Virus record (IMG/VR): IMGVR_UViG_3300043788_000134
Coordinates: 5,882 to 69,881 of that record
Direction: 5' to 3' (one strand)
DNA length: 64,000 nucleotides
DNA from: a virus
Shown here: positions 1 to 64,000 of the stretch, piece by piece
Layout: the number at the start of each line of letters is the position of its first letter
Position numbering within the stretch: position 1 is the stretch's first letter
The notes under the pieces: model-generated
The model's input: only the letters and a program-made list of their open reading frames with translations
Told to the model about the DNA's origin: nothing
The model's database searches: none
Position numbers and translations under genes: made by a program

Positions 1-279
1 ACTCGACATCGGGTTGCGATCCGATCCGACGCGCCCACCGGATTTCCGCGCCGGACGATCCATCCGCGGCTTCACAGCGCCGCCGGTCATGAGACCCAAC
101 ACCTTGCCGCCCGCAGCGCGCCTGTGATGCTTCGCCCGGCCGCCGCGCTTTTTCTCGTCACCCTTGGCGTAATCCTCCTCGCCCTTGGCTTCCTTCAAAA
201 CGTCGGGATTGCCCTCGGCGACCAATTCGGTGCGGCCGCCAGAGGCCTTCTTGTGGTGATGTCCCTTGTGGCCTTTCAT
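1..279 (-). CDS. basic Gly-rich virion-module protein, 5' part only (runs off window start)
   Basis: ATG at 277-279 (minus) with GGAGG ~7 nt upstream; translates MKGHKGHHHKKASGGRTELVAEG...; carries [KR]x[AS]GG[RK] motifs like ORF 14031-14831; no stop before position 1. Confidence 0.45.
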   Translation of the reverse strand, partial: MKGHKGHHHKKASGGRTELVAEGNPDVLKEAKGEEDYAKGDEKKRGGRAKHHRRAAGGKVLGLMTGGAVKPRMDRPARKSGGRVGSDRNPMSS

Positions 280-293
280 CTGAAAGCCTCCTG

Positions 294-1589
294 TTAGGTC
301 GAAGATTGCGCATTGCCGAAGATCGGCACGGTATTGAGCGGCGTACCCGAAATCATGTTCCACACGCCGACGTTCGATATCACAGTCAGCCGCACAACGC
401 CATTAGTCGTGGCGGCATTGGTGATCGGCGTTCCACCCCCGGCCGCGGATAGTTGGATCGTACCGCGCACGTCGCCCGTGGTATTGGTGGCAGGCGAACC
501 CGTGGTGGACACTGCGGCCGTAAAGCCGACGTTGGACACGACCGCCGTTGCACCGGCATAGACCAAAACCTGCGAGGCAAAATCAGCCCGGATCGGGAAG
601 CCAAACACATCGCCCACCCCGACCGTGACCGTCGAAGTCGTGCCAAGCACCGTGTTGCTGATCGACGAAATGTATTTGAACGCCTTCTTGCCATAAGCAA
701 TTGCCGTCGTGGTGTTCAATTCGACCGCGATTTGTTCGGTCATAAGTTGCCGCCACACGTCGTAGCCGGTCACGAGAATTGTCGCGGTGCCGACCGAGGT
801 CCCTGACGGCTGGACTTCAAGATAAACATTACGCGCCAAGGCTTCGGCCGGATTGTGCATCCGGTATAACCCAGCTTGGATGTTTGGATTGACCGAAACC
901 GGCACCGGACTTTGCGGGCCATAATTTGCCGTCGGCGGATAGAGTGTCGCACCATACAAGGCCGCTTGCCCAACCGGAGCGGAAATCGCGGTCGCGGGCG
1001 CATTCGACACCGTGATCGTCGTAAAGTTGGTCGAAGAAATTCCCAGGACCTGGGTGAATAGACCGGTCGTTCCCGCGGTATTGCCGCAGTTCGCGATGTA
1101 AATCCACTGACCCAGCGTGAACTTGGTGTTGTCGTACACCTGGACGGTCGTGGAATTCGCAGTCGTGGTGGCACCGGTAAAACCAAAGTCAAGCGCGATC
1201 GGAACGGTAACGACGCTGCTCGTGCCCTGCGGCACAATCGGCACGTTCAAGGCAATCGCGCAGGCCGGCGACGAAGCATTCTGCACCGGAGCCGAAACCA
1301 GCGTCAGCAAGCCGGTCGCGGCCACGCTCGCCGCCGCGACGATGATGTTGGACGCCGTCGCCATCGGAATAGCGTCGATGGTGGGCGGCGTCGGCAAGCC
1401 CATGAACGCTGGCTGGCGCCCAGGCGCAGTGCCATCCTTGGCAAACGGGAATGCGCGGATATCCTGAAAACCCGCGCCTTGGTAGAACGCCGACGGCCCA
1501 TCCAGCGGGCCGACGCTGGCGGTCGTGCCGGCATCAACCTCCAGCGCGCCCATCGCGCTCAGGGGACCGCGGAAGTTTGAATCAGCCAT
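294..1589 (-). CDS. Ala/Thr/Ser-rich virion structural protein
   Basis: 431-aa ORF directly downstream of capsid gene in same operon; call from position and composition only. Confidence 0.5.
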   Translation of the reverse strand: MADSNFRGPLSAMGALEVDAGTTASVGPLDGPSAFYQGAGFQDIRAFPFAKDGTAPGRQPAFMGLPTPPTIDAIPMATASNIIVAAASVAATGLLTLVSAPVQNASSPACAIALNVPIVPQGTSSVVTVPIALDFGFTGATTTANSTTVQVYDNTKFTLGQWIYIANCGNTAGTTGLFTQVLGISSTNFTTITVSNAPATAISAPVGQAALYGATLYPPTANYGPQSPVPVSVNPNIQAGLYRMHNPAEALARNVYLEVQPSGTSVGTATILVTGYDVWRQLMTEQIAVELNTTTAIAYGKKAFKYISSISNTVLGTTSTVTVGVGDVFGFPIRADFASQVLVYAGATAVVSNVGFTAAVSTTGSPATNTTGDVRGTIQLSAAGGGTPITNAATTNGVVRLTVISNVGVWNMISGTPLNTVPIFGNAQSST

Positions 1590-1627
1590 CGCTCAAGCTC
1601 CGTTTGATGTGTTGCTGCGCATGAGCT

Positions 1628-2542
1628 TTACGATGTTGGAAATTCGCCCCACGCCGCGCGAGGGTCGTTATATCCGAATGAATAGCGCTCGTAAGCTTTC
1701 ACGAGGAGGTTGTCGGTGATGTTGTCTACCCACATATCGCTTTCATACGGGATACGCATCATGTGAATCAGCCCCTCGATATTCGTGGTCAGGAACCACG
1801 CGAAGTTCGAGGTCAAGAAGTCAAGCACGATATGCCCTTCCGGCAGGCCGCCGCTCAAGGTCAAGATCGCGTTCACGTCGTTGTCCGCAGTGCCGGGCCG
1901 CAGTTCGGTTTTGGTCAGGCGGATCGCGATGGCTTCCAGGTTCGGCGGCACGACGAGCCGGCGGGCGCGAGACATGATGCGCAGCCCGCGTTCATTGACG
2001 AACTGGGTGCGGACGTTGGTCATGTCAGCGAGCAGCGTCGATTCGTTCAGGCTTTTCGGCGTCGATGACGTATTGGCCCAGGTGCCACCGTCGAATGGAT
2101 GCGCGGTGGAAAACAGCGACACGCCGTCGCCAATGATCGAGGAATTGTACACGTTGCCGAGATTGAGGATATTGGCGCCCTGGATTTCCTTGAACTGGGC
2201 GAACGCTTCCTGCAGTTTCAGATTGGTTGGATTGAACTGCGCCTTGTAGAGATTGTCGTCGATCATCTTGCGGGTGACGGCGTAACCCAGCGCGACTTCG
2301 ATATGCACGAACGCCCAGGTCCAGCGTTCGCCGGGGTTGTTGTCGAACTGGGTGGCGGCGCCTTCGTCTTTCAAAAACGGCAGCGCGACAAACGCCATCT
2401 GGGTCGAGCGTTCCACCGCCATGTTGGACTTGTGGGTGGTGAACACTTTGTCCCATTGTCTCGGAATCATTTCGTATGAGCCGCGGACATCGAACAGTCC
2501 CGGCAGGAGTTCCGAACGAATATTTGCTAATGCGACGGGCAT
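1628..2542 (-). CDS. major capsid protein (HK97-fold type)
   Basis: 304 aa; sits in head module; pattern ...LVVPPNLEAIA...AWFLTT...RIPYE... resembles HK97-like coat proteins (recognised from memory, not searched). Confidence 0.6.
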   Translation of the reverse strand: MPVALANIRSELLPGLFDVRGSYEMIPRQWDKVFTTHKSNMAVERSTQMAFVALPFLKDEGAATQFDNNPGERWTWAFVHIEVALGYAVTRKMIDDNLYKAQFNPTNLKLQEAFAQFKEIQGANILNLGNVYNSSIIGDGVSLFSTAHPFDGGTWANTSSTPKSLNESTLLADMTNVRTQFVNERGLRIMSRARRLVVPPNLEAIAIRLTKTELRPGTADNDVNAILTLSGGLPEGHIVLDFLTSNFAWFLTTNIEGLIHMMRIPYESDMWVDNITDNLLVKAYERYSFGYNDPRAAWGEFPTS

Positions 2543-2556
2543 TGTTCTCTAGCTCC

Positions 2557-3159
2557 TTACAGGCCGGAACGAAGGATTTGATTGTTGAAGCGGACAATGA
2601 CCCAGTTGTAGTTCGTCGTCGGGTCGGAACCGTTGCCGACGCCGGGGAACAGCGAATAGACCACGAAGGGCAAGCCGGAGGCCGTGGTGCCCGTGGTCGT
2701 GGCGATGGTCGATTGATCGACCGTCATTACCGAATAGCCTTGGCCGGTCTGTGACGCGGTAAAGCCGCCCGTGGTGTAGTTGATGAAATTCCCGATGTTC
2801 GACGAGACGATGGCGGTGGCCAGCGTTGCGACCTTGAACAACGCGCCGGGCGAATCGATCACGTAGGCGGTGGCGTCCTGGGCTGCGGCGTTGCCGGGCC
2901 AGAACGGCGACCATTGCGGGGTTTGGCCCGACAGCTGATAAACGCAACCGACGAAGATGCCCTCGATCGGAAGCGTGGTCGATGAATTGCCCTGGATGAT
3001 ATAAGCCGACGTGGCGTTGGCGCGCTGCACGACATCGCCGAATTGGATGGCCGTCGTATTGCTTTTGAGGATGCCGCGCGTCGATTGCTGATAGTCGGCC
3101 ATAAAGCCGGGGAGGTAGCCCCAATGTTCAAAGCCGAACTGTGATTGAGTATTTGCCAC
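2557..3159 (-). CDS. capsid-associated (decoration-like) protein
   Basis: 200 aa, GTG start with GGAG ~7 nt upstream, immediately upstream of capsid gene; Thr/Ser/Gly-rich. Confidence 0.35.
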   Translation of the reverse strand: MANTQSQFGFEHWGYLPGFMADYQQSTRGILKSNTTAIQFGDVVQRANATSAYIIQGNSSTTLPIEGIFVGCVYQLSGQTPQWSPFWPGNAAAQDATAYVIDSPGALFKVATLATAIVSSNIGNFINYTTGGFTASQTGQGYSVMTVDQSTIATTTGTTASGLPFVVYSLFPGVGNGSDPTTNYNWVIVRFNNQILRSGL

Positions 3160-3324
3160 GGCAAACTCCGAGCGGGGTTTTTATGACCCGACCCGGCAGG
3201 CGCTGCCAAGGCATCGAGGGGGTGGAATCGAACCGGCGCGGCTCGATCAGATAATGATGGATGAAGATATTATTTGCGGGCGAGTGTCAAGCGGGTTGTG
3301 GATAAGTTTTTTGGATCACGCTTT

Positions 3325-3370
3325 GGGTCACGAGAGGGCCTTCGTGGAAGCAGCACCGGATTCGGTCAAC
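3325..3370 (+). repeat. PIR half-site, subtype B1, forward
   Basis: gggtcacgagagggccttcgtggaagcagcaccggattcggtcaac; preceded by partial duplicate ttggatcacg at 3311-3320. Confidence 0.9.
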
Positions 3371-3371
3371 G

Positions 3372-5171
3372 TCACGCCGCCACGCCAAACGTCGCGGTTT
3401 CCAGATCGCTCACGGCAAGCCCGAACGCCGCGAATCGATCGGCCCAGTACGGCGACGTGTGCAATCGCTCGCGCAATCGCGCGATAAGCTGCACCGGCAC
3501 TCTGCCGTGCAAGCGATATTCGAGGACGCCCAAGAAATAGAGCGCAAAACCGTTTTCTGGCGAGATCACTTCCGACAGCACCGTGAGATTTTGCATCTGT
3601 TGCTTGATCTTGACCGGCCGCGTTTCGTTCAAGAGCCGCCGAAAATTCAAATGATAGTTCATGTAGAACCAGATATCGGTTATCTGCTCGCCGGTCGGAA
3701 TATCGTCTGGCTTGATTTTGGCGAAGGCTTCGCGAAAGCCGAGATGCGCGAGTATCAGACCTTGTTCGATCTCGGTTTGCTTGCCGTAAGAGCCGCCGGC
3801 AAAGCGCAACTCCTTCGATCCCACGTCCTGGATAAGACCTTGCGCCACCATCGCATCATAAATAGGCGTATTCGGGAGCGGTTGCAGAGGGCTGATTCGA
3901 TACCAATCACAGTCCATCTCGCGCGCCACATTGATCGTGTCGTGGACCATGCCGAGGGTTTCATTCGGAAAGCCCACCATCAAAAGGACGGACGTGTGAA
4001 TTTGCTCATGCTCGCGGAAAATTTGCGCCGCCTCGATGAAGTTTTCGAGCGTGCCTGGTTTTTTGACTTGGCGCAAGATCGTCCGGTTGCCTGATTCCAT
4101 GCCGATATTAACCGCGATACAGCCAGACTCGGCCATCGCGGCAACAAGAGCCGGCGTACACGACGACGCGATGATGCCGTTGGTGGCGTCCCAGGTGACA
4201 TCGATCTTTCTGCGGACAATCTCATTGAACATTTGCGTGGCGCGGTGCTCGTCCTTCAAAAGATCGTCATCGAGCCACATGAAGTGGCCGACGCCGTAAT
4301 CGTTCACCAGCATTTCGATTTCATCGACGACGTTCGTATAGTCGCGTTGGCGCACGCCCTTGCCGTTGAAATTCCGCACCGAGCAGAACGTGCACTGCGC
4401 GCGGCATCCGCGATTGGACAACACCGTGGCAAAAACCGTATCCTTGGGCTTGAAGCAATAAAACGCGCCGATCGTGCCGTGCTTGGAATGTTCGGGAATG
4501 TCGAGGAGGTCGAATGCCGGGATGATCGAGATATCTTCGGGCACGCAGTCGGCCGTTAGATGGATGCGTTCGGGTTTGTTGATGATGAGTTGAGCAAGGT
4601 CGGTCACGGGACGCAGCCGATTCACGGCTTGGACAAAGCGCGGCAACGACTCGTCGGCTTCGCGAAGGAACGCGGCGGAGACACAGGGAATGTCATCAAG
4701 CACACGCTCCACGTCGTTCGTCACATGCACGCCACCGATGGCGACAGGAGCGTAAGCCGCGGCGAAGGTGCACACGTCCTTGAGCGACTGATGACTCATG
4801 GTGAACATGCAGCCGACGCCGATCAGGTCCGGTGCGGTGTCATAGATGGCCTTGAACAAAGCCCACTTCCACGTCGCCGTGTGGTCAAAGGCCCCGCTTC
4901 CCCGCGCCGCCTTGAGCACGATATGATTCAGGTTCAGAATCTGCATATCCACGTCGATGGCGCGAAGCTGTTGCGCCAGCAACGCCAGTCCGTAGGGAGG
5001 GTAATTGGTGTAGCGACCGCGCTTGGCGATTTCAGGACGGAACAGGTTGGCATCCGCGTCGGGGGGGTTGACCAGAAGCACGCGGCGGATTTGGCGGGCG
5101 GGAAATAGCGCAGAGAGAGCCGCGTCCACAGCGGTTGGGTCATGAGAGCGGAGTGGCGGGGATAGGGTCAT
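3372..5171 (-). CDS. B12-binding-domain radical SAM enzyme
   Basis: 599 aa; N-terminal RVLLVNPP...GGVH cobalamin-binding-like region then CxxxCxxC motif CRAQCTFC; first codons lie inside PIR 5137-5182. Confidence 0.85.
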   Translation of the reverse strand: MTLSPPLRSHDPTAVDAALSALFPARQIRRVLLVNPPDADANLFRPEIAKRGRYTNYPPYGLALLAQQLRAIDVDMQILNLNHIVLKAARGSGAFDHTATWKWALFKAIYDTAPDLIGVGCMFTMSHQSLKDVCTFAAAYAPVAIGGVHVTNDVERVLDDIPCVSAAFLREADESLPRFVQAVNRLRPVTDLAQLIINKPERIHLTADCVPEDISIIPAFDLLDIPEHSKHGTIGAFYCFKPKDTVFATVLSNRGCRAQCTFCSVRNFNGKGVRQRDYTNVVDEIEMLVNDYGVGHFMWLDDDLLKDEHRATQMFNEIVRRKIDVTWDATNGIIASSCTPALVAAMAESGCIAVNIGMESGNRTILRQVKKPGTLENFIEAAQIFREHEQIHTSVLLMVGFPNETLGMVHDTINVAREMDCDWYRISPLQPLPNTPIYDAMVAQGLIQDVGSKELRFAGGSYGKQTEIEQGLILAHLGFREAFAKIKPDDIPTGEQITDIWFYMNYHLNFRRLLNETRPVKIKQQMQNLTVLSEVISPENGFALYFLGVLEYRLHGRVPVQLIARLRERLHTSPYWADRFAAFGLAVSDLETATFGVAA

Positions 5172-5182
5172 CGGTCACCGTT
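5137..5182 (+). repeat. PIR half-site, subtype B2, forward
   Basis: gggtcatgagagcggagtggcggggatagggtcatcggtcaccgtt. Confidence 0.9.
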
Positions 5183-5191
5183 CTATTGAGC

Positions 5192-5404
5192 TCAAACTAC
5201 GCCGATGTAAGCGGCCTTAAACCGTTGATAACTATCCTCCAGTACAGCCGCATCCAGATGATCAAAGGCGTTGAACCGTAAATGGGGATATTTCTCTAGG
5301 GTTGCCTCATGGCCACATTTGCCATCCTCTGGAACGCCGCGACGCAGTTCTTCGAGGCAAAAGGGGCACACGTCGTTGAACGGATCGAACGCGGTCATTG
5401 CCAT
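5192..5404 (-). CDS. small Cys/His-containing protein (70 aa)
   Basis: ATG 5404 with GGGGGAGG 8 nt upstream; MAMTAFDPFNDVCPFCLEEL...; only gene between PIR 5137 and PIR 5439. Confidence 0.45.
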   Translation of the reverse strand: MAMTAFDPFNDVCPFCLEELRRGVPEDGKCGHEATLEKYPHLRFNAFDHLDAAVLEDSYQRFKAAYIGVV

Positions 5405-5438
5405 TACTGTGCCTCCCCCTGATTTTACCATGGTCAGC

Positions 5439-5473
5439 GTTGACCGCACCGGAATCCCTGCGGTTCCGTGACC
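5439..5473 (-). repeat. PIR half-site, subtype A, reverse
   Basis: gttgaccgcaccggaatccctgcggttccgtgacc. Confidence 0.9.
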
Positions 5474-5478
5474 AAATC

Positions 5479-6399
5479 TTAATTCACCGGGAGACGTTCC
5501 GCAACACGTCCGCCGAACGATTGCCGGAATCGCCACCGATCGATGCGTGCCACCTTGTAGGCAATAACATCAATCGACGGCGTGAATTTCGTCGCCATAC
5601 CTCCGGTCGGCTTCAACGACGCCCGCAACGGCCGAGGTTCGCTATAGACGATTTCGGAGAACGGCACCGGCTCAAACGCCATCCGGGCGCCCAACAGGCT
5701 TTGCTCTTTGACCATTTGCGCCAATTCCGCCCGCGACACCGCCGGTTGACTGACCAGATGATAAATCCGTCGCGTCACGGGCTTTGTCGCAATTTCCAAT
5801 AAGCCTCTCGCCGTATCGTTCACGTCCGATACATTGAAAATATTATCCACCGCCATGCGCGCGTTCGGTTTGAGCAGCGTTTCATAGCATTGCGCCACCG
5901 GGCAGTGCTGGCCTTGGACCCATCCCACGTTCCATCCCGTGCGCGCCACGACGCCGCGCGGCGTGCACAGCACATGACTTTCCACGGCAGCTTTCAATGC
6001 GCCGTAGACATTGAGCGGGCGTCGTGCGGTATCTTCGGAGCAATCCCCCGCTTTACCGTCAAACACCTGGTCGGTAGATAAAAACACCACCCGCGCGCCG
6101 GCGTCGTCCGCATCATCGACGAGGTTCTTGCTGGCGTGCAGATTCAAAAGCCACGCCGCTTCCTGATTCGCGTAAATCCACGCAGGAGCGATATAGCCCG
6201 CAAGCAGCACCACCACATCGTCAGCATTCAAGTCGGGAACCACGGTGCGCAGCGACGCGGTTCGCATGTCGAACGGCACGAGGCCGTAGCGCACACGGCT
6301 TAAAGCGGTGCCAATGGCTGGTACACGCGCGGTGCGGGCCTCTTGGTGAAGCACACTGCCGATGACGCCGGAGGCACCGACGATGATGATTCGGGTCAT
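5479..6399 (-). CDS. RmlD-like NAD(P)-dependent sugar reductase (dTDP-4-dehydrorhamnose reductase family)
   Basis: IIIVGASGVIGS Rossmann motif, LSTDQVFDG and YGALK motifs; ATG 6397-6399 lies inside PIR outer block (CTCTCATGACCC). Confidence 0.7.
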   Translation of the reverse strand: MTRIIIVGASGVIGSVLHQEARTARVPAIGTALSRVRYGLVPFDMRTASLRTVVPDLNADDVVVLLAGYIAPAWIYANQEAAWLLNLHASKNLVDDADDAGARVVFLSTDQVFDGKAGDCSEDTARRPLNVYGALKAAVESHVLCTPRGVVARTGWNVGWVQGQHCPVAQCYETLLKPNARMAVDNIFNVSDVNDTARGLLEIATKPVTRRIYHLVSQPAVSRAELAQMVKEQSLLGARMAFEPVPFSEIVYSEPRPLRASLKPTGGMATKFTPSIDVIAYKVARIDRWRFRQSFGGRVAERLPVN

Positions 6400-6439
6400 G
6401 AGAGCGGAGCGGCGAGTGAGAGGATTATCGGTCACCGTT
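6393..6439 (+). repeat. PIR half-site, subtype B2, forward
   Basis: gggtcatgagagcggagcggcgagtgagaggattatcggtcaccgtt. Confidence 0.9.
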
Positions 6440-6448
6440 GCTCACAAA

Positions 6449-6694
6449 TTATTGCGGCCGACTTCGACGACAACAATCTTGCTCGGATCGACCATTTCGC
6501 TCAGCGTCTCGACGGCGTTCTTGTCCCGGTCGTACGGCTTTGATCGCCGCTTCGGCGCGTCTGCCATAGAACGCCAGATCGTGAGTGTAGGCAGCGCGGC
6601 CGATCAGGAACGAAATGACAGAATAGATACCGCCAATGTCGCCCAAGAGGCGGCCGGTGGAAGTTCCGAGAACGGCGTGAGTTGGAAATTTCAT
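6449..6694 (-). CDS. small hypothetical phage protein (81 aa)
   Basis: ATG 6694 with GGAGG; MKFPTHAVLGTSTGRLLGDIGG...; only gene between PIR 6393 and PIR 6723; leader nearly identical to that of ORF 25934. Confidence 0.45.
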   Translation of the reverse strand: MKFPTHAVLGTSTGRLLGDIGGIYSVISFLIGRAAYTHDLAFYGRRAEAAIKAVRPGQERRRDAERNGRSEQDCCRRSRPQ

Positions 6695-6722
6695 AGCTTC
6701 CCTCCTATTACAAACAACCGCG

Positions 6723-6757
6723 GTTGACCGCACCGTAATCCCGGCCTCTCGTGATCC
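6723..6757 (-). repeat. PIR half-site, subtype A, reverse
   Basis: gttgaccgcaccgtaatcccggcctctcgtgatcc. Confidence 0.95.
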
Positions 6758-6762
6758 AAAGA

Positions 6763-7713
6763 CTACTCCGCCGCAACCTCAAATCCCCGATGCAGATCGC
6801 TCGCCGGCTTATTCCACACCGTACAGCCGGAGCACATATCGATCCGATCGCGATTCCCCGCAAGATGGAGTTCGCGCCGCTCATTCTGCAGCTTGCTTTG
6901 CCACAACTCCGCGATGGAATGCGTCGCCACATCGCCCAGCGGATGTTTGTTGTTGTAATCGACATTGCACATCGGCACCTTGCCGTCGGCAAAGATCACC
7001 ATGAGCGACCACAGCGCCACGCAAGGCAGTTTGTTCGGCCTTTCCGGATCAAAGCCAGCCAACTGGCCGCCCCAATTGTGAATATTGAGAAAATAGCAGC
7101 GGTCATTATCGCGCAACAACGGTTTCCAATAGGCATAGAACGCCGGAAACTCATCGCGATTGGATTCCTGGCGAATCATCCGCACCCAGATCGAGCATGA
7201 CGGGCGGATTTTGTCGCGCATTTTGATAAACCGCAGAGCGTTCTTCATCACGGTCTCAAAATTAAGCCGCACGCGGATTGCTTCAAACACGGCCTTGTCG
7301 AGACTGTCAATCGACAGCACCACTTCATCGATTCCAGCCTCAAGAATCGCCGTGGCGCGATCCTCGTCCAGCAATTCGACGTTGGTGGAAATGCCGACGT
7401 TCTTGATGCCGCCGCCCTTCAATCGCTTGATGCGCTTCGGCAGCTTCTTGTCCAAAAGCGGTTCGCCGTCGCGATAAAGCGCCACGCGCTTGACATCGTG
7501 CTTGTGCGCGCAAATCTCCGCCGCGATGACCTCGAACAGCGCGTCGTTCATGCTCGGCGTATGGCGCGTCCAATCGTCGATCGTGCACATCGGACAGCGC
7601 GCGTTGCAGGCGTTCACCGTCTCGATCTCGAAATAGAGCGGAAAATCGGAAAGCGACGCGAACGGCCGCTCCGGCGCGATGCGATTTGACAGGTAGGTTT
7701 CGAGCGGCGTCAT
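6763..7713 (-). CDS. radical SAM enzyme with C-terminal SPASM/twitch-like Cys cluster
   Basis: 316 aa from MTPLETYL; CNARCPMC radical SAM motif; C-terminal CVALW...MCNVDY...CSGC; ATGA overlap with upstream gene at 7710-7713. Confidence 0.8.
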   Translation of the reverse strand: MTPLETYLSNRIAPERPFASLSDFPLYFEIETVNACNARCPMCTIDDWTRHTPSMNDALFEVIAAEICAHKHDVKRVALYRDGEPLLDKKLPKRIKRLKGGGIKNVGISTNVELLDEDRATAILEAGIDEVVLSIDSLDKAVFEAIRVRLNFETVMKNALRFIKMRDKIRPSCSIWVRMIRQESNRDEFPAFYAYWKPLLRDNDRCYFLNIHNWGGQLAGFDPERPNKLPCVALWSLMVIFADGKVPMCNVDYNNKHPLGDVATHSIAELWQSKLQNERRELHLAGNRDRIDMCSGCTVWNKPASDLHRGFEVAAE

Positions 7714-8543
7714 TCCGCCGCCACCGCCTGTGGCTGCTGTTGCGGCTGCGCTTCGACCTGCTGCGCGGGAGGAAACGGCGTCGCCACCTGGAAGATTTGC
7801 TTTTGCATCGCCTCTTGCATGGCCGCCTGTGCTTCGGCTTGCGCCTGCTGCTGCGTAATGTGCTGCAGGTAGCACGCCGAATAATCGTGCATCCCGACGT
7901 GCGAAATCGGATAGGCGATGGCCGCCCACACCTGACCGCCGCAACGGTTCCAACGGATGCAGAACGATAAATCCTCCGACACGATCCCGCGTTCGGGAAT
8001 GTCCAGCTTCTCAAAGGCGCGAATCAATCGCGTGGCGCCGGCCTGTTTCATAAGGCTTGCGGCCGGATGAAGATCGAGCCGCGTATCCACGAGTTCGGGA
8101 AATTGCTGCAGCATCTTCGTCACAACATCGCGACGAATCAGCGTGCAGCCCATGCCGACGCCTTCCACCAGCATAAAATTACCCCGGCGTTCCGTGGTCG
8201 GACCGCCGGAGCCCGATCCCGCCCATGACGTGGGATAGCGCCGTTGCGGATAGATCGTGCCGACCACGGGTTCGTCGAACAAAATCATGTCGAGAACCAT
8301 TTCGGGCGAAAAGCCCATATCGGAATCGATCTGCAGGAAATAATCGACTTGCGGCATCGTATCGTACCAGATCGTCAGTGCCATCGATCGCAGTTCGGCG
8401 ATGTCGGGGAATGACAGCGCGGACACTGAGGCATTGATCGCCTTCGCCGCGAGCATCTGTTGCAATTGCAGCGTGGTCAGGAACGTCGTCGTCGTCAGCG
8501 TGTTGCCGAAGGCGGGGATGAAGGTGAAAACGTGCTTTGCCAT
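7710..8543 (-). CDS. glycosyltransferase (GT-A-like, DxD)
   Basis: 277 aa from MAKHVFTF; QIDSDMGF (DxD) and EDLSFCIRW motifs; Gln-rich C-terminal tail. Confidence 0.6.
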   Translation of the reverse strand: MAKHVFTFIPAFGNTLTTTTFLTTLQLQQMLAAKAINASVSALSFPDIAELRSMALTIWYDTMPQVDYFLQIDSDMGFSPEMVLDMILFDEPVVGTIYPQRRYPTSWAGSGSGGPTTERRGNFMLVEGVGMGCTLIRRDVVTKMLQQFPELVDTRLDLHPAASLMKQAGATRLIRAFEKLDIPERGIVSEDLSFCIRWNRCGGQVWAAIAYPISHVGMHDYSACYLQHITQQQAQAEAQAAMQEAMQKQIFQVATPFPPAQQVEAQPQQQPQAVAAE

Positions 8544-8562
8544 TTTATGCTCGGTTTTGTTT

Positions 8563-8597
8563 GGGTCACGAGAGGCCGGGATTACGGTGCGGTCAAC
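8563..8597 (+). repeat. PIR half-site, subtype A, forward
   Basis: gggtcacgagaggccgggattacggtgcggtcaac; contains stop codon (TGA, 8593-8595 minus) of ORF 8593-9540. Confidence 0.95.
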
Positions 8598-9540
8598 CGG
8601 CGTAAGCGCGAGGAAACGAAACAATCGTATTCGACGGCGACAGCGCCTCGCGGAACGCGCTCGCTTGCGCCTTGTCCATCCCAAAATCGTCGAGCAGATG
8701 CGGAATCATGTCGATGGCGCGCTGCTTGATGCGCAGATAGCGCTCGTCTTTCGGATTAAGCCCGGACATCATGTCGAGTTGCCGCGACTGGGCCCGCACG
8801 GTGTCGTTGACCCACTTGGAACGGTATTCGATCAGCGGATGATGCCGCAGCAGAATGTCCTTATGCCATTGCGGCGTATTGAAGTCAGGATCATTGATGA
8901 TCTTGTGCGCTTCGGCGCGGCGCTTGAGATAAGCCGCATCGAACCACGTCGCCCACCAGCCCGGCTCGCGCATTTCCATGGTTTTGCCGGCACCGGATTG
9001 GTCTGTCCCCACATCGGCAAACGAAATACGCCCGATCATTCGCCCCACGTCGTCGGTCCAATGGTCGGCAAACCAATACGGGAAATATTCCGGCTGCAGC
9101 TTGTTGTCGTTTTTCTCCGCCCATTTTGCGGTATAGGCGATCACGCTCGGAAACGAAGCGTTTGCCATCCGGCCATAGACAATGCCGATGCCGTCAGGAA
9201 AACGTAACGCGGCCTCCAGCAGCAATTCGTCGGTATTCGGCGTGATATAAACGTCATCGTCGGACGCATTGAGGTAAAGATCGCCAGGCTCCGACAATCC
9301 GCGATTCCATTTTCCGGCTACGGTATCGTCGCGCTTTTTGACGTTGATCGTAATGCGCGGATCGAGCTTGCCTTCGTCGTATGCCGCGCCAAGCATCGCC
9401 ACCGTAGCGAAGTCGTCCGAATCACACTGCACGATGACCTTGGTATCCGCCCGCGAAAAGCACGCCATGTGGCGCGGCAGCGTCCCCATCAACTGTTGCG
9501 CACGATTGCGCGTCGCCACGCTTACAACAAGTCGCGCCAT
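8593..9540 (-). CDS. glycosyltransferase-like protein (GT2-like)
   Basis: 315 aa; N-terminal VVSVATRNRAQQL and acidic CDSDD / ASDDD motifs resemble GT2 enzymes; weak call. Confidence 0.45.
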   Translation of the reverse strand: MARLVVSVATRNRAQQLMGTLPRHMACFSRADTKVIVQCDSDDFATVAMLGAAYDEGKLDPRITINVKKRDDTVAGKWNRGLSEPGDLYLNASDDDVYITPNTDELLLEAALRFPDGIGIVYGRMANASFPSVIAYTAKWAEKNDNKLQPEYFPYWFADHWTDDVGRMIGRISFADVGTDQSGAGKTMEMREPGWWATWFDAAYLKRRAEAHKIINDPDFNTPQWHKDILLRHHPLIEYRSKWVNDTVRAQSRQLDMMSGLNPKDERYLRIKQRAIDMIPHLLDDFGMDKAQASAFREALSPSNTIVSFPRAYAG

Positions 9541-9551
9541 GTTTTACCTCC

Positions 9552-9764
9552 CTATTTCCAACGTCCAAGGTCTAGCTGTTCCGGCGGCGCCGTAGGCGCT
9601 TCCATGACCACACCATCGATCACCATAGGTGGTCGCGCCAATTGCGGCCCGCACTTCACGACACAATAGCCGTCGGCATCATACGTGCCGACAAAATATT
9701 TTCGCTCGCTATTGAACGGCATTAAGAGACACGGAGTTCCAACTAACTCGGCAGGGAACGGCAT
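9552..9764 (-). CDS. hypothetical protein (70 aa)
   Basis: ORF track; tightly packed in operon; lower GC than flanks. Confidence 0.35.
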   Translation of the reverse strand: MPFPAELVGTPCLLMPFNSERKYFVGTYDADGYCVVKCGPQLARPPMVIDGVVMEAPTAPPEQLDLGRWK

Positions 9765-9773
9765 AAACGACTC

Positions 9774-10049
9774 CTACGATTGGGGACTCAAATAGTGTGT
9801 ATCCGTTGCACGTTCCACACCGTACAGTGATTTATAAAAATCATCCGCTTGCTTCATCAGGTGCGGGAATACCTCTTTGGTGCAATCAAAACACCATAAA
9901 TCCTCGCCACACACGCCAACAGATGCACCACCGAAACAGGGTGATACATTAATCTTCCATGCGGTCATGAGTGTTGTCTCGGCACGACATCGGTCACAGT
10001 AATATGACGCTGGCACTTCCCGCTTGGCTATTTTTTTATCAAGAAACAT
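9774..10049 (-). CDS. Cys-rich small protein (91 aa)
   Basis: ATG 10049 with GGAAGGGA upstream; CDRC...CGEDLWCFDC pattern. Confidence 0.4.
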   Translation of the reverse strand: MFLDKKIAKREVPASYYCDRCRAETTLMTAWKINVSPCFGGASVGVCGEDLWCFDCTKEVFPHLMKQADDFYKSLYGVERATDTHYLSPQS

Positions 10050-10086
10050 CGCACATCCCTTCCACGATTGGGTGACCGTGATGCGG

Positions 10087-10665
10087 CTATGCTTGCACCG
10101 CGAGTGAATGATCCACAACCTTTTTTTGCGACCGCCACGGATCAAAAAAGCTTCCGTTCCATCGCGTCAGTCCGACCTTGCGCGCCACACCGATATCGAC
10201 GACCATTCCCGCGAAATCCTCAACGTCCTCGCTGGAAATCCGCGAGGGCCGCACGATCGCCGCAGGGACCGTGCGCAGATACGACTCAACATGTGCCTTT
10301 TGCCGTCCATAAGCCGTGGCACCAGCTTTCTCCACGGCCTCCGACGAAATGAATACAATAAATGCGCCGGTTTGCACATAATGTTGCGCAATCTCTATCT
10401 GCGCGTCCACATTCACCCGCCACGATAACGGATTCGATTCACAGTCCACAAATTTGCTCATCGCGCCGACCAGATAAATCGTGCCACTCGTTATCATCGG
10501 CAGATATTGCCAATCGATCGCCGCGAGATCAAGAAACACCGGATCGGGCCAAGATGGAAAGGCGCCGACCTTGCGGCTCGTCGCTTGCCACGCCAAGTGA
10601 CGGCGCTGTAATTCCTGTCGCAATGCCATTCCGACCAGGCCATCACCCCCAATCACGAAATGCAC
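10087..10665 (-). CDS. short NAD(P)-binding Rossmann protein (RmlD/SDR-like)
   Basis: VIGGDGLVG glycine motif, FISSEAV...YGRQK resembles RmlD S...YxxxK. Confidence 0.5.
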   Translation of the reverse strand: MHFVIGGDGLVGMALRQELQRRHLAWQATSRKVGAFPSWPDPVFLDLAAIDWQYLPMITSGTIYLVGAMSKFVDCESNPLSWRVNVDAQIEIAQHYVQTGAFIVFISSEAVEKAGATAYGRQKAHVESYLRTVPAAIVRPSRISSEDVEDFAGMVVDIGVARKVGLTRWNGSFFDPWRSQKKVVDHSLAVQA

Positions 10666-10668
10666 GGG

Positions 10669-11289
10669 TCACTCTCCGGGTTCGGCGAGCGGCAAGGACG
10701 GCGATGGAATATCGAGCGCCGGATCAATCGACATGCGGAGATTGCCGCCGGTGCCGCGATATTTTGGATTCATCGAGTCCTCGGGCATATTGCGCGCCAG
10801 CCCCGCTTTGCCGCCCATCAGCGATTCGTCGCGGTCGCGCATCTGTCGCCGCGCCGCCGCTTCTTCTTCCTGCGCCGCTTCCAACGTCATGCTCAGCGGC
10901 CGTTCTTCGAGCCTCATGCCGTCGCGGATGATGTCGCCTTTTTTGCCGACAGGCACGAAGCGGCCGGGATGTCGCTCCGCCGGCACGGGGCGCCAGCCGT
11001 TTTCGTACATCTGCATCGCCTGACCGACCGTCAAATCCTCGCGGTTATAGACGGTCACCGTGTTCCATTGGTAGCTGTAGCCCTTGGGAATCAGTTCCTT
11101 GGGGATGTGGAATTGATCGATGCCGGCTTGACGATGACGTGTCAGCACATTGCCGTCACGGTCGCGATGCACGACTTTCGCCTCACGCGTCGGCTGGCGC
11201 GTCGAACCGCGAGGGCGCCCGCGGCGTGGCGCAGTTGGCTGTTCCGCGGTTTCGAGCGCGGCTTCGTCGATGCTTTCGGCTTCGGTCAT
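10669..11289 (-). CDS. hypothetical head-module protein, paralog of 11286-11648
   Basis: ATGA overlap at 11286-11289; shares YSYQWN...GWRPVPAERHP motif with upstream ORF. Confidence 0.5.
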   Translation of the reverse strand: MTEAESIDEAALETAEQPTAPRRGRPRGSTRQPTREAKVVHRDRDGNVLTRHRQAGIDQFHIPKELIPKGYSYQWNTVTVYNREDLTVGQAMQMYENGWRPVPAERHPGRFVPVGKKGDIIRDGMRLEERPLSMTLEAAQEEEAAARRQMRDRDESLMGGKAGLARNMPEDSMNPKYRGTGGNLRMSIDPALDIPSPSLPLAEPGE

Positions 11290-11648
11290 GAGCAGGTTTC
11301 CTTTGAGATAAGATCGAACAACCATCGAAGCCACAGCCGGCGGGCTACGCGGCGAACAATCACGACTTGCGTTACCGTAACTGGCTGCGGCTTTTCGACA
11401 ATGATCGGGGACGTTTCCACAATACGCGCGGCGGTTTTGTCATCCCCAATCCGTCTGAATTCCGGCGGGGGCTTGTTCGGATGCCACTTCGCCGGTACTG
11501 GCACCCAGCCGTCGGCAAGCATCCTAAAATAGCTTTCTTGCACTTCGCCCAGAACTTTTTTAGCATTCCATTGATAGGTCATCCCCACAGGCACCATGCT
11601 TTTTGGAAAGTCAAACGGATCACTGCGTTTAACTGGCGTAAGACTCAT
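11286..11648 (-). CDS. hypothetical head-module protein, paralog of 10669-11289
   Basis: MTYQWN...GWVPVPAKWHP motif shared with downstream ORF. Confidence 0.5.
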   Translation of the reverse strand: MSLTPVKRSDPFDFPKSMVPVGMTYQWNAKKVLGEVQESYFRMLADGWVPVPAKWHPNKPPPEFRRIGDDKTAARIVETSPIIVEKPQPVTVTQVVIVRRVARRLWLRWLFDLISKETCS

Positions 11649-11654
11649 GACCGC

Positions 11655-12674
11655 CTACTGCTGAATGAAATTCATCGGATCGTAGCGGCCTTCTGCGGTC
11701 ATGGCCTGCTTGCGGCGGGCCATCTCCTGGACCCCGATAGGATCGCCTTTCTTGAACCGCTTCTGCCCCGACGGATCGTCGTAGTTCCACGTCAAGGTGC
11801 CGTCGGTCGCCGCTGCGGCCTCGCCTTTGCTCAATCGCACCACGCTTCCGCCTCCCGTGGTTTCACCCGCTGTGGTATTGACCGGCGCAACCGGGGCCGG
11901 CTTGGCGCGTGTCTTGCCATTAGTTGCCCCATTCGTCTTGTTGGTTGCGTCCTTCAAACCCAAAAACTTTTCGATATGGGCGAAGTATTCCGGCGTATCC
12001 CGCGCATAGCCCTCCGCCACCGCGTCGCTGTCGGCTGCGTTGATCTTCGCGGCGCGCCGCGAATCGGTGCCGAGTGCAAGCGCGCGGGCTTCCACTGGAT
12101 GCTCGCGGAGCCATTTCTGTGTCTCGGGGGTGCGTGTGGAAAGAAATATTTCAAGCGGATCGCCCTGCGGCTGGCGCTGCGTTTCCTGCTGGCGTTGCTC
12201 CGGCTTTTGCGTCTTGGCGATTTCCAGATCGCTCTTGGCTTCGTCGAATCTAACGATGCGTGCCTGCGCCGCCGCAAGCCTCTCTTGTGCCTCGGCGGCG
12301 CGCTTCCAGTCGCCCGCCTCTTGCGCGGCAATGTAATCCGCCTTTGCCGCCGCCGATTCCGTCTTGGCAGCTTCCAGTCCGGTTTCGACGGCGCCGAGTC
12401 GCGATTCGACTACTTCCGTCCGTGAGGTTTCGACCTCGCGCTCCGCCGCCTGGCGGCCGCGTTCGGCTTCGCCGGCGCGGCGTTCCGCCGCCTCGCGCGC
12501 CGCACGTTGGCGCTCGCTCTCAGCCTGCAGTTCGTCGTACTGCGCCTTGAGCTCGGCGACAGGATCGGGCGCGGTCTTCGCCTGGGTCTTTCCCGTTTCG
12601 CCTGCGTTTTCTTCCGGCGCGGGCGCTTCGATTTCGACGACAATATCTTCGTCAGCCATTGCGGTCCTCATCAT
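11655..12674 (-). CDS. scaffolding-like coiled-coil protein
   Basis: 339 aa, Ala/Glu/Arg/Gln-rich helical repeats, between portal and capsid genes; true start may be ATG 12659 (GAGGA upstream). Confidence 0.45.
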   Translation of the reverse strand: MMRTAMADEDIVVEIEAPAPEENAGETGKTQAKTAPDPVAELKAQYDELQAESERQRAAREAAERRAGEAERGRQAAEREVETSRTEVVESRLGAVETGLEAAKTESAAAKADYIAAQEAGDWKRAAEAQERLAAAQARIVRFDEAKSDLEIAKTQKPEQRQQETQRQPQGDPLEIFLSTRTPETQKWLREHPVEARALALGTDSRRAAKINAADSDAVAEGYARDTPEYFAHIEKFLGLKDATNKTNGATNGKTRAKPAPVAPVNTTAGETTGGGSVVRLSKGEAAAATDGTLTWNYDDPSGQKRFKKGDPIGVQEMARRKQAMTAEGRYDPMNFIQQ

Positions 12675-12839
12675 CCTCGCGCGTCAATTGCGCGGTAAAG
12701 CCGATTGCGTTAATTCGCTCGTCGCGGCGCAGGCGCGGACAAATAAAACCGTCTCGCACCGGATTGGAATAGCCATAGCACACACGGTTATCCCTTTTGG
12801 TCGGACGCCCGCTTGGATGTCTTGTTTTTGGCGCACCAT

Positions 12840-13274
12840 TCACCAGAAAATCTCCGGGTCGGACACGACCATTTTCACGTTGACATCCTCGAACAGCCGG
12901 CACGGCACTTCGCGGATGTAAAGTTGCAGTCCGTCGGAGGGGCGAGTCAACACCCAATCGCCTTCTTTCACCGCCTTTCCGTGAAAGAATACGCCGCGCG
13001 GCGGATCATCCTTGAACGCGCCGGGGCCGACCTTGATGACGAGGCCGATCGATCCTTGAAATTGGTCTTCCTGCAGGTTCTTGTCGGTGCGGAGAATCTT
13101 CGTGCCAGCGTGATATTTTGATCCCGCATAAGTCGTTACCAACACCTGCGAGTGCAGCACTTGTTCATCGGCGATGTTGCCGAGTTCCTTGAGAATCGCC
13201 ATCTTGGGCGACTTCCCGTCGGACACCGCCTCCACAATATCGCGGAGCTTACCGACCGCATTTGAACGCGCCAT
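12840..13274 (-). CDS. GroES/Cpn10-like fold protein
   Basis: ...QVLVTTY...GLVIKVGPGAF...AVKEGDWVL...EDVNVKMVV spacing resembles co-chaperonin; by eye only. Confidence 0.35.
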   Translation of the reverse strand: MARSNAVGKLRDIVEAVSDGKSPKMAILKELGNIADEQVLHSQVLVTTYAGSKYHAGTKILRTDKNLQEDQFQGSIGLVIKVGPGAFKDDPPRGVFFHGKAVKEGDWVLTRPSDGLQLYIREVPCRLFEDVNVKMVVSDPEIFW

Positions 13275-13492
13275 TATCTGTCCTTCAATTCGTTTTCGGT
13301 TTCGATGCAGATTTGAATTGCGGTCTCAATGCCGCGGATTTCAGCGGCGCGTGATGGCATCTTGTCGTCCGGTAGGAGCACAATACCGTCCAATAATTCA
13401 GCGCGGCGGGCTTCCAGCTTGGCCTTGACGGTATTCGCAAGGCGCGGATGATCGGGCGCGAAGAATGTAACGGCGGAGGGGCGTTGTGTCAT
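13274..13492 (-). CDS. hypothetical protein (72 aa)
   Basis: ORF track; starts 12 nt downstream of PIR 13504. Confidence 0.4.
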   Translation of the reverse strand: MTQRPSAVTFFAPDHPRLANTVKAKLEARRAELLDGIVLLPDDKMPSRAAEIRGIETAIQICIETENELKDR

Positions 13493-13503
13493 TTGGACTC
13501 ACT

Positions 13504-13538
13504 GGATCACGAGAGACAGGGATTACGGTGCGGTCACC
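13504..13538 (+). repeat. PIR half-site, subtype A, forward
   Basis: ggatcacgagagacagggattacggtgcggtcacc. Confidence 0.9.
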
Positions 13539-13768
13539 AACAGCTTGTCGCGGTCAAAAACAACAGCAACAAATTCCCAGTTAGTGCCCGGCACTTTAAG
13601 CTCCATCATCCCTCTGGCAATAGCTATCAGTTCGTTCCTTATCATTAGAGCGGATGGTGTTGGGCGACGACAAAAACTCACTCGGAATCGTGCGGTGATT
13701 TGAACGATCGCGCGCGTCCACCAACAGCCAGTACAATGTGTACATTTCGATCACCATATTCCACTCAA

Positions 13769-14008
13769 TCACGGATAGCAGTCTTTTCGAGCCTTCTTCG
13801 CACCAAGTAGAAGTAATGCCCGTGCTTCATTTAGATCATACCGCTCAAAATCCCCGGTATCCTGTGACGCTGACGCAATATTTTTAATTCGCTTCCATGG
13901 CCGTCCCTCACTATCGATATACACGGTGATCGGGACATGCTCCAACTGTGGACTCCAACAATAAGCTGGGTGACCCGGAGGTATTTCGCAGATCGTCTGC
14001 TTCGTCAC
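13769..14008 (-). CDS. hypothetical protein (79 aa)
   Basis: GTG 14008 with GGAGG 5 nt upstream, follows stop of 14031-14831. Confidence 0.4.
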   Translation of the reverse strand: MTKQTICEIPPGHPAYCWSPQLEHVPITVYIDSEGRPWKRIKNIASASQDTGDFERYDLNEARALLLLGAKKARKDCYP

Positions 14009-14030
14009 GGCACGCCTCCGTTTGCGCTCA

Positions 14031-14831
14031 TCACGCCTTCGCGTAATCTCGCGCCGCGCGACGTTCCTTGAACAGCCGCGCTTTGGCGCCGCCGCCGCCG
14101 CCCGGCATCTCCGTAGCCGGAGCGACACCTTCCGGCGATTCGACCTTACCGCCATGCGCACGTTTCTTCACGCCACCGCCGGCCCAGAACGTCACCACGC
14201 GACCGCGCCCGATATTGGCGCCGTCGCTTTTGCCGTCGGCGTGCTGGACTTGCGTGCCATTCCGATTGCCGTCTTTCCAGGCTGGGCCATCCTTGACCGA
14301 TCCGCCGCGCGCACGTTGCGGCTTCGCAATCATCGGGTGACCGCTCATGACCCTTTTCATCTTGCCGACAGGCTCGCTCGGATCGGCCGTTCCAGAAGAA
14401 ATCCTGCCACCCTTCGCTCGAATTGGCACGGCGCCTGGAGGTGGCATCGGCATACCTCCACCAGGAGGCATCGCGCCCTGCGGCGGCGGCATCGGGGGTG
14501 CCATCGGCGGCCGTGGCGGCATCGGCGCCCCACCGGGAGGCATCATCCCCGGCGCTCCGCCCATGGCGTGGCCCGGCGTGTTGATGACGTTGACGACAGT
14601 CCCCTTGCCCTTCGATTTGGTACGGCCGCCCCGCGCGCGCCGGTCCATGCGATGCTTGGACTTTTCGCCCTCGATCTTTATGGCCGATTTCTTCACCATG
14701 CGTTTGACGAGTTTCTTGTCCTGTTTCTCGTCCTCATGCACAGCGCCGCCCGATGCGTAGCCCTTGATGCGCTCGGGCACGCGGCGTTTTTCGACCTTGT
14801 GCGCGCGATGTTCAGAATGAGGATGTGCCAT
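14031..14831 (-). CDS. basic Gly/Pro-rich virion-module protein
   Basis: 266 aa; five copies of [KR]A[RKH]GG[RSK][ITV] (RRARGGRT, IRAKGGRI, QRARGGSV, KRAHGGKV...) and a PPMPPG-rich centre. Confidence 0.5.
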   Translation of the reverse strand: MAHPHSEHRAHKVEKRRVPERIKGYASGGAVHEDEKQDKKLVKRMVKKSAIKIEGEKSKHRMDRRARGGRTKSKGKGTVVNVINTPGHAMGGAPGMMPPGGAPMPPRPPMAPPMPPPQGAMPPGGGMPMPPPGAVPIRAKGGRISSGTADPSEPVGKMKRVMSGHPMIAKPQRARGGSVKDGPAWKDGNRNGTQVQHADGKSDGANIGRGRVVTFWAGGGVKKRAHGGKVESPEGVAPATEMPGGGGGAKARLFKERRAARDYAKA

Positions 14832-14847
14832 TTATTTGCTCCAGATT

Positions 14848-15093
14848 TCAGGTGACCGATTCCGGTCTCTCAACCGCCCAAAACTCGCGTGACACAAGAG
14901 GCACCGCGCCGGCCGCGTCCATCTCGGCAACAATCTCTTGGTGTGTCGCCTCGCGCCATTGAAGCGGTGGAAACGCTCGCAGACCGTTTGGGGTAAAGAA
15001 CGCCTTGCCGACCTTGCGGTATGGCACCCATTCATCGTGGATTTTGCCCATCGCATTACACTTGCGCAAGTAGTTCGATTGCTCCGGCGTCAC
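14848..15093 (-). CDS. hypothetical protein (81 aa)
   Basis: ATGA overlap with portal stop. Confidence 0.45.
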   Translation of the reverse strand: MTPEQSNYLRKCNAMGKIHDEWVPYRKVGKAFFTPNGLRAFPPLQWREATHQEIVAEMDAAGAVPLVSREFWAVERPESVT

Positions 15094-17333
15094 GAGCTAC
15101 CTCCATTTCCACCGCCCGAATCAGCCGTCGCGGGAGGCTGCAACGCTTGATGCACATTCAAGGCATGTTCCGCAAGGTCCATCTGGCGGTCATGCACGCC
15201 TTGCACAGCCTCCAAACCAGCGGTCTTTTGCGCGTTCGCGGCGTCCGCCTTGTGGATAACCATTTCCTTGGCAAGATTGACCGTAGCTATATTCTGTTCG
15301 GTGGCGAGTTCGGCCTGTTTGATTTGGTTTTCCTGCTGCGCATTTTGCGCATCTGCTTGCGCCTTTTGCGCGCCCGTCGTGGCCTGGGTCATCTTCGCCT
15401 CCGCGGCGATCAATTGCGGATTCGGCTGCGGCGCGGCGGCAGGCGGTGCCTGGATCAATCCCGCCGGGTCTTCGCGAATCACCGCCAAGATGCGCTGCAA
15501 GGTTTCGGTCGGATTCATGATCGGCGTGAATGCGGGAATAGCGATCAATTGCGCGAGCGCCACGCCTTTTGCCACACGATGAATGTGCGACGGCGTATTG
15601 GGATCGGAGCGCGGCACCAAGTTACAATCGTTTAGCGCCTGCAAGAACTTTTGCTCGTTCCAAAAATCCTTGCCGCAAATCTTATTGGACTTCCAGAAGT
15701 CCTCCGGGTTTTGTTTGAACAATTCGACAATCAATTCGATTTCCTCGGCCTGGGCCTGGTGCATGCCTTTGAACGCCGCCGACATGACCTTGGTTGCCTG
15801 CTCGATCTGCGCCATCATCGTGCCGACCGGGACGTTTTGAATGCCCTCCGCCGTCGGGGTATCGGCCACGCCGCCGACGGCTTGGGCTTGCGACGTAATC
15901 TTGTCGATCAGCGCAAGAAGGCCCGGCGTCACGTCCTTGTAGGGCAAGCCCTGAATCACTTGATTGATCGGCTGTCCATTCGTCTCGATCGGCATGAACG
16001 TGCCTGCGGCCAAGCGAAAGTCCGATGTGTTTTGTCGCCCTCCCAGTTTTGAAATCACCCCCGACGGAAAATTCGCATACATGCCGGCGTCAAGCGCCTC
16101 GCGCCACGCCGCGGTCATCGCCATTGACGAGTTACCCAGAATATTCAGCATCCCCGTGCCGTAGAATCCAGGTCCAGGCACATACGGATATTTGACGTAC
16201 ATCCGCTTGCGCTCGCACTCGTCGTCATCCTCTTTCCAGTCGCGGCGAATCGCAAGAATCTCTTTGGAATCCTTGTCCATCGTTACGATATAGGGCAGCG
16301 GAATACCTTCGTCCTTGAACTTGCCGGGCGCGTACTGACGCAGATCAAGCTCGCACTGCGTTTCCCACAAATTGTACGGCTGGTCTTCCGGCCGCCTCTG
16401 ATTCGTTTGCGTACCTTGCTGCTGTTCTATTTGCTCATTGACGGCATTAGGCGCCGCCGCCATCGGCTGCGGTAACGACACATCGCGATAGGCGCCGAGC
16501 AATTGCATGCGTTTCATGACCGAAGGACGCATCTGAATTTCGTGCGTGATGCGCGAGCACGAGCGCAAATCCTTGATGGTGTCAGAGACGATCAAATCCT
16601 TCGCATCGACGCTTTCCGAAACTGGCCGCCGGCGCATCGGGCAGCGGTAGACTTTCTTAAATCCCGATCCTCCAAAATAGGTACCCCACAACAGCATGTG
16701 CGACGTGTCGGGATAATATTCCGACGCCGTCGTCGTCAGATAATAATTCATGTCGCGCTCGAACGCTTCGGCCAGTTCATCTTCGCCCTGCGTATCGGCA
16801 CCGTCGTTGCCATCGTCGGCTATTTTAACTGGACCTTCGGACGGCAACAGTTCGGCTTGCGCGTTTGCCCATCCCTTCAAAACCGCTTCAAGCAACAGCG
16901 GATTGGTGACCGTCGAAAGTCCTTCGACTGCCGCAGACGTATCGGCCGCGTTCGCGCGCGGTTCCTTGATCTCCAGTCCGAGCAGTTCGATGCCGCGGGC
17001 ACGGATGGCAAGATAATTGGCGCGCGATTGATTGTCGGCATTGACCTGGTCCCAAAGTTCGACAGAAATTTTGCCGAGTTCAATGGCTGGTATTCGTTCG
17101 GCGAGATTTTCGTAAAATGGATCGTCGTCCGCGTCTGTTGCTTTGGGACGCCGCGCGTCCAACTGCACGATCACGCCACCATCGTCGGCCGGACTTGTGA
17201 CGGTGCCGGTCACGGGATCGACGCTCTCCACGTTGTCGTCATCGTCAATGACGACGGAAACGCCTGAGACTCCCGCGGCGTCAGCCATGGAAGTCACTTT
17301 CGGCATCACGAGAGGTTGTGCCGTTTGCAGCAC
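15090..17333 (-). CDS. portal protein
   Basis: 747 aa, follows terminase genes after three small ORFs, acidic N- and C-terminal regions; likely start ATG 17306 (inside PIR, CTCTCGTGATGCC) or 17288. Confidence 0.7.
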   Translation of the reverse strand: MLQTAQPLVMPKVTSMADAAGVSGVSVVIDDDDNVESVDPVTGTVTSPADDGGVIVQLDARRPKATDADDDPFYENLAERIPAIELGKISVELWDQVNADNQSRANYLAIRARGIELLGLEIKEPRANAADTSAAVEGLSTVTNPLLLEAVLKGWANAQAELLPSEGPVKIADDGNDGADTQGEDELAEAFERDMNYYLTTTASEYYPDTSHMLLWGTYFGGSGFKKVYRCPMRRRPVSESVDAKDLIVSDTIKDLRSCSRITHEIQMRPSVMKRMQLLGAYRDVSLPQPMAAAPNAVNEQIEQQQGTQTNQRRPEDQPYNLWETQCELDLRQYAPGKFKDEGIPLPYIVTMDKDSKEILAIRRDWKEDDDECERKRMYVKYPYVPGPGFYGTGMLNILGNSSMAMTAAWREALDAGMYANFPSGVISKLGGRQNTSDFRLAAGTFMPIETNGQPINQVIQGLPYKDVTPGLLALIDKITSQAQAVGGVADTPTAEGIQNVPVGTMMAQIEQATKVMSAAFKGMHQAQAEEIELIVELFKQNPEDFWKSNKICGKDFWNEQKFLQALNDCNLVPRSDPNTPSHIHRVAKGVALAQLIAIPAFTPIMNPTETLQRILAVIREDPAGLIQAPPAAAPQPNPQLIAAEAKMTQATTGAQKAQADAQNAQQENQIKQAELATEQNIATVNLAKEMVIHKADAANAQKTAGLEAVQGVHDRQMDLAEHALNVHQALQPPATADSGGGNGGSS

Positions 17334-17350
17334 CGGATTCGGTCACCGTT
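17303..17350 (+). repeat. PIR half-site, subtype B1, forward
   Basis: gcatcacgagaggttgtgccgtttgcagcaccggattcggtcaccgtt. Confidence 0.9.
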
Positions 17351-17362
17351 ACTCCGCGCGAC

Positions 17363-17398
17363 GTTGACCGTACCGTAATCGCTCCGCTCTCGTGATCC
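17363..17398 (-). repeat. PIR half-site, subtype A, reverse
   Basis: gttgaccgtaccgtaatcgctccgctctcgtgatcc; 12 nt from PIR 17303 (empty pair). Confidence 0.9.
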
Positions 17399-17402
17399 AA
17401 AG

Positions 17403-17582
17403 TCATTGCAAACTAATCCCCGCCATCACTCTGCGCTTTTGTCCATACCGCATCCGATCATTAAACGCCTTCCAACATTTCTGGCACAAGTCATGATCGG
17501 GTTTAGGTGCTTTTATCATACCGATGCGTTTCGATTTCCGCGCGACAATCGAGCGACCGCATTCGCAAACCTGTCGCGGCAT
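17403..17582 (-). CDS. zinc-ribbon small protein (59 aa)
   Basis: MPRQVCECG...CQKCW; follows stop of 17587-17808. Confidence 0.4.
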   Translation of the reverse strand: MPRQVCECGRSIVARKSKRIGMIKAPKPDHDLCQKCWKAFNDRMRYGQKRRVMAGISLQ

Positions 17583-17586
17583 GGCA

Positions 17587-17808
17587 TCACGCAGGGTTGT
17601 CTTCCGTAAGCGTCTTTTCGTGGTTCTTGGCTTGCGCCTTGACATCGGCAAACGTAAAGCCGCGCGAGACTTTGCCGGCGACGAGACGCAGGTGTTTGAT
17701 TTCGGCAATGGCTTCACCAAGCATGACCGCTAGCGGCCCTTCGTGGTCCAGGCTCTCCTGCCGTAACGAGGCGCGATAGGTTTCGAGTTGCTGGACGATG
17801 TCCGTCAT
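17587..17808 (-). CDS. hypothetical protein (73 aa)
   Basis: ATGA overlap with 17805-18044. Confidence 0.4.
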   Translation of the reverse strand: MTDIVQQLETYRASLRQESLDHEGPLAVMLGEAIAEIKHLRLVAGKVSRGFTFADVKAQAKNHEKTLTEDNPA

Positions 17809-18044
17809 GATTTGAGCACCCGTTTGAGGATAGTCGTTTTCAAGTCGTCGCACGCGAGGTTGAGCGCGCCCGCCTGGGTTCCAGCCATCACCGAAGCAAA
17901 TCCGTTCGCCATGCAGCACACGATAGCGATCGTCGAAAACTTGCCGCGCCGCGCTTCGGCCAACGCCTCCTCCAGAAGATCGACACACGCCTGCTGATCG
18001 TCGGACAATTCGGCTTTTGGCACAATAAGAGTCGGTTTGTTCAC
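17805..18044 (-). CDS. hypothetical protein (79 aa)
   Basis: ORF track, GTG start. Confidence 0.4.
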   Translation of the reverse strand: MNKPTLIVPKAELSDDQQACVDLLEEALAEARRGKFSTIAIVCCMANGFASVMAGTQAGALNLACDDLKTTILKRVLKS

Positions 18045-18137
18045 AATCTCACCATGAAAAATTCGGCGGCCATTGGCGACCGCCAGTCTAGGCGGGTTCT
18101 CGACAGGTACGCTACGCGGCGGATGATAGGCACTAAA

Positions 18138-19925
18138 TCAGACCGGATACAACGCCTTCATGCGCGGCCTGTGCATGACGCGCTCGCGTTCCTCGTGATG
18201 GACCTCCTCCTGCGTCTGGGCAAGGCCTGTATCGCGCAGATATTTAAGCGCCTGCGTCATGGAGTCCACCAGGTCGTCGTGGCGCGACCGCGGAAACATC
18301 TCCGCTTCCTCGATCACCATTTCCGACCACTCCCGATCGGGCGCCCACACCAAGCCCTGGGAGAATGAGGGTTGCACGGCAAGCGCACGCGCCACCTTGT
18401 CGCCCTTCACCGGCATAAGCTGAATAGCCCAATCCTGCAGCCCGAAGCGGTTCTGCAATTCCTGCGCTGCACTGATTCCCGACGCCTTGGCCTCGATCAA
18501 CAGCTTGTCCACTTTGCGGCGGTTGCAGGTATCCTCAACCCACTCCATCAAGCCCCAATCCTTTGACGTGCGCGAGCGAAACATCGCCCGCCGGCGCTGC
18601 ACTTCGCTTTGCGCCATGCCGGGCAGCAAGAGTTCATTTGGCAATCGCTCAACCCGAACCGCGGAAAACGCCAAATGCTTGCGCCACGCATCGACCAGCA
18701 TGATCCCGCGCTTCCCTTCTTGCGTGAACACGCCCCACACCGTCATGGCCGAGGGATCGTTTTCTTCGTCCTCGGTATACGCGCCATCCAGCGAGGCGAT
18801 AAGATAATCGAACATCGGAAACTTGCCGTCGTCGGGCGCCCACAACTGCCACCACTCACGTTTGAAGATGCCTTCGCCGCGCGGTACCGGCGCCTGCTGA
18901 AATTGTGAGCTCCAACTATAGGGACCCATTTCCGCGCGCAGCCGGGCAATGGCATCTTCCGAGAATCGCTCGGTCCACGCCGGCTCGTTATCATTGGCGT
19001 CGGGATCGTCTTCATCCGCGCGCGGGTCCGACCAGCCAATCTGATTGGTGACGAGATTACCGTCTTTATCGAAGGCTCGACTCGGATCGAAAAACCACGG
19101 GATGCACAAATGGCAATAATTGAATTCAGGCGACAGCGCCACGCCGGACACGTCTTCATAGTGAACGCGCTGCATGATGATGATGAGCGCGCCGACATCG
19201 AGATTATCGAACCGCGACGACACCGCCTCGCGAAACCACCTGATCGTCTCGTTGCGCACACGCTCCGATTCCGCTTCCACCACCGAATGCGGATCGTCGA
19301 TGATGACGCGCGTCGCGCGCTCGCCGGTCGCGACACCGCCCACAGAGGATGCGAGCTTCCATCCGGTGCGCGTATTCATGACCTTGATCGTGGTCTTGTT
19401 GCGCAGCACGACTTTGCCTAATTCGTCGCGTTCCTCGAAAGGCACTTCTTCGGTTTTAATTTTTGTTTGAATCGGCCCGTATAGTTTCTGATATTTGGAC
19501 GACGTAATCAGCGTGCGAAACCGATCGTTGTCGCGTTCCGTCAATGATGCGGAATATGAAAAAGAAATGTAACGGTAATGCGTGCGCTTCATCGGTCCCC
19601 ATTCCCAGGCAGGGTAAAACACTTCGGTCATCAAACTTTTCATGGCGCCCGGAAACACGTTGATGAGTACGCGATTTATTTCACCGAATGTGACGGCCTC
19701 CAAATGCTCACAAATGGCCCACAGCACCCACCCATCAACAAACGGTGTTTCCGGCTCCAGCACGTCCCAGAAATAGCGCACGAACGCGATCAGGCCGCCT
19801 TGCCGCACGCCGTTTTCATCGTACCAGCCGCGCTGCGATTGCTCGCGTTTGGCCTCGCGGGAGCGATACTCGGCGAGCAGTTTGCCGAAGCGTTCAAGCT
19901 TGGTGCGGGCGAATGGGGCGTTCAT
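18138..19925 (-). CDS. terL: terminase large subunit
   Basis: 595 aa; ATPase region with RVIIDDPHS Walker-B-like motif and C-terminal nuclease-like LDGAYTEDEENDPSAMTVWG; follows small subunit. Confidence 0.9.
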   Translation of the reverse strand: MNAPFARTKLERFGKLLAEYRSREAKREQSQRGWYDENGVRQGGLIAFVRYFWDVLEPETPFVDGWVLWAICEHLEAVTFGEINRVLINVFPGAMKSLMTEVFYPAWEWGPMKRTHYRYISFSYSASLTERDNDRFRTLITSSKYQKLYGPIQTKIKTEEVPFEERDELGKVVLRNKTTIKVMNTRTGWKLASSVGGVATGERATRVIIDDPHSVVEAESERVRNETIRWFREAVSSRFDNLDVGALIIIMQRVHYEDVSGVALSPEFNYCHLCIPWFFDPSRAFDKDGNLVTNQIGWSDPRADEDDPDANDNEPAWTERFSEDAIARLRAEMGPYSWSSQFQQAPVPRGEGIFKREWWQLWAPDDGKFPMFDYLIASLDGAYTEDEENDPSAMTVWGVFTQEGKRGIMLVDAWRKHLAFSAVRVERLPNELLLPGMAQSEVQRRRAMFRSRTSKDWGLMEWVEDTCNRRKVDKLLIEAKASGISAAQELQNRFGLQDWAIQLMPVKGDKVARALAVQPSFSQGLVWAPDREWSEMVIEEAEMFPRSRHDDLVDSMTQALKYLRDTGLAQTQEEVHHEERERVMHRPRMKALYPV

Positions 19926-19928
19926 TCG

Positions 19929-20630
19929 TCAAGCCACGGAATTTCCCATGCGATAGTTCAGGTCAATTTCAATTCCCAGTTCCTTCGCCTGCTGCGCGAG
20001 TTGCGCGATTAATTCAGCATCCGTCAAACGCCGCAAATCGCCATCGTCGCGAGAGACAATACCGATTCCCAAAAGCTTTCTCAATTCCTGATTTGCCGCC
20101 ATGCGCGAGTAAGCCTTAGGCACCACACGGCCGCGCTCGTCGATCGAACAGGCCTCGATGCACCGCTGTGCGTCTTCTGAAAGCTCCGACAACAATTTCG
20201 GCCGCTGAATTTTCTTTTTCAGCGGTTCGCCGTCCTCGCCGAGAATAGGATTGCCCTGCTTATCGGTGCGATCGACCTCCACCGTCTCCCACAAATCCGC
20301 GTAATTGAATTCGTGCATCGACCACAGCACTTCCTCCAGCCGCCGGCGCTTTTGCTGTAGGATTTCTTCCTCCTGCCGCGACAAATAGGCTACGCGATCT
20401 TGGATATCGATGCGCGCCAGCAAGCGTGATGCGTTGCCTTCCGCAGTGTGATCCGTGGTTGCCTTGAACCGGCAGGAGCGATAGGCCTCGCCCTTCGGCC
20501 GCAATTGGGCGATCAGCCAGCAGAATCGCTCGTGGCGCCGATTGCGCAGTGGATTGGCACCGGGCAACGCCGAAACCGGCACCAAAGCCGTTGATTTATC
20601 GAGGTTTTCCGGCTCGGTTACGGCGTCCAT
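19929..20630 (-). CDS. terS: terminase small subunit
   Basis: 233 aa; NRRHERFCWLIAQ...GNASRLL motif typical of small terminase; directly upstream of terL. Confidence 0.7.
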   Translation of the reverse strand: MDAVTEPENLDKSTALVPVSALPGANPLRNRRHERFCWLIAQLRPKGEAYRSCRFKATTDHTAEGNASRLLARIDIQDRVAYLSRQEEEILQQKRRRLEEVLWSMHEFNYADLWETVEVDRTDKQGNPILGEDGEPLKKKIQRPKLLSELSEDAQRCIEACSIDERGRVVPKAYSRMAANQELRKLLGIGIVSRDDGDLRRLTDAELIAQLAQQAKELGIEIDLNYRMGNSVA

Positions 20631-20649
20631 TGTGCGGATTCACAACGAT

Positions 20650-20895
20650 TCACTCCGCCACAATCGGCGGTTCTTCACAAGATAGCGCATTTTGCGGGGA
20701 ATTTCTAGCCTCGCCGAGAATCGCGTCGTCCCGGCGCTTGCTTTCGGGGGTTCCCGGCACGTCGTAGTTCTGCCCGCTCGCACAAACGCGGCGACGCACA
20801 ACGCCGCGGTCAAGTGACTCGCGGCGATCGGCGGCCCATTGCGCGCGCTCGGCGTCGGAGATGGGCAAAAGGCCTGAGTAAAATCGGTCAGCCAT
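20650..20895 (-). CDS. hypothetical protein (81 aa)
   Basis: ATG 20895 overlaps stop of upstream ORF. Confidence 0.35.
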   Translation of the reverse strand: MADRFYSGLLPISDAERAQWAADRRESLDRGVVRRRVCASGQNYDVPGTPESKRRDDAILGEARNSPQNALSCEEPPIVAE

Positions 20896-21619
20896 ACGCT
20901 TTCTTCTTTTTCGGCTCCGTTGATGCACCCGCTCTATAAAACCAATTGCCGCCGCCGCCAAGGCGGAACTCGACGGCGCGCGCGGATCCGTTTACTGCCA
21001 CATCATCGCGGCTGTAGTGGTGCCATTCGGCAAGCCCATGGTCACACCAAATCCACTTGTGGTCTCCGCTTATGCTCAAATGCCGGGGTTTGGGTAAAGG
21101 TTTCTTCCCGCCAGACTCTTTATGATTGTATTGGTTACTTGTTTCGGCGTGATATTCTTCAATCCCCAAAGGCAGTTGCGGCAATGGTTGGCCCGCTTTT
21201 TGGCCCGCTTTTTGGCCCGGTATGGCTTTGACTGCAGCCTGATAAACGTCGTATTTACAAATGGTTATCCTCGTTCTGGCATAGCCCGGAATAGGCCCGT
21301 TTATCGTACCGTTTTTTGGCCCGTTTTGCGCAGCGCCGAGCGAAACCATTGATTCTGCTGCTAATCTCTCAAGAAAACGATCCACTTTTGATTTGGTCCA
21401 GCGCCACGCTTTCGCCAGTTCGCGCCGAGTTATGCACAGTTGACCTCGCTCATTGTGCATAACTCCGAACTTGTTCCGCGTACCGGACCGCTTCCAGGCC
21501 GCGGCCTCAATCAGCCATTGCCAAGCTTCCAAACGGGACAGAGGACGATTTGTCTTGAACAAAGGATGATCGATAATCCCCCGCGCAATCGCCACATAAC
21601 CGCGCTTAGTGGGCTTCAT
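20888..21619 (-). CDS. putative winged-helix DNA-binding protein
   Basis: MKPTKRGYVAIARGIIDHPLF...ITRRELAKAWRWTKSKVDRFLERL; tandem GQKAGQKAGQ from 12-bp DNA repeat at ~21190-21215. Confidence 0.45.
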   Translation of the reverse strand: MKPTKRGYVAIARGIIDHPLFKTNRPLSRLEAWQWLIEAAAWKRSGTRNKFGVMHNERGQLCITRRELAKAWRWTKSKVDRFLERLAAESMVSLGAAQNGPKNGTINGPIPGYARTRITICKYDVYQAAVKAIPGQKAGQKAGQPLPQLPLGIEEYHAETSNQYNHKESGGKKPLPKPRHLSISGDHKWIWCDHGLAEWHHYSRDDVAVNGSARAVEFRLGGGGNWFYRAGASTEPKKKKAYG

Positions 21620-21888
21620 TCCCCGCCCCTGCAGACCGGCGCCGCAGCTGCGCCGAGCCACACCGCGCCCTCCGGCGTGCGCCATTCGTGCCACGGGTTG
21701 GCGTGCGGCGGCATTACGGTGATTCGCATCATGCCGCAGAAATAGCAGGATTTAATGTTGCGGGCGTTGCCGTCGATCGCGTCGCAGGCAGCGATTCGCT
21801 TTTCGTTGTCGTGATCCCACCGGTGGGAGCGCGCCATCGCCGGGATGATTGTGGGAAGGTCGTTGGAGGGGAGGAGTGTTTGAGTCAT
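21616..21888 (-). CDS. hypothetical Cys-containing protein (90 aa)
   Basis: ATG 21888, 5 nt from PIR 21894; ATGA overlap downstream. Confidence 0.4.
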   Translation of the reverse strand: MTQTLLPSNDLPTIIPAMARSHRWDHDNEKRIAACDAIDGNARNIKSCYFCGMMRITVMPPHANPWHEWRTPEGAVWLGAAAAPVCRGGE

Positions 21889-21893
21889 TGTGT

Positions 21894-21929
21894 GGGTCAC
21901 GAGAGGGAAGCGATTACGGTGCGGTCAAC
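21894..21929 (+). repeat. PIR half-site, subtype A, forward
   Basis: gggtcacgagagggaagcgattacggtgcggtcaac. Confidence 0.9.
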
Positions 21930-21950
21930 CTTTGTTTGTTTGGTCGCCAT

Positions 21951-22199
21951 TCATGCGTGAGCGCGCTTAAGAACGGCACCAAACGTGTAGGGTGCCCCCT
22001 GGCACGGGAAATCCATTTGGCAGATAAGTCCAACGCCGCTTGGTCCGCTGCGCCATAAATCATTCCAAGTCGTTCCAATAGACTTGAGGTACTGTCCAAC
22101 AGCGCAGTTATCCCTGTCACGCCAACAATATTTTTTCTCCGGATTCTGTTTCTTGACCCAGGAAATGAAGCCTTTGTAACTCGGAGTTCTCTTTGCCAT
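21951..22199 (-). CDS. hypothetical protein (82 aa)
   Basis: ORF track. Confidence 0.4.
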   Translation of the reverse strand: MAKRTPSYKGFISWVKKQNPEKKYCWRDRDNCAVGQYLKSIGTTWNDLWRSGPSGVGLICQMDFPCQGAPYTFGAVLKRAHA

Positions 22200-22216
22200 A
22201 GTTTACTCTGCCGTTA

Positions 22217-22501
22217 TCACCGACTCAAATGCGTTGGCGCGGGCCGCGCATCGCGTTGTGCTGAAACATCGTCCACACAAACCGCGCCGCTCGATCCAGT
22301 GAAAGATCGCGCCATCATTTCGCGCGCAAAGTGCGTCGGCGAAAACGGCGTATGGTCCTTGACGACGCCCTCGTGAAAACTTTCGAGCCCGGCGCGCTTC
22401 GCGGCGCGCATCGCTTCGGCGAAATTGTCGTCCATCTCGCGAACCTGCCTATAGGTGAAATAAGCGCCCTTGCCGCCGTCCCATCCGTCTTCGTCGTCCA
22501 T
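22217..22501 (-). CDS. hypothetical protein (94 aa)
   Basis: ORF track. Confidence 0.4.
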   Translation of the reverse strand: MDDEDGWDGGKGAYFTYRQVREMDDNFAEAMRAAKRAGLESFHEGVVKDHTPFSPTHFAREMMARSFTGSSGAVCVDDVSAQRDARPAPTHLSR

Positions 22502-22518
22502 CGTGTTTCCTCGTTGCT

Positions 22519-22821
22519 TTATGGCGTGAGTAGATTGCAGCGTTGGGTCATGCGAGCGGAGTGTGTGACGAGAGAATCATCGGTCACCGTCTCGCTTTGC
22601 ACAGTCGCGGTTGACCGCACCGTACCCACATATCCCTCGTGACCCAACTCTTTCTTCACGGCTTGGTCTAACTCCTTCCGCCACCGCATCACCCGCTCTC
22701 CCGCCGCAACGATAGTAGCATGGCGCCCTTCGTAGCTCTTGGCGAATGCAACAAACAAATAATCAAACGACGCCTTTTCAAGCTCACGCTCGGCCTCTTG
22801 ACGCCACATCGCTGTCTCCAC
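22519..22821 (-). CDS. hypothetical protein whose last ~44 codons read through a PIR pair
   Basis: 100-aa ORF; C-terminal ...GHEGYVGTVRSTATVQSETVTDDSLVTHSARMTQ... is encoded by PIR 22610 and 22545. Confidence 0.35.
   Translation of the reverse strand: METAMWRQEAERELEKASFDYLFVAFAKSYEGRHATIVAAGERVMRWRKELDQAVKKELGHEGYVGTVRSTATVQSETVTDDSLVTHSARMTQRCNLLTP
22545..22590 (+). repeat. PIR half-site, subtype B2, forward
   Basis: gggtcatgcgagcggagtgtgtgacgagagaatcatcggtcaccgt. Confidence 0.85.
22610..22645 (-). repeat. PIR half-site, subtype A, reverse
   Basis: gttgaccgcaccgtacccacatatccctcgtgaccc; 19 nt from PIR 22545 (empty pair). Confidence 0.85.
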
Positions 22822-24013
22822 GGTTACGCACCAAAAAATCGGGAATGTCGATGACTTCGGAAAGGGACGAACCCGCGCCGTCGGGGTGAGTGGCTGGGGG
22901 AGGCTGAGACGGCGCGGGTTCTACCGCCACGGGGCTCTCATGATCCGCGGCGGGTTGGTGATTCTTCTTTTGAACGGGATGTTGCGTGAAACAATGGGTG
23001 TCATCGCCATAAGTAAGTCGCTCGCGCTGGCCGGGCGGAATCCAAAACGGCGGCTGCGGCGCGCGATCTTTCAACCAAACAAGCCAGCAGTAAGCGGTAG
23101 CCGTCGTTCCGTTTGGATTCCATTGGCCTTTGCAGAGATTGACGCGTTCAACAAAAAAAGCGCAAAGCGTCGGTGGCGTATCGCGAAATATCTGCTCGTA
23201 ACGCTCGATTCCTTCGACCGCCCATTGCGATCTGAAAAACATCGCCACGTTGTCGGCCACGGTTAATGCACGATCGACGAATTGCAATGCTTTTTCGCGG
23301 AACGGAGGATTTGTTATGACCCACTCTGTCGTTTTTCCGAGCTCAATTGGTTCGAGAAAATCTTTTACGGCCCCATACCCCCATTCGTATTTATCCGTCG
23401 CCGTGACGCGCTGGGAATATTCGCACAAAACCTCTGCCATGTGCCCGAATCCGCACGCCGGCTCCCACACGAGGCGCAAAGGCAATTCGACTCCCAGATG
23501 CGGCAGCACGCATTCCATAAGCGCCCTGGTAGCCCACGGTGGAGTCGGGAAAAGATCGGCCGAATCGCCAGGCTCCAGACGGCTACCCATGATCGATCGT
23601 GCCCCCCCGACTTCGGTCGCATGATCGGCGGCGATATGCTCGCATTCAGCCGTTATCATAAGCTCAAAATCCCGTTCGGGAATTTCGGCGCGTTTTTTTG
23701 CCTTGGCCGCCAAAGTTTTATCAACGCCAGCTTCCTCCAGCGTCGGCCGCGAAAAATCCTCACCATCGGATTTTTCTTTTTGACGCCCCTGCCGGAACAA
23801 GCCGGCTTTTTGCGCCTCTTGGATCACTTCGCCCAAGCGCCGTTCGGCGCGCATTTGAAACGCGGTGGCTTGGGCGAGCAAGACGTGGTCCTTGATCTGC
23901 TTCGCGCGCAGCTTGACAAGCTCAAATTCGTCCAAAAGCGGCAAAACCTCATCGATCTGTGTGGCTTCCGCGAGCGCGGCACAAGCGCGATCATATTGGG
24001 CAAGCGTCGTCAC
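22784..24013 (-). CDS. SAM-dependent DNA methyltransferase (N6-adenine type)
   Basis: EPACGFGH (motif I-like) and ITNPPF (motif IV, NPPF); GTGA coupling to upstream stop at 24010-24013 (ORF track start 24028). Confidence 0.7.
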   Translation of the reverse strand: MTTLAQYDRACAALAEATQIDEVLPLLDEFELVKLRAKQIKDHVLLAQATAFQMRAERRLGEVIQEAQKAGLFRQGRQKEKSDGEDFSRPTLEEAGVDKTLAAKAKKRAEIPERDFELMITAECEHIAADHATEVGGARSIMGSRLEPGDSADLFPTPPWATRALMECVLPHLGVELPLRLVWEPACGFGHMAEVLCEYSQRVTATDKYEWGYGAVKDFLEPIELGKTTEWVITNPPFREKALQFVDRALTVADNVAMFFRSQWAVEGIERYEQIFRDTPPTLCAFFVERVNLCKGQWNPNGTTATAYCWLVWLKDRAPQPPFWIPPGQRERLTYGDDTHCFTQHPVQKKNHQPAADHESPVAVEPAPSQPPPATHPDGAGSSLSEVIDIPDFLVRNRGDSDVASRGRA

Positions 24014-24387
24014 GCCACCGCCCCCCAAGGCAAAGTGCGGCGCACCATTTTCAGCGATTCGGGGTCGAGGTCGAATATCGGCCGGTGCGACCGCTCGAAA
24101 GCCTTGATTTCATAGGCAATTCCGTCCGATTCATCCCACCCGTCCAAATGCGCCACGATCAGCACATCGCAACGGTCCATCATTAAGTCATTGAAAAGAT
24201 ACCATATTCCGAGGTCGAGCGGATCGAGATTACTGTGGGTCGAAATGGCGTGGCCGTGAACGATCGGCGAAAAGCATTTAACGCCGGATGCCACGAGCCG
24301 CGCGGTCAGCCGGCAGGCATCGTAAAACGCAGCGTTAAGCCCGGCGCGGTATTTTGTGTAGGGGGTCCCAAGATAGGCCAGCGTCAT
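24010..24387 (-). CDS. DUF1937-like protein (nucleoside deoxyribosyltransferase-like fold)
   Basis: 125 aa from MTLAYLGTPYTKY...SPIVHGH...CDVLIVAHLDGWDESDGIAYEI; pattern recalled from DUF1937 family. Confidence 0.5.
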   Translation of the reverse strand: MTLAYLGTPYTKYRAGLNAAFYDACRLTARLVASGVKCFSPIVHGHAISTHSNLDPLDLGIWYLFNDLMMDRCDVLIVAHLDGWDESDGIAYEIKAFERSHRPIFDLDPESLKMVRRTLPWGAVA

Positions 24388-24626
24388 GATTGCCCCTCCA
24401 AAAGCTTGCCGAGGGCGGACTGGGGCAGCGGCGGGTCGCCGAATAGCACCATGGCGCGGGTGAGAGGAACCGATTCGCGGCGCGCACGGTCGGCTAGAAC
24501 TTCGGGAGGAGGTGGTTCTTGGGGGGTGGAACGGAGGAAATCGGGGGGGATATAGCGGTGTTGGGCGTTGACGCGGGCGCGATGTAACCGGCGCCGTTCG
24601 GCGGCTATGGCGGGAGGAAGCGGCAT
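24384..24626 (-). CDS. Pro-rich hypothetical protein (80 aa)
   Basis: ATG 24624-24626 sits in PIR outer block (CTCTCGTGATGCC); ATGA overlap downstream. Confidence 0.35.
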   Translation of the reverse strand: MPLPPAIAAERRRLHRARVNAQHRYIPPDFLRSTPQEPPPPEVLADRARRESVPLTRAMVLFGDPPLPQSALGKLLEGQS

Positions 24627-24670
24627 CACGAGAGGCCCCACCGGCTGAGAGACCGGAATCGGTCACCGTT
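24623..24670 (+). repeat. PIR half-site, subtype B1, forward
   Basis: gcatcacgagaggccccaccggctgagagaccggaatcggtcaccgtt. Confidence 0.9.
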
Positions 24671-24684
24671 GCGTCGGTACAGCA

Positions 24685-24894
24685 TCATTCGGCGGCCTCG
24701 AAAAACCAGGAATCGCGCCATTTAAGTCCGCGAATCAAAGCTTCGGCGCGAATTCGGTCCATTTCATCGCGGCTAGGCTCGGCATCCCCGCTTTCCCACC
24801 GCGAAACGGTGGCTTGATTGACCAAGGCAATAGCCGCCATGGCGGCCTGCGAAATGTGGAAAACCTCCCGCCGTATGTATTCCATTGGGCGCAT
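24685..24894 (-). CDS. XRE/Cro-CI family HTH regulator (repressor-like)
   Basis: 69 aa; ISQAAMAAIALVNQATVSRWESGDAEPS helix-turn-helix; divergent from plus-strand early operon. Confidence 0.7.
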   Translation of the reverse strand: MRPMEYIRREVFHISQAAMAAIALVNQATVSRWESGDAEPSRDEMDRIRAEALIRGLKWRDSWFFEAAE

Positions 24895-24899
24895 AGCCC

Positions 24900-24929
24900 A
24901 TTAAATGCACAGACGCATAGGGTTGGCAA
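24900..24929 (-). promoter_or_regulatory. putative sigma70-type promoter of repressor-like gene (near-leaderless)
   Basis: minus strand TTGCCA (24929-24924), 18-nt spacer, TTTAAT (24905-24900); ATG 24894 only 5 nt after the -10. Confidence 0.4.
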
Positions 24930-24950
24930 GGTTCCGGTGGATCACGAAGT

Positions 24951-24959
24951 TGTGATAAT
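24951..24959 (+). promoter_or_regulatory. putative extended -10 element for rightward early operon
   Basis: TGTGATAAT; no convincing -35; 72 nt upstream of ATG 25032. Confidence 0.3.
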
Positions 24960-24982
24960 AAGGCGGCTGTTTTATGTTGCTC

Positions 24983-25000
24983 CGCATAACAGGCTATGCG
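24983..25000. promoter_or_regulatory. inverted repeat CGCATA-N6-TATGCG, candidate operator
   Basis: perfect 6-bp arms; further CGCATAG copies at 24890-24898 and 24914-24922. Confidence 0.3.
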
Positions 25001-25031
25001 AGAGTGCATCATCGCACAAAGGGAGTAGCAG

Positions 25032-25391
25032 ATGGACCCCACCGAACACGATCCGGCACGCGAAGCTGCCGACGATTTCAAGGAACTCGCCCCGATGGGC
25101 AATTCTCCTGTCGCGCCGGCCCATGTTGTGGCCTCTATCGCCCTCAATATGGCGATGAAATACCACGACATGAGTATCGTGAAAGACGGCGCGCTTTACC
25201 AGCAATACAAGCTTGAAGGCAGGAATATCCGCACAATCGGTCTCGATGATATTTTTGCCGACGCCGTGAGGATCGAAGCATGGCTTCTCGGTTCGTCTGA
25301 TCGTATCGCTAAACTCATTGTCGATGCCATCAACGACGGTCCCGAGGGCGACGAGTCATCCGGCGATTCGACTCCATCGGCCGAAGGTTGA
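25032..25391 (+). CDS. hypothetical early protein (119 aa)
   Basis: GGGAG RBS at 25021; stop TGA 25389-25391 lies inside PIR 25387 (GTTGACC). Confidence 0.5.
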   Translation: MDPTEHDPAREAADDFKELAPMGNSPVAPAHVVASIALNMAMKYHDMSIVKDGALYQQYKLEGRNIRTIGLDDIFADAVRIEAWLLGSSDRIAKLIVDAINDGPEGDESSGDSTPSAEG

Positions 25392-25422
25392 CCGCACCGT
25401 AATCACTCCGCCATCGTGACCC
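25387..25422 (-). repeat. PIR half-site, subtype A, reverse
   Basis: gttgaccgcaccgtaatcactccgccatcgtgaccc followed by AAAGGGAGCGCACC-ATG. Confidence 0.9.
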
Positions 25423-25436
25423 AAAGGGAGCGCACC

Positions 25437-25865
25437 ATGTCCGACCTGTTAGGCAAATTCTTCCGCGATTTGGAAGGCACCTTCACCGCTATTCCACCAT
25501 CGTCGAAACTGGCGTCGCCGACTTCCCAAAATCCGATCGCCAAGGCGCACTTCGCGATGATTCGCGAACTGGCGCGGATGCACGTTCCGCAGATCGGCGT
25601 CTCGCCGGAGCCGGAGGAATTCGAGGATACCGCGGACTATCTGTTGCGGGTGGCGGCCGTGGTGGATGCGTTCGTGCGCGAGGTCGGCTTGGAAGTGAAG
25701 TGCAATGCGCTTTGTTTGGTGGACCTCAAGGATTTTGAAGGCGTGCTGCTCAATGGCATGGAAGGCTATTGCCTGGCGTCTATCGACCAGGCGGCCGAAG
25801 CGGCAAGAGAAGCGCAGAACGAAGGCGACGCGGGAGATCGGCGGTACGACGAGGCGCGGTGGTAG
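25437..25865 (+). CDS. hypothetical protein (142 aa)
   Basis: ATG 25437 with AAGGGAG RBS; flanked by PIR 25387 and 25871. Confidence 0.5.
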   Translation: MSDLLGKFFRDLEGTFTAIPPSSKLASPTSQNPIAKAHFAMIRELARMHVPQIGVSPEPEEFEDTADYLLRVAAVVDAFVREVGLEVKCNALCLVDLKDFEGVLLNGMEGYCLASIDQAAEAAREAQNEGDAGDRRYDEARW

Positions 25866-25870
25866 CCTTT

Positions 25871-25906
25871 GTGTCACGAAGCCGCAGGGATTCCGGTGCG
25901 GTCAAC
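25871..25906 (+). repeat. PIR half-site, subtype A, forward
   Basis: gtgtcacgaagccgcagggattccggtgcggtcaac. Confidence 0.9.
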
Positions 25907-25933
25907 CGAGGTTGTTTGTAATAGGAGCCGAGA

Positions 25934-26125
25934 GTGAAGATAGCGCAGGCAATTCAGATTTGGTTGCTGTTCGGTATTATAACAAGCATCAGCTATGTGA
26001 GCGCCGTTCAGCGATCTTGCGGTTTCTGGCCGCCTAGTGATCGGGTAATTATCGCTGCAGTGGCCGGTCCAATGTACGGCGTTGTGTTTGCCTTCGATCC
26101 TCCTATCGAGTGCAAAGGCATGTAG
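25934..26125 (+). CDS. small membrane protein (63 aa)
   Basis: GTG start after TAATAGGAG; hydrophobic MKIAQAIQIWLLFGIITSISYV... Confidence 0.4.
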   Translation: MKIAQAIQIWLLFGIITSISYVSAVQRSCGFWPPSDRVIIAAVAGPMYGVVFAFDPPIECKGM

Positions 26126-26163
26126 TGGAAGTGAACGCGATCCCTTCCAATAGGCAACGAAAC

Positions 26164-26355
26164 ATGAAACAACTTCATCCATTTTTATGCGGCATGATCG
26201 TTTTTTTGTTACTGTTATATTTAGGGTGGATGCTTGCCAAGCTTCCTTCCCCGGCAGAAGATTTGCTTCATGCGCTTGTGTACGCCACGGCGGCTTGTGC
26301 GGTTGTTGCGTTAATTATTTTTTTGTCACTTTATACCTTTCGGAAAACAAAATAG
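26164..26355 (+). CDS. small membrane protein (63 aa)
   Basis: MKQLHPFLCGMIVFLLLLYLGW... two hydrophobic segments; AT-richer than flanks. Confidence 0.4.
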   Translation: MKQLHPFLCGMIVFLLLLYLGWMLAKLPSPAEDLLHALVYATAACAVVALIIFLSLYTFRKTK

Positions 26356-26398
26356 GGTGACCGATGACCCTCTCCCCCTCACTCCCCTCTCGTGATCC
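26356..26398 (-). repeat. PIR half-site, subtype B2, reverse
   Basis: ggtgaccgatgaccctctccccctcactcccctctcgtgatcc. Confidence 0.9.
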
Positions 26399-26472
26399 AA
26401 CGGACTTCTCTACCTCCTACGAACTTCTATGGGCCTGTTTCCTATCGGGTCAAATCAACAGCCGCCAATGGA

Positions 26473-26497
26473 ACGAACACTTGCAAGACGAACACTT
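26473..26497 (+). promoter_or_regulatory. tandem 10-bp direct repeats ACGAACACTT-N5-ACGAACACTT in a 5' leader
   Basis: exact copies at 26473-26482 and 26488-26497, 36 nt upstream of ATG 26533. Confidence 0.3.
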
Positions 26498-26532
26498 CGC
26501 GGCGTGGGTCGAAAAACAGGAAGGTACGCGTC

Positions 26533-27333
26533 ATGCTTGAACAGAAATATACGCGCGCCGAGCAGGAAATGGCAGAACGCGACGCCTACCCCGACCGCTT
26601 TGCTACTGCAGGCCACAACAATCCGCCTAACGCCATCGACTCCGCCCAGGAAGCGATGGCTGAGCTTGCCAAGTTTGCCGAGGACAATCCCGCCATTCAG
26701 TCTTTCGCCGAGGCCAAGCTTTACGCCGGCATGATCGAGCGCACGCGCGTTGCCATGCAGGATTTGGAGAACGAGCGCGAGCCGCAAGTGCGCCCGCTCA
26801 ATGCGGCGCTTAAGGCCATCAACGACCGCTATCGCTTGGTGCGCCAGCCCCTGGAGAAGCTTTACGATCTGGTCAAGGCGCGTCTGACCAAATACAACAA
26901 CGCGGTGGAAGCGGCGCGTTTGAAGGAAGCGCAGCGGTTGCGCGAGGAAGCCGAAGCGGCCGAGCGCGCAGCCCGCAAAGCCGAAGCGCGTGAGAAAGAT
27001 GCTATGGCGTGTGCCGACGTGGGCGAATGTACCGATGTTGGCGGCGCCATCGCGCAAGCCGACGTGGCATTCAAGGGCTATCAGAAAGCCGACCGCGCCG
27101 CGGCAACCGCCGAGCGCAACGTGCCGGTGCGGATTGCGAGCGTCATGGGCGGCAAAAGCCTCTCCATGCGAACGACCGAAGTCTTTATCGTGGAGGATGC
27201 CTGTGCCGCCATTACCGCAATGGGACTATCCGAAGCTGCGCGCCAACAGCTTATTAAGGACGCAAAGCGATTCCGCGAAGCTACTGGCGAACTGCCGGAA
27301 GGTATCACGTCGCGCTTTGAGCGGAGTTTTTAG
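26533..27333 (+). CDS. hypothetical coiled-coil protein (266 aa)
   Basis: ATG 26533 with AGGAAGG upstream; Ala/Glu/Arg-rich central helix. Confidence 0.5.
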   Translation: MLEQKYTRAEQEMAERDAYPDRFATAGHNNPPNAIDSAQEAMAELAKFAEDNPAIQSFAEAKLYAGMIERTRVAMQDLENEREPQVRPLNAALKAINDRYRLVRQPLEKLYDLVKARLTKYNNAVEAARLKEAQRLREEAEAAERAARKAEAREKDAMACADVGECTDVGGAIAQADVAFKGYQKADRAAATAERNVPVRIASVMGGKSLSMRTTEVFIVEDACAAITAMGLSEAARQQLIKDAKRFREATGELPEGITSRFERSF

Positions 27334-27369
27334 GGGTCACGGAACCGCAGGGATTACGGTGCGGTCAAC
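27334..27369 (+). repeat. PIR half-site, subtype A, forward
   Basis: gggtcacggaaccgcagggattacggtgcggtcaac. Confidence 0.9.
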
Positions 27370-27405
27370 CACGTCGGAACGAGCAAACATCGGAAGTGGA
27401 CGTAA

Positions 27406-27618
27406 ATGACAACGCGTGAGAAACTGAGCAATTTGCAAATTGTCGTCATGCGCTCATTGGTGAAGCGCGGTGGCGCATACACGCCGATTTCGCTTTTAGC
27501 GTGGCAGCGAAGATCGACGTTGAATCTTTGGCATCGCGGCTTTGTCGAGATTTGGTATAAACAAGCAGCGGGGGGGCAGGGAATCGGCCACCCAATCTTT
27601 GCGCGGGCCATTTTATAG
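27406..27618 (+). CDS. hypothetical protein (70 aa)
   Basis: ORF track. Confidence 0.4.
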   Translation: MTTREKLSNLQIVVMRSLVKRGGAYTPISLLAWQRRSTLNLWHRGFVEIWYKQAAGGQGIGHPIFARAIL

Positions 27619-27699
27619 TTTAACCATCGCTGGCGCGGATTTGGCGCAGCGATTTATATACCGTGCGCCTCGGCGGTTCTCAGGGGCAGGAGAAACGAA

Positions 27700-27989
27700 G
27701 TGACCAGCCATCCTAATCGCGGCAACAAAGAATGTGCTGTACTTGTGACGACATCGCACCGAGGGGTATTCTTTGGCTACGCCAAAGATATTGAAGGCGA
27801 CATCATCAAACTTCGCGCAGGCCGGAACTGCCTTTATTGGAGCAGCGACGTGAAGGGGTTCGCTGGCCTAGCGGCGACCGGACCGAGCCCATCATGTCGC
27901 GTTGGACCTGCGGTGGATATCCAGCTTCGCGATATTACAAGCGTTTCTCTTGTCACCGCCGAGGCCGCAAAGGCATGGGAGGCGGCACC

Positions 27990-27999
<10 letters not shown>
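27700..27999 (+). CDS. conserved-looking small phage protein (99 aa)
   Basis: GTG start with GGCAGGAG RBS; ...VLVTTSHRGVFFGY...CLYWSSDVKGFAGLAATGP... Confidence 0.45.
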
Positions 28000-28685
<686 letters not shown>

Positions 28686-28705
28686 TCCTTTTATTGCAGC
28701 GAAAC

Positions 28706-28750
28706 GTTGACCGAATCCGGTAACGCCAACGGCACAACCTATCGTGATCC
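28706..28750 (-). repeat. PIR half-site, subtype B1, reverse
   Basis: gttgaccgaatccggtaacgccaacggcacaacctatcgtgatcc, then partial duplicate aatgatccaaaggg. Confidence 0.9.
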
Positions 28751-28778
28751 AGAGAATGATCCAAAGGGAGCACCAACC

Positions 28779-29210
28779 ATGACACAGACCGCAACCATTG
28801 AAGTGAAGCACGTCTATCCCCCGAAAGACGGCAAACAGTACGGTGCGATCCGCGGTGCCAACAACGATTCCTATCCGGTCAAGAAAGACCGCATCCACGA
28901 ATTTATGCCGGGCAACCGCTACGAGATCGCATGGACCGAGGGCAATAACGGCTTCAAGAACATCATCGGCGTCAAGCCGCTCAATGTGCCGGCGCCGCAA
29001 GCGCAAGGAACATTTTCCGCCATTCCGCCGCAGACCAACGGCCACGCTCATGCGGCCACTCAAGTTTCCAAGTCGGAAGAAATCTTCGTCTGCGGCGGTC
29101 TCTATCGCGACATCGAAAGCAATCGCGTCGGCGCATCGGAAGATGAACTTGTCGAGCGCACGATTTTGTGGCGTAACGTGTGGCGTCGTGCGTTTATGGA
29201 TGCGGTGTGA
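28779..29210 (+). CDS. hypothetical protein (143 aa)
   Basis: ATG 28779 after CCAAAGGGAGCACCAACC (same leader as ORF 25437). Confidence 0.5.
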   Translation: MTQTATIEVKHVYPPKDGKQYGAIRGANNDSYPVKKDRIHEFMPGNRYEIAWTEGNNGFKNIIGVKPLNVPAPQAQGTFSAIPPQTNGHAHAATQVSKSEEIFVCGGLYRDIESNRVGASEDELVERTILWRNVWRRAFMDAV

Positions 29211-29224
29211 TAAGCACCGCGTGA

Positions 29225-29274
29225 CCTGCGGCGGCGGGATGGCGTGCTCCCCGCTGATGGCTCGCCGCCGCAGG
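29225..29274 (+). other. perfect 12-bp stem / 26-nt loop hairpin
   Basis: cctgcggcggcg (29225-29236) pairs with cgccgccgcagg (29263-29274); no U-tract. Confidence 0.6.
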
Positions 29275-29290
29275 AGCTTAGGAAAGCGAT

Positions 29291-29326
29291 GGGTCACGAG
29301 AGGGGAGGGATTACGGTGCGGTCAAC
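29291..29326 (+). repeat. PIR half-site, subtype A, forward
   Basis: gggtcacgagaggggagggattacggtgcggtcaac. Confidence 0.95.
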
Positions 29327-29360
29327 GGATCATCTTAAAGACCGCTGAATGAGGACAACA

Positions 29361-29630
29361 ATGTATACTTGGGGTACAGAGAAGGATGGCCACGCTTACC
29401 TTAGCGATGAATGGCTGCGCACTCTTGATAATAGTTCTCTTGATCCGTGCCCCGCAGCGGCCGAAGAAATAAGGTATCTGCGAGCGAGCAATGACAACTT
29501 GCGCCGGATGCTAAAAACTATGGTTCGCGGTTGGAAATATGCCGACCTCACAGAGTCAGAATTTATTGACGCTTGGGGGGCGTGTGGTGGAATCGACACA
29601 CTACCTCCCACAGAGGGCGGTGAAAAATGA
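29361..29630 (+). CDS. hypothetical protein (89 aa)
   Basis: ATG 29361 after AATGAGGACAACA (track start 29349 is inside the RBS motif). Confidence 0.4.
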   Translation: MYTWGTEKDGHAYLSDEWLRTLDNSSLDPCPAAAEEIRYLRASNDNLRRMLKTMVRGWKYADLTESEFIDAWGACGGIDTLPPTEGGEK

Positions 29631-29959
29631 GCAGACAAAAAGTTATCGATGGCCTCAGGGACGCCGTGTCCGGTAATCTGTCACGAGTCACCATTGAGGG
29701 TCAGGTTTGGCAGCGCACATCGGCCGATCCAAACCCGATCCCACCGTTTTACTGTTCGCGCACGTTGCTTGGGTTTGCTGGCGGACCAGATCTCAATCGC
29801 ATTACGCTCCAAATGCCGGGTCGCTATCACGACAGCAACCAAATCGTGCTATGCGAAATGAATGCAGCGCGCACCGACGATGACATAAAGCGCTGGAATA
29901 AACTTGCGGCGGAGTTGTCGCGCGTCTGGATCGAACTGAATCCACTAAAAAGACCTTAA
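29627..29959 (+). CDS. hypothetical protein (110 aa)
   Basis: ATGA overlap with upstream ORF. Confidence 0.4.
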   Translation: MSRQKVIDGLRDAVSGNLSRVTIEGQVWQRTSADPNPIPPFYCSRTLLGFAGGPDLNRITLQMPGRYHDSNQIVLCEMNAARTDDDIKRWNKLAAELSRVWIELNPLKRP

Positions 29960-30050
29960 TGGACAAACAACGGTGACCGCGTATTTATCCCTTCACAGCA
30001 TTTAAAGGTTGTGGTAGTGGGTAAGTGCGGTCTCGCTAGGAGATCGCTAA

Positions 30051-31094
30051 ATGCGCGAATGTACAGGTTGGTACAACTTAGACCATTTAAATTGGGTCTA
30101 CGAAATCGAGGCCGCGGAGGCAGGGATGCGCGTTTCAGACAAGGTTCTGAAATGTGTGGTTTTCATTGGCGTTGAGAAGCCGGGTGGCTTCGAGCCAGTG
30201 GGGACCGGCTTCGTTGTAATGGTGCCGCAAGGACAGGTTGGCTTCCAATACGTCGTGACAGCGCAGCATGTGCTTGATGGCCTCAGAGAGCCAATTTCAA
30301 TCCGCGTCAATAGAAAGAACGGCGAAGCCGAGCCCATCAAGCCACCATTTGGATGGTATTACCATCCAGATAACAGTCGCTTTGTTGATGTTGCTGTCGC
30401 GCCAATTCTCCTGCAATTGGATACGTATGACGTTATCCACATTAAGATGAAGGATTTTTGTGATTTGCAGTTTTTGCTTGAACGTGACGTCGGAGTTGGA
30501 GACGAACTTTTTTATCCGAGTCTTTTTATGCACCGTCGCGGATTACACAGAAACCATCCAGTTATGCGGTTTGGTGAACTTGCAGCGATGCCGTTAGAGC
30601 CGGTCATAACAAGGTCAGGACCTATTTTGGCATACCTAATGGAAGGTCGCTCTATCGGGGGCCATAGCGGCGCGCCGGTTTTTATCAATTTTCTAGCACC
30701 CCGCACCTATTATTCAGATCAGGTTGTACAGCTTCCACATCCCAATCAGGCGCAAGGCTACCGATTACTGGGGCTGATTCGCGGCTTTCTAAAAGCGAAG
30801 GATACGGGCGAGTACATAACCGATGATCCGAAAGCAGAAGATTTGTGGATAAACTCTGGAATCTCAACTATCATTCCAACGTCAGAGATTTTTGAAACAC
30901 TCATGCAGGATGATCTTGTGCAGCAACGAAACGAACACGCAAAGAGAGTTATAGACGGTCTCGCCGACGTACCAGCAAGTGCGCGTCCCGCAAGCGATTC
31001 GAAGCCTTTGGACGGCGACGCCAATCCCAATCACCTAGCGGATTTCACACGTCTTGTAGACGTGGCAGCCCGAAAGCGGCCACAAGACGATTAA
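30051..31094 (+). CDS. trypsin-like (chymotrypsin-fold) serine protease, IS passenger
   Basis: 347 aa; His VVTAQHV, Asp FVDVAVAP, Ser GGHSGAPVF in canonical order. Confidence 0.6.
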   Translation: MRECTGWYNLDHLNWVYEIEAAEAGMRVSDKVLKCVVFIGVEKPGGFEPVGTGFVVMVPQGQVGFQYVVTAQHVLDGLREPISIRVNRKNGEAEPIKPPFGWYYHPDNSRFVDVAVAPILLQLDTYDVIHIKMKDFCDLQFLLERDVGVGDELFYPSLFMHRRGLHRNHPVMRFGELAAMPLEPVITRSGPILAYLMEGRSIGGHSGAPVFINFLAPRTYYSDQVVQLPHPNQAQGYRLLGLIRGFLKAKDTGEYITDDPKAEDLWINSGISTIIPTSEIFETLMQDDLVQQRNEHAKRVIDGLADVPASARPASDSKPLDGDANPNHLADFTRLVDVAARKRPQDD

Positions 31095-31941
31095 ACATCG
31101 CTTCATGTGAATTGCGGTAGTTGCGTCGATAGGTGAACTCGGCGACGTATTTCCACATGTGTTTCGCCGAAATATGGACGTGAGTGCCGCGTACTGCGCG
31201 CTTGAAATGTCCCCACTGTCCTTCAATCGTATTCGTGTGGTGGACGCCAGCAACCCATTGCTTCTTGCTGTGGTTGACGCGGCCAAGATCGAAGCCGTGC
31301 TTTAGATCGTTGTAGGAATCCCATTCATCCGCCGTGAGGCGAGTGCCTTCCTTGACGTGGCCACGCACGATGGACTCCAATGTGTCTTGCGAAAGGTTCG
31401 GAATCGGGCCAGCGCGCATTTTGCCGTCCCGTTCCACCATCCCGAACACAAGGCTCTTGTTCGATCCTTTAGTGCGGCGCTCGCGGTTGCTCTGATAACC
31501 GCCCATAACCGTTTCGTCGATTTCAACGTGCTTGCCATCGCCACCGAGAGGGCCGCCAAAGTCGGCCGACGCCATCAGCTTCCGCAGTTCGTGGCACATC
31601 CGCCAAGCGCACTTATAGGTCACGCCTAGCTGCCTCTGGACCTCCGCAGCGGCCACGCCATGGCGGGTGCTGGTCATGAGGTACATCGCGAAAAACCACT
31701 TGGTGAGGTTCGTGCGGCTCTTGTGGAAGATCGTACCGGCAGCCGGGTAAATGTGGTGGCCGCAATGCTGGCACACGAACGCCCGGCGCTTGGCGAGGGG
31801 ATGGAATTTCGAATCGGCGCCGCAGCCCGGGCAGGTGATTTCGGTCCCGCCGTAGTTCACCTCCATCAATTTACGGAGGCAGGCCGCGTCGTCCGGGTAA
31901 ATCGCCTGGAAGGCCTTAAAAGTGTGGGTTCCTGGCTTCAT
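31045..31941 (-). CDS. IS1595-family (ISXO2-like) DDE transposase
   Basis: N-terminal zinc ribbon CPGCG...CQHCGH, then VEIDETVMGG, LTADEWDSYN, NTIEGQWGHFKR motifs. Confidence 0.85.
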   Translation of the reverse strand: MKPGTHTFKAFQAIYPDDAACLRKLMEVNYGGTEITCPGCGADSKFHPLAKRRAFVCQHCGHHIYPAAGTIFHKSRTNLTKWFFAMYLMTSTRHGVAAAEVQRQLGVTYKCAWRMCHELRKLMASADFGGPLGGDGKHVEIDETVMGGYQSNRERRTKGSNKSLVFGMVERDGKMRAGPIPNLSQDTLESIVRGHVKEGTRLTADEWDSYNDLKHGFDLGRVNHSKKQWVAGVHHTNTIEGQWGHFKRAVRGTHVHISAKHMWKYVAEFTYRRNYRNSHEAMFNRLVAAFGLPRLQDV

Positions 31942-32011
31942 GACTATCCCCTACCCTCGATTGTGGGGATACCCTATCAACCCTTATAAATGCTGTCAAG
32001 GGATAAATACG

Positions 32012-32056
32012 CGGTGACCGATGATCCCCTCAGCAATCGCTCCGCGCAGATGACCC
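32012..32056 (-). repeat. PIR half-site, subtype B2, reverse (its inner end split by the IS; other copy of CGGTGACCG at 29971-29979)
   Basis: cggtgaccgatgatcccctcagcaatcgctccgcgcagatgaccc; ATG of ORF 32050 inside outer block. Confidence 0.9.
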
Positions 32057-32493
32057 AACCTAAACCCCAACGCATCACCCCGCCGGCGGCCCCAGGCGCA
32101 TTGCTCAAGCGTGCCTTCGGCCTCGCCCAGCGCATCAAACTCCGCGACAGCAACGATCGCGATCCAGTCTATCTGGCCTTAGTCCGGCAGTGTCCTTGCC
32201 TCAAATGCGGAATGGACCCGTGTGGCGAAGCGGCTCACGTCCGATTCAACTCCGGCGCCCACGGCAAGCACAACGGCTTAGGCAAAAAGCCTGCCGATCG
32301 CTTCGCGCTGCCGCTTTGCGCCGGCTGTCACCGCGAAGATAACGACGCGCAACACAAAATCGGGGAACTTGAATTCTGGAACCGCGTCGGGCTTAATCCA
32401 ATTCTCACCGCGGCAAAGCTTTACGCCGCCAAAGGCGACATCGTGCGAATGCGTGCGGTCGTGTTTGCTGTAGTAGCATCGCGACGATCCTGA
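32050..32493 (+). CDS. DUF968 / P1 Ref-like Zn-finger HNH-type protein
   Basis: CPCLKCG...AAHV...GLGKKPADRFALPLCAGCHRE..DAQH pattern (recalled, not searched). Confidence 0.5.
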   Translation: MTQPKPQRITPPAAPGALLKRAFGLAQRIKLRDSNDRDPVYLALVRQCPCLKCGMDPCGEAAHVRFNSGAHGKHNGLGKKPADRFALPLCAGCHREDNDAQHKIGELEFWNRVGLNPILTAAKLYAAKGDIVRMRAVVFAVVASRRS

Positions 32494-32540
32494 TTGAGGA
32501 TCACGGCGAGTTGGCCATACATACCGGGGGAGATTGAAGG

Positions 32541-32780
32541 ATGTTGAATAAGTCCGCGCATAAGACCAAGGCGCAGATTAAACGGTCGCACGACGACATG
32601 GCCCGCTTTATTCGCGCGTTGTGTCAGCGGAGTGACGAGATTCATTATTGCCGAGCCGATGATGCCGAGGAACGATATCAAAGGGCGCTTGTCCTTTTGC
32701 GCCGCGCTGGTTTCCCGTATGAACGTAAAGTACCGGATGTTCCCGTACATGCGTCTGCAAAGAGCGGAGAGTCGAAGTGA
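32541..32780 (+). CDS. hypothetical protein (79 aa)
   Basis: GGAGATTGAAGG RBS; preferred over antisense ORF 32421-32840. Confidence 0.4.
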   Translation: MLNKSAHKTKAQIKRSHDDMARFIRALCQRSDEIHYCRADDAEERYQRALVLLRRAGFPYERKVPDVPVHASAKSGESK

Positions 32781-32937
32781 TATTTCCTCGTGACGGTTCT
32801 GACTATCCTCTCTGGCTTTTGCTCTCCACCAAGAAAGCATTATTTCGTTGCATGGAGGACCCGGAGCTGGAAGATGCGCGATCCAGGAGCGTGAGTGAGG
32901 GGACTTTAGTCCTACGAAAATAATTTGTATGGGCCTA

Positions 32938-32966
32938 TTGACTTGTTAGCGGACAACGCGTTTATA
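32938..32966 (+). promoter_or_regulatory. sigma70-type promoter
   Basis: TTGACT (32938-32943), 17-nt spacer, TTTATA (32961-32966); 27 nt upstream of ATG 32993. Confidence 0.5.
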
Positions 32967-32992
32967 GCGATTGTTGAGAACGGGAGAACGCG

Positions 32993-33106
32993 ATGTCAAA
33001 GCCCAAGAAAACTCAAGCCCAGCGGTGGACCGAAGCGCAGTTGGCCGGTTGGACCGACGATCTCTTTCCGTTGTGGGCGACCATGGAAAAGGCGCAAGGC
33101 CGATGA
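32993..33106 (+). CDS. small ORF (37 aa)
   Basis: GGGAGAACGCG-ATG; MSKPKKTQAQRWTEAQLAGW...; ATGA overlap with next gene; below ORF-track cutoff. Confidence 0.35.
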   Translation: MSKPKKTQAQRWTEAQLAGWTDDLFPLWATMEKAQGR

Positions 33107-33306
33107 ACGCTGATGCTGTGCGGGACCTCTTGGCGAAGGCAGTTGAGCGAGCTGGTACGCTTCGCCAATGGGCGCGCGATCACGAACTCTCGGCGGCCTA
33201 TGTCAGCGATGTTCTAGCGAAGCGCCGGGAGCCGGGACCGTCTATCTGCGGCGCCCTTGGCGTGACGGCAGAGCGAGGCGAGACTATCTATCGCAAAGCG
33301 AAGTAA
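33103..33306 (+). CDS. Cro/YdaS-like HTH protein (67 aa)
   Basis: TLRQWARDHELSAAYVSDVLAKRREP helix-turn-helix. Confidence 0.55.
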   Translation: MNADAVRDLLAKAVERAGTLRQWARDHELSAAYVSDVLAKRREPGPSICGALGVTAERGETIYRKAK

Positions 33307-33353
33307 ACAAAGCTCGGCATTGAGCCGGAAGTCAGCTACCGAAGGGTGAAGTC

Positions 33354-33593
33354 ATGACATGCGATCGACGGACTATTGGCGGAGTTTGCGCAGCCGGATT
33401 TCCGGTTAACTCAAAGGCGTGCCCGAAATGTGGTGCAACGTCGGAGCAGATGTGCGGGCAATTAGTGCCTCAGTTGCTCGCACTCAAAGCGATGGTAGAG
33501 GCTTACAAAGATAGCTGTCCTGATGCCGAGCAGCCTTCCATGGTGAAAAATGCCTCGGCGCTTTTGGCCGAGCAGATGGAAGCCACTCCGTGA
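33354..33593 (+). CDS. hypothetical Cys-containing protein (79 aa)
   Basis: ORF track; RBS GAAGGGTGAAG. Confidence 0.4.
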   Translation: MTCDRRTIGGVCAAGFPVNSKACPKCGATSEQMCGQLVPQLLALKAMVEAYKDSCPDAEQPSMVKNASALLAEQMEATP

Positions 33594-33598
33594 TTTAA

Positions 33599-33623
33599 GC
33601 GCGGTCATCCGCAGTGAATGAGG
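33599..33623 (+). repeat. 25-bp leader repeat, copy 1
   Basis: gcgcggtcatccgcagtgaatgagg; 23/25 identical to 33875-33899. Confidence 0.8.
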
Positions 33624-33872
33624 GAAGTCGTGGGTACGATCTGGATAACGAAATACGCTTTGACTGGTGGCATCAAGACAATCGAAGCGGAGCCAGATGG
33701 TCAGTATGTCGGCTGGAAAGCGAATGGCTATCAGTGTTCAGCATGGGGCGAAGGAAAGCAATGGACGCGCTCGCATGAGGCGGCCATAAAGCGGGCCGAA
33801 GAAATGAAGCGTTCCAAAATCTCATCGCTCAAGAAGCAAATCGCGAAGCTCGAAAAGCTTTCATTTTCATGA
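33618..33872 (+). CDS. hypothetical protein (84 aa)
   Basis: ORF track; real start may be GTG 33630 after AATGAGGGAAGTC. Confidence 0.45.
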   Translation: MREVVGTIWITKYALTGGIKTIEAEPDGQYVGWKANGYQCSAWGEGKQWTRSHEAAIKRAEEMKRSKISSLKKQIAKLEKLSFS

Positions 33873-33874
33873 TT

Positions 33875-33899
33875 GCGCGGTCATCCGCAATGAACGAGG
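33875..33899 (+). repeat. 25-bp leader repeat, copy 2
   Basis: gcgcggtcatccgcaatgaacgagg. Confidence 0.8.
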
Positions 33900-33907
33900 C
33901 AACAATC

Positions 33908-34183
33908 ATGCTGACCCGTGCCGAAGTAAACGCGCTCTTTGCTGTTCGCGATGGGAAGGTAACACGCGTCTATCGAGCCAACGGCAACGTCATGCGTGGT
34001 CCAAAAGGCATCGGCGCGGCGACGCTGTGGCGCCTCGATGCGAAACGATTGATTGCGGATGGACGCTCGAACGGTGGCTGTTATGAGACTCGCTGCCCGA
34101 TGGAGTTGACGAGCGCCGGCACCGCTGCGCTGGACTGGGCTGCGGCACATCAACCAGCAGCGTGCCGGCGCAGTAATCTATAA
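33908..34183 (+). CDS. hypothetical protein (91 aa)
   Basis: ATG 33908 after GAGGCAACAATC; track start 33869 overlaps previous gene. Confidence 0.4.
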   Translation: MLTRAEVNALFAVRDGKVTRVYRANGNVMRGPKGIGAATLWRLDAKRLIADGRSNGGCYETRCPMELTSAGTAALDWAAAHQPAACRRSNL

Positions 34184-34193
34184 TAGGTGACGA

Positions 34194-34502
34194 ATGTTTT
34201 ACGTAGGCCAAAAAGTTGTGTGTATCAGGGAAGATTGGCGAGGCGGTTACGGAGACGAAGAACTGCCACGGAAAGGAAGAGTCTACACCATACGCGGAAT
34301 TGATCTCATTAGAGGCACCTGTTCCGATCAGGTTGGCTTGTGGCTGGAAGAAATTGTAAACGAGCCGCGCATTTATGAAGGGGGACTTTGCGATGAAGTC
34401 AGCTTCGGGCATCAAAAATTTCGCCCACTCGTTGTGCGTAGGACCGATATTTCTCTCTTTCAAAAGATGCTGACGCCGAAAAAGGAAAACGCTTATCTCT
34501 AA
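34194..34502 (+). CDS. hypothetical protein (102 aa)
   Basis: ORF track. Confidence 0.45.
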   Translation: MFYVGQKVVCIREDWRGGYGDEELPRKGRVYTIRGIDLIRGTCSDQVGLWLEEIVNEPRIYEGGLCDEVSFGHQKFRPLVVRRTDISLFQKMLTPKKENAYL

Positions 34503-34515
34503 TAGGAGCTGAGAC

Positions 34516-34773
34516 ATGACGACGAACGGAAGCAATTACAGTCGAGTAATCAAACAACGGTGGGCAAACCCGGTTATGTATCTCGGGATAGCGTGCCCAA
34601 CAGGAGCCGCAAGCTGGCTTCTCGCTACACACGTTGCATGGGGCGCTAGTGCCAACTTCACAGACCTGTGGCTCGGGCTCGTGTCCGTCATCGTGGGTAT
34701 TGGTGCCGTCTGCGCCGGTGTCGGGGGCGTTCTTGAAACCATCGATGCAGTGAACAAAACGCTGCTCGACTAG
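34516..34773 (+). CDS. membrane protein (85 aa)
   Basis: two hydrophobic segments. Confidence 0.4.
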   Translation: MTTNGSNYSRVIKQRWANPVMYLGIACPTGAASWLLATHVAWGASANFTDLWLGLVSVIVGIGAVCAGVGGVLETIDAVNKTLLD

Positions 34774-34799
34774 TCGCAATCCTTTCCAATGAATGAGGG

Positions 34800-35009
34800 A
34801 TGATGATGGGACTAGGACCATGGGCACAGGGCGAGTTGATCCGCGACGTTCAGCGCGCGGAGCGCCAGCGATTTCATCGGCTGATCTTTGCCGCTCGAAT
34901 GGAAATGCACCGCCGCGTGCCGCGCGGAAAGGCGCGAACGGACTTCGGCGAAGTGTTGGATAACCTCAAGACCAAGATCACCCCGAAGCGCAAGCGCGAT
35001 AATTCGTGA
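34800..35009 (+). CDS. hypothetical protein (69 aa)
   Basis: AATGAATGAGGGATG-ATG leader. Confidence 0.4.
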   Translation: MMMGLGPWAQGELIRDVQRAERQRFHRLIFAARMEMHRRVPRGKARTDFGEVLDNLKTKITPKRKRDNS

Positions 35010-35031
35010 AGAATGAGGAAAGGAAAAGATT

Positions 35032-35199
35032 ATGGGTAAGGTCAATGCACTATACCAGCAGCAACGCGAGGACAAGTTTAACGCCCTCGTAAAGCAATTT
35101 CGAGCGAACGGCTATTCGCGTGAGGAAGCCGAAAAAATGGCCGAGTACGATATGCGGCAAGACGACGAGGACAACAGCCAATTTGGAGTCGGTGCTTAA
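35032..35199 (+). CDS. small acidic protein (55 aa)
   Basis: AATGAGGAAAGGAAAAGATT-ATG; MGKVNALYQQQREDKFNALVKQFRANGYSREEAEKM...; below ORF-track cutoff. Confidence 0.4.
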   Translation: MGKVNALYQQQREDKFNALVKQFRANGYSREEAEKMAEYDMRQDDEDNSQFGVGA

Positions 35200-35282
35200 T
35201 GACCCTCCCGGCGGTAACTCATAAGGAACGCGGACAGTGAGTAGACCGACCTTGATGCGCCGTGAAGGCTGAGGAGATCGAA

Positions 35283-36335
35283 ATGCCAAGCATTCAGCTT
35301 GCGGCGAAAGATCGAGACATCGTCGCCTCCCTCTGGACAAAAGCGGACGGCGCATCCGAGAGCCAGCGCATCGACGCTATTGAGAAGCAGATCGGGCGTT
35401 CGCTTACACGCGGCTGGTGTCGCCTTCATTTCGGCTTTCCGGGAGGCAAGCAAACCGTTTTCCTAGCAAAGAAATCGCCTGCCGAAATTCGCAGGAAAAA
35501 TGCTGGCCGATGGCCTTACCAGCGCGCTGCTACCGGGGAAGTAATGCACGTCGGCATGAACTATTTGTCGGAGCTAGTCGTGCGTCCCGGCATTCGCAAA
35601 TATCTTGAACCGCTCTGCCTCTACCGTGGACAAATGAGCCCAGGGCACGCGCACCGGTATTGGAATTTCGTTCTGCTTATGATGGCAGCCGAAGCCGAGA
35701 CGCTTGCCGACGGGATTAGACTTTACGGTAATGAGGCGTTCGCCCAACTGTGCGGCCCACAGCGGGCGCCATCTCGGATGACGCTGCATAGTTTCTTCGG
35801 GCGGCTTTGGGACAATCGAGACGTGACGGATGAAATATCCGGACTGACCGATTACGTTCGGTCTCTCGAAATCGGGCCGTGCCGCCTAGCGCCGGTCCCT
35901 CACGTCACTCAAGAACGCTATTGCGCGTCATGGCGCATTTCCGATCATCCTGAATGGGACCCGAAGGCAGAACGTCCCGAGAGCGGCGTTCGTGCCCTTT
36001 ATTATCCCTATCTGGCCCACAATCCCAAGAAGCCGGACGACGGCCGCGACCTTGTCTTGCTTGCCAATTCGCTGGTCCCAACTTACTGGCCCGATTTTGC
36101 CCGCGCCGATCTGTGTCAGGAACTCATCGTCGCGATTCTCTCCAGCGAAACGACCAAAGAGAACGCTCACGACTACATGCAAAAGGCTAAGCGAAAATTC
36201 TTTAAGGATCAGCCGTTCCTTTATGAACAGGGTCAGCTTGCGCCAAAATCCATGGACGCTCCTTTCGGAGCAGAAGATGATCGAACACTACATGACGTTA
36301 TAGCGGATCGTCTGACAATGGACGTAGAGCCATGA
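35283..36335 (+). CDS. hypothetical protein (350 aa) coupled to the recombinase gene
   Basis: ATG 35283 with GAGGAG RBS; stop overlaps integrase start (ATGA, 36332-36335); no motif recognised. Confidence 0.5.
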   Translation: MPSIQLAAKDRDIVASLWTKADGASESQRIDAIEKQIGRSLTRGWCRLHFGFPGGKQTVFLAKKSPAEIRRKNAGRWPYQRAATGEVMHVGMNYLSELVVRPGIRKYLEPLCLYRGQMSPGHAHRYWNFVLLMMAAEAETLADGIRLYGNEAFAQLCGPQRAPSRMTLHSFFGRLWDNRDVTDEISGLTDYVRSLEIGPCRLAPVPHVTQERYCASWRISDHPEWDPKAERPESGVRALYYPYLAHNPKKPDDGRDLVLLANSLVPTYWPDFARADLCQELIVAILSSETTKENAHDYMQKAKRKFFKDQPFLYEQGQLAPKSMDAPFGAEDDRTLHDVIADRLTMDVEP

Positions 36336-37282
36336 ACCTCTCCGCGCTCATTCACGATTACCGTGCCGACACGGCATCGCCTTACGGCAAGCTGCGGATC
36401 GGCACGCGCCAGCGATACGATTCGCTGCTGCGCCGGATCGAGCGTGATCTAGGCGAGCGCGATGTCAGCACGATCAAGGGCCGCGACCTGACGGTGGCCT
36501 ACGAGGAATGGGCCAAGAGCGGTGTTCCCATGGCCCACGGCTTGATGCAGATGCTTCGGACGATAGCTGGCTACGGTGCCACGCTGCTCGATGACGAAGC
36601 CTGCGCGACGCTGGCAACGAAGATGCGGTTCCTTCGGTTCAAGATGGGCCAGCCGCGCCAGGTCAGGATCACGGCACCCCAAGTGGTCGCCATCCGCCGG
36701 CAAGCGCACCTGATGGGCCTGCACTCAATCGCCCGCGCGCAAGCCCTGCAATTCGAGGGGACGTTTCGCCAAAGGGACGTGATCGGGGAATGGGTGCCGA
36801 TCTCCGAGCCCGGCGAAAGCTATGTGGAGTGGGAAGGCCGGAAGTGGCTTCGCGGGCTGCGGTGGGAAGAAATCGACGCCGACCGCGTGCTTCGCCACAT
36901 CACTAGCAAGAAGCAAAAGGAAGTCGAGATCGACCTTAAGCTGGCCGATATGGTGATGCAGGAGTTCGGCGCCGTCGAGTGGCCGAAGCGCGGCCCCGTC
37001 ATCACCGCCGAAGCGACCGGCAAGCCTTGGACCGCCGTCGAGTTCCGCCGCATGTGGCGCGTCGTGGCGCGCGAAGCGGGCATCCCTGATGAGATCAGGA
37101 ACATGGACTCCAGGGCCGGCGCTATCAGCGAAGCCACCGACGCGGGCGCGAGCCTCGAAATGGTGCGCCACGCGGCAACGCACTCTGATGTGGCGACAAC
37201 AGCGCGCTATAGCCGCAACGCGCCGGACAAGATCAAGGAAGTTCAACGGCTACGATTGCAGCATAGGGAAACAACGCCATGA
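36332..37282 (+). CDS. tyrosine recombinase / integrase
   Basis: 316 aa; TFRQRD (Arg), DSRAGAISE, MVRHAATHSDVATTARYSR (His...Tyr) C-terminal catalytic pattern. Confidence 0.75.
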   Translation: MNLSALIHDYRADTASPYGKLRIGTRQRYDSLLRRIERDLGERDVSTIKGRDLTVAYEEWAKSGVPMAHGLMQMLRTIAGYGATLLDDEACATLATKMRFLRFKMGQPRQVRITAPQVVAIRRQAHLMGLHSIARAQALQFEGTFRQRDVIGEWVPISEPGESYVEWEGRKWLRGLRWEEIDADRVLRHITSKKQKEVEIDLKLADMVMQEFGAVEWPKRGPVITAEATGKPWTAVEFRRMWRVVAREAGIPDEIRNMDSRAGAISEATDAGASLEMVRHAATHSDVATTARYSRNAPDKIKEVQRLRLQHRETTP

Positions 37283-38184
37283 CGCCGCTTTGCATCTATC
37301 ACGGAAACTGCGCTGACGGATTTACGGCGGCTTGGGCGGTTCATAAGGCACTCGGCCGCGACGTTGAATATCACGCCGGCGTCTATGGCAAAGAGCCGCC
37401 AGATGTGACCGGCCGGGACGTAGTGATGGTCGATTTCAGCTACAAGCGCCCAGTGCTGGACACTATGACCGCCAAAGCCGGCTCAATCCTTATTCTCGAT
37501 CACCACAAGACCGCCGCCGAGGACCTTGCCGGCTTCGCTGATGCGCCCTCGTTCGGCGGATGGCGAGCAGCAGCGTGGAATCAAAAGCTATCTGCCGGCA
37601 TTCGCACCGTGACTGTATTTGATATGGGGCGAAGCGGAGCACAGATCACTTGGGACTATTTCCATGCGGAGCCGCGCCCATTGTTGGTCGATTATGTTGG
37701 CGACCGTGACCTTTGGCGCTTTAAGCTGCCGCAATCACGCGAGGTTAATGCCTACGTATTCGCCCACGAATACACCTTTGAGAATTGGGATAGCTTGGAC
37801 CGCCTCATACAGGGTGGTCTTGGCGTCTCGGCTGTTGCCGATATGGGTGCGGCCATCGAGAAAAAGCATCACAAGGATGTAGCCGAACTCGTGGCGACGA
37901 CCAAGCGACGCATGGTGATCGGCGGCCATGAAATTTGGGTCGCCAACATCCCCTATACGCTGACGAGCGACGCCGGGAACCTCATGGCGCAGGGCGAGCC
38001 GTTTGCAGCTTGCTATTGGGACACGCCGAACGGCCGCGTGTTCTCGCTTCGCTCAACCGACGACGGCCTCGACGTGAGCGCCATCGCCAAGAGCTACGGC
38101 GGCGGCGGTCATGCTCACGCCAGCGGCTTTCAAAAGCCGCTCGGGTGGGAAGGCGATGTCCCCGCGATAAGGGAGGCAGAATGA
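37279..38184 (+). CDS. DHH-family phosphoesterase (DHH/DHHA1)
   Basis: NCADG, LILDHHKTA (DHH) and YGGGGHAHASGF (GGGH) motifs; ATGA overlaps on both sides. Confidence 0.75.
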   Translation: MTPLCIYHGNCADGFTAAWAVHKALGRDVEYHAGVYGKEPPDVTGRDVVMVDFSYKRPVLDTMTAKAGSILILDHHKTAAEDLAGFADAPSFGGWRAAAWNQKLSAGIRTVTVFDMGRSGAQITWDYFHAEPRPLLVDYVGDRDLWRFKLPQSREVNAYVFAHEYTFENWDSLDRLIQGGLGVSAVADMGAAIEKKHHKDVAELVATTKRRMVIGGHEIWVANIPYTLTSDAGNLMAQGEPFAACYWDTPNGRVFSLRSTDDGLDVSAIAKSYGGGGHAHASGFQKPLGWEGDVPAIREAE

Positions 38185-38465
38185 TGGAAGTTGATCCGGA
38201 CGATGCGCTGGCATTCAAGAAATACGTCATGGAGCGTAGTCGCGATCCAAATGAGGTTCCGAGCGCGAGGCAGCGCGCCTTGATGGCCTGTCTCGTTATT
38301 CCCAATGAAATTCAGAAGTGGATGATCGAGGTTGGGGCCGTTGAACCATTGTTGGACAGCATCGAAGCCACAATTGTCGCGGCCGAGCAGGCGCAAAAAT
38401 CAGCTCAGTCAGCACCGGATCGCAATAGTGATTTTTGGAGATTTGTCGGTGATATAGGCCGCTAA
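38181..38465 (+). CDS. hypothetical protein (94 aa)
   Basis: ATGA overlap at 38181-38184. Confidence 0.4.
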   Translation: MMEVDPDDALAFKKYVMERSRDPNEVPSARQRALMACLVIPNEIQKWMIEVGAVEPLLDSIEATIVAAEQAQKSAQSAPDRNSDFWRFVGDIGR

Positions 38466-38501
38466 AGTTTTAAGTCAGTCTGAACTCAAAGGAGCGGGAA
38501 G

Positions 38502-38855
38502 GTGAACCTACGAATCCTAAAAAAGCTTTCCAAGAGAGCCGCCCCGCTGCTGCTTAAGCTCGGCGATGAGCAGGAACAGTTCCGTGCAGAAAAGGGTGAG
38601 AATTACCACGGCGCCGCCCTGCCACATCCGCACCCCCTCAAAGGCACGATGATGGCCGGCGGGATGTCGGGGTATTACGAGCCTGAATGGAGCGAGGAAT
38701 GCGCCTGGATGGCTTTGCGCGAACAGGTGTATTGGCACTTCACAAAGTACAACGAAAAAACGGAAGACTTGGAGCCAACGCGCGAGTTGCGTTTGCCGTC
38801 GCAGATTTTCCGGGCGGCCGAAGAAATGATCGCAGCCGACTTGCGGCGTTCGTAA
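38502..38855 (+). CDS. hypothetical protein (117 aa)
   Basis: GTG start with AAAGGAG RBS. Confidence 0.4.
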   Translation: MNLRILKKLSKRAAPLLLKLGDEQEQFRAEKGENYHGAALPHPHPLKGTMMAGGMSGYYEPEWSEECAWMALREQVYWHFTKYNEKTEDLEPTRELRLPSQIFRAAEEMIAADLRRS

Positions 38856-38867
38856 CGGGAGAATGAC

Positions 38868-39245
38868 GTGAAGCAGCGGGTTCTGGTCTGTGGTGGCCGA
38901 GACTATGATGATCGCGAGCGAGTATTCTCGATCCTGGATGTCGCACACATGGCGAATCCGATCATTGAGCTAATCCATGGTGGCGCGACCGGCGCCGACG
39001 CCTTGGCGGACGAATGGGCGCGCGGCAAAACGGCCATTCGCGAGTTTCCATATCCAAGCGCGCTAGGCCGTCGCGGCGGACCAATTCGGAACCAGAAGAT
39101 GCTGGATGAGGGCAAGCCGCACATGGTCATTGCCTTCCCTGGCGGCGCGGGGACGGCCGATATGGTCAGACGCGCCGAGAAGGCCGGCGTTCCTGTCGTC
39201 CGCGTTCGGCGCCGAGCAGTCGCCGCGATAATGAATGGAGGTTGA
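38868..39245 (+). CDS. DUF2493 / SLOG-fold (YspA-like) protein
   Basis: VLVCGGRDY...IHGGATGADALA...FPGGAGT motifs. Confidence 0.6.
   Translation: MKQRVLVCGGRDYDDRERVFSILDVAHMANPIIELIHGGATGADALADEWARGKTAIREFPYPSALGRRGGPIRNQKMLDEGKPHMVIAFPGGAGTADMVRRAEKAGVPVVRVRRRAVAAIMNGG
39222..39240 (+). repeat. 19-bp direct repeat, copy 1
   Basis: gccgcgataatgaatggag, identical to 39313-39331. Confidence 0.9.
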
Positions 39246-39247
39246 CA

Positions 39248-39322
39248 ATGCGATCTAAAAAACCCGGTTTTTGGGAATGGCTTTTCGGCTTTGGCGGCAA
39301 GCCCGGAAGATGGCCGCGATAA
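39248..39322 (+). CDS. tiny ORF (24 aa) bracketed by the 19-bp repeats
   Basis: MRSKKPGFWEWLFGFGGKPGRWPR; very short. Confidence 0.2.
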   Translation: MRSKKPGFWEWLFGFGGKPGRWPR

Positions 39323-39331
39323 TGAATGGAG
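39313..39331 (+). repeat. 19-bp direct repeat, copy 2
   Basis: gccgcgataatgaatggag. Confidence 0.9.
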
Positions 39332-39339
39332 AGGGCTGA

Positions 39340-39747
39340 ATGGGAAACCACATGGCCGGCGACCTCATCGCCAAGTTTGCCGCCATCCAAAGCGCCCAAC
39401 GGCGCCCCGGCGACAAGGCGCTCGACCTTTTAGATAAAGCCGTGGCCGAGGCCAAGTCGGTTTCAGGCTTCACGCCGGATGCCGAGTTCGAGGCATCACA
39501 TCCAACGCAAGCCGGGATCGTACATCCGATCCTGGCCGATTGGACGGACCCCCATCCGCTGGCGCCGCTTGGGATGCTGATGGTGGAGGCTTTTGCCCCG
39601 AACGGTCTGCGCGATCTTCCGCGATACTGGTTTGCGAACGGCGTGCCTGACGATTACCCGGACGGAGAATGTCTGGAGGAGGAAGCAACCGAAGCTTGGT
39701 GGACCGAGATCAAAGAGCCGTTTCGTGATCGATACGGCCTTTGTTGA
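39340..39747 (+). CDS. hypothetical protein (135 aa)
   Basis: ORF track. Confidence 0.45.
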   Translation: MGNHMAGDLIAKFAAIQSAQRRPGDKALDLLDKAVAEAKSVSGFTPDAEFEASHPTQAGIVHPILADWTDPHPLAPLGMLMVEAFAPNGLRDLPRYWFANGVPDDYPDGECLEEEATEAWWTEIKEPFRDRYGLC

Positions 39748-39776
39748 TCCGCACATATAGGGAAGGAACGCCGACC

Positions 39777-40073
39777 GTGTTCAATCTGCCGCCGACCGCC
39801 GCCGTTGTCAGGCTCGCCCGCATTCGCGGGGACGACCTGATCTTTTGCGAGGCGATGCTTCTGCCCGGTGGAGCGACCGCGATTGACACCATACTCAGGC
39901 GCGCTCAGTTGTCTGGCAGGGTTGAAGTCGGTGGCGAAATCGCGAATCACTTTGCTGATATTCTCGATGAAGCCGGCGACATGGTGCAGACAGTGGCGCT
40001 CGACAGCAAGTCCTATAGTGCGATCAAAAATCGGTGGATGCGCTGCAAGGTCGAAAACTCAAATCAGTCTTGA
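39777..40073 (+). CDS. hypothetical protein (98 aa)
   Basis: GTG 39777 after GGGAAGGA; track start TTG 39741. Confidence 0.35.
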   Translation: MFNLPPTAAVVRLARIRGDDLIFCEAMLLPGGATAIDTILRRAQLSGRVEVGGEIANHFADILDEAGDMVQTVALDSKSYSAIKNRWMRCKVENSNQS

Positions 40074-40080
40074 TGAAGGG

Positions 40081-40272
40081 ATGACGACGATGGTTCGCAC
40101 CGTGCAACGTCGATACGTTCTCGATGACCGGGATGTGCATGAAGCTATCTTAGCATACCTAAAGGCTAAGGACATTGTGACGCCGGAATATGTCGGCAAC
40201 ACGCCGACGTGCCAATGGGATTGGGGTGAAGATACCATCACCGTATCGTGGACCGATGAACTGAAAGATTAA
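40081..40272 (+). CDS. hypothetical protein (63 aa)
   Basis: ATG 40081 after GAAGGG. Confidence 0.4.
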   Translation: MTTMVRTVQRRYVLDDRDVHEAILAYLKAKDIVTPEYVGNTPTCQWDWGEDTITVSWTDELKD

Positions 40273-40299
40273 TCAGTAATGCGCCGGGAGGGCCGAGAC

Positions 40300-40410
40300 A
40301 TGGCTGAATTGCCTAAGATCAACTGGACCGAGGCCATGAAACGGGCCATCGCCGAAGCAAAAGCCCGTGTCAGTTCGGCGGCAAAAGTATCACTCACGCG
40401 GCGGGAATGA
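40300..40410 (+). CDS. small ORF (36 aa)
   Basis: GGGAGGGCCGAGAC-ATG; MAELPKINWTEAMKRAIAEAKARV... Confidence 0.3.
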   Translation: MAELPKINWTEAMKRAIAEAKARVSSAAKVSLTRRE

Positions 40411-40417
40411 GGACACC

Positions 40418-40549
40418 ATGGAAGCATACGTGATCGCTATGGGAGCCAGCATCATAGTGTGGGGGTTGCGAGATTGGCAAAGTCGCGCGCGTGGAGCAGT
40501 TCTTTTCTTTGCTGGTCTCGCTGCTGGCTTTTGCTTCTTCACGCGATAA
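40418..40549 (+). CDS. small membrane protein (43 aa)
   Basis: AATGAGGACACC-ATG; hydrophobic. Confidence 0.3.
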   Translation: MEAYVIAMGASIIVWGLRDWQSRARGAVLFFAGLAAGFCFFTR

Positions 40550-40562
40550 TGGGGAGAAAGTG

Positions 40563-40748
40563 ATGGGGCTTTGTTTGGACCCGACGCCGGAAATGGGCGA
40601 GTGGACAATCGAAATCAGACGTGAATCGTTCTGGCTTCGCGGACCTACTGAGGATGACTATATCGAAATCCTTAAGGATGAACTGCCGAAGGTCAAGGCC
40701 GCACTGGCCCAAGTGGACGAATATCTGGCGCTAACGTGTCGGAAATGA
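40563..40748 (+). CDS. hypothetical protein (61 aa)
   Basis: GGGGAGAAAGTG-ATG. Confidence 0.4.
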   Translation: MGLCLDPTPEMGEWTIEIRRESFWLRGPTEDDYIEILKDELPKVKAALAQVDEYLALTCRK

Positions 40749-40757
40749 GAGAAGATA

Positions 40758-40919
40758 ATGCGATTCGAGCAACGAAACTTTCTGCCGCTACATTCGTTCC
40801 GTAGCATCCTCCCGCTATATCAACGCTTCCGGCCAAACAACGGCAAGCGCCGATGGCAGTTCCGCGGCGCGTTGCTTCGACACAATAAACGCCGCGCGCC
40901 TTTACGCGCTATTCAGTAG
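40758..40919 (+). CDS. Arg-rich small ORF (53 aa)
   Basis: fills gap between neighbours; composition atypical. Confidence 0.2.
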   Translation: MRFEQRNFLPLHSFRSILPLYQRFRPNNGKRRWQFRGALLRHNKRRAPLRAIQ

Positions 40920-40922
40920 GAA

Positions 40923-41174
40923 ATGACGATGCCAGAGGGCCACGAATTGGTATTGGCGTTCCGCGATCAATCGCCATCGTTCGCGCATGGCTTTACCTGC
41001 GGTAGAATATGGCAACAGATGCGTGATCGAAGTGCGCCGTTCAGCGAAACCATCCCGGCTGAGCTACGAGAGGATGCGATTGCGCTCGCAACCGCTGCCG
41101 GCTGGATTGAGGAATTTTTGCCACTGGACGAGGCGGGCGAATGGCTGCGTGTTACTTTCATGAAGGATCACTAA
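40923..41174 (+). CDS. hypothetical protein (83 aa)
   Basis: ORF track. Confidence 0.4.
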   Translation: MTMPEGHELVLAFRDQSPSFAHGFTCGRIWQQMRDRSAPFSETIPAELREDAIALATAAGWIEEFLPLDEAGEWLRVTFMKDH

Positions 41175-41198
41175 CATCACAAGAACGAGGAAAAGCCA

Positions 41199-41435
41199 AT
41201 GTATATCTTTCATGATGACGATGAGTGGGAAACGGTGTCCAGCTATCGAGCCTGTACCGCTTGTAACGGCGATATGAGCCGTTGTGACGGTCGTTGCAAT
41301 GGCATGTCTAGCTGGGGCCTCAAGCGCCGCAATCCATCCGAAGTCAAGCGGATCAAGGCAGAACGCCAGCGGAAGCACGAGGATGATATTCTGGCGGAAG
41401 CCGAACTGATCCGTGCTCGCCGCGCTTGTACCTGA
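41199..41435 (+). CDS. Cys-rich small protein (78 aa)
   Basis: CTACNGDMSRCDGRCNG. Confidence 0.4.
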   Translation: MYIFHDDDEWETVSSYRACTACNGDMSRCDGRCNGMSSWGLKRRNPSEVKRIKAERQRKHEDDILAEAELIRARRACT

Positions 41436-41448
41436 TAGGAGCGGAGAT

Positions 41449-41658
41449 ATGCCGGATATTCACGGTACACGCCAGGAGTTGGTGCAATTCATTGGCGACC
41501 AAAATCGCGAGATCGAGCGGCTGCGGGCGCTGAATAACGGAATCATTAAGGCTTGGGAAAGCTTGCCAGAAGGCGACCACCCCATCGGAACAATTGAAAA
41601 GTGGCTTTCAGAAACAATGTTTCCGGCTATTGATGCTGCCCGCAGACTTGAGCAGTAA
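41449..41658 (+). CDS. hypothetical protein (69 aa)
   Basis: ATG 41449 after AGGAGCGGAG. Confidence 0.4.
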   Translation: MPDIHGTRQELVQFIGDQNREIERLRALNNGIIKAWESLPEGDHPIGTIEKWLSETMFPAIDAARRLEQ

Positions 41659-41668
41659 AGGAGAAATC

Positions 41669-41860
41669 ATGGATGTTTGTACTCTGATCGTAACAGGTGC
41701 AATGGCCTTCGGCTGCTATTCAGCCGATGAAGGCCATAAGTCTGTGCCTACCATGGCCTGCTCCAATCGTATTGCGCCCTCGTCGTGGTACAATTGTGTG
41801 AGGCCAGACGGTACGGTTTATACACTGCCCTACAATATGGCCCGCGATTCTAAGCGATGA
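41669..41860 (+). CDS. hypothetical protein (63 aa)
   Basis: ATG 41669 after AAAGGAG. Confidence 0.4.
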   Translation: MDVCTLIVTGAMAFGCYSADEGHKSVPTMACSNRIAPSSWYNCVRPDGTVYTLPYNMARDSKR

Positions 41861-42045
41861 ATGAACTTAATCGCATGATCGCCGAGGTGCAGGAGTGGCG
41901 CGAGTTTCACCAGGCGCAATTCCAGCGTGGCATTAAGGGCGCCTCAATCGAGGCGGCGGCGTGCGCAATACGTGAACGGGCGCTTCTCGACGCCCGTGCC
42001 GCGCTCGTAGCTCAGGGGATAGAGCAAGGGCCTTCTAAGCCCTAG
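41857..42045 (+). CDS. hypothetical protein (62 aa); last 15 codons overlap the tRNA
   Basis: ATGA overlap upstream; no stop until inside tRNA-Arg. Confidence 0.35.
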   Translation: MNELNRMIAEVQEWREFHQAQFQRGIKGASIEAAACAIRERALLDARAALVAQGIEQGPSKP

Positions 42046-42076
42046 GTCGGCAGTTCGATTCTGTCCGAGCGCACCA
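42001..42076 (+). tRNA. tRNA-Arg (anticodon TCT), CCA encoded
   Basis: manual cloverleaf: acceptor GCGCTCG/CGAGCGC, D arm GCTC-AGGGGATA-GAGC, anticodon arm AGGGC-CTTCTAA-GCCCT, variable AGGTC, T arm GGCAG-TTCGATT-CTGTC, discriminator A, CCA. Confidence 0.9.
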
Positions 42077-42105
42077 ACTCTCCGTACATTTGGGCCATCG
42101 GTGCG

Positions 42106-42225
42106 CTAATCCCTCGGCGGCTTTTCCAACCACGGATGGCTCGGCTGCGGCCGTTCGGCATCCGTCGTATTCCAGGCAACAATGCAGGCGACGGCTGCGA
42201 TGCAGAGTGCGCCGACGATCCACAT
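42106..42225 (-). CDS. small membrane protein (39 aa)
   Basis: TGATG overlap with M15-like gene stop; MWIVGALCIAAVACIVAW... Confidence 0.3.
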   Translation of the reverse strand: MWIVGALCIAAVACIVAWNTTDAERPQPSHPWLEKPPRD

Positions 42226-42809
42226 CAACGTGCTGCGTAATGCCGATGATGACGGACAAAACCTCGTGCGTAATGAGCGTGGCCGTTAGGCGAGAAATCC
42301 ATCCCGATATGTCCGCAGTCCCGCCGCGATCGAAACTCGCATCCGCTGACAAAGCCCCAACGATGGGCAAGCTCGGTTACCCGCTCCGTGTGCATGATAG
42401 TCGGCGCCCGATTCCATCCTGTCTGATCGAAGTCGCACGCCTTGCCGACGTGGTGCATAGAATTACGAATATGACCGGTGGCCGAATAGCATCCAATGTG
42501 CCGCGGATGATAGCCCATCGCCACAAGGCCGCGGATAAAACCCTGAAAATTCCCCGCCACAGAGGCCGCCACGGTAATGCGGATACCGGCAGCGGTCGGA
42601 ACTGTCACTAGCCCGCCGCCGTAGGAATGCTCACGGGCGACCTCGTAATGGCGCTCGTGATGCCATCCCTTGCGGAGTGGCGCGATGATCTCGATCGGAT
42701 AAGCCGGACGTGCCGCTACGTCGCTATAGCTTTCCACCGGATGCCGCGCCGCCCAAGCCGGCGCTGTCAGCAGCGCCAATGCAATACTACCGAGCAAGAA
42801 CATTCGCAT
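42225..42809 (-). CDS. secreted M15-like zinc peptidase (cell-wall peptidase)
   Basis: signal peptide MRMFLLGSIALALLTAPAWA; SATGHIRNSMHHVGKACDF resembles SxHxxGxAxD motif. Confidence 0.5.
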   Translation of the reverse strand: MRMFLLGSIALALLTAPAWAARHPVESYSDVAARPAYPIEIIAPLRKGWHHERHYEVAREHSYGGGLVTVPTAAGIRITVAASVAGNFQGFIRGLVAMGYHPRHIGCYSATGHIRNSMHHVGKACDFDQTGWNRAPTIMHTERVTELAHRWGFVSGCEFRSRRDCGHIGMDFSPNGHAHYARGFVRHHRHYAAR

Positions 42810-43218
42810 ATTCGCCTCCGTGGTTGACGCAAACGTAAAGCGTGTTGCGGCCGGTACCGAGACAATCCGACGCGCCAGACGACAGATCGAGTACGTCGCC
42901 CATCCTGCGCGCCAGGCCGTTCGGGCCAGTATCGTTTATTTCCACTTTGCAGCTTCGCCCGTTATGCGGATTGGTGACACCGATCATAGTGTGCATCGGA
43001 TATTCCCACGACGCAGCACTGATCTTGCCGCAGTCCATCCGGCCGCCGCCAGCAAGCGTACCGCCAGATTCGCAGTACCACGAGGCCATGACTTCGCGAC
43101 CGCTGCCGCAGCGCCCAGTCGCATGAACGTAACGATGGACCGTTGCCCATCCGCCTGCCTGTGCCGCCGTCGCAAGCATGCAGCAAGACGCCGCCAGAAG
43201 CGGTGCCAAGAATTTCAT
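42787..43218 (-). CDS. secreted RlpA-like double-psi beta-barrel protein
   Basis: signal peptide; ASWYCESGGTLAGG...VTNPHNGRSCKVEINDTGP...DLSSGA pattern. Confidence 0.6.
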   Translation of the reverse strand: MKFLAPLLAASCCMLATAAQAGGWATVHRYVHATGRCGSGREVMASWYCESGGTLAGGGRMDCGKISAASWEYPMHTMIGVTNPHNGRSCKVEINDTGPNGLARRMGDVLDLSSGASDCLGTGRNTLYVCVNHGGEYANVLAR

Positions 43219-43242
43219 GATGTGAGGAAGCCCGCGGCCCTC

Positions 43243-43320
43243 TTAATTGAGGCCGGTCGGCAAGGAGCCGCAGCCCGTCAGCGCGAGCAGAGAAAGCGCA
43301 ATTGCAAGTCGTCGGATCAT
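43243..43320 (-). CDS. tiny lipoprotein (25 aa)
   Basis: MIRRLAIALSLLALTGCGSLPTGLN, lipobox LTGC; first gene after promoter. Confidence 0.4.
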   Translation of the reverse strand: MIRRLAIALSLLALTGCGSLPTGLN

Positions 43321-43355
43321 GTCAGTCCCCGTGCTTGGTTGTGCCGATGTGACGG

Positions 43356-43385
43356 ATACTAGACGAGCCGAAGGCAGAAGGTCAA
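43356..43385 (-). promoter_or_regulatory. sigma70-type promoter of lipoprotein/RlpA/M15 operon
   Basis: minus strand TTGACC (43385-43380), 18-nt spacer, TAGTAT (43361-43356). Confidence 0.5.
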
Positions 43386-43395
43386 GGCGGTATTT

Positions 43396-43430
43396 GGGTC
43401 ACGAGAGGCCGGGATTACGGTGCGGTCAAC
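43396..43430 (+). repeat. PIR half-site, subtype A, forward
   Basis: gggtcacgagaggccgggattacggtgcggtcaac (identical to 8563-8597). Confidence 0.95.
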
Positions 43431-43435
43431 GCGCG

Positions 43436-43954
43436 TTAGGGCACAATCTGAAACGTTGCTTCCGCCGACGTGCTGCTGATCGGCCACAGGTTTTCCCATG
43501 GATAGCAGATCGAATAGACATCAAGCCGCAGATTGTAGGTTCCGGGAGCGGTACCTAGAATTTTCGGGATCATGACCGGCCGGGGATCGTGCTGGATCGG
43601 GCCGACATCTTGCGGCACGTCGATGCGATGTTCGCCGCCGTGACCGACCTCAAAGCCGTCCTTGTCGTAGATCGTCTCGACTGCGTAGCTCGGACAAAGC
43701 CTGGTCCACTTTCCAGTCTTGGCGAGTTTGATTGGCGTGCGGTTCAGAACATCGCTGGCGCTGACCTGATCGGGGATGATGCGAATGGTTGTCAGGCTGA
43801 CCGGCGAGACAATCCGGCTCGCGGTTTCCGCCATGAGAAATGCACAGACGAAAACTACCGCGCTCACAACAATCGCCGGCAAGCCGTGGCAGGCCTGAAG
43901 TTTGAGGCCCCACGGGAGCTCAATCGGGAGCGTTTTGTTCATGCTATCTGCCAT
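43436..43954 (-). CDS. membrane-anchored hypothetical protein (172 aa)
   Basis: one N-terminal TM segment. Confidence 0.4.
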   Translation of the reverse strand: MADSMNKTLPIELPWGLKLQACHGLPAIVVSAVVFVCAFLMAETASRIVSPVSLTTIRIIPDQVSASDVLNRTPIKLAKTGKWTRLCPSYAVETIYDKDGFEVGHGGEHRIDVPQDVGPIQHDPRPVMIPKILGTAPGTYNLRLDVYSICYPWENLWPISSTSAEATFQIVP

Positions 43955-44150
43955 GAAATGCGGTCCAGAAAGAGGTTATCGCTCCCAACAGGATAACGAC
44001 GCCGGAGCCGATTCTGATCCATAGGGACCATGCCTCTTTCTGCGCCTTGTTGTAGGTCTGGGTCACAAGCCGTTCGGCCCATAGCACTTGAAGCTTTTGC
44101 CCATCTGCTGCTGTTGGAACCCTTGGCTCGAAATCGCTCGGCTCTAACAT
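43944..44150 (-). CDS. small C-terminally anchored membrane protein (68 aa)
   Basis: ORF track. Confidence 0.35.
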   Translation of the reverse strand: MLEPSDFEPRVPTAADGQKLQVLWAERLVTQTYNKAQKEAWSLWIRIGSGVVILLGAITSFWTAFHGR

Positions 44151-44216
44151 CCATTTAGCCCCAAGGTTCCATTTTTGGAACTTGCTTTAACGCTTATCTC
44201 CTATGCCGAATTCAGT

Positions 44217-44483
44217 TCAATCCAGCTTGTCCAGATAGACCATATAAGTGTGTCCCTGAATCTTCGTTCCAAGGTATTCGACGGTACACTGACATTGCAT
44301 CAAGGTGATCTTAGTTCCCGGCCCGATCGACACATGGGCATTCCCCGCGATCTGCGACTCGATCATCCGCACGAATTTGTCGGTGCGGAAGCCGTTAGCA
44401 GCGTGAGCGTAAACGATCATCCACGCCAGCGCGATTGTAGCGCCGGCGGCGAGGAAGAACCAATTGGTGCGCAGCCAAGTCAT
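44217..44483 (-). CDS. N-terminally anchored membrane protein (88 aa), spanin-like position
   Basis: TM WFFLAAGATIALAWMIVYA; in lysis cluster. Confidence 0.35.
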   Translation of the reverse strand: MTWLRTNWFFLAAGATIALAWMIVYAHAANGFRTDKFVRMIESQIAGNAHVSIGPGTKITLMQCQCTVEYLGTKIQGHTYMVYLDKLD

Positions 44484-44767
44484 GACGCAGGCGGGGCGCC
44501 GGCAGCGGTCGCAGCCGCTTCGAAAGCGGCATCAAGTGCGGCTTCCTGTGTCTGCAACTGCGCCAACTGCGCTGCGGTCACCGATGAATTGCTCTGCAAC
44601 GCGCTGATGATGTTCTGGATGATCGGCCCGATATCCTCGATTTCGGTAATGCCGGATGTGATGATCTGTTCGAGCGTTGCGATGACACTACCGATCTGTG
44701 TCGCGTCGGTAAGTCCGCCGACGATCTCGACGAGAAGCGTGAGAAGCTGAGTAAGGGCCGCACTCAT
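44480..44767 (-). CDS. hypothetical protein (95 aa)
   Basis: overlapping stop/start on both sides. Confidence 0.4.
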   Translation of the reverse strand: MSAALTQLLTLLVEIVGGLTDATQIGSVIATLEQIITSGITEIEDIGPIIQNIISALQSNSSVTAAQLAQLQTQEAALDAAFEAAATAAGAPPAS

Positions 44768-45153
44768 TGCGAGGCTCCGATGTTATACTGGCTGATGATG
44801 GCTTGCAGCGTGCCGGTCTGGGCAGTCAGCGCCGAATACAGACTGATCGGTGCGTCGTTTCCGGTGACCACGGAATTGATGAGTGTCGTGCGCGCGGCGT
44901 AGCCGATGCGGATAGCCGGGACGATAGCACCAACCGCCGTTGCAGATCGGCAGAGTGCCGAGCCGCCGGTGGCGCACGGCGGCAGCTTCAAATAGTTTTC
45001 CGCCGTGACTTCGATGGCATCGAACGCATTGGCCGCGATGTAGGCTTGCGAAGGAGTAACGCTGGCGCCGGTCACAACGCCGACGATATTGCTGAGAGTC
45101 GAACATGCGCCAAGCGACAGCGCGAGCACGGGAGCAAGAGGAAACTTTTTCAT
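44764..45153 (-). CDS. lipoprotein (129 aa)
   Basis: MKKFPLAPVLALSLGAC lipobox. Confidence 0.5.
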   Translation of the reverse strand: MKKFPLAPVLALSLGACSTLSNIVGVVTGASVTPSQAYIAANAFDAIEVTAENYLKLPPCATGGSALCRSATAVGAIVPAIRIGYAARTTLINSVVTGNDAPISLYSALTAQTGTLQAIISQYNIGASQ

Positions 45154-45401
45154 GAGGTTTTCACCGCGGGTCCGAGTGGGAATTCAGCCGCCCCAGCGGG
45201 GCCGGGCTGTGAGGGTATCATGTGAAGCACGGCATTGATTGAATTACCGAGCGTAAGAACGATAGTGTCCACGGCTAGAACGCCCTTCACTTCGGCCGGC
45301 GTAAGGCCAAGATCGGCGAAGGAAGCACTAAGCCCAGTAATTGCCCCGCCGAAAGCAAGAATAATGCTCAGCCACATACCCCATTTCGGATTGATCGTCA
45401 C
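45150..45401 (-). CDS. holin-like two-TM protein (83 aa)
   Basis: two hydrophobic helices, next to lysozyme genes. Confidence 0.4.
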   Translation of the reverse strand: MTINPKWGMWLSIILAFGGAITGLSASFADLGLTPAEVKGVLAVDTIVLTLGNSINAVLHMIPSQPGPAGAAEFPLGPAVKTS

Positions 45402-45634
45402 GAATCGGCTCCTGTTTCAAACGGATTGCCTTTGACGGTATTACCCGGTTTTTCCATAGCACGAAACGCATCGAGCGTATCGACGGCAATCTTGGCGAGT
45501 TGGCCGCCAAGGATGTTGGCCTCATTGGCTGGAATCATTCCCTGTGCCCACGACGGCACCATCGCGTTGATGTCGCCCTGCAATGCCTTGGCAAGCGCAT
45601 TCGCCACCGCAGTTAGTTCAGGCTGCGTTGCCAT
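45398..45634 (-). CDS. hypothetical protein (78 aa)
   Basis: ORF track. Confidence 0.4.
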   Translation of the reverse strand: MATQPELTAVANALAKALQGDINAMVPSWAQGMIPANEANILGGQLAKIAVDTLDAFRAMEKPGNTVKGNPFETGADS

Positions 45635-46202
45635 GCTCGATCACCCTTTGCATTTCGGCAAGAACCGTGTCTTGGCTGGTCACGTCGTAATCGCCGGGAT
45701 GGGCGAGATGCGTTGTCGTGACGATCGGCTTTCCAGAACCGCCATTCGTGACCTTGTTTCCCGGCGCGCATATCCATTGGTACGCGCCAATGCCGGGCAC
45801 AGGAACGACCGTGTCGGAACTGAATAGATGAGCAAATAGCACGTTCGGCGTGATGCCGGGATACGAGGGCGTATTGCCGGCGTGTTCGCCGTAGATCGAG
45901 GCTTGAAAGCCCCAAATGCCGGCGATGATGCGTTTTGCATTTTGCAAAGCAACGTAAGCCGCGACTACCGGCGTGTTGTTTGCTCCCAATGACGTGCCCG
46001 CGATTACCACTGGATCGGTGATCGGAAGCGCCATGATTTCCGCGACGATGGTGTTCACGTCATAATCGCGGTACGGCGAGGCGTGCATGTTGATGCCGGT
46101 CAACTCCGTCGCCATGCGCTGCGTCATGGTGCGGGCGCCTGGGTCGGTGATCGGACCCCACATTCCATACAGAAAAAACCCATGCGCGGTCATATCGCCC
46201 AC
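45618..46202 (-). CDS. alpha/beta-hydrolase-like protein (GxSxG)
   Basis: VIAGTSLGAN nucleophile-elbow-like motif; weak. Confidence 0.3.
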   Translation of the reverse strand: MGDMTAHGFFLYGMWGPITDPGARTMTQRMATELTGINMHASPYRDYDVNTIVAEIMALPITDPVVIAGTSLGANNTPVVAAYVALQNAKRIIAGIWGFQASIYGEHAGNTPSYPGITPNVLFAHLFSSDTVVPVPGIGAYQWICAPGNKVTNGGSGKPIVTTTHLAHPGDYDVTSQDTVLAEMQRVIEHGNAA

Positions 46203-46783
46203 TCGTTCGTAATCGTTGTCGAATCGACGCCCTCTGCCACGCTACTCACATCCGTAGGGTTGTGCAATCCCTGGATGACTCCACTCTCGCTGTATTGCCA
46301 CAACCAAGGTGCTTTCCAGCTTTCTTGCACCTCGGCGACTGGGCCATATTCCGCGAGCCAAAGCCGATGCGCGCCGAAGAATGAATCGTTGCCCTGGACT
46401 TGCTCTTTCGCCGTAGCCCCGGAATAGAGAACCGCCGAACGATTAAGCGCGTTCTGGATTTCAGCGAGGAAGCTTTTCGCAATGGTTTCCGATGGTTGAG
46501 TCAGTTCCCAATCGAGCGCGACGAGCGTGGTGTCGTCGGAATCGGCAACCGACAGGAAGTGTTGCGCCTGCACTATCGGATCGCTCATATCCATGAAGTG
46601 ATAGGCGCCAAATTTCAAACCGGCGTTTAAGATCGCAGAACGTCTGGCGGCATAAGCGCCATCCACCATGGATGATCCCTGCGATGCCTTGTGGATAACA
46701 CCAACAATGCCGGCCGCTTTGACCTGTGCAAAATCGTAAACGATGTTGCCGTGATAAAGATCGACGACGAGCGGCTGCATCAC
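46190..46783 (-). CDS. GH25-family muramidase (endolysin)
   Basis: VDLYHGN..DFAQVKAAGIVGVIHKASQG...AGLKFGAYHF pattern. Confidence 0.7.
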   Translation of the reverse strand: MMQPLVVDLYHGNIVYDFAQVKAAGIVGVIHKASQGSSMVDGAYAARRSAILNAGLKFGAYHFMDMSDPIVQAQHFLSVADSDDTTLVALDWELTQPSETIAKSFLAEIQNALNRSAVLYSGATAKEQVQGNDSFFGAHRLWLAEYGPVAEVQESWKAPWLWQYSESGVIQGLHNPTDVSSVAEGVDSTTITNEWAI

Positions 46784-47436
46784 GGCCCCTGGAATGTCGG
46801 ACCGGCGGCGATGGCTGCGGTGCGCAGTTCGGCAATCGATTTCTCGAATTCCTGCGCGGTTCTTATCAGCGCCGGTAGCTGCTCGGGATCGGAAATTACA
46901 GACGCAATGACGGCCGGGATATCGTCGGTGCCGTTCGGATTGAGCGCGTTGATAACCGCGGGCGGCAGGTTGTCTTCGGCGCCGTCGCTCACAACGCGAA
47001 GGCCTATGAAAGGGATATTTCGTATTTGCGCAAACTGCGCCACGGCGTAAGTTTCATCGTCGATCACTTCGCAGCCGGTTTGCGCGAAAAGTTGTGCCCG
47101 CTCCGCGATCGTGTTGGCCGTATTGAAGTTGCCGGACGACCAGCAGTGGCACTCGTAATATTTCGACGCCGCAAACAATCGCTTGCGCCACGCTACATCG
47201 CAAGTGAGGCTTTGTGCCGGCGTCACGACCGTATCGTAAATGAAAGCCTGACCGATCAGCGCGCGCTCGGAAAGACCGCCGCACAGGCCAAAGCTGATGA
47301 TGCCTGTACAGGTATAAGGGATGTTGACGATGAGACTGGAGACGGTTTGTTCGCCGGTCAGAACCAGCACGTCCGGCGCGGCGTATTGCTTCGCCACGGC
47401 GTATTCCGAACTCATGCCGGTCTTGACCGCGATCAC
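46780..47436 (-). CDS. nucleoside phosphorylase / MTA-SAH nucleosidase-like (PNP_UDP_1, HpnG-like) protein
   Basis: GTGA coupling at 47433-47436; ISFGLCGGL, VIDDETYAVAQ, LRVVSDGAED motifs. Confidence 0.5.
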   Translation of the reverse strand: MIAVKTGMSSEYAVAKQYAAPDVLVLTGEQTVSSLIVNIPYTCTGIISFGLCGGLSERALIGQAFIYDTVVTPAQSLTCDVAWRKRLFAASKYYECHCWSSGNFNTANTIAERAQLFAQTGCEVIDDETYAVAQFAQIRNIPFIGLRVVSDGAEDNLPPAVINALNPNGTDDIPAVIASVISDPEQLPALIRTAQEFEKSIAELRTAAIAAGPTFQGP

Positions 47437-47606
47437 CCGAACGCTCCGGTCAGTAAGCCAACGACGATGCCGGCGACAACGACCGCAAACGTAAAAATGA
47501 TGCCGAGCACAATCCACACCCATTCGTGGTTGGCATCTACGTCGGGATCGGAATTGACGGGCTTGGCCGTTGTGCCAAGCCGCTCGAATTTTGTGATTTC
47601 AGCCAT
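47433..47606 (-). CDS. small membrane protein (57 aa)
   Basis: MAEITKFERLG...WVWIVLGIIFTFAVVVAGIVVGLLTGAFG; below ORF-track cutoff. Confidence 0.35.
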   Translation of the reverse strand: MAEITKFERLGTTAKPVNSDPDVDANHEWVWIVLGIIFTFAVVVAGIVVGLLTGAFG

Positions 47607-47871
47607 CGAGCTTATCCGGACGATCGCGTTCGACGTAATTCGCGGTCACACCGCGCTCATAGCGTTCCAAAACCTGCACGTGCTGCGACAATAGATGATC
47701 GCCGTACATGGTCAATTGCTGGCCCGCGAACGTCGCCTGCAGCGGCCCCATGAGAACATGGAATTCGTGGCCGTCTTCGGAGAAGAACACGAGCGTCACC
47801 TTGTCGGAACCTTTCTCAACCCCGACATAGGCCATCGGGTCTTCGATCATGGTAATGTGGCGGTTTTTCAT
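47599..47871 (-). CDS. hypothetical protein (90 aa)
   Basis: ORF track. Confidence 0.4.
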   Translation of the reverse strand: MKNRHITMIEDPMAYVGVEKGSDKVTLVFFSEDGHEFHVLMGPLQATFAGQQLTMYGDHLLSQHVQVLERYERGVTANYVERDRPDKLDG

Positions 47872-47913
47872 GGGTCATGGGGTGACTCTTTGGGGAGTGA
47901 TTCGCAAGCCTTT

Positions 47914-47961
47914 GGATCACGAGAGGGGAGAACGTGTGGATAGTCCGGTTCGGTCACCGTT
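47914..47961 (+). repeat. PIR half-site, B1-like, forward
   Basis: ggatcacgagaggggagaacgtgtggatagtccggttcggtcaccgtt. Confidence 0.85.
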
Positions 47962-48125
47962 CGGTTGTACAAAAAATGGCCGCGCGGGGAACGCACTACG
48001 TTCCAACGCCGCTTCTTTTTCCCCGACAGCGGCGGTTTCCTAAGACCAGAGCATCCGAGCCAGTTACGGGGATGTGATAGTCCGGGGAGGTGTCGGCCGG
48101 TTGGTTACGGCTTCCGCGCGATTCC

Positions 48126-48371
48126 TTAATCTTTCTTCGGCCCCATTCGCCGCAAGCGGTCCACCATGCCGATCAGTTCATGACCGCCCATCGGCGCGTT
48201 CCACTGCCCGGTGCCGAAGAATCTGTCGGCCGGGATTTCGATAGAGCGGCGGCGGCCTTTCTTGCCATTCGCGCCCCAGTAAGCGACCAGTTCCAAGGTG
48301 TGCGGCCACTCGTCGTTGGCTTCATGCGTGACCGCGCGGGCAAGCTGGCCCTCGTTTGTTGCTCGGCTCAT
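48126..48371 (-). CDS. hypothetical protein (81 aa)
   Basis: ORF track. Confidence 0.35.
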   Translation of the reverse strand: MSRATNEGQLARAVTHEANDEWPHTLELVAYWGANGKKGRRRSIEIPADRFFGTGQWNAPMGGHELIGMVDRLRRMGPKKD

Positions 48372-48405
48372 GACTTCCTCTCTTTCTTCTTTGACGGTTT
48401 CTTGC

Positions 48406-49476
48406 GCGGTGGCTTTACCCGCGCAATACGCGCCATTATTTCCTCAAATCTCATGCCGGCGCGAAATGGCGAACGCGCGACGATGCCCTTGGTCACGCGA
48501 TCAGTCCTTTATAGGTCAGACGACCTTCGACTTCGGAGCAAAATTGTTTGATGCGCTCCCCGCCGCTCATACCGCGTCGACTCATGCGCCATGCCATTTC
48601 GTCAAGGTATTTTTGCAAATGTTTTGGCGATACCCAATGATGGGTGCCATTAATTTGCCGCTTCAATTGCGACCAAACGGCCTCAATCGTTTGTGTGTTT
48701 GCTTCTCCACTCCGGCCTTCACCCTTAGAATGATTGACCATCGCGTGCTTTGCAACATCTAAACTGCGATAGGCGCGTCCCGAATCCGTCACCAACTCAG
48801 CATCGGGTGACACGATATCGTCGACAAACTGCTGCGCTTCCGGCTTACCAAGACCTAGCGGCGCAACCCGCGCCACAACCCGACCCTTACGTTCGGCCGC
48901 AGCGATGACTTGCGTTTTGCCGTAGGCACTTTTGCCGCCGCTACCGAAAAAACCATCATCCACTTCAACAACTCCAGAAAGCGGCTTATTAAACGACTTG
49001 TTTCGCGCGGCGTAGCGAAGACGGTGAAGAACAAACCACGCGCTAGGCTGAGAAATGCCTAAATCCTTAGCCAGGGTCGTAGATGCAATCCCTTTTGGGT
49101 GATTAGCCAAAAGCCATATCGCGCCGAACCATATCCGCAGCGGCAATTTGGTATCGCCAAAGATCGTTCCGACGGTCACAGAAAAATTGCTGCGGCATTT
49201 GCTGCACTTATAGGCTTTTTTTCCTGCCTTTTGTATTGTGTAGATTTTCTCACGAGAAGCACAGTAGGGGCAGAACTTGCCGTCTTTCCATCGGATGGCC
49301 GCAAAATATTCCACGGCGGCTTCTGGCTTGCGAAAAGCAATCATCAAATCCGGCAGCGTTTTGAATTGGTCAATCATCGTCCGCTCCACTCTGTTTACGC
49401 AATCATAATACCGCGAAAAAGCCCGGTGTCAACATCTATCTAGGCCTGTATCGCGGTATTGCCACCAGTCCACCGC
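48406..49476. mobile_element. second IS1595-family element, boundaries tentative
   Basis: transposase ORF plus weak imperfect inverted repeats gcggtggctttacccgcgcaatacgcg (48406-48432) and cgcggtattgccaccagtccaccgc (49452-49476); no target duplication seen. Confidence 0.3.
48493..49389 (-). CDS. IS1595-family (ISXO2-like) DDE transposase
   Basis: zinc ribbon CPYC...CSKC, VEVDDGFFG, LVTDSGRAY, NTQTIEAVWSQLKR; same architecture as 31045-31941 but divergent. Confidence 0.85.
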   Translation of the reverse strand: MERTMIDQFKTLPDLMIAFRKPEAAVEYFAAIRWKDGKFCPYCASREKIYTIQKAGKKAYKCSKCRSNFSVTVGTIFGDTKLPLRIWFGAIWLLANHPKGIASTTLAKDLGISQPSAWFVLHRLRYAARNKSFNKPLSGVVEVDDGFFGSGGKSAYGKTQVIAAAERKGRVVARVAPLGLGKPEAQQFVDDIVSPDAELVTDSGRAYRSLDVAKHAMVNHSKGEGRSGEANTQTIEAVWSQLKRQINGTHHWVSPKHLQKYLDEMAWRMSRRGMSGGERIKQFCSEVEGRLTYKGLIA

Positions 49477-49643
49477 TGTCCTAGCCTTACGATATTCCGT
49501 CGATTCGCCCTCGGCAGCGCCTGCCGGGCCTGCGGAAGTCTAAACCCGCCTCACTTTGCGCGCCGCGAAGGGACGGGCTTCACCTGCAACCCGCAGGATG
49601 GGGCCGCGTACTTGGCGGCTATCCTGCCTCATTGGAGGCCCAA

Positions 49644-49937
49644 ATGGACCCGACCGACGAACGCTGGAATGAGTTCGAACGCCTTGAAGAAATCCAAGTC
49701 CGCAAAAACCTAGCAAACCGCATTTATAGCGAAGAAAAAACATTGCTTGCCGAGCAATGGCTAGCTCATTCTGACGGACTTCGACGCGCTGCTGAGTTTG
49801 CCAAGATTGACGCTTCCAATCTGGAGCAAATTCGCGTGGCGCGCAGTGCAAAAAATGCAGCGTGGACAGCAGCAATCACGGCGATAATTGCAGCAATAAT
49901 TGCGGCGATTTGCGCTGTCATCGCCGCCACTCACTAG
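49644..49937 (+). CDS. tail-anchored membrane protein (97 aa)
   Basis: ATG 49644 with GGAGG RBS; C-terminal AAWTAAITAIIAAIIAAICAVIAAT helix; only plus-strand gene in this block. Confidence 0.45.
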   Translation: MDPTDERWNEFERLEEIQVRKNLANRIYSEEKTLLAEQWLAHSDGLRRAAEFAKIDASNLEQIRVARSAKNAAWTAAITAIIAAIIAAICAVIAATH

Positions 49938-50012
49938 GAGTCTGTCCCGACTCGCCATTCTGGCCTTTGGGTGCAACTGCGCGATAGTCGCCATTCTCAT
50001 CATTTTTCATGG

Positions 50013-51560
50013 TTAGCCTTTCCTAAAACGACCATTCGGGTGACCGTGTTGCGCCCCACTATCCACAGGCCTCTCATGACCCACATCTTCCTTGCCCTTT
50101 CGCCCCGATTCAGGCTTAATCCCTCCCCCATGCGCAAAGCCCTGCTTTTGGCGTACTGCACCGCCTGTATTTTGCTGTTGTTCTACCCCTGGAACGCTGT
50201 TTTGCTGGGCCTGTGCTTCTACCGCAGCCGGGCCTTGGACGAATGGGCGTACCGCCTGTGCCAAGGGCGGAAGCGCCAAGCGCCCTCCGCTCAAGTCGGG
50301 CCGCGCCGTCTGGGCCATAGCAGCGGCTTGCCGCTGCTGTCCCAGGGGCGACCGCATACGGATCGATTCACCGAGATCGGCGGCTTTTCCCATCGCCATG
50401 GAATTCGACATCTTGCGGAGCGCCCAACCGGCGATCGGAGCTAAGGCAGTCACCCCATGAGTCGCTAGTGCTCCCATGCCGTACATCGCCGTCAGCAATC
50501 CGCCGCCGCCGCCCAAGATATTTCCCGCGTGGCGCATGGTATTTTCAAGCGGCGTTCCCTCCGCGATTTGCCTAACCTGATCCATTTCATCGGGTGTTAG
50601 GCCCCGTCCGAGCTTCGGATTGCTCGCAATATCGACCATGCGCTGGCGAATCGTATTGGCGATATTCATCCCGGAGTTTGCCGCCTTGGCGCGCAAATAC
50701 GCCTTGGTCATCCGCTGATCCAAATCCGCCGCCCGCGCCATGGCCGCATAGTTGCCATTGGCTTGCTGTAGGATTTGCGCCGCAGCTTGCGGATTACCTT
50801 GAATCACGTCCGCAGCGGGCAGATTGGATAGAAACTCGTCAAGGTGTTGTTGCGCCGACTTAGCCGCCAGCCGTTCAGTCGGATCAATTGAGCCGGCCGC
50901 ATTTCCCAACGTGCGGCGCAGACTACGCAGATTATCCACCGTCAAGAACGGCTGCGGACCTCCATCATCGCCTTGGGGCACTTTTTCAAGCTTGCCGAGG
51001 ATGCCAAAGGTTTTCGGCGCGAGATTTTCGTCGATCCCAGCTTCATTCAAATTGGTTTGGATTTCTTGACTGAGGCGCGGCCCCGCCGCCGCGTGAATCT
51101 GCACGTTTGCGACCGTCGGCGATTCGTAGCCGGCAACGGCCGCACCCTTTAATTCCGGGATAGTTGGTGCTGTTGCTTCTCCGACGGAACGCGGCGTCAA
51201 AGCAACACCGGCAACACCTTCGCCCGCCCGGGCGGCCACTGACGAAGGACTGGTAAAGCCCGCTAGGCTGCTCGCCCTGTCAGCTATTTCTGCATTCGTT
51301 GCTTGCAGCCGAGCCTCATCTTCGTCCGACCACATGCCGGGCTTGCTTGGCACAACATCGGTCGCGCCCGACGCGACATCACCCGGCAATGTTGCTCCTT
51401 GATAGGCACTTTTGACCAATTGCGCCGGCCACGTCTGCATGAGCTTCTGGCCGACCGACGGTGCCTGTGCCGCGGGTTCCGAAGGAGAATCGCTCGGCAA
51501 CGTAAAAGCCTGCGGTGCCGCGGGCGCGTCGCTCGGCAATACAAAATCGTCGGGCATCAC
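50013..51560 (-). CDS. virion internal / tail-associated protein (515 aa)
   Basis: overlaps stop of 1156-aa gene; C-terminal GFAHGGGIKP motif; last ~20 codons read through PIR 50039. Confidence 0.4.
   Translation of the reverse strand: MMPDDFVLPSDAPAAPQAFTLPSDSPSEPAAQAPSVGQKLMQTWPAQLVKSAYQGATLPGDVASGATDVVPSKPGMWSDEDEARLQATNAEIADRASSLAGFTSPSSVAARAGEGVAGVALTPRSVGEATAPTIPELKGAAVAGYESPTVANVQIHAAAGPRLSQEIQTNLNEAGIDENLAPKTFGILGKLEKVPQGDDGGPQPFLTVDNLRSLRRTLGNAAGSIDPTERLAAKSAQQHLDEFLSNLPAADVIQGNPQAAAQILQQANGNYAAMARAADLDQRMTKAYLRAKAANSGMNIANTIRQRMVDIASNPKLGRGLTPDEMDQVRQIAEGTPLENTMRHAGNILGGGGGLLTAMYGMGALATHGVTALAPIAGWALRKMSNSMAMGKAADLGESIRMRSPLGQQRQAAAMAQTARPDLSGGRLALPPLAQAVRPFVQGPAAVEAQAQQNSVPGVEQQQNTGGAVRQKQGFAHGGGIKPESGRKGKEDVGHERPVDSGAQHGHPNGRFRKG
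50039..50082 (-). repeat. PIR half-site, B-like, reverse
   Basis: ggtgaccgtgttgcgccccactatccacaggcctctcatgaccc. Confidence 0.8.
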
Positions 51561-54500
51561 TGTGTTCCCAACAGCCGAGCCGCCGTTCCTTGGCCGTATT
51601 TCCTATCGATCGCCGCGACAGCAGCAGGATTGTTGGCATTGGCCTTAAGTGCTGCGGCATCGCGCGGATCAATGCCGCGCCCAGCCTCGGTAGGCGCGGG
51701 CGCTTCCTCACCCATCCTTGAGAAGATTGCTCTTGCTTTAGGCGACACAAAGAAATCAGAAGGAACGCTGGTGCCAAATCCACGGTTCCATTGGTCAGCA
51801 ACAGAATCCATCTGACCCCGAATGATATTGACGAGACGGCCGTTTATGGTTCGCCGTTCGTCGGACGCTAGACCTGGCGTCATGTTAGAACGCCATTCTT
51901 TTATTTGCGACTCCGTACCTGGAGCGCCCTTCAATGCAAGCGCCGTTTCGCCAGATACGGCGTCCGCGTCAAGGTTGACAGCACCAATACGCGGGTCTTG
52001 CTCCGCACCAAGCCACGCAGCCCTTCCGCGATTAGCCACGCCAGTTAACGGACCAAAGGTTCCAGATTGCCAGTTGTTCAAAGACTCTTGGTCCCTGTCC
52101 AACTGATCCAGATGGTTGGCTACCGTATTGAAACGACGAATCACGTTACGCGCCGTGATTCCAGAAGTCATTTCCTTTAACAGCGCGTTTCGTTGCGACC
52201 ATTTTGCCGCATCGAAGCCGTCTGGGTCATAGAGCGCAGCCGCAGAAAGCATATTTTGCCAAAACGGCTTTGCCAGAGCAAACGAAGTAGGTGGCGAAAT
52301 TTTTCCCTGCACCATCAAATGCACTAAGGCTTTTTGTCCGGGTGTTAGTCCATCCAATGCCTGTTCGTTGAGCTGTTTGCCTTGTAATGGGTTTTGATAA
52401 AGTTCCGGCGACAGGTCTGGACTCGGAGATACCACACCACTGCGAATGCCGCCCTGTTGCAGGATTTGCGAAAGTTCCGCCTGCGCCTGCGGCGTGTTAT
52501 CCTCGTTCATCGCCAGTTGGACCGGCTTGCCGTTTGGTCCCGTCTGCGTTGCCTGCCCTATTGGTCCCGTCTGTCCGCTTGGCGAAACCGCCCCAGGTAC
52601 TCCAAGCGACGTGCCCGTGATCGGCTTCATTGTGATAGGATCAAGAAAGCCGCCACCATTGGGAGCGCGAACTCCCATGATCGGATTGCCCATCATGTCA
52701 TGTCCGACCGTGACAGGCTGCGATTCCTCTCTCTGTTCTGCCCGCTGCTTGAATTCCAGGTCGGCCTTTTGCGCTGCCGTCATCTCGCTATACGGCCGCG
52801 TTTCCGCGGCGACCTTATCCTGCTCCGCCTTGGCCGCCTGATCGAGTTGCCGGACTTTCAATGCAATGTCGGACTGCTGCTCTTGCTCCGATTGATGTTG
52901 TTTCTGTAGCGCGCCGTATTCCGAAAGACCCGTTTCAACGCCCTGTCCAATACCTACACCGGCATAGGGCGAGCGTGATGCCAGCGCGCCGGCACCGGCC
53001 GCCATCAGCGATTGATAGAAGTCTGGCGAGAGACCGAGAAAACCCGGTTGCTGTTGACCGCGCACCGGGGCAACCGCTCCGCTCGGCGCGGTTTCCTGTG
53101 GCGCGAGTTCTTGCGGTGCAGCTAAGCCGCCTGTGGGCTGACCCTCGGCGTAGCCCATGGCGGGAGACGCCGCTTGGGTTGTTGGCGACCCAAGAATTTC
53201 AGGCGGCAGCGCATCGGGAGCGCCAACGCCTGCCGTTGATTGTGCCGGCGCGTAGGGATTCTGCTGCCCATAGGCCGCACCAGAACCTATATTGGGATAC
53301 TCCAAAGCCGCATCCTGCGCCGCCGCCGCATGGTAAGCCTGCATGGTGCTCGGATTGGACACGATGTCGCGCTGCGGCGAACTCAAACCGCCGGGTGGCA
53401 CCAGCACTTGCGGATTTGATCCAAACGCCGCGTCAAAATATTCCTGATCGTAGGGCGTACCGCCATCGGCAAAGCCACCGCGCGCTCGGCGAAGAAACGA
53501 CGGCAAGCCCAAACCTGCGCGTACCGGCACGCCGCCGCCGCGATTATAGATCATGTTGTCGCTGATATCGCCGGTCGGTTCGGCAACTGGCGAAAACCCC
53601 AAATTCTGCGATGGATTGGACGATGGCAAAATGCCTGTGCTGCCGCTGCCGAACCCGCTGGCAAGCCCCGCGGCGTTCTTGAACATCTGCTGCGCCGACT
53701 GGACACCGCTTTGTCCCTGGTTTTGATTCGGGATTTGCGGCGGACGCGGCGGACCGGGACCGCGCGTGATACCCAAGCCGGGAATCCAGCTTGGACCACC
53801 CGTGTAAGGCGTTGACGGCGTACCATAACCGCCGCCGAACAGCGGATAAGCCGCATTGCCGCCCGTCGCCAAACCTTTGACGGGACCGCCCAACGCCCGC
53901 CGCACCGCCTCTTTGGTTGCGGCGTCATAATCGACCACTTTCAAACCATCGCCGGTCGAGACAGCTTCGGGATGTTTTTTCTCGACCTCCTGCGCGATCA
54001 AGCCGATGCGGGTAGCAGTATCGCCCTTGTAATTGAAGCGGTAGATGTTCTGCCCGTCATGCAGCTTGCCGATTTTTTTGATATTTTCCTTGGCGCGTTT
54101 ATCGGACAAGAATGCGCCGAGTCCGGCGATGGCGCTTGTGCCGCCCGCGCTTGACGAAAACAGACTGCCGAGCGAGCCGAGTCCCAACGCCCCATAACCG
54201 AAATCCTGCGCAAGTTGGCTTGGCGCCGGGGCCGTTGTTTCCGACGTACCGCCAAGTTGCGACCCGACGCCGGTATCGATGCCCGCCTCAAACGAAAGCT
54301 GCTGATAGGGATAGGCCTGCTGCTGCAAGAACTGCTGATAAGCCGCCGTGTCCTGCGCCTGCTGCGTTTGCTGTTCAAGCGTTCCCGCGCCGACTTGTGC
54401 GTTGGCTCCCGTAAGCGCCGCATTCTCTCCCGACACACCAAGATTGCCGAGCGAATAAGCGCCCTGCGCCTGCGCTTGCTGTTCCTGCAACGCCGTGGAA

Positions 54501-55027
54501 AGCGCCGTGTTGTAGCCTTGGCTTTCCAGTCCTGCAATCACGGGCGCCTCTTGCGCCTGCTGCTGGCCCGCAAGTACCGATTGGGCCACCGCCGTTCGAT
54601 CGCCGCCAAGCGCACCCTGCGCTGCCGCATTACCCAATACCTGTTGCTGCTGCTGCGCATTGGTGTTGGCGAATTGTTGCTCGGTCGAATTGACGACCTG
54701 CTGCGTATAAGGATTTTCGTAGTTCTGAATCTGCTGGCCGGTTATAGGCGAAGCGGCGGCCGTCGCCAGCCCGGCGGCCTGCTGGATATAGGGCTGCGCG
54801 TACTGCGCATATTGGTTGATGCCGCCTATGCCGGCCTGCTGCTGTTGGTTGACAGGTGCCGTCAATTCGCCAGTGTAGGGCGTGTACGGCGTGGCCGCGA
54901 CTTGACCCGCCTGTGAAATCAAATTCTGATACGCCGCCCCGGCAACCGGATTAGGCGCGGTCGATGTGGTGGTGGTGTTGCTGCCCTTTGAGCCCACGGC
55001 GCCTATCCTAATTTGTAAGAGCCACAA
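51557..55027 (-). CDS. large internal virion / tail protein with embedded peptidase-S74 (intramolecular chaperone) domain
   Basis: 1156 aa; Gln-rich N-terminus; residues ~307-375 LSDKRAKENIKKIGKLHDGQNIYRFNYKGDTATRIGLIAQEVEKKHPEAV match the S74 signature; long coiled-coil/Gly-Pro-rich remainder. Confidence 0.55.
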   Translation of the reverse strand: MWLLQIRIGAVGSKGSNTTTTSTAPNPVAGAAYQNLISQAGQVAATPYTPYTGELTAPVNQQQQAGIGGINQYAQYAQPYIQQAAGLATAAASPITGQQIQNYENPYTQQVVNSTEQQFANTNAQQQQQVLGNAAAQGALGGDRTAVAQSVLAGQQQAQEAPVIAGLESQGYNTALSTALQEQQAQAQGAYSLGNLGVSGENAALTGANAQVGAGTLEQQTQQAQDTAAYQQFLQQQAYPYQQLSFEAGIDTGVGSQLGGTSETTAPAPSQLAQDFGYGALGLGSLGSLFSSSAGGTSAIAGLGAFLSDKRAKENIKKIGKLHDGQNIYRFNYKGDTATRIGLIAQEVEKKHPEAVSTGDGLKVVDYDAATKEAVRRALGGPVKGLATGGNAAYPLFGGGYGTPSTPYTGGPSWIPGLGITRGPGPPRPPQIPNQNQGQSGVQSAQQMFKNAAGLASGFGSGSTGILPSSNPSQNLGFSPVAEPTGDISDNMIYNRGGGVPVRAGLGLPSFLRRARGGFADGGTPYDQEYFDAAFGSNPQVLVPPGGLSSPQRDIVSNPSTMQAYHAAAAQDAALEYPNIGSGAAYGQQNPYAPAQSTAGVGAPDALPPEILGSPTTQAASPAMGYAEGQPTGGLAAPQELAPQETAPSGAVAPVRGQQQPGFLGLSPDFYQSLMAAGAGALASRSPYAGVGIGQGVETGLSEYGALQKQHQSEQEQQSDIALKVRQLDQAAKAEQDKVAAETRPYSEMTAAQKADLEFKQRAEQREESQPVTVGHDMMGNPIMGVRAPNGGGFLDPITMKPITGTSLGVPGAVSPSGQTGPIGQATQTGPNGKPVQLAMNEDNTPQAQAELSQILQQGGIRSGVVSPSPDLSPELYQNPLQGKQLNEQALDGLTPGQKALVHLMVQGKISPPTSFALAKPFWQNMLSAAALYDPDGFDAAKWSQRNALLKEMTSGITARNVIRRFNTVANHLDQLDRDQESLNNWQSGTFGPLTGVANRGRAAWLGAEQDPRIGAVNLDADAVSGETALALKGAPGTESQIKEWRSNMTPGLASDERRTINGRLVNIIRGQMDSVADQWNRGFGTSVPSDFFVSPKARAIFSRMGEEAPAPTEAGRGIDPRDAAALKANANNPAAVAAIDRKYGQGTAARLLGTQ

Positions 55028-55598
55028 CTGGCATCATCGGCACCGCCGATGTAGTCACCGTAGCGGGTGGTAACCGATCGTTTCCGTTTCGCACCTTGCG
55101 CTCACGATCGCGCGTGTGACCGCGCCACAAGTACAAGTCTGGCGCCGTTTCAGTTTCCTTGCCATAAACAAAGAACGCTCCTGCCGGATTCCCCAGGGAT
55201 TTGTGATAAAGGCGCACCTTCGCTTCCATGCGCTTACTCGTCAAAACACCTATCACCAATGGTATTTTTATCTCGTCGGAACATTTCTTCGCGAATTCAA
55301 CCAACGAGAGTGCGTAATCGGATTTTCGGTAGGGTGCTCGAATAAAATTGAACAATTCTTCAAGATGATTGTCGCGGCTGTACCAGAACGAACTAATCAG
55401 CATGTAGATCGCACCGGCAATCTCGCTTTTGCCGTCAATCACTCCGATGATTCCGCCGTTGCGGTTAAAAGCGCGATCCAACATCTCGCGCACCATGCTA
55501 TCATCCATCTCAAAGATGCCATTATCGGCGTGCAATTCCTTGCACAGCCGCATCAAATCGGCTTCGTCGGCGCGCGTGGCGAGACGGACTACGGTCAT
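55008..55598 (-). CDS. GNAT-family acetyltransferase-like protein
   Basis: 196 aa from MTVVRLATRADEADL...; ...LEELFNFIRAPYRKSDYALSLVEFAKK...RLYHKSLG fold pattern; ATGA overlap upstream. Confidence 0.45.
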   Translation of the reverse strand: MTVVRLATRADEADLMRLCKELHADNGIFEMDDSMVREMLDRAFNRNGGIIGVIDGKSEIAGAIYMLISSFWYSRDNHLEELFNFIRAPYRKSDYALSLVEFAKKCSDEIKIPLVIGVLTSKRMEAKVRLYHKSLGNPAGAFFVYGKETETAPDLYLWRGHTRDRERKVRNGNDRLPPATVTTSAVPMMPVVALTN

Positions 55599-56392
55599 GA
55601 CTTTGCCGGCCCCGGCAACTTCCGAAGCGTGCGGATGTGCTCCCTGCGATTGGCTTTCACCCATTCATCCAGAATCCGATGTCCACGATCGATATCGCCA
55701 CCGCCCACCGCGGCAACATCGGTCGGACTGATCGAGAATTCTCCGCCCGCCGCCATGATCGGCACATTGCCGCCGCCGCTTCCGCGAGCACCGCCACGGT
55801 CGCTCATCGTTCGCGGCGGCATCGCGCCACGTCCCATCGGCGCCGAACGCTGCACCGAATTTGGAAACATGCGGCTCAGGATTTTCATACCTGCGAGCGT
55901 ATTGCCTTGACCGAGCGAACTGACGTGATCCGCAGGCAGTATATACGAAGACGAAGGAACATCGATGGCGTGATTATCAGTTCGCCCCGGCACCGCGCTC
56001 AGTATCGGCCCGGTATGAGCCAGACTCTGCGCTTCGTTGCGGACATAAAACGGCATCTGCCCCACGCCTGCGGTAGCTCCGCCATCGGCCTTGAGCGCCG
56101 ACAAGTTCGGCCGCGAGAAACCAAGACCGCGGGCTTCGTTGCGGACGAAGAAAGGCGGCGACGCCGTCGGCGGCTTGAACGGCGCCACCGGTTTCGGGAT
56201 GGAGATTTTAGGAGCGGTGCCGCCCATGGCGCGCGTGGCTTTGCGTGCCACGTTCAAAGCGATAGCCACGGCCTGCTTGTCGGCTTTTTCTTTTCCGAAC
56301 TTCGCTGCCGTATGAGCGAACGTTTTTCCCGTATGCAGTTCACGGATGTTTTCCGACACTGCGTTTTTACTTCCTGATTTAATCAATGGCAT
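55595..56392 (-). CDS. virion-module protein (265 aa)
   Basis: N-terminal SKNAVSENIRELHTGK...; duplicated FFVRNEA / FYVRNEA segments; xGG motifs. Confidence 0.4.
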   Translation of the reverse strand: MPLIKSGSKNAVSENIRELHTGKTFAHTAAKFGKEKADKQAVAIALNVARKATRAMGGTAPKISIPKPVAPFKPPTASPPFFVRNEARGLGFSRPNLSALKADGGATAGVGQMPFYVRNEAQSLAHTGPILSAVPGRTDNHAIDVPSSSYILPADHVSSLGQGNTLAGMKILSRMFPNSVQRSAPMGRGAMPPRTMSDRGGARGSGGGNVPIMAAGGEFSISPTDVAAVGGGDIDRGHRILDEWVKANRREHIRTLRKLPGPAKS

Positions 56393-56394
56393 GT

Positions 56395-56430
56395 GGTGAC
56401 CGCACCGTTATCGCTCCGCGTTCGTGATCC
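56395..56430 (-). repeat. PIR half-site, subtype A, reverse
   Basis: ggtgaccgcaccgttatcgctccgcgttcgtgatcc; abuts ATG 56392. Confidence 0.85.
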
Positions 56431-56437
56431 AAAGCAA

Positions 56438-56842
56438 CTACGCCGGATTCACAATGCCATATAGAAACGTCTCCGATCCCGACGCCACGCCCGTTGCCGT
56501 GGACACCACGAATCCCGATCCTGCGGTGACCACCGACAGATAAAGCCCGTGATTGAGCACTGTCAACGCTGCCGTGAGATTCGTCGGCGCCCATAGGGGA
56601 AAACCTCCGCTTTTCAAGCCGGTCTGGCTGATCGTCGTGGTAGTGGCGTTGGCAAGCGTGAACGATCCCATGGCCTGCGGGAATACGTTGATGATCGCGG
56701 TCGCTACCGCGGCGATGGCGGCGACGAGATTGGCGTTGCCGGTGACAAGCGAAGTTCCCAACGCCTGGATTTGCGCCGCCTCGTTCGAGATATTGGTGAC
56801 GATGCCCTTGAGCGTCGAATTGATGTCGTCGGGGGAGGCCAT
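56438..56842 (-). CDS. Ala/Thr-rich virion protein (134 aa)
   Basis: ORF track; GGAGG RBS. Confidence 0.4.
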   Translation of the reverse strand: MASPDDINSTLKGIVTNISNEAAQIQALGTSLVTGNANLVAAIAAVATAIINVFPQAMGSFTLANATTTTISQTGLKSGGFPLWAPTNLTAALTVLNHGLYLSVVTAGSGFVVSTATGVASGSETFLYGIVNPA

Positions 56843-56856
56843 GGCTCAGGTTTTAT

Positions 56857-56891
56857 GGGTTACGAGAGACAGGGATTATGGTGCGGTCAAC
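56857..56891 (+). repeat. PIR half-site, subtype A, forward
   Basis: gggttacgagagacagggattatggtgcggtcaac. Confidence 0.9.
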
Positions 56892-56937
56892 GTTGACCGA
56901 ATCCGGCGCAATTCCAACGAAAGCCCTCTCGTGATCC
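56892..56937 (-). repeat. PIR half-site, subtype B1, reverse
   Basis: gttgaccgaatccggcgcaattccaacgaaagccctctcgtgatcc; directly abuts PIR 56857. Confidence 0.9.
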
Positions 56938-56941
56938 AAAG

Positions 56942-58987
56942 CTACCTCCTGCCTACTGACTGCTGGTACCGATATCTTACCTTACCCAATCGCCAGAAGC
57001 TTCCCGTATCTAAGTTCTGCACTTCAATCGCCATCTGCCGTCCCCGCATCCGCGTGGTAAAAAACTCCGTGCTTGACGTGACGCTATAGGGTCCAAACAC
57101 CTGCGGCGAATCGCCTGGATAATTTACGACATAGAACGTCATGAGGATAGTCGCACCGCTTGTTCCGGGATAAAATCCCCACTTGAAATCCGGGTAAATC
57201 TGATCGACCATCACGAAGTCTTCGCCTTCGGCAATCATGAAATACCCCGTCGTAAACGAGGCATTGAGCGCCGCACCGGCGGCATCGTTGGTCGTTTCGT
57301 GCTGATAGACGTTGCCTTGCGGCGTCGCTGCGATCGGCATTCCCAACGCGCCCTGATCGATCCAAGCCGAGCGCGACAACGACCCGTAGTCCCATGGCGC
57401 ATTCGGTTCGGTGATGTTCATCTTGACGTAGGAATCGCATTCGCCGGTCGCCGAGGCGCTTGACGGAAACAGCCAGCCGCATTCGTTAAACGGCGTATTC
57501 GGCATGGCACGCACATTTTGCGTATAATTCAGGTTTATGTTCTGAAACACAAAATCCCATACCGAACACGGCAGCACCGCTACACCATTTGACGTGAGCG
57601 CATAGAAATTATTCTGCCCCATCCAATAGACATTCCCGCGCAAACTTTGCACCGCATGCGAGGAAATCGCCCCAGCCCCAGCCCCGATTTGGTTGAAGCC
57701 AAACACATCGGGAGGCCCTATATAATTCATCGCCCACAAGTCCAAATCCGTCCAGATCAAGTCCTGGTTGGCAACTGCTGCCCCTGCCATGATCTTCGAG
57801 CCGCGCGGAATACGGAACGATCCGGCTTGGTCGGTCGCCAGTACGGCAAAATTCGTATAGTCGCCAACCGTGGACCACTTGACCAGCAACGGGTCCTGAA
57901 TCACGCCGATATCTTCATTCGTGGTGGAAGCCCAGCAGATCAAAACTTGCTGTGTCGTCGAAACGAAAATGCCGCCATTGAACGGCGGTGCTGTTGCGAC
58001 CAATCCGGCATTACTGAATCCGCCAGTCGGATCGTATTGATAGACACCGCCGCCCTTGGGACACTCCAAAAGAATCTCGCCCCAATTGTCGGATGTCCAA
58101 TCGGCCGCCGTGATCGGCGTACCGACCTGTGACGTTCCACCGGCAGTCCCCAGACCGTAAAGCCCAGCCCCATAGGCGCCGATGCCGTAGCCTTGCCCGG
58201 CCAGCGTCGGCCCAAGATTGAGATAATAGACCACCTGCGCCGAGCCGTTGTTCATGCGCAGCACGGTTGTTGCGCTGGCCTGTGCCGCCGCCGAAATGGA
58301 AAAATTGTTGGCGTCCGTGATGGACAGCGCGGAGTAGTCCCCGGAAATCGTAATGCCATCGCCGGTTGTTGGAATCGGAAAGACCACCGTGCTCCCGGCC
58401 GACAGGCCATGCGTCGCGATATTCACCGACACGATTTGCGAATTAAGAGTAGGCGTGAATGTCGGAACCGTACCCGTGCCGGTCGCGCTTGATATCGCAG
58501 GCGTCGGCGAATTGATCGTATAGCTGGATGCTCCTGTGATAGAGACGAGCGGGAACAACCCCGACAGTACAATGCCGCCGACCGAGACCGGCGTATCCAG
58601 CAGCACGGCGTCGAAGATTGTGACATTGGCGATATTGGTGTCGGTCACCGTGACAGTGGTCGAATTGGCGACGGTAGAAAACCCGTTGCTGAAATTCGAC
58701 GTGAGGATTTGCGGCGTGATGGTCGCCACCGCACCTGACGTGATGATTTGTAAGCCGTTGGTGGCGCCGATCGCCAGGTGGCCGAGGTTATCGAGGTCAT
58801 CCCACCCGTGCAGATCGCGCGGCGTCGTCGCCACCGTGAACTGATAATAGGGTGTCCATCCGCCGTATTTCTGGATCAGTGAATCCTTGTAGCGGATCAA
58901 TTGCGAGGCGGAGACGCCCGCCTCGTTCAAGGTCGGCGTTCGCTCGGTATTGACTCCGGGAATGAGCTCGACTTCGCCGAATGGCAT
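56942..58987 (-). CDS. large tail structural protein (681 aa)
   Basis: size and position between fibre genes and internal proteins; no motif recognised. Confidence 0.4.
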   Translation of the reverse strand: MPFGEVELIPGVNTERTPTLNEAGVSASQLIRYKDSLIQKYGGWTPYYQFTVATTPRDLHGWDDLDNLGHLAIGATNGLQIITSGAVATITPQILTSNFSNGFSTVANSTTVTVTDTNIANVTIFDAVLLDTPVSVGGIVLSGLFPLVSITGASSYTINSPTPAISSATGTGTVPTFTPTLNSQIVSVNIATHGLSAGSTVVFPIPTTGDGITISGDYSALSITDANNFSISAAAQASATTVLRMNNGSAQVVYYLNLGPTLAGQGYGIGAYGAGLYGLGTAGGTSQVGTPITAADWTSDNWGEILLECPKGGGVYQYDPTGGFSNAGLVATAPPFNGGIFVSTTQQVLICWASTTNEDIGVIQDPLLVKWSTVGDYTNFAVLATDQAGSFRIPRGSKIMAGAAVANQDLIWTDLDLWAMNYIGPPDVFGFNQIGAGAGAISSHAVQSLRGNVYWMGQNNFYALTSNGVAVLPCSVWDFVFQNINLNYTQNVRAMPNTPFNECGWLFPSSASATGECDSYVKMNITEPNAPWDYGSLSRSAWIDQGALGMPIAATPQGNVYQHETTNDAAGAALNASFTTGYFMIAEGEDFVMVDQIYPDFKWGFYPGTSGATILMTFYVVNYPGDSPQVFGPYSVTSSTEFFTTRMRGRQMAIEVQNLDTGSFWRLGKVRYRYQQSVGRR

Positions 58988-58989
58988 GG

Positions 58990-60519
58990 TCAGCCCATGA
59001 TTTCTTCAAGCAAAAGGTCCGATGTGCCGGTGTCATTAATGACAGGACTCGATGAGGCACCACTGTTTACTCCGTACACATAATAGGTGAGCGCTGAGGT
59101 TGATGCTGGAGCATCAAGTGCCCGGACCTGCGCCCCGCCTTGACTGGAATTAAGCACGACCTGTTTGGTCCCAATCAACGTGGGAGAAGTCCCGCGTGAA
59201 ATCTGGAATGTCACACTGCCCGCGCTGCCACCGCCAAAGGAGATATTTGACGAGGCGCGCACCAGATTTACGGTGCTCGTCGGCGTGATCGAAGCACTGA
59301 TCTGCGTTTGCGTCTGTGTATTGCTGATGTTCGTTGTAGCCGTGACTACTCCGGAATACTTTTCTCCGAACGCCTCGCCAGGCTTCCTCGTGCCGGGACT
59401 GAACAAACGAACCAAAGTCGGCGAATTGTTGTAGGTGCCGGCCGTGACCAAGCCTGCCGAATATTCCAGAAATCCCACGACGCGGAACGGGCTCGCTCCC
59501 AGCGTCACGCCGTTCGGCGTGTAGAATATGCCGGCCGAAGCGGCGGTCGCCGACATCCCGACGGTGGATGCCAACACGGATTCGTTGAGCGGATAAATCG
59601 CCGTCGCCACCGAACAATTGATCAGAGCGAGATTAAGACCACCACTATTGAAAACCGTTATCCAGAACCGGAACGGCGTACCGTTGGATGCGCCGAGATT
59701 GGCACCCGTGGTAAATGTGGAAATCGACAGCGCAGAGGTGGCGTTGACCGTCACTGGGTCGCCATTACCCAATGTCGAATCGCCAAATGCAAAGACGATA
59801 GGATTCGTCAAAGTCGGCGTGGTTCCGGTGTTTGCGGCCACCGCCGTGAGCGTGAGCACATTGGCGCTGAGCGACGCGGTAAAGGAAAGATTCGCCGGCA
59901 TATCAAAGCCGCGCGTTAGGCTCACCGCAGGCTGGGACCAGACGGCCGAGCCAGCCGTTCCCGATGTGGTGCAGAGATAAAAAGCATTGTTCGTGTAATC
60001 GTAAGCGACGGAAACGTTGTTGTTGATGGAAGCCGCAGTCCCGGCAAGCTGCCCGGTCGGATTTCCGGACACGCCAACGATGCTCGCCGGCAAACCGGAA
60101 TTGTCATAGCCGACATTGACCGTATCGGAATAAAGATTGACGACCTGTCCTTGCGGCGCCAGCGCCACGCCCGAAGTCGCATTGGCTGCAGCCGTCTTCA
60201 CCGTCACCGCATAGCCGCCAGAGGTGTTGTTGATGACAACAAACTTGCCGCCGACAGCCGCAGCGGTCGTGCCAGTCTGATAAGGCAGGATGAAGTTGTG
60301 ATTCCCGGTCAACGTTCCATTCAGAATAAAGATTCCGTTCTGGAATTGCGTCGTGGTCAGCGTCACATCGGACGAAGTGATCGAGGCGGAGTATGTCGCG
60401 CCGAGAATGTTATCGAGGACAACAAAATCGCCTTGATTGAGGCCAGTTCCCCAGACACCGGAATCTCCGCCTTGCTGCTGGAGCAAGAGGTTGTAGTTTG
60501 GCGTAAAGCTGTCTGCCAC
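58990..60519 (-). CDS. tail fibre / spike-like protein (509 aa)
   Basis: N-terminal ...GVWGTGLNQGDFVVLDNILG typical of fibre N-termini; Ala/Thr/Ser/Gly-rich body; GTG start after AATGAGGTAGCCC. Confidence 0.55.
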   Translation of the reverse strand: MADSFTPNYNLLLQQQGGDSGVWGTGLNQGDFVVLDNILGATYSASITSSDVTLTTTQFQNGIFILNGTLTGNHNFILPYQTGTTAAAVGGKFVVINNTSGGYAVTVKTAAANATSGVALAPQGQVVNLYSDTVNVGYDNSGLPASIVGVSGNPTGQLAGTAASINNNVSVAYDYTNNAFYLCTTSGTAGSAVWSQPAVSLTRGFDMPANLSFTASLSANVLTLTAVAANTGTTPTLTNPIVFAFGDSTLGNGDPVTVNATSALSISTFTTGANLGASNGTPFRFWITVFNSGGLNLALINCSVATAIYPLNESVLASTVGMSATAASAGIFYTPNGVTLGASPFRVVGFLEYSAGLVTAGTYNNSPTLVRLFSPGTRKPGEAFGEKYSGVVTATTNISNTQTQTQISASITPTSTVNLVRASSNISFGGGSAGSVTFQISRGTSPTLIGTKQVVLNSSQGGAQVRALDAPASTSALTYYVYGVNSGASSSPVINDTGTSDLLLEEIMG

Positions 60520-60542
60520 GGGCTACCTCATTCAAGTTCAGC

Positions 60543-60579
60543 GGTTAACCGCAACGGATTCCCTACTCATCGCAAGCCC
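60543..60579 (-). repeat. degenerate PIR-like half-site
   Basis: ggttaaccgcaacggattccctactcatcgcaagccc; reverse complement resembles GGG..CGA.GAG..GGGAATCCGTTGCGGTTAACC. Confidence 0.45.
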
Positions 60580-60587
60580 AAACCATT

Positions 60588-60755
60588 TTACGATACAAAA
60601 TCGGTTTCTCGGCGCAGTTGTTTTATCTCTTGCAACAACGCCTTGAAATTCTCGGCAAGCACCCACACAAGGGTAGCCCTCTCGTCCGCCGGTACCCACC
60701 CCAAAGACTCGACAAACTTCCTTGCGCGTTCGTTGGCTTGATACTCGATGTCCAT
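60588..60755 (-). CDS. small helical protein (55 aa)
   Basis: ATG 2 nt after upstream stop; MDIEYQANERARKFVESLGWVPADERATLVWVLAENFKALLQEIKQLRRETDFVS; below ORF-track cutoff. Confidence 0.4.
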   Translation of the reverse strand: MDIEYQANERARKFVESLGWVPADERATLVWVLAENFKALLQEIKQLRRETDFVS

Positions 60756-60757
60756 CT

Positions 60758-61474
60758 TCACGTCCTCGGCGGCGTCACGATCTGCGACGGCGCCTTACTC
60801 GACCAGCCCGGCCCGGTGAACTTCTTCATTGCTTCCTCGGTCTCCGCGGACTGCAGCAACAGCTTGAATTGCGATTCCCAATTGACAGGCTGCTGCGGAT
60901 TATCCACCGACGCGCCGTAGTTCATTTGGTATCCCGAACCAAAGATCATCGAGGCACAGAGAAACAGATCGGGAAAGTACACCGTCAACAACGTCGTGAC
61001 ACTCGTCGTCGAAAGCGGCACGGGGCGGAACGATCCCACCACTTCCGCCTGATACGCCTGATCGGGCCACGGTCCCACGATGTACGTTGTCTGCGTCGTC
61101 GGCGCGAAATACTGCGGCACGCCTGATCCCGCCGAACTCGGAAACAATGCGTCGATGAACGACCGCGAAGCCGGCGTGAGATAATTGCGCGTGCCCTGGT
61201 CCGGATTTGTCGTGCCATAGGGCGTAATGGCATAGATCGAATCCACCACATAGAACGTCGCCACCGCAGTCGGCAAATTAAATGCCCGTGTGCCGGTTGA
61301 AAACGCCGCCGATGTATCGCGTGCGATCGTATTGAGCAACTGCAGTTCGCGATAGCACCGCTGTTCCGCATAGTCGATCGCGTTCGGCACCATGGTCTGG
61401 AAGCCAACGTCGGTCGTTGCCACCACCAGAAGGTTGCCGAAGCTCACAATATATGACGTGTAATTGAGCGCCAT
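60758..61474 (-). CDS. virion structural protein (238 aa)
   Basis: ORF track; overlaps stop of fibre gene. Confidence 0.4.
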   Translation of the reverse strand: MALNYTSYIVSFGNLLVVATTDVGFQTMVPNAIDYAEQRCYRELQLLNTIARDTSAAFSTGTRAFNLPTAVATFYVVDSIYAITPYGTTNPDQGTRNYLTPASRSFIDALFPSSAGSGVPQYFAPTTQTTYIVGPWPDQAYQAEVVGSFRPVPLSTTSVTTLLTVYFPDLFLCASMIFGSGYQMNYGASVDNPQQPVNWESQFKLLLQSAETEEAMKKFTGPGWSSKAPSQIVTPPRT

Positions 61475-62991
61475 TAGTTTATCTGAAACACTTTCATGGT
61501 TGATCCGGGAAGCACGACGGTGGTCGCAGTCGTGGCGGCGGCTTGCGCAATCTGCGGGTAGAACACGGTTGCCGTTCCACTCGATAGCGTGCCCACAACA
61601 CGAATCGTCGGCGTTGTCGCACTCGTCGAAGTTGCCACAGCAACCCCAATTGTGGTCGCACGCCCCTGCGCTACCAACGAACCGCCTGAATAGCTTTGCG
61701 CGTCATAAATGACGGAGGCGGGCGTCGTATTCGTTTGGAACGCAAGTTGCGTGCCACCCGTCGCACCGGCGGTGCAATACAAGATCGCCTCGAAAAAATA
61801 ATTGCCATTGCTCGCAACCGCGACAGACAACGCCGGAACCTCTGCCAGAGTCGTCGTGGATACGACATTGAATGCCGTGGTCACCCGCGCAAAGCCGACA
61901 TCGCTCTTGATAAAGCCGTTGACATCGAGGGTGGCGGAGGGAGTGGCGGTGCCGATGCCAAGCACACTGACCACAGCCGTTCCTGCGACGCTGACTAATG
62001 CACTTCCGACAACCGTTGTGCCAACACCAAGCGCAGTAAGCGACGCGGTTCCGCTAACATAAAGCACCGTTGACGCAGGCGGGGATGACGTGCCGATGCC
62101 GACGTTCCCAGTACCCGTTATGAAAACCCGTAGTGTGTTGCCGGTACCAAACTCAATACCATTTCCAGCTTCATCGTTAAGGCCGACAGCATAGGGCTGC
62201 CCGTTATTCATTAGAAAGGCATCGGCACCTTCAACACCTAAGTAGCCTATCCCTGTCGTGTTTCTCAAATCCAGGTAAGCCACACTAGTCGCATTAACCG
62301 ACGAGAAATAGGCTATCGCAAAATCTTCACTTAGCTGTTTAACGGCCAGATTTGTTACGGACTCAGGTGCAATTCCTATTCCAACCGGACCATTAAATTG
62401 TGTCGTCGAATTAAAGATATGTTGCCCAGTCCACGTCGGTGTAATGGCCTGCGACAGCGGCGGCGCGGCATCGCTCCGCATCCCTGTGGTTGCCGCACCA
62501 TTGACCGCAACAAGCCCGACGGTGCCCGTCGGATTAGCCAACCCCGCAAACGTCGCTATCGCCGTATTGAGCGCAATCGTGATTGTGGTCGCGTTGCCGG
62601 TCGTGAACAGCCCGTTGCCGACGCCGACGAAGTTTGTAATGCTCTGCCAGCTTGAAATATAATTCGAGCCGCTGGTCTTGGCGAGGATTTGCCCAGTGCC
62701 GCCGCCCGCCGGAAGATTGCCCGCCGCCACGCCGAGGTTGCCGACGAGCGTTGCCATCGGCAGGCCCGAGGACGCCTGCAGGAACGTCACCATGTCCGAT
62801 GCGGCAGGCACCGCGTTCGGCAGCACGCCCGGCACCTTGCCGACCATGTTGGTGACAAGATCGTAATAGGTCGCCGCCGCCGTTGCGGTTGCCGACGTGA
62901 CCAACAAAAAGATTTCACTGCCGGTATATTGCAGCGCGCCCGGCTGGTAAGGCGGGAACGAGGGGAATGTGCCGGGAGTGGGGGTCGCCAT
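61474..62991 (-). CDS. tail fibre-like protein (505 aa)
   Basis: GGGTGQILAKTSGSNYISSW motif common in fibre proteins; Ala/Thr/Gly-rich. Confidence 0.55.
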   Translation of the reverse strand: MATPTPGTFPSFPPYQPGALQYTGSEIFLLVTSATATAAATYYDLVTNMVGKVPGVLPNAVPAASDMVTFLQASSGLPMATLVGNLGVAAGNLPAGGGTGQILAKTSGSNYISSWQSITNFVGVGNGLFTTGNATTITIALNTAIATFAGLANPTGTVGLVAVNGAATTGMRSDAAPPLSQAITPTWTGQHIFNSTTQFNGPVGIGIAPESVTNLAVKQLSEDFAIAYFSSVNATSVAYLDLRNTTGIGYLGVEGADAFLMNNGQPYAVGLNDEAGNGIEFGTGNTLRVFITGTGNVGIGTSSPPASTVLYVSGTASLTALGVGTTVVGSALVSVAGTAVVSVLGIGTATPSATLDVNGFIKSDVGFARVTTAFNVVSTTTLAEVPALSVAVASNGNYFFEAILYCTAGATGGTQLAFQTNTTPASVIYDAQSYSGGSLVAQGRATTIGVAVATSTSATTPTIRVVGTLSSGTATVFYPQIAQAAATTATTVVLPGSTMKVFQIN

Positions 62992-62993
62992 TT

Positions 62994-63029
62994 ATGTCAC
63001 GATAACCTTGTGATTACGGTGCGGTCATC
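62994..63029 (+). repeat. PIR half-site, subtype A, forward (diverged outer block)
   Basis: atgtcacgataaccttgtgattacggtgcggtcatc. Confidence 0.7.
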
Positions 63030-63056
63030 GTCCTTCCTTCATTCAAAAAGAAAGAA

Positions 63057-63100
63057 CGGTGACCGACGATTCTCTCCGCACACGCTCCGCTCACATGATA
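63057..63100 (-). repeat. PIR half-site, subtype B2, reverse (diverged outer block)
   Basis: cggtgaccgacgattctctccgcacacgctccgctcacatgata. Confidence 0.7.
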
Positions 63101-63106
63101 CAAAAC

Positions 63107-63478
63107 TTAACCCGGATACGTCCCCGCATTCTGCGCCCCCTGCAAGTTATCCCCAAGCAATGCCTGCCCGTTTTGGGCGTAAAGCTGTTGCCCTGTCTGT
63201 GAGACCAGGAACGTCTGCTCATCGATCGAATAAGGCTCCGGCCGCGCATTGAGGATTGACACCGGATCGGGTGGCAGGATGATGGTGCCGAGTTGGCGAT
63301 TCGGGATATCAATTTGATCTGGCACGCACAAAATACGTTTATTGATTAATTGGGTGCCAGCCCACTCGTACTGCCATTGTAGGTTCTTCTGATTGCCAAT
63401 AAAGCCAGACCTGTCACATGTACCCCAAGCATCGGGGTGTGAGGCGTTGGTTCTTGCTCGTCGTGGATGAGGGCGCAT
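63107..63478 (-). CDS. virion-module protein (123 aa)
   Basis: ORF track. Confidence 0.4.
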   Translation of the reverse strand: MRPHPRRARTNASHPDAWGTCDRSGFIGNQKNLQWQYEWAGTQLINKRILCVPDQIDIPNRQLGTIILPPDPVSILNARPEPYSIDEQTFLVSQTGQQLYAQNGQALLGDNLQGAQNAGTYPG

Positions 63479-63481
63479 GGC

Positions 63482-64000
63482 TTACCTATGATAATAATTT
63501 CCGAGTGAGGGAGCCAACATCAGAGGTACGTTCTCGGTATCCTGTGCCGCGGCAATCTTCCATGCCTCGTCGGCGTCCACCTTGCGCAACGCCTCAAGCG
63601 ATGGTGCGTAAGTCCGCGACACGCGATGCGCTAATTCGGCAACAAGGACATCAAACCAGCGGTATGGAACGTTAGGCGTTTCGCCGGCCGGAAGATTTGC
63701 ATCCTGAATCTGCGTACACCCGAACCAATCAAATGTATAAGGACCGTTGTCGTCGGGGACTGGATAGAAAGTGATCGTGGGGCTTATGAGGCGGTCGAAC
63801 CAATAGACCGTCGGCGGCCCCGGCGTTTGCTGATTCGCAAAACTCAAATACTCCGTACGCGAGATCGGCGTGATGTAGCGCCGCGATTCGTTCTGCATTC
63901 CGTAATTCAGAACTACGGAAGCGTCCAAGATCATTACCGTCTGCGGTGTTACCGTGTAGGTCGCCTGTCCGCTGACCAGCGTCGTTTGCGTTCTAACCAC
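63482..64000 (-). CDS. head-tail adaptor-like virion protein, 3' part (gene runs off window end)
   Basis: open to window edge; position upstream of tail genes. Confidence 0.4.
   Translation of the reverse strand: MVRTQTTLVSGQATYTVTPQTVMILDASVVLNYGMQNESRRYITPISRTEYLSFANQQTPGPPTVYWFDRLISPTITFYPVPDDNGPYTFDWFGCTQIQDANLPAGETPNVPYRWFDVLVAELAHRVSRTYAPSLEALRKVDADEAWKIAAAQDTENVPLMLAPSLGNYYHR

Follow-up and report, generated by a model that had tools for sequence, protein, structure and literature searches.

The 64-kb window, the whole stretch of viral DNA analysed here, carries 30 copies and one partial copy of a short intergenic repeat (PIR). With a probability of about 0.45 we tentatively read the PIR as an asymmetric two-box site, recognised in double-stranded form by one protein or a pair of proteins, with inward-facing pairs of copies bounding small exchangeable gene modules. 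This reading draws on spacers of fixed length and free sequence, on single copies that do not fold and are oriented independently of transcription, on close inward-facing pairs with non-conserved cargo, on the differing states of the same junctions in relatives, including a swap of repeat type and a flipped pair near the portal gene, on copies in a distant phage lineage, and on an insertion sequence lodged in an inner box.

Structure and placement of the repeats

Each copy is built from an outer box of 15 bp (TTKGRKTCAYGAGAG) and an inner box of 14-18 bp with CGGTCAMC at its end, and the site as a whole measures 36-50 bp, typically 36 or 47 bases. When the window was scanned, the outer box GGGTCAYGAGAG was matched 19 times with at most one mismatch (0.34 expected) and the exact two-box pattern GAGAG-N12-30-GGTCAMC 17 times (0.15 expected). 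A profile search returned 29 copies at E<0.1, nearly identical in position to the minimum of 29 listed in the original prediction, and the thirtieth is a copy split by an insertion sequence (Table 1). The three subtypes proposed there are all real, namely A (36-39 bp, ATTACGGTGCGGTCAAC), B1 (CCGGAYTCGGTCAMCGT) and B2 (TCATCGGTCACCGT), and identical cores do recur at distant loci: AGGCCGG at 6722, 8560 and 43393, AGACAGG at 13503 and 56855, and CCGCAGG at 5438, 25868 and 27332.

Among 144 non-redundant copies the distance from outer to inner anchor is 24-25 bp in 38 and 34-35 bp in 93; the spacers between the boxes are about 6 or about 16 bp long and free in sequence, and the 10 bp between these two values correspond to one turn of DNA. 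Spacers of the B class show a mean pairwise identity of 34%, with 79 distinct 10-mers in 99 copies, yet length is held at 33-36. Both boxes contain GGTCA as direct, not inverted, copies, and the short direct repeat earlier described as bounding each copy proved to be GGTCAC/GGTCAMC inside the conserved boxes rather than a target-site duplication.

As had been noted, copies occur in both orientations and between open reading frames (called with a simple GC3-based heuristic), the upstream stop codon typically lying 0-7 bp away. The density, put earlier at about one copy per 2 kb, is uneven, the stretch from 32.1 to 43.4 kb being free of PIRs (Poisson P about 0.005).

Table 1. Positions of PIR copies and of the interrupting insertion sequence in the window.
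Feature	Position	Strand	Basis or remark
B1, without detected partner; abuts stop codon of radical SAM gene 3372-5171	3322-3372	+	nhmmer E=1.4e-9
B2, left of inward-facing pair 5135/5476	5135-5182	+	profile search
A variant with CCGCAGG core and outer box TTTGGTCACGGAA; right of pair 5135/5476	5438-5476	-	profile search
B2, left of pair 6391/6760 enclosing 80-aa DUF7736 ORF	6391-6439	+	profile search
A, core GCCGGG, right of pair 6391/6760	6722-6760	-	profile search
A, core GCCGGG, solo; TGA in GTTGACC is stop of gene 8593-9540	8560-8598	+	profile search
A, core ACAGGG; positional orthologue in 8/8 genomes compared	13503-13538	+	profile search, synteny
B1, partner of 13503; three ORFs inside pair	14851-14897	-	profile search
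B1, left half of tight empty pair just upstream of portal gene	17303-17349	+	profile search
A, core CGGAGCG, right half of portal-upstream tight pair	17361-17401	-	profile search
A, solo	21893-21932	+	profile search
B2, left half of tight empty pair 22543/22647	22543-22590	+	profile search
A, right half of tight pair 22543/22647	22609-22647	-	profile search
Partial copy, outer box without inner box; doubtful member	22921-22946	-	profile search
B1, left end of pair around HTH_3 gene and divergent neighbour	24623-24670	+	profile search
A, right end of HTH_3 pair; gives TGA stop to ORF 25032-25391	25385-25425	-	profile search
A variant with CCGCAGG core; pair 25868/26400 (two small ORFs inside), left end	25868-25907	+	profile search
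B2, right end of pair 25868/26400	26354-26400	-	profile search
A variant with CCGCAGG core; pair 27330/28752 (ORFs 27406-28685 inside), left end	27330-27370	+	profile search
B1, right end of pair 27330/28752; positional orthologue of the single PIR of contig L008	28704-28752	-	profile search, synteny
A, left end of pair around ORFs 29349-29959	29290-29327	+	profile search
Inner-box fragment of IS-split B2 copy; left copy of 8-9-bp direct repeat CGGTGACC(G)	29969-29979	-	
IS1595-family insertion sequence, inside PIR inner box	29979-32011	.	not a PIR-family member
Remainder of split B2 copy: right CGGTGACC(G), spacer, outer box TGGGTCATCTGCG	32012-32058	-	
A, core GCCGGG, solo; identical to 8560 copy	43393-43431	+	profile search
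B class, spacer holds TGTGGATAG; left end of 2.17-kb transposase unit	47911-47960	+	profile search
B class, spacer holds TGTGGATAG; right end of 2.17-kb transposase unit	50038-50083	-	profile search
A (CGGAGCGATAACGGTGCGGTCACC); same subfamily after TerL stop codon in relatives	56395-56433	-	profile search
A, core ACAGGG; left half of tight pair, inner boxes overlapping (GGTCAACGTTGACC)	56855-56893	+	profile search
B1, right half of 56855 tight pair; stop of gene 56942-58987 2 bp away	56890-56940	-	profile search
A, degenerate outer box, left half of tight pair	62996-63030	+	profile search
B2, degenerate outer box, right half of 62996 tight pair	63056-63104	-	profile search

Orientation, pairing and folding

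Neighbouring copies alternate in orientation in 74 cases and stand in tandem in 36 (p=4e-4). Median gaps amount to 510 bp between inward-facing, 2234 bp (~2.3 kb) between outward-facing and 2728 bp between tandem neighbours (Mann-Whitney p=1.4e-4, with the same outcome when the window is left out), and since inward-facing pairs are thus far more frequent and far closer than expected by chance, the earlier term 'half-site' is a fair one. Four tight pairs were found in the window, tight pairs measuring 86-109 bp. Inward-facing neighbours enclose nothing or small, poorly conserved ORFs, and the conserved genes of the backbone are found between outer boxes; a homologue in relatives was found for 1 of 11 ORFs inside pairs versus 17 of 24 outside (Fisher p=9e-4).

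Relative to transcription, 13 copies point forward and 17 in reverse, which is consistent with independence (binomial p=0.58). Folding of 26 single copies on both strands gave z values mostly from -1.6 to +2.7, with one of -2.7, and thus no better than shuffled sequence; on both counts, the earlier idea of RNA processing or transcript ends at PIRs does not hold for single copies. Sigma-70-like promoters and terminators were not enriched in the search and none coincided with a PIR, and the Rfam scan of the window yielded no PIR match, the sole hit above the gathering threshold being a tRNA at 42001-42073.

Distribution and comparison with related phages

The family was detected in at least 25 further soil-phage contigs, and about 30 copies each are present in the window phage and in related and unrelated phages; one contig with good copies (L204) has a TerL only 22% identical to that of the window. 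The subtype A pattern, the only one run there, had no match in 185,579 GTDB species genomes, while a composite PIR query found nothing in plasmids and one match, by chance, in GenBank phages; within the scope of these searches there was no sign of a generic REP-like element of host DNA, which would have refuted the original prediction. Identical 39-mers at non-orthologous loci and the same subfamilies at different junctions in other phages, together with the copies in L204, bear out the original prediction of copying or spread in place of local duplication.

Synteny across eight genomes showed the same gene junctions in the states 'none', 'solo' and 'pair plus cargo', with quick turnover of PIR positions. 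At base level, indels comprise cargo and one repeat gained or lost beside a retained repeat, and one of them has the 11-bp microhomology GTGCGGTYACC on both sides. Contig L008 has a single PIR where the window has the pair 27330/28752, subtypes A and B1b are swapped at one junction between L009 and L010 with breakpoints in the conserved boxes, and the window and L009 carry the portal-upstream pair in opposite orientations. Counting against mobility, the 13503 site is kept in all eight genomes, core included; orthologous copies are conserved about as well as flanking coding DNA (86% versus 88%), and both observations are no harder to reconcile with a local role such as regulation than with mobility.

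Insertion sequences in the window

Two IS1595-like elements are present, and the possibility that PIRs are their terminal repeats was rejected. These elements, like the 10-bp step in spacer length and the arrangement of pairs around cargo, had escaped the original prediction. The IS1595 family generates 8-bp target-site duplications. The element that splits a PIR comprises a DDE transposase gene on the minus strand (31045-31941), a passenger ORF (30051-31094) and terminal inverted repeats of 38-50 nt unrelated to PIRs; it is inserted exactly in the inner box, with an 8-9-bp direct repeat at its sides, and a hand count across the rejoined PIR gives 33, the spacing of the B class. The second transposase gene (48493-49389), whose DDE triad is intact, lies within the 2.17-kb unit 47911-50083.

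Discussion

The nearest analogues of PIRs are the dif modules of Acinetobacter, the PeSLs of T4-type phages and MITEs. It seems unlikely, though by no means negligible, that PIRs are dispersed operator- or stoperator-like sites, at which a phage or host regulator insulates, silences or blocks the transcription of accessory genes at gene boundaries, the link to cargo being secondary. The helically phased two-box structure, the conservation of the 13503 site and of orthologous copies, and the pair bracketing the HTH_3 gene and its divergent neighbour would suit such a role, for which monomeric two-domain repressors that read asymmetric sites dispersed over a phage genome offer a precedent (PMC9283540). 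The stoperators of Cluster A mycobacteriophages, whose binding protein has two DNA-binding domains, likewise number more than 20 asymmetric sites in short intergenic gaps over a temperate phage genome (PMC9283540). However, they are 13-mers in a single orientation, that of transcription, and reversal abolishes their function (PMC9283540), whereas PIRs are longer, point either way, form inward-facing pairs and turn over quickly. Moreover, none of the other PIR-bearing loci encodes a homologue of the HTH_3 protein, identical copies occupy non-orthologous loci, the family extends to an unrelated phage, and the tight empty pairs lack an obvious regulatory target. Improbable, in our view, are passive homology patches without a dedicated protein, which would serve as 36-50-bp crossover points when the exonuclease and annealing protein of a phage recombine co-infecting relatives. 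An exonuclease (phrog_10477) is indeed encoded at 26392-27333, one indel is flanked by microhomology, and boundaries of indels and replacements coincide with repeats, as they do with PeSLs in T4-like phages, which are also short conserved intergenic repeats bordering variable ORFs (PMC2839356, PMC4122927). PeSLs, however, are cassettes of an early promoter and a stem-loop terminator oriented with transcription, while PIRs, with their two helically phased boxes, point either way and have no promoter, terminator or fold; patches would leave the quantised, sequence-free spacer, the contrast of conserved boxes and unconserved middle, and the excess of close inward-facing pairs without explanation.

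A view of PIRs as non-autonomous transposons of the MITE type, or as solo ends of such elements, moved by the IS1595-family transposase of unit 47911-50083, appears very doubtful. Tight pairs do resemble MITEs in length and in consisting of terminal inverted repeats with little or nothing between them, an inward-facing pair surrounds the intact transposase gene, and its 54% orthologue in contig L217 sits at a different PIR-associated junction, so that the gene evidently moves. Yet, read directly, the sequences on the two sides of each of the four tight pairs, and likewise of the unit, differ, so that there is no target-site duplication, in contrast to the bona fide insertion sequence, which has a direct repeat as well as terminal repeats unlike those of PIRs; no matching autonomous element exists for PIRs, polymorphisms involve one repeat plus cargo and not whole pairs, and among 80 loci around phage IS1595-like genes PIRs were present only at L245 and L246, which are copies of the 48493-49389 orthologue. 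MITEs and REP/BIME elements are, like PIRs, small, numerous, intergenic and divided into subfamilies, and BIMEs also combine several sequence types in alternating orientation; REP/BIME units, however, are imperfect palindromes with a stem-loop, unlike single PIRs, no Y1 domain of a RAYT (Y1/HUH) transposase was found among 84 window proteins scanned against Pfam, and the setting differs, PIRs residing in phages and the subtype A pattern having no match in GTDB genomes. Integron attC sites act as folded single-strand hairpins with paired R''/R' and L''/L' boxes in one orientation, and PIRs, with direct instead of inverse boxes, differ in all three respects. Very improbable is an action in RNA, where paired copies between the genes of long operons would form long hairpins in polycistronic transcripts, as RNase III/RNase E sites, stabilisers or terminators. 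Although tight pairs fold (z -1.4 to -4.3), any inverted repeat does so automatically; single copies are unstructured on either strand, about half of all copies are solo, in many pairs the partners lie over 500 nt from each other, the spacers of partners differ by 10 nt, a length step equal to a turn of the DNA helix is meaningless in RNA, and neither terminator signal nor Rfam match was seen.

Several observations also count against the preferred reading of PIRs as boundaries of exchangeable modules. Alternation (67%) is statistical and not absolute, with many solo copies. No PIR-binding protein or recombinase was found; the suspected link to the tyrosine recombinase of the window did not materialise, as its relatives in 27 other phage loci are all without repeats, and the transposase search revealed no IS1595-like homologue in most PIR-bearing contigs, a result that weighs against the MITE-like origin as well. 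A 16-bp spacer is atypical for core sites of tyrosine or serine recombinases, as are direct boxes, and the fixed spacer lengths could in part stem from descent from two founder elements.

The logic of such module exchange would match that of dif modules on Acinetobacter plasmids. In both systems the sites are asymmetric, with two boxes around a variable spacer; neighbours alternate and place modules in two configurations, accessory genes stand between inversely oriented sites, empty modules occur, and from one related replicon to another modules are replaced or inverted in situ without duplication of the target (PMC13141974, PMC10132070). The pdif site is a 28-bp sequence (11-6-11) with partly palindromic XerC/XerD arms and a 6-bp spacer, whereas PIRs are larger, with direct GGTCA motifs and two spacer lengths; their alternation is not obligatory, and their replicon is a phage genome. 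Some IS elements target pdif sites (PMC10132070), which parallels the IS1595-family insertion in a PIR inner box. A recombinase or transposase-like protein of host or phage may contact the two boxes from one fixed side of the helix and would promote repeat-to-repeat exchange between co-infecting genomes, so that modules could be inserted, replaced, inverted or lost at PIR junctions without target-site duplication.

Results

Repeat family and gene content

The dispersed family of intergenic two-box repeats (PIRs) described in the original prediction proved to be real: the outer block, with at most one mismatch, was matched 19 times in the window against 0.34 expected, and the exact two-box pattern GAGAG-N12-30-GGTCAMC was observed 17 times against 0.15. 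Searching with a profile of 22 seed copies recovered 29 PIR copies at E<0.1; one extra copy is interrupted by an insertion sequence, and the 'copy' at 22921 consists of the outer box alone. Re-examination bore out the subtypes (A with short spacers, B1 and B2 with long ones) and the recurrence of cores at distant loci, as well as the intergenic placement, PIRs lying between ORFs and usually 0-7 bp past the upstream stop codon. The TGA of GTTGACC doubles as this stop codon in at least two PIRs. The distance to the next start codon followed no sharp rule; in several relatives the portal ATG lies only 2-5 nt past an outer box, too close for a Shine-Dalgarno sequence to fit between. Distribution was uneven, with 32.1-43.4 kb empty (P about 0.005).

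The window represents DNA of a phage. Besides the features compiled in the table, further virion genes (an ejection protein and virion proteins), a Mu-gpT-like capsid protein, small terminase, endolysin, exonuclease, tyrosine recombinase and HTH_3 protein were recognised, with gene calls made by a simple ORF and GC3 heuristic. The auxiliary enzymes form a cluster (3372-9540) between the capsid and portal genes, with PIRs separating its genes. The minus-strand HTH_3 gene (Cro/CI-type) and a plus-strand ORF of 119 aa are transcribed in divergent directions (24685-25391) in what looks like a genetic switch, and this unit is bracketed by a PIR pair at 24623 and 25425.

Features of the window with their coordinates
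Feature	Position	Strand	Remark
B12-binding radical SAM enzyme	3372-5171		auxiliary cluster
RmlD-like reductase or epimerase	5479-6435		auxiliary cluster
Radical SAM/SPASM enzyme	6763-7953		auxiliary cluster
Weak GT2-like protein	8593-9540		auxiliary cluster
Portal protein	15090-17333		
Large terminase (TerL)	18138-19925	minus	
Complete IS1595-family IS	29979-32011		terminal inverted repeats of 38-50 nt, unrelated to PIRs
Passenger ORF of complete IS	30051-31094		347 aa
Transposase of complete IS	31045-31941	minus	
tRNA gene	42001-42073	plus	Rfam, 68.6 bits; in PIR-free region
Second IS1595-like DDE transposase gene	48493-49389	minus	in 2.17-kb unit, inward-facing PIR pair

Site anatomy

In a pooled set of 144 non-redundant copies from the window and related contigs, the distance from outer anchor (TCAYGAGAG) to inner anchor (CGGTCA) was sharply bimodal, with 38 copies at 24-25 bp, 93 at 34-35 bp and few elsewhere. 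The free stretch is 5-6 bp in the short class. In the long class the spacer holds only 0.1-0.7 bits of information over about 16 positions, with 34% mean pairwise identity and 79 distinct 10-mers among 99 copies, and despite this divergence length is steady at 33-36 bp; that spacers so unrelated keep to one length class argues that length itself is constrained. Two conserved boxes at either of two distances, one turn of B-DNA different from each other, with a free spacer in between are the expected signature of one or more proteins on double-stranded DNA, and we infer that a protein or protein pair contacts both boxes on the duplex. The two length classes could in part be inherited from two founder elements.

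Action of the PIRs at the RNA level is the less likely reading. Single copies folded into RNA or DNA hairpins no better than shuffles on both strands (z around 0 to +2.7), and the PIRs that fold are the tight inverted pairs, as expected of any inverted repeat. Signals for sigma-70 promoters or intrinsic terminators were not enriched in the window and none lay on a PIR; on the complementary strand the inner box contains a TTGACC, for which inspection by eye found no usable -10 hexamer and a spacing that varies by subtype. The Rfam scan of the window gave no match besides the tRNA. Relative to transcription 13 PIRs are forward and 17 reverse, which excludes an orientation-dependent logic as in stoperators, whose function depends on orientation (PMC9283540).

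Pairing and cargo

Across genomes, adjacent PIRs were alternating in 74 cases and tandem in 36 (p=4e-4). Inward-facing neighbours, which turn their inner boxes towards one another, were separated by a median of 510 bp (17 of 43 within 300 bp), compared with 2234 bp for outward-facing and 2728 bp for tandem neighbours, a difference that was the same without the window (Mann-Whitney p=1.4e-4). The window itself holds 12 inward-facing pairs, four of them tight and empty (86-109 bp), the others enclosing 0.25-2.1 kb. Over 8-30 kb of the window, the stretch represented in relatives, homologues were found for only one of 11 ORFs within pairs vs 17 of 24 outside (Fisher p=9e-4), a contrast that assigns backbone genes to the intervals bounded by outer boxes, and optional genes to those bounded by inner boxes.

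An A end and a B end occur together in 11 of the 12 window pairs. A strict rule of different subtypes was not significant (p=0.2; crude subtypes, all genomes), and the pair types over all genomes (A-B 20, B-B 17, A-A 1) did not depart significantly from random. A grouping of A or B1b against other B accommodates 30 of 38 pairs; as it was defined after the data had been seen, this rule is a lead only.

Junction dynamics

In a synteny map of eight genomes the same junctions were occupied by no repeat, by a solo PIR in either orientation or by an inward pair with 119-510 bp of cargo. The PIR between the homologues of genes 14031 and 13274 was kept in all eight, including its core. At base level, cargo together with one PIR was gained or lost next to a retained PIR upstream of the small terminase gene, and likewise between the relatives L008 and L005; another indel abuts an inner box, with the flanking 11-bp repeat GTGCGGTYACC. 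In the pair upstream of the portal gene, the order of A and B is reversed between the window and the related contig L009. Between L009 and its relative L010 an A-type copy was replaced by B1b, a B type, at the same junction, both flanks being homologous and the breakpoints lying within the conserved boxes; PIRs thus exchange sequence with one another. No target-site duplication flanked any PIR pair, and excess conservation of orthologous PIRs over coding flanks was not found (86% vs 88%). Small cargo ORFs run through reverse-oriented B1b-type PIRs in the sole stop-free frame, with tails such as VTESGGKEQTNSRD, at about 17090-17290 of L008 and at the portal-upstream junction of L009 and L010.

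Distribution among phages

GenBank phages showed no close DNA match to the window, and the best match to its TerL there was 40% identical. TerL relatives of 50-76% identity came from soil and other environmental metagenomes, on contigs of 60-70 kb; those compared are contig fragments. The closest are 65-76% identical, and relatives by structural module are too diverged for base-level empty-site comparison. PIRs were found in the TerL relatives L005-L010, L023 and L113 (58-69% identity) and, L023 excepted, were not detected at 62% identity or below. None was detected in the short contig L004 (TerL 73%), in 35 loci with the structural module of the window or in a related prophage of an alphaproteobacterial MAG, and no alternative dispersed repeat took their place in distant relatives. 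The PIR-free relative L015 carries seven tandem units of about 73 bp (1117-1614; core TGCGGCCCGGCTCGCCGGG). In L070, a prophage of an alphaproteobacterial MAG, two near-identical direct repeats of 160 bp (6562-6722 and 12338-12499), spaced by 5.8 kb, bracket the terminase region; these may represent an insertion or be artefactual.

Scanning IMG/VR by pattern gave 55 stretches with B-type copies, drawn from about 28 contigs, and many of these stretches had no protein in common with the window. Well-formed copies in the phage contig L204, whose TerL is only 22% identical to that of the window, indicate that the family crosses phage lineages. No match to the subtype A pattern, the one scanned there, occurred in 185,579 GTDB species genomes; a composite repeat query retrieved nothing from plasmids and one chance 31-nt match from GenBank phages, and motif strings retrieved only unrelated primer sequences from the literature.

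IS1595-like elements and candidate partners

The two IS1595-family DDE transposases of the window share 30% identity, and the catalytic residues of both are intact. A direct repeat of 8-9 bp, CGGTGACC(G), at 29971-29979 and 32012-32020, borders the complete IS; this repeat is precisely the inner box of a PIR of type B2, and rejoining of the flanks yields a full PIR copy. For the second transposase gene no terminal repeats of its own were found. Its orthologue in the related phage L217 (4755-5639; 54%) lies at another junction, between homologues of 55595 and 56942, which also bears a PIR; the gene therefore moves. Adjoining this orthologue, a 39-nt inverted repeat of 82% complementarity (3754-3792, 4659-4697), unrelated to PIRs, encloses an 866-bp segment with small ORFs. 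Both PIRs around the second transposase of the window share the spacer motif TGTGGATAG (47937-47946, 50056-50065), which resembles a DnaA box, and a similar GTGATAGTCCGG occurs just within the unit (48075-48086).

Among 80 loci with phage IS1595-like genes, PIRs occurred only at the two copies of the L217-type orthologue, and most PIR-bearing contigs were not recovered in the transposase search. Given the unrelated terminal repeats and the PIR-poor loci, PIRs do not form the ends of elements in this IS family; as terminal repeats or MITEs of IS1595-like elements they were rejected on the grounds of the unrelated ends, the locus survey and the absent target-site duplication. IS1595-like elements rather seem to land in or beside PIRs, and targeting of pdif sites by IS elements offers a precedent (PMC10132070).

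Scans of conserved PIR neighbours against NCBIfam and PHROGs gave no DNA-binding assignment, yielding only the exonuclease (26392-27333) and a weak tyrosine-recombinase match (36332-37282). The 27 loci around relatives of the tyrosine recombinase were without PIRs and lent it no support as a partner; since this pattern-based search missed a known 55% homologue in a PIR-bearing contig, it is weak evidence either way. The HTH_3 protein was rejected as a partner, no homologue being present in other PIR-bearing loci.

Discussion

The best-supported reading is that PIRs are putatively protein-recognised, asymmetric two-box DNA sites bounding exchangeable accessory modules. That they are moreover the recombination sites of an undescribed site-specific system of module exchange among co-infecting soil phages is a tentative step further, to which we would give about one chance in four. 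Such a system would be the phage equivalent of dif modules in plasmids and would use a new two-box site with two spacer lengths one helical turn apart; small accessory genes would pass between unrelated phages at fixed junctions by means of a recombinase that the host may encode. By analogy, the closest working model is provided by the dif modules of Acinetobacter plasmids (PMC13141974), which have in common with PIRs that the sites are asymmetric around a variable spacer and alternate in orientation, that modules, some of them empty, lie between inversely oriented sites, and that modules are inverted and replaced with no target duplication. However, dif sites are built as 11-6-11 and PIRs are not, so that on the site itself PIRs fall outside this class. 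The PeSLs of T4-type phages have the same evolutionary role, but a different anatomy (PMC2839356, PMC4122927).

The main rival holds that PIRs are dispersed regulator-binding sites, as the one universally conserved site and the level of conservation among orthologous copies would suggest; orientation independent of transcription, turnover of positions and spread across lineages, however, speak against it. Passive homology patches and IS1595-derived MITEs are less likely explanations.

How phages gain or swap small accessory genes at exact gene boundaries is a long-standing question, usually answered with illegitimate recombination or chance homology. With about 150 non-redundant sites on at least 25 contigs of uncultured soil phages, the PIR family is a candidate, concrete and defined at the sequence level, for the directed exchange of accessory genes; its architecture points to protein recognition and its arrangement resembles, by analogy, that of plasmid dif modules. 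If a protein partner were found, module exchange could be tested directly, and PIRs could serve to forecast where hot junctions and optional cargo lie in phage genomes from metagenomes. If they are instead the targets of a regulator, they would represent a second, structurally different case of control sites dispersed throughout the genome of a temperate phage.

Follow-up and report, generated by a model that had tools for sequence, protein, structure and literature searches.

At positions 3372-10665 lies a six-gene island that represents the radical-SAM version of a hypervariable glycan locus, which occupies a fixed site in the head-morphogenesis module of a family of ~70-kb phages of Alphaproteobacteria. 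The stretch of DNA analyzed here (the window) is 64 kb long, and ~6 kb of the source contig falls outside it. All six genes are on the minus strand, and they run from RmlDs192, the first island gene, through GT2l, GT1, SPASM316 and RmlD318 to B12rSAM, the last. On one side the island is flanked by TerS, TerL, portal, GroES-like and scaffold-like genes and a paralog pair, and on the other by p200, MCP (phrog_371) and TS431. A sequence-only reading of this DNA had placed the island between scaffold-side head genes and capsid genes, and both its gene content and its location were borne out. Conservation of all six genes extends to sister phages: L004, one of these, carries them with 41-81% identity, and a 29-kb ENA contig has the same island gene order. 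No island was found at the corresponding site in MW202675 or HTVC023P, which are related more distantly; in both, scaffold is followed by genes for proteins of ~165 aa and ~193 aa and then by MCP. Promoter and terminator scans gave no signal above background, so that late co-expression of the island with the head genes is a supposition based only on where it lies and on its strand.

A search of IMG/VR with a GT2l profile yielded 56 loci. Approximately 45 uncultured ~70-kb phages had the arrangement TerL-portal-GroES-scaffold-par221-[GT2l...GT1]-p200-MCP-TS431 in common, and the cargo accompanying the two GTs, whether between them or alongside, was of at least 4 types: some phages had a heptose-type pathway, some the DegT/DUF6016 type and some nothing but the GTs, and the radical-SAM type was detected in three phage contigs only. 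HldE-like genes were present in sister islands. The GT pair was kept in almost every family member, and the cargo was gained and lost freely. These comparisons showed that GT2l and GT1 form the constant core of the locus and that the cargo is swappable and drawn from bacterial glycan clusters; the island is one variant of a locus common to a large phage family and not a one-off insertion. In addition, an unrelated P22-like lineage (PF16510 portal, PF11651 coat) had GT2l and GT1 homologs after the coat gene and before the head-closure genes, with GT1 fused to a TylF sugar O-methyltransferase. The GT pair is embedded among head genes in two capsid lineages that are unrelated to each other.

HMM searches of the island proteins returned PF04055, PF02310 and PF04321 matches, and both GTs were modeled as GT-A. 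Sequence evidence for the GTs was marginal: GT2l (8593-9540, minus strand) matched Pfam GT2 with E=0.0098, and GT1 (7710-8543, minus strand) had no Pfam match and was assigned to phrog_1574 (1.5e-15). AlphaFold models of GT2l, which is GT2-like, and of GT1 (AF2 pLDDT 93.5 and 93.7, respectively) had a GT-A fold with a Foldseek probability of 1.00. Invariant residues, including DxD motifs, were D40/D42/D43 and D94-D96 in GT2l, and D73 and D75 (DxD) and E190-D191 in GT1. No transmembrane segments were detected in any island enzyme. By these results, GT2l and GT1 are soluble GT-A glycosyltransferases, in agreement with the initial description of two glycosyltransferase-like proteins. The best Foldseek matches of GT2l were PcManGT, TarP, TarS and RmlT (E 2e-9 to 1e-7). 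Those of GT1 in PDB were STIV A197, LH3/COLGALT1 and Mimivirus R699, which are viral and protein-directed GTs; LH3 and COLGALT1 are collagen hydroxylysine GTs. Further structural matches of GT1 included many uncultured-phage GTs and one PBCV-1 protein. TM-scores to protein GTs were modest (0.42-0.46), and the acceptor class is not readable from a GT-A fold.

The two GTs were also searched for in other genomes. GT2l had 360 homologs (E<=1e-5), and the 120 listed were all >50% identical and located on contigs of <=74 kb. Across 185,579 species genomes, just 2 loci came up, one of them a phage contig; the sole chromosomal homolog, a single locus, lies between two TPR-GT41 protein-glycosyltransferase genes. 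GT2l appears to occur almost only on contigs of phage size, with almost no bacterial homologs. GT1 had 2275 representatives (E<=1e-3) and was 62-81% identical across the phage family.

B12rSAM (3372-5171, minus strand) was correctly recognized at the outset as a 599-aa B12-binding radical SAM enzyme, with matches to PF02310 (9e-10) and PF04055 (4e-20) and a CxxxCxxC motif of the form CRAQCTFC. Its best PDB matches were QCMT 9ccb (3e-16), AprD4 and TsrM. Similar to QCMT (9CCB), TsrM and GenK/Fom3-type C-methyltransferases, it has an N-terminal B12-binding Rossmann domain and a radical SAM core. However, it differs from these enzymes in scoring below every curated subfamily threshold, and all NCBIfam equivalogs were far under cut-off (top score 97 bits vs a cut-off of 600). 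Among 1398 homologs, the closest bacterial ones were 60-75% identical and sited in glycan clusters, where the family is nearly always found, often beside an RmlD-like gene. By sequence, B12rSAM is a class B (cobalamin-binding) radical SAM protein that represents a separate, uncharacterised and well-conserved family. Its predicted chemistry is extrapolated from distant relatives, C-methylation being the commonest such step.

SPASM316 (6763-7713, minus strand) matched PF04055 (1.3e-14) and PF13186 SPASM (1.6e-11). The longest ORF, of 396 aa, was rejected as the gene; the true ORF is 316 aa with an ATG at 7713. The C-terminal domain contains only 4 Cys, all aligned with auxiliary-cluster Cys of BtrN (4m7t, E=8.8e-11), suggesting that the protein is twitch-like and not a full SPASM enzyme. 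The earlier designation as a SPASM-type radical SAM enzyme agrees with the radical SAM and PF13186 matches. BtrN is a 2-deoxy-scyllo-inosamine dehydrogenase and a twitch radical SAM enzyme. Both proteins have a radical SAM core, a C-terminal 4-Cys auxiliary-cluster domain and a carbohydrate/cyclitol context, but they have little similarity beyond the twitch domain, and SPASM316 occurs in a nucleotide-sugar cluster and not an aminoglycoside cluster. As with B12rSAM, curated subfamily models scored far under their cut-offs. SPASM316 was 60-68% identical to bacterial orthologs adjoining RmlD-like genes and, by analogy, is predicted to be a BtrN-like enzyme oxidising a sugar C-H/alcohol.

Two RmlD-like reductases had been proposed, and both had PF04321 matches and retained GxxGxxG and YxxxK. 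RmlD318 (5479-6435, minus strand) is full-length (PF04321, 1.5e-27), with a TIGR01214 score of 83.8 bits, under the 224-bit cut-off. It was 59% identical to the gene directly upstream of the B12 rSAM gene in bacterial locus L007 and 43% identical to the corresponding gene in bacterial locus L003; it is predicted from sequence to be an NAD(P)-dependent protein of the sugar ketoreductase/epimerase family and a partner of the B12 rSAM. RmlDs192 (10087-10665, minus strand; 192 aa; PF04321 1.6e-7, PF01370 1.5e-4) is truncated and lacks the C-terminal substrate domain. It was 41% identical to a 184-aa ortholog in L004, had a 191-aa ortholog in the ENA contig, and was matched at 30% by the gene that follows SPASM in L097, a bacterial locus.

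Two radical SAM enzymes in a virion gene block had been put forward as a combination not known to have been described. The rSAM/RmlD genes are not unique to this phage: the four cargo genes (two rSAMs and two RmlD-like genes) were 43-73% identical to a cassette in alphaproteobacterial glycan clusters. Here, the B12 rSAM (61-73%) and RmlD318 (43-59%) homologs form an adjacent gene pair, 27 of the 80 loci from bacteria had both rSAMs, and in L097 the genes are consecutive in the order RmlD-B12rSAM-SPASM-RmlDs. Genes around the bacterial cassette encode HldE-like, SIS (GmhA-like), APH-like kinase, transketolase, DegT and methyltransferase proteins, and one bacterial cluster of this cargo type adjoins flagellar genes. 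The presence of HldE-like, GmhA-like, APH-like kinase and transketolase genes makes a heptose or higher sugar, in nucleotide form, the likely substrate of the cargo, in place of an RmlABCD-type 6-deoxyhexose. The whole 64-kb window contained no homolog of HldE, SIS, transketolase or DegT, and the view that the island has no sugar-activation step of its own held.

Several Cys-rich mini-proteins had also been attributed to the island. Four small Cys-containing ORFs exist, with lower GC3 (0.51-0.58), but a tblastn search of 147 related loci, including L004, gave 0 matches; by this comparison they are not conserved island components. The four, all on the minus strand, are a 4-Cys ORF with a CxxC...CxxC pattern (9774-10145, likely start ATG 10049, GC3 0.52), which had no Pfam, PHROG or NCBIfam match; a 70-aa ORF with a TAGGAG Shine-Dalgarno sequence (9552-9764, not conserved); a DUF7736 protein (6449-6694; PF24875 6e-10, phrog_15963 7e-12), whose ORF spans 6449-6733 and likely starts at ATG 6694 with a strong Shine-Dalgarno sequence; and a doubtful 114-aa gene with a CxxC...C.H pattern (5192-5536) that overlaps the 3' end of RmlD318. 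Of the six repeat (PIR) copies reported earlier, two were full 40-nt copies and two partial (3322-3337 and 5439-5462). One full copy is located in the GT2l-GT1 intergenic region (8560-8599, plus strand) and is inverted relative to the other, upstream of the DUF7736 ORF (6721-6760, minus strand). The remaining two are 3-mismatch half-sites that correspond to a duplicated 5' gene segment (5134-5182 vs 6390-6439), and the 40-nt repeat is not island-specific but found genome-wide.

Three head proteins are candidate acceptors. p200 (2557-3159, minus strand) is Thr/Ser-rich (21%), is encoded directly upstream of MCP and may be a decoration protein; it was conserved at 45-78% across the family, with a variable T/S-rich loop, and was also found in the island-less MW202675 (35%) and as HTVC023P gp39 (32%). 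MCP (1628-2542, minus strand; phrog_371, 2.8e-8; PF25209 assigned to orthologs) was 85-94% identical across the family; in a comparison with other genes, MCP identity was ~90% and theirs 45-65%. TS431 (294-1589, minus strand) is a 431-aa Thr/Ser/Ala-rich protein encoded after MCP and a candidate capsid-surface protein. It had no match in family, PDB or GenBank-phage searches, full-length orthologs were found in at least 15 GT-bearing phages, and it is not homologous to a 461-aa T/S-rich protein of the P22 lineage.

Our preferred explanation, which we hold with roughly even confidence, is that a protein on the capsid surface is glycosylated late, in the cytoplasm, with a nucleotide sugar that the host supplies and the cassette remodels. 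Late in infection, a host-made nucleotide-activated sugar, probably heptose-type or another of the higher sugars that the host's glycan cluster supplies, would be modified by the cassette. The twitch enzyme would abstract H and oxidise a sugar carbon, the B12 enzyme would carry out a cobalamin-dependent radical step, most commonly C-methylation at an unactivated carbon, and the RmlD-like SDRs would reduce keto intermediates. GT2l and GT1 would then move the sugar(s) in the cytoplasm onto p200, TS431 or MCP before or during head assembly. The sequence-only reading had proposed virion decoration; sugar-pathway enzymes are indeed present and a virion-protein target is the best-supported reading, with these three proteins as candidate acceptors.

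Alternatively, the target of the locus during infection or lysogeny could be a glycan of the host, be it LPS O-antigen, capsule or flagellin glycan, and its alteration would block superinfection or keep progeny from re-adsorbing to lysed cells. Alphaproteobacterial O-antigen/capsule loci and flagellin islands use the same gene pool as the phage loci (HldE-like, GmhA-like, transketolase halves, DegT, DUF6016, RmlD-like and both rSAMs) and likewise have conserved flanks and hypervariable sugar cargo, and the cargo derives from such surface-glycan clusters, including the one beside flagellar genes. However, the phage locus is in a head module and lacks export, polymerisation and lipid-carrier genes; Pfam/NCBIfam domain searches detected no flippase, polymerase or initiating-transferase domain in any island ORF, and neither membrane Gtr-type components nor transmembrane segments were found. 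An integrase-family protein is encoded in the window, but in both of the unrelated capsid lineages the locus is part of the head operon and does not adjoin an integrase or attachment site. Similarly, the prophage-encoded wall-teichoic-acid GT TarP was among the best structural matches of GT2l, but bacterial homologs of GT2l are almost absent and 0 of 80 bacterial B12-rSAM loci had a GT1 or GT2l homolog. Host envelope conversion, raised in the first reading, is therefore unlikely.

A metabolic, non-structural role, in which a small-molecule glycoside or nucleotide-sugar pool is made or destroyed (e.g., starving a host defence or reprogramming envelope synthesis) and the head site is a tolerated hotspot, would fit the free gain and loss of cargo, the unrelated small ORFs at the same intergenic site in MW202675 and the HNH genes inserted nearby in relatives. 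A hotspot leaves unexplained the retention of the GT pair in almost all members and its recurrence beside the P22-like coat gene, and we regard this role as quite unlikely.

DNA hypermodification, in which a tailored sugar on a modified phage base would serve restriction evasion, is improbable. Clusters for attaching hexose, HexNAc or heptose to 5hmC, with GT-A and APH-like/cytidylyltransferase genes, have been described in phages (Pyle et al., bioRxiv 10.1101/2023.12.21.572611). They resemble the island locus in combining phage GTs with nucleotide-sugar genes, including heptose activation, and sister islands do carry HldE-like genes. However, these clusters are built round a C5-methyltransferase and 5mYOX/TET in DNA-metabolism neighbourhoods (bioRxiv 10.1101/2023.12.21.572611), whereas no C5-cytosine methyltransferase, TET/5mYOX or hydroxymethylase was found among the ~30 window ORFs scanned, many window ORFs being unannotated. 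The sole DNA methyltransferase contains the motif NPPF but not PCQ/ENV, and the locus is in the head module away from DNA-metabolism genes, as in the P22-like lineage. Finally, RiPP-like maturation of the small Cys-rich peptides scattered through the island is extremely unlikely, although SPASM/twitch and class B rSAMs include peptide maturases and weak NCBIfam matches to ApyD and other RiPP models were seen, since these ORFs have low GC3 and no homolog in L004 or the other compared loci, orthologs of both rSAMs are in sugar clusters beside RmlD-like genes and not beside peptides, the C-terminal domain of SPASM316 aligns with the carbohydrate enzyme BtrN, and SPASM316 begins ~25 residues ahead of its CxxxCxxC motif, which leaves no space for an N-terminal recognition domain.

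The glycosylation proposed here has parallels in other viruses. PBCV-1 and giant viruses also use their own cytoplasmic GT-A and sugar-tailoring enzymes for structural proteins, examples being an A064R-type GT plus methyltransferase and PLOD/GT25-like GTs. In its fold, GT1 resembles a PBCV-1 protein, Mimivirus R699 and PLOD-like GT domains of giant viruses, with identity of only 9-14%, and the GT-O-methyltransferase fusion in P22-like relatives recalls the PBCV-1 GT plus methyltransferase. These are, however, eukaryotic viruses, and to our knowledge there are no radical SAM enzymes in the chlorovirus/giant-virus glycosylation machinery. In mycobacteriophages, the capsid and the tail-tube proteins are modified through phage-encoded GTs (Freeman et al. 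2023, as relayed in PMC11600133, PMC11256854 and PMC12619734). In the phages covered there (Che8/Corndog/cluster O, F1), GTs are likewise in or next to structural genes, sometimes with an O-methyltransferase. They differ in host phylum and capsid lineage, and we claim no homology to the island GTs, which come with a swappable nucleotide-sugar pathway, here with two radical SAM enzymes. According to the same accounts, mycobacteriophage glycosylation was shown by experiment, whereas that of the island virion is a prediction. If the prediction is true, these phages would have a virion glycan coat whose chemistry differs among related phages.

The window carries its virion genes on the minus strand. 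Read 5' to 3' there, they begin with TerS (19929-20630), followed by TerL (18138-19925), the portal (15090-17333), a GroES-like protein (12840-13274), a scaffold-like coiled-coil protein (11655-12674) and a paralog pair (11286-11648 and 10669-11334) that stands directly before the island. The family of this pair is kept across the whole phage group and in MW202675, and two copies are present in many relatives. After the island come p200 (200 aa, 2557-3159), the major capsid protein MCP (1628-2542) and TS431 (a Thr/Ser-rich protein of 431 aa, 294-1589). The first half of the island consists of RmlDs192 (a truncated RmlD-like protein of 192 aa, 10087-10665), two small ORFs, and the glycosyltransferases GT2l (315 aa, 8593-9540) and GT1 (277 aa), with the true start of GT1 at 8543. 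The second half comprises a 316-aa twitch radical SAM enzyme whose true start is at 7713, a DUF7736 mini-protein, RmlD318 (318 aa, 5479-6435), a doubtful 114-aa ORF and a 599-aa B12-binding radical SAM enzyme (3372-5171). Promoter and terminator scans of the window gave counts at background level.

A 12-kb megablast search against GenBank phages returned zero matches, and exact-sequence look-ups of two window proteins, the B12-binding radical SAM enzyme and P0001, gave no record. By MCP, the nearest GenBank phages were MW202675 (60% identity) and Pelagibacter phage HTVC023P (38%). Both have the order GroES, scaffold, a protein of ~165 aa, a protein of ~193 aa (the p200 homolog) and MCP. The island is absent from this site in these two phages and present in sister contigs, in agreement with its earlier description as an insertion in the head morphogenesis module. 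The six island enzymes were found in identical order and at the identical site in two metagenomic phage contigs, a 29-kb ENA contig and L004 (JGI Ga0599164_0000283), the latter with island genes 41-81% identical to those of the window.

A scan of IMG/VR with a GT2l profile yielded 56 loci, onto which a protein panel was mapped. Approximately 45 of them shared a common synteny, TerL-portal-GroES-scaffold-par221-(GT2l...GT1)-p200-MCP-TS431, where par221 is the paralog-pair gene upstream of the island. The commonest cargo (type A) included an HldE-like kinase/nucleotidyltransferase, a GmhA-like isomerase, split transketolase-like proteins and methyltransferases, as well as a separate 382-aa radical SAM/SPASM enzyme different from that of the window. 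Type B carried a DegT-like aminotransferase and DUF6016, and type D had GT2l and GT1 with no other cargo. The radical SAM cargo of the window (type C) was seen in no more than three contigs, the window itself, L004 and the 29-kb ENA contig, and an IMG/VR scan with the B12 enzyme of the window as single query detected no relative. Differing cargo at a shared synteny within one family therefore indicates a constant glycosyltransferase pair with a variable sugar pathway; this comparison of gene content makes the island one allele at a hypervariable locus.

MCP was ~90% identical across the family (L004-L060); the corresponding values for TerL, portal, scaffold, the glycosyltransferases, p200 and TS431 were 45-68%. 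Judged from these identities, the capsid gene (1628-2542) is under unusually strong constraint or has undergone a recent sweep. When the identity of each head protein among phages sharing an island type was set against that among phages of unlike types, similar small differences were seen in all proteins, which singles out none of them as the acceptor. HNH endonuclease genes adjoin the MCP gene in several relatives (L004, 14156-14842; L009, 20037 onward; L047, 4119-5029), 0.5-1.2 kb of extra DNA separates p200 from MCP in several loci (L013, L019, L042, L045 and L049), and in L047 the MCP match is split in two, which suggests homing-endonuclease or intron activity near the capsid gene of these phages.

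Domain and structure searches bore out the domain calls of the sequence-only reading with three refinements. The B12 enzyme has the class B architecture of a cobalamin domain (PF02310, 9.3e-10, residues 55-178) and a radical SAM core (PF04055, 4.3e-20, residues 253-414), in which the CxxxCxxC motif reads CRAQCTFC. It reached none of the characterised subfamilies (PhpK, BchE, HpnJ, GenK-like, etc.) at curated NCBIfam thresholds; all 31 matches (31/31) were far under their cut-offs, including the top one, TIGR04479 (97 bits vs a cut-off of 600). The twitch enzyme matched PF13186 (1.6e-11) and has a C-terminal auxiliary [4Fe-4S] domain. Only four Cys residues are present beyond its core, all aligned to the four auxiliary-cluster Cys of BtrN, and the seven-Cys SPASM motif for two auxiliary clusters is absent. 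We therefore assign it to the twitch type, so that the earlier "SPASM-type" label stands for a radical SAM enzyme with an auxiliary domain but not for a full SPASM protein. Both RmlD-like proteins matched PF04321 (1.5e-27 for RmlD318 and 1.6e-7 for RmlDs192) and contain GxxGxxG and YxxxK motifs; neither reached the RmlD equivalog level (TIGR01214, 83.8 and 21.6 bits vs a cut-off of 224). As noted previously, RmlA/B/C-type genes are lacking: domain and NCBIfam scans found none in the island, and a panel of sugar-activation genes had no homolog in the window. A similar segment of ~50 nt lies at the 5' ends of the B12 enzyme and RmlD318 genes (5134-5182 and 6390-6439; 22 nt at 95% identity plus 22 nt at 86%). 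The two proteins therefore begin with related peptides, and the segment suggests a duplicated translation-initiation region.

The two glycosyltransferase calls were marginal by sequence: GT2l scored 16.3 bits against the PF00535 gathering threshold of 23.3, GT1 had no PF00535 match, and 7 of 62 GT1-family members weakly matched Anp1/GT62. They were secured by high-confidence AF2 models (pLDDT 93.5 for GT2l and 93.7 for GT1) with a GT-A fold at a Foldseek probability of 1.00, the matches of the pair at this level being TarP, PcManGT, A197 and LH3, and by a DxD motif invariant in both families. The solved structures closest to GT1 were the viral glycosyltransferase A197, the collagen hydroxylysine glycosyltransferases LH3 and COLGALT1, and Mimivirus R699. 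GT2l had 360 homologs at E<=1e-5, of which the best 120 were >50% identical and all on contigs of 74 kb or less; none was found in the GenBank phage set. Only two loci were detected in 185,579 species genomes, one of them on a binned phage contig. The only chromosomal homolog found (47% identity; L066, 2599-13623) lies on a 2-Mb contig from the MAG of an uncultured alphaproteobacterium, flanked by two TPR-GT41 (OGT/FlmG-like) protein glycosyltransferase genes and a gene for a TPR-methyltransferase. Bacterial protein glycosylation, with a relative of the phage enzyme, may be the role of this locus.

More distant GT2l and GT1 homologs were identified in ~12 further IMG/VR loci on an unrelated P22-type backbone (portal PF16510, coat PF11651), in which the coat gene is followed by the glycosyltransferase pair and then by head-closure genes. 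Glycosyltransferase genes thus lie within or beside capsid genes in both the ~45 loci of the window's family and the ~12 of the P22-like lineage. In most of the latter, a T/S/A-rich protein of 461 aa with four internal repeats of ~90 aa each (L048, 8590-9975; homologs in L046, L053, L054, L057 and L058) is encoded between the coat gene and the pair; it had no family match and is a possible decoration or acceptor protein. A domain scan of L048 also showed GT1 fused to a TylF-type sugar O-methyltransferase. By direct comparison, TS431 is a homolog of neither this 461-aa protein nor p200, and it had no Pfam, PHROG, PDB-profile or GenBank-phage match.

The cargo belongs to large, well-conserved bacterial families, with 1398 homologs of the B12 enzyme and 765 of the twitch enzyme at E<=1e-10; the organisms named among the matches were Tagaea, Paramagnetospirillum, Magnetospirillum, Skermanella and Magnetovibrio. 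On bacterial contigs both radical SAM genes lie within glycan clusters, together with HldE-like, SIS, APH-like kinase, transketolase N- and C-half, DegT, DUF6016, carbamoyltransferase, sulfotransferase and ABC transporter genes, and one such cluster adjoins flgF/G/A/H. Bacterial orthologs of the RmlD-like proteins occur in heptose-type clusters, and in L007 the gene directly upstream of the B12 enzyme is 59% identical to RmlD318. A JGI metagenome scan with the B12 enzyme of the window, used for neighbourhood statistics, recovered only bacterial-type homologs (<=72% identity). Both radical SAM types were present together in 27 of 80 such metagenomic loci, and L097 reproduces the phage cargo in consecutive genes (RmlD, B12 radical SAM, twitch radical SAM and short RmlD-like). 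GT1, GT2l, p200, MCP and TS431 were found in none of the 80. From the cassette match and the absence of activation homologs in the window, it follows that a tailoring sub-cassette of a bacterial pathway was captured and its activation steps were not. DUF6016 often adjoins the B12 enzyme/RmlD pair in bacteria (L003, L007 and 26 of the 80 loci, L068-L147) and is also found in type B islands; we take it as a probable component of this sugar pathway, as yet uncharacterised.

The acceptor that we favour is cytoplasmic and specific to the phage; a capsid-surface protein would be the simplest candidate. The glycosyltransferases are soluble, as no island enzyme has a transmembrane segment; lipid-carrier, flippase and polymerase genes are missing from the locus; and GT2l is almost absent from bacterial genomes. 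Such an acceptor is also favoured by the structures nearest to GT1, the tie of the pair to coat genes in two lineages, and the precedent of mycobacteriophages, whose capsid and tail-tube proteins are glycosylated (Freeman et al. 2023, as cited in PMC11600133 and PMC12619734). The host would provide an NDP-sugar, on which the twitch enzyme may carry out a BtrN-like radical oxidation and the B12 enzyme a cobalamin-dependent radical step, C-methylation being the commonest reaction of class B enzymes (PMC12931638). Keto intermediates would be reduced by the RmlD-like SDRs, and GT2l and GT1 would then move the sugar onto p200, TS431 or MCP. That the island puts a tailored sugar on a capsid-surface protein, with the chemical steps and acceptor predicted in this way, has in our estimate an even chance of being correct. 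An earlier proposal of an unusual deoxy-sugar on the adjacent Thr/Ser-rich virion proteins thus remains the favoured reading as to the virion, but the heptose-type bacterial clusters make a heptose or other higher sugar a likelier substrate than a 6-deoxyhexose.

The bacterial origin of the cargo, together with an integrase-family gene in the window (36332-37282), would also suit a role in converting the host surface. We consider this unlikely: the glycosyltransferases are restricted to phages, membrane components are absent, including a Gtr-type GtrA/GtrB/GtrV set, and the island sits in the head module, ~26 kb from the integrase-family gene. A non-structural metabolic role, with the head module serving as an insertion hotspot, is likewise given a low probability. 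Glycan hypermodification of DNA has real precedent in phages and appears quite improbable here, since C5-MTase, TET/5mYOX and dCMP/dUMP hydroxymethylase were absent among the ~30 window ORFs scanned, and the only DNA methyltransferase found was an NPPF amino-methyltransferase without PCQ/ENV. The gene for the latter (phrog_799; 22784-24028, minus strand) overlaps a DUF1937/nucleoside 2-deoxyribosyltransferase-like gene (24010-24666, minus strand), and together the two could form a module for DNA modification or nucleotide salvage that has no connection with the island. RiPP-like processing of the small Cys proteins, also raised from the sequence, is very improbable, because the mini-ORFs are not conserved, leaving no conserved precursor peptide, and the twitch enzyme has no N-terminal extension and hence no recognition (RRE) domain.

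Two features attributed to the island were not sustained. GC3 is low in the Cys-rich mini-ORFs, and none of the 147 related loci contained a homolog of them. The repeats said to punctuate the island in six copies (PIR) correspond to a 40-nt element, TTTGGGTCACGAGAGGCCGGGATTACGGTGCGGTCAACCG, with full copies at 6721-6760 (minus strand), 8560-8599 (plus) and 43393-43432 (plus), degenerate copies at 13501-13540 and 56854-56893, and half-sites at ~17 positions of the window. It is far above chance (0 expected), scattered genome-wide in both orientations and mostly intergenic; it is present in the type B relatives L013, L019, L022, L032 and L042 and absent from L004, including its island. A role as island boundary is therefore ruled out, and the element could be a regulatory site, a recombination site or a miniature mobile element. 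An IS1595-family transposase (31045-31941, minus strand; PF12762 at 3e-35 plus a zinc ribbon) is located at the lowest-GC kilobase of the window (30001-31000, GC 0.49 vs ~0.57) and looks like a recent IS insertion.

Neither the individual enzyme classes nor virion glycosylation as a kind of phenomenon is new. In the literature we found no description of a hypervariable sugar locus that is shared across a phage family within the head module and has two conserved phage-specific glycosyltransferases bracketing it, nor of such a locus with B12-dependent and twitch radical SAM enzymes; a search on phage families with heptose or radical SAM genes in the capsid module returned nothing relevant. The earlier remark that two radical SAM enzymes in a virion gene block had not been described is consistent with this. 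To our knowledge, phage virion glycosylation has so far been demonstrated only in actinobacteriophages, with simple glycosyltransferase sets. More tentatively, and with somewhat less than an even chance, we propose that a widespread group of uncultured alphaproteobacterial phages, and an unrelated P22-like lineage as well, maintain a virion serotype locus among their head genes. The window would be its rare radical SAM variant, in which the B12-dependent and twitch enzymes make a C-branched or epimerised higher sugar for the capsid surface. Horizontally exchanged sugar cassettes would then flank two conserved phage-specific glycosyltransferases, much as in bacterial O-antigen loci.

The island also gives access to a bacterial cassette that is highly conserved but uncharacterised (B12 radical SAM, twitch radical SAM and RmlD-like reductases) and that recurs in many glycan clusters of Alphaproteobacteria. 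Its phage version, with six genes and no export machinery, would be a convenient compact system in which to reconstitute it. If the proposed function is correct, capsid glycosylation would be a widespread trait among phages infecting Gram-negative bacteria of soil and fresh water, a modular and rapidly exchanged locus would encode the glycan, and radical SAM sugar chemistry would have been recruited by phages for a virion glycan. Selection on the virion surface would be implied, via host recognition, defence evasion, particle stability or grazing. Should the serotype-locus reading hold, these phages would form particles with diversifying glycan coats built by radical chemistry.

Follow-up and report, generated by a model that had tools for sequence, protein, structure and literature searches.

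Passenger-carrying 'ISNwi1+'-type elements of the IS1595 family, as classified in ISfinder, are presumably the nearest described systems and have much in common with the clade reported here. Members of both groups encode a zinc-ribbon DDE transposase of ~300 aa between inverted repeats, make ~8-bp duplications, live in alphaproteobacterial hosts (including Nitrobacter, locus L008) and owe their length of ~2 kb to an extra gene; both presumably also share GGnnnATTTAT-type ends. The ends of the Nitrobacter element (GGCAGATTTATCCC) resemble what we take to be the ISNwi1 subgroup consensus, which serves as a lead only, and members of our clade may already be listed as ISNwi1-type passenger elements. 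The clade differs in that its extra gene belongs to one protease family in every member, runs convergently into the transposase gene, with an overlap, and has a body that is swapped like a cassette, and in its apparent operator-directed target choice. Searches of the literature for passenger proteases in IS1595 elements, for ISNwi1 and for IS insertion targeted to LexA boxes turned up no relevant paper and no description of these properties.

For target choice, the closest parallels lie further afield. Tn7, through TnsD at attTn7, and other safe-haven site-specific transposons likewise insert at a fixed distance from a highly conserved sequence beside an essential gene and leave that gene intact. 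In contrast to Tn7, the clade has no separate selector gene, its specificity tracks a single DDE transposase, and it appears to read a repressor operator at several loci instead of one unique site, with about a third of its insertions elsewhere. Eukaryotic retroelements whose integration is tethered by transcription factors (Ty3 with TFIIIB, Tf1 with Sap1/Atf1 and Ty5 with Sir4) share with the clade promoter-proximal insertion at a regulator's site, upstream of genes, whereas the clade consists of bacterial DNA transposons, for which either the LexA/HrcA protein or the bare operator could be what is read.

The protease has relatives of its own. PDC-S45, an unvalidated phage defence candidate (PMC12429752), and protease-type LmuA resemble it in a homologous trypsin-like domain and high sequence diversity, but the protease described here is IS-borne, has an invariant tail and lacks an LmuB/SMC partner. 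HtrA, DegS and MamO are its best structural matches (TM-score up to 0.76, target-normalised), with His, Asp and Ser in the same order; unlike them it has no PDZ domain, shares only 11-19% identity and ends in a helical extension with the conserved tail, and no signal peptide or membrane anchor was noticed in it.

The element studied here lies in IMG/VR record IMGVR_UViG_3300043788_000134, of which we analysed positions 5,882-69,881, a stretch of 64,000 nt hereafter called the window. We consider it likely that the element belongs to an operator-targeting, two-gene IS clade with an exchangeable protease cassette, and that the window copy comes from the SOS subclade.

A complete IS1595-family element

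The window is phage DNA, as seen from a large terminase (5e-82), portal, ejection and virion proteins and an integrase-family ORF. A complete IS1595-family element of 2032 bp occupies positions 29980-32011, with the following features:

29971..29979, plus strand: left target duplication CGGTGACCG, core of the phage motif (C)AAC-GGTGACC-GA
29980..30009, plus strand: left terminal inverted repeat, protease end, conserved core TTTATCCCTT[C/G]ACAGCATTTA
29992-29999: inward-facing -35-like sequence TTCACAGC within the left repeat, putative promoter element
30027..30047, plus strand: leader hairpin GCGGUCUC-GCUAG-GAGAUCGC, covering the protease Shine-Dalgarno sequence AGGAG at 30038-30042
30051..31094, plus strand: chymotrypsin-fold serine protease gene, 347 aa, invariant H73, D113 and S206 (GGHSGAP)
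30057..31015, plus strand: hypervariable protease cassette body, its DNA unalignable with elements whose transposase is 90-92% identical
31016..31094, plus strand: conserved C-terminal tail DANPNHLADFTRLVDVAARKRPQDD, part of the backbone, its last 50 nt antisense to the transposase 3' end
31941..31045, minus strand: IS1595-family DDE transposase gene with N-terminal zinc ribbon, 298 aa (Pfam, NCBIfam)
31982..32011, minus strand: right terminal inverted repeat, transposase end
31992-31999: inward-facing TTGACAGC in the right repeat, followed 13 nt on by GATAGGGT (31971-31978), putative promoter elements
transposase end, ahead of the transposase ATG: second TATCCC repeat
32012..32020, plus strand: right target duplication CGGTGACCG
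32050..32493, plus strand: downstream phage gene, weak DUF968 / RecA-dependent nuclease-like match

Compared with a 30-nt terminal pattern, the left end CGTATTTATCCCTTCACAGCATTTAAAGGT had 2 mismatches (chance expectation 0 matches) and the reverse complement of the right end CGTATTTATCCCTTGACAGCATTTATAAGG had none (chance expectation 0). The terminal repeat core is shared around the protease-transposase pair in many loci, and in the form TTTATCCCTTGAC[AG][GC]CA[TA][TG]TA it is kept at both ends in more than 40. A 9-bp direct duplication, CGGTGACCG, abuts both element ends (29971-29979 and 32012-32020). An earlier note on this DNA had described an IS1595-family element with imperfect inverted repeats and a duplication, and re-inspection bears this out, with 30-nt arms and CGGTGACCG on both sides. 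A nearly palindromic target core and an ambiguous terminal base of the IS allow 7, 8 or 9 bp for the duplication; 9 bp is compatible with the 8 bp of the IS1595 family, and clean 8-bp duplications flank relatives L003, L005, L010, L025, L059, L077, L078 and L105.

The transposase matches Pfam DDE_Tnp_IS1595 (PF12762) at 3.3e-35, Zn_ribbon_IS1595 (PF12760) at 7.6e-8 and the NCBIfam IS1595 transposase NF033547 at 3.6e-55 (187 bits, cutoff 75); the zinc-ribbon DDE enzyme named in the earlier note is supported. At least 363 metagenomic relatives were found, and many relatives assemble as stand-alone, IS-sized contigs of 2.0-2.4 kb. The window element is intact and probably active in transposition. 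Both terminal repeats carry inward-facing sequences that we predict to be promoter-like, a reading based on the alphaproteobacterial promoter consensus. A generic sigma-70 scan of the element ends gave nothing meaningful, and an Rfam scan of 29800-32200 found no known RNA family.

A constant protease partner with an exchangeable body

Among 50 related loci with enough flank the protease was full in 47, partial in 3 and absent in none, and the protease-transposase linkage was present in 12 of 14 genome loci. The view of the protease as an unusual passenger is right only in part: with 47 full and 3 partial copies in 50 loci it is a constant partner in the clade.

The two genes do not diverge together. 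Proteases 26-47% identical are found beside transposases 90-97% identical; clustering at 50% identity divided the proteases of 58 elements into 39 types and left the transposases in 1 cluster. With a Spearman correlation of 0.21 between transposase and protease divergence, and 39 protease clusters against a single transposase cluster, co-divergence is ruled out; flanked by conserved ends, the protease body hence behaves like a cassette open to exchange. Between elements, DNA identity shows a sharp step at exactly 31016 and another just within the left end. In the tail, outside the overlap of the two ORFs, changes fall mostly at third codon positions, so the tail is constrained at the protein level. 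Searching the tail against 1.84 billion representatives gave 41 matches at E <= 0.001, and the 19 of these that were read were mostly this protease family or its fragments, which rules out a general module of many protein families. Falling outside this family were one cupin fusion, which is probably an insertion artefact, one tail attached to an unrelated N-terminus and two repetitive proteins.

Taken as a mechanism, the backbone would consist of both terminal repeats, the transposase and the ~80 nt of the protease tail, bracketing a cassette formed by the protease body, and recombination within the left end and the tail, both conserved, would swap cassettes between elements.

The protease family and its likely role

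The protease and transposase ORFs are convergent and overlap by 50 nt (31045-31094). In 39 sequences of 30-74% identity, the catalytic residues H73, D113 and S206 are invariant, as are G204, G207 and P209. The AlphaFold2 model (mean pLDDT 79.3, core >90) predicts a PA-clan double beta-barrel fold; Foldseek returned MamO, DegS and HtrA as top matches (E 1e-8 to 1e-6) among 377 PDB matches at E <= 0.001, which also include 3C proteases, thrombin and factor Xa. The convergent, overlapping chymotrypsin-fold protease proposed from the sequence is thus upheld by the 50-nt overlap, the order of His, Asp and Ser, and the agreement of model and Foldseek. The window protease itself scores below the gathering cutoff of Pfam Trypsin_2 (PF13365; 15.9 bits against 27.6, E = 0.023), a profile matched at E <= 0.01 by 27 of 39 relatives (best 1.2e-10).

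Defence-related profiles were also matched. The window protease aligns with PADLOC PDC-S45 at E = 9.1e-10 over residues 24-119 only, in its N-terminal third (profile positions 9-115 of 293); all 39 relatives match the same profile at E <= 0.001 (best 1.3e-19), and 22 of the 39 match a LmuA model. A tblastn search with the protease against 50,697 phage and 72,556 plasmid records gave no match. Upstream of the gene, the leader hairpin (-21.2 kcal/mol, z = -2.4) has equivalents with differing stems in 14 cassettes, each folded as a single sequence. The protease would be kept quiet by this hairpin, which would sequester the Shine-Dalgarno sequence, and by transcription convergent with the transposase.

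The protease would most likely be a conflict-type effector (defence, abortive infection or addiction), for which a defence-type role is possible. Single-domain proteases with no sensor domain are unusual as defence systems, an observation that counts against the effector reading.

Insertion beside repressor operators

Across the clade, the flanks of the elements point to a choice of target. Scoring the pattern GAAC-N7-G[AT]AC (consensus from PMC3091678), we found an alphaproteobacterial LexA box near the IS tip in 24 of 88 distinct flanks, 23 at offset 14/15 and one at 12, with 13 different duplications. A further 8 of the 88 flanks have a CIRCE operator at 12/13 nt from the tip, with 8 different duplications, and within 1.1 Mb of loci every CIRCE-like motif (8 of 8) sits at an IS tip. 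In all, these flanks show 21 different duplications, with matching copies to the left and right of each element. The genes downstream are recA (27 loci), dnaE and radA with LexA boxes, and groES with CIRCE. Both IS orientations occur at such sites, and every insertion observed lies on the gene-distal (promoter-distal) side, which leaves the essential gene intact. About one third of the elements sit at sites with no recognisable operator.

Nearest neighbours by transposase had the same target class in 29 of 29 cases and nearest neighbours by protease in 17 of 29; specificity therefore follows the transposase. Beside the transposase the element has no separate target-selector gene, its only second gene being the protease, and the protease as target selector is ruled out by the same counts. 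The transposases of the LexA-box and CIRCE classes are ~70% identical. We propose that the transposase carries out ordinary DDE transposition with an ~8-bp duplication, yet picks its targets: one subclade would insert at a fixed 6 nt upstream of, or inside, the SOS boxes of recA, dnaE and radA, and a second 4 nt upstream of the groES CIRCE/HrcA operator.

The protease might instead be a transposition or regulatory cofactor that processes the transposase or cleaves LexA/HrcA, with its tail docking the transposase. Such a role would suit its obligate linkage to the transposase, a tail that co-varies with the backbone under protein-level constraint, and targets that are the operators of two repressors; LexA is a natural substrate of proteolysis. 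We regard it as unlikely, since target class tracks the transposase and not the protease, and since near-identical transposases work with 39 protease types only 26-47% identical, which fits poorly with a conserved substrate, be it LexA or the transposase. Conflict genes typically show such hypervariability.

It is improbable that the link to SOS boxes and CIRCE arose without target choice, through vertical inheritance of one or a few old insertions upstream of recA and groES or through the survival of harmless or beneficial insertions alone. Many recA loci are indeed orthologous (RecA 86-97% identical), the duplication CATATTGCG recurs in about 15 loci, and insertions confined to the gene-distal side would also arise by selection. 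Inheritance of a few events fits poorly, however, with 21 duplications at fixed 14/15- or 12/13-nt offsets before four genes and in both IS orientations, with the confinement of CIRCE-like motifs to IS tips and with a target class that follows the transposase subclade throughout (29/29); selection alone would not fix an offset to the base.

The insertion site in the phage

Returning to the operator-targeting reading, the window copy sits in a repeated phage sequence. The window contains 12 occurrences of CGGTGACCG, where 1.0 would be expected, and the dispersed motif copies have the form AACGGTGACCGA. Excising the element in silico restores AACGGTGACCGATGATCCCC, which resembles the other copies; the insertion lies exactly in the core of a dispersed motif, as the earlier note had it from the same reconstructed site. 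The occupied site reads CAA[CGGTGACCG]ATG, that is, CAA[C GGTGACC G]ATG, and elements with a transposase 90-92% identical to that of the window sit in GAA[CATATTGCG]AAC. These closest relatives lie inside the recA SOS box, GAA[C-N7-G]AAC, in a register that matches the phage site, and one phage motif copy is a perfect GAAC-N7-GAAC. Neither flank of the window insertion has a canonical LexA box or CIRCE at a distance of 12-15 nt; only the in-box register fits. The basis of this in-box rule is one chromosomal site and the window, since the recA position also lies 6 nt upstream of a second box. The motif fits the LexA box in part only (nAAC-N7-GAnn); a palindromic centre and a location ahead of many genes would also suit a phage-specific promoter or operator. 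The earlier note had passed over both the clade's repressor-operator specificity and the LexA-box architecture of the motif.

On both sides of the element the flanking genes are co-oriented phage genes. The insertion parts the downstream gene's upstream motif from the sequence that formerly preceded it. In IMG/VR, 5 contigs carry a homologue 62% identical to the downstream gene, with neither the upstream gene nor the motif; the upstream gene and the repeat pattern each had no viral match. Megablast searches of curated phage and plasmid collections with the element, and with 27-35 kb of the window, also gave no match. We suggest that a copy of the SOS-box subclade moved into a resident temperate phage, most likely out of the host chromosome, and that it landed in a phage motif built like a LexA box, in the register of its closest relatives in the recA SOS box.

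Delivery of a protease into a phage had been singled out as a special case, and this does not hold: most copies of the clade are chromosomal in Alphaproteobacteria and not phage-borne, and the protease body is exchanged like a cassette. We accordingly give little chance to an ordinary IS1595 element with a chance protease cargo, delivered once into a phage, the protease being a defence effector. The protease does lie inside the inverted repeats, is related to the candidate PDC-S45 and the Lamassu LmuA model, and had no tblastn match in the 50,697 phage or 72,556 plasmid records. The pair is nonetheless the rule in a clade with no fewer than 363 relatives in metagenomes (50 loci: 47 full proteases, 3 partial), it is mostly chromosomal, at least 4 further IMG/VR contigs carry it, and the protease tail belongs to the IS backbone. 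An assembly artefact, a repeat-induced chimera placing an IS contig inside a phage contig, is scarcely credible: many relatives do assemble as stand-alone 2.0-2.4 kb contigs, typical of collapsed repeats, but both junctions carry the same 9-bp duplication, excision restores a motif copy and co-oriented phage genes flank the element.

Going further, we tentatively suggest that the transposase is guided to operators with base-precise offsets, which would settle the elements next to stress promoters, that the elements spread a recombining library of dozens of protease cassettes as mobile conflict or defence effectors, and that the phage motif is a LexA-type operator, SOS-controlled prophages being natural targets.

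Implications

If these inferences hold, the clade would represent a bacterial insertion sequence that chooses its targets by regulator binding sites, a behaviour known chiefly in two settings, eukaryotic retroelements and Tn7-type transposons with dedicated selector proteins. Two related transposases appear to read different operators, which would make them a compact system for studying how DDE target specificity evolves and a possible basis for operator-directed insertion tools. For the phage, the insertion would mark the dispersed motif as LexA-box-like, a direct lead to the regulator of that motif. The protease, an obligatory and cassette-like partner with 39 types among 58 elements, would represent an unstudied family, related to a candidate defence gene and spread by an IS into chromosomes and prophages. 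In soil Alphaproteobacteria, insertions in the recA SOS box or beside the recA, dnaE, radA and groES operators could alter stress regulation.

An IS1595-family element in a phage motif

The element sits in one copy of a dispersed repeat of the window (core (C)AAC-GGTGACC-GA, hereafter the phage motif). Re-inspection of 29971-32020 recovered the IS1595-family element with the ends, duplication and both genes that an earlier note had described from sequence:

29971-29979 and 32012-32020: target duplication CGGTGACCG, directly adjoining both element ends
29980-32011: element, 2032 bp, starting with CGTATTTATCCCTTCACAGCATTTAAAGGT and ending with the reverse complement of CGTATTTATCCCTTGACAGCATTTATAAGG
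30051-31094 (+): protease ORF, 347 aa, overlapping the transposase 3' end by 50 nt
31941..31045 (-): transposase ORF, 298 aa (Pfam DDE_Tnp_IS1595 3.3e-35, Zn_ribbon_IS1595 7.6e-8; NCBIfam IS1595 transposase 3.6e-55)

The domain matches bear out the zinc-ribbon DDE assignment of the transposase, and the ORF coordinates agree with the proposed convergent 347-aa protease and its overlap. The inverted repeats and direct duplication are likewise present, as 30-nt arms with CGGTGACCG on both sides; the window has no other match to the 30-nt pattern, which the arms fit with 2 and 0 mismatches (0 expected by chance). A near-palindromic core and an ambiguous terminal IS base allow the duplication to be read as 7, 8 or 9 bp; in relatives of the element 8-bp duplications are clean. 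The empty site can indeed be reconstructed: removing the element gives back a motif copy resembling others in the window. All defining features of the IS1595 family tested here were found in the element, which we take to resemble the passenger-carrying ISNwi1-type subgroup.

Many elements carry a second TATCCC repeat (GTATCCCCACAATCGAGGGTAGGGGATA; window 31945-31975) at the transposase end, between the promoter-like repeat and the transposase ATG, which is missing from the protease end and may be an extra transposase-binding or regulatory site. Elsewhere in the window, a second IS1595-type transposase gene (48493-49389, (-); Pfam DDE_Tnp_IS1595 5.7e-30, zinc ribbon 4.1e-10) is only 26% identical to that of the element; no recognisable terminal repeats or adjacent protease were found for it, and a perfect GAAC-GGTGACC-GAAC motif copy lies ~530 nt away.

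Constant association of protease and transposase

In GTDB genomes, 12 of 14 protease-homologue loci have a convergent, overlapping IS1595 transposase gene, and the hosts of the pair are Alphaproteobacteria, including Nitrobacter sp. JJSN, Variibacter, Rhizomicrobium and Hyphomicrobiales. The nearest protease relative examined on a long contig (76% identity) is built alike, its gene overlapping that of the transposase by 50 nt, and its surroundings are chromosomal. A transposase-led metagenome scan returned 363 relatives, of which we examined the best 80 (63-94% identity); 50 were informative, with at least 1.1 kb downstream of the transposase. The protease, previously regarded as unusual passenger cargo, is full-length in 47 of these 50 loci, partial in 3 and absent in none: the two genes form a constant pair, and the passenger label does not hold. 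The repeat core TTTATCCCTTGAC[AG][GC]CA[TA][TG]TA and ~8-bp duplications always bracket the pair, and many relatives lie on 2.0-2.4 kb contigs, as expected of a repeated element.

Decayed copies stand next to recA on two MAG contigs: locus L013 has a transposase 96% identical to the window's and a frameshifted protease of another type, while L014 keeps both ends, a broken transposase and a protease reduced to its tail. Two IMG/VR contigs (L015 and L018, about 5001-7130) carry a tail-bearing protease, then an 18-aa remnant of the cognate transposase C-terminus and a distant IS1595 transposase (31% identity), which points to replacement of the backbone or to insertion of a second element.

A predicted chymotrypsin-fold protease with an apparently exchangeable body

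The window protease falls under the threshold for Pfam Trypsin_2 (15.9 bits, E = 0.023) and has no sequence match in PDB. We found 162 homologues and aligned 39 of them (30-74% identity); H73, D113 and S206 (in GGxSGxP) are invariant, and 27 of the 39 match Trypsin_2. By structure, its AlphaFold2 model (pLDDT 79; above 90 in the core) gave matches with E between 1e-8 and 1e-6 to the protease domain of MamO, to DegS and HtrA, and to viral 3C and coagulation proteases. Together, the invariant triad, the Trypsin_2 matches of relatives and the structural matches make the predicted catalytically competent chymotrypsin-fold serine protease well supported, in line with the ordered His/Asp/Ser motifs first noticed.

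Among 58 elements with both genes intact, mean identity is 71% for the transposase and 31% for the protease, and the two are barely correlated (Spearman 0.21). Proteases 26-47% identical accompany transposases 90-97% identical; conversely, transposases 60-70% identical occur with proteases up to 82% identical. Clustering at 50% identity gives a single group of transposases and 39 of proteases. We profiled DNA identity along the window element against six elements whose transposases are 88-92% identical to its own: over the initial 60 nt it is ~50-90% in five of them (the sixth, L032, is unaligned there), drops to 30-50%, effectively unalignable, across the protease body, and returns to 80-90% from 31016 to the right end, a step repeated in an eight-element profile. 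The left conserved block comprises a promoter-like repeat, the leader and the first two protease codons, and the right block opens with the last 26 protease codons, DANPNHLADFTRLVDVAARKRPQDD. This tail is constrained as protein, because the ten tail codons that fall outside the transposase ORF vary mostly at third positions. Its mean pairwise identity is 62%, versus 29% for the body, and it tracks the backbone (both ends, transposase and tail). The simplest reading of this mosaic pattern is that the variable body has been repeatedly exchanged as a cassette, by recombination in the conserved left end and tail. A predicted leader hairpin pairs the Shine-Dalgarno in 14 different cassettes with differing stem sequences, which suggests translational restraint on the protease.

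We also considered the tail as a general module. A search of 1.84 billion representatives gave 41 matches at E <= 0.001, and we reject the idea on the 19 that were read: apart from one fusion to a cupin, a single tail behind an unrelated N-terminus and a pair of repetitive proteins, they belong to the protease family or are fragments of it.

Apparent targeting of LexA and HrcA operators

Unexpectedly, recA directly adjoins the element in 27 loci. We surveyed 88 distinct flanks, reading outward from the IS tip, and found GAAC-N7-G[AT]AC, the alphaproteobacterial LexA (SOS) box (PMC3091678), in 24. The box lies at an offset of 14 or 15 nt from the tip (12 in one flank), a distance made up of the duplication and 6 more nt; in every case it points away from the IS, and 13 different duplications accompany it. 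Eight flanks carry a CIRCE-type inverted repeat, the HrcA operator ([CT]T[AG]GCAnT[CG]-N9-GAGTGCTA), at offset 12 or 13, and no two of them share a duplication; in 1.1 Mb of retrieved loci, all eight CIRCE-like motifs are at IS tips. These operators belong to recA, a dnaE-type polymerase gene, radA and groES, and either IS end can face the operator. The 21 distinct duplications, together with offsets exact to the base, speak for target selection over common ancestry, and the restriction of insertions to the gene-distal side probably reflects selection. The nearest transposase predicts target class correctly in 29 of 29 cases versus 17 of 29 for the nearest protease, which places the apparent specificity in the transposase or the backbone.

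In ten loci (L004, L007, L008, L033, L074, L077, L078, L080, L089 and L092), the flank opposite the SOS box carries a conserved block, GGTACTGGCCTnTTT...AGTGGCCTAATTT. It lies 13-14 nt upstream of recA and radA SOS boxes, hence beyond the insertions made 6 nt upstream of the box, and could be the end of another mobile element using the same site, or regulatory sequence.

The window insertion

The window is phage (large terminase 5e-82, portal, ejection and virion proteins). It carries an integrase-family domain ORF (36332-37282, (+), Pfam 6e-8), from which the phage is probably temperate; this fits gain of the IS while resident as a prophage. CGGTGACCG occurs in 12 copies (1.0 expected), and AACGGTGACCGA has 27 matches with at most 2 mismatches (6.5 expected), whose strand follows gene direction:

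5171-5182, 6428-6439, 17339-17350, 22580-22591, 24659-24670, 47950-47961, 63055-63066: example copies of AACGGTGACCGA

Copies of the motif precede start codons by ~30 nt, and another conserved block, CTCCGCTCnCATGACC, comes after them; the motif could be a phage-specific promoter or operator that only resembles a LexA box. It reads nAAC-GGTGACC-GAnn and follows the half-site arrangement of the alphaproteobacterial box (nAAC-N7-GAnn), and one copy (47948-47962) matches GAAC-N7-GAAC perfectly. The window transposase falls in the SOS-box subclade (96% identical to L013, 88-92% to L031-L038), and these close relatives all interrupt the first SOS box of recA, GAA[C ATATTGC G]AAC, whose 9 bracketed nt are duplicated; the phage target, CAA[C GGTGACC G]ATG, is in matching register. 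Given this subclade, shared register and LexA-box-like motif, we think that insertion into the phage motif was directed, not random, and the most economical history would be that the element moved from the host's chromosome to a resident prophage. The recA in-box position also lies 6 nt upstream of a second box, so the window is the sole independent support for an in-box rule.

A 10-codon frame, MIPSAIAPRR (32021-32053, (+)), starts at the first ATG past the motif core, and its stop codon overlaps with the next gene's start codon (AGATGA). It could be a coupled upstream ORF; this arrangement is absent from the 5172 motif copy, the sole other copy checked.

Possible roles of the protease

All 39 tested relatives match the PADLOC model PDC-S45 (best 1.3e-19), itself a candidate only (PMC12429752), and 22 of 39 match a Lamassu LmuA model; the window protease matches PDC-S45 over residues 24-119 only. 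From this homology, together with hypervariability with cassette exchange, an intact triad and tight expression restraint, we infer that the protease would be a conflict-type effector (defence, abortive infection or addiction). An attractive alternative is a cofactor that processes the transposase, or cleaves LexA or HrcA, whose operators are the insertion targets; linkage of the tail to the backbone favours this too, but the fact that near-identical transposases work with 39 types of protease is difficult to square with such a role.

We found no account in the literature of an IS1595 clade linked to a protease, of cassettes being exchanged inside an IS, or of LexA boxes or CIRCE as IS targets. 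Functionally, the clade is similar to Tn7/TnsD with its safe-haven targeting and to transcription-factor-tethered retroelements, but it has no separate selector gene. The window copy is an ordinary-looking insertion, and its interest lies in what its family reveals.
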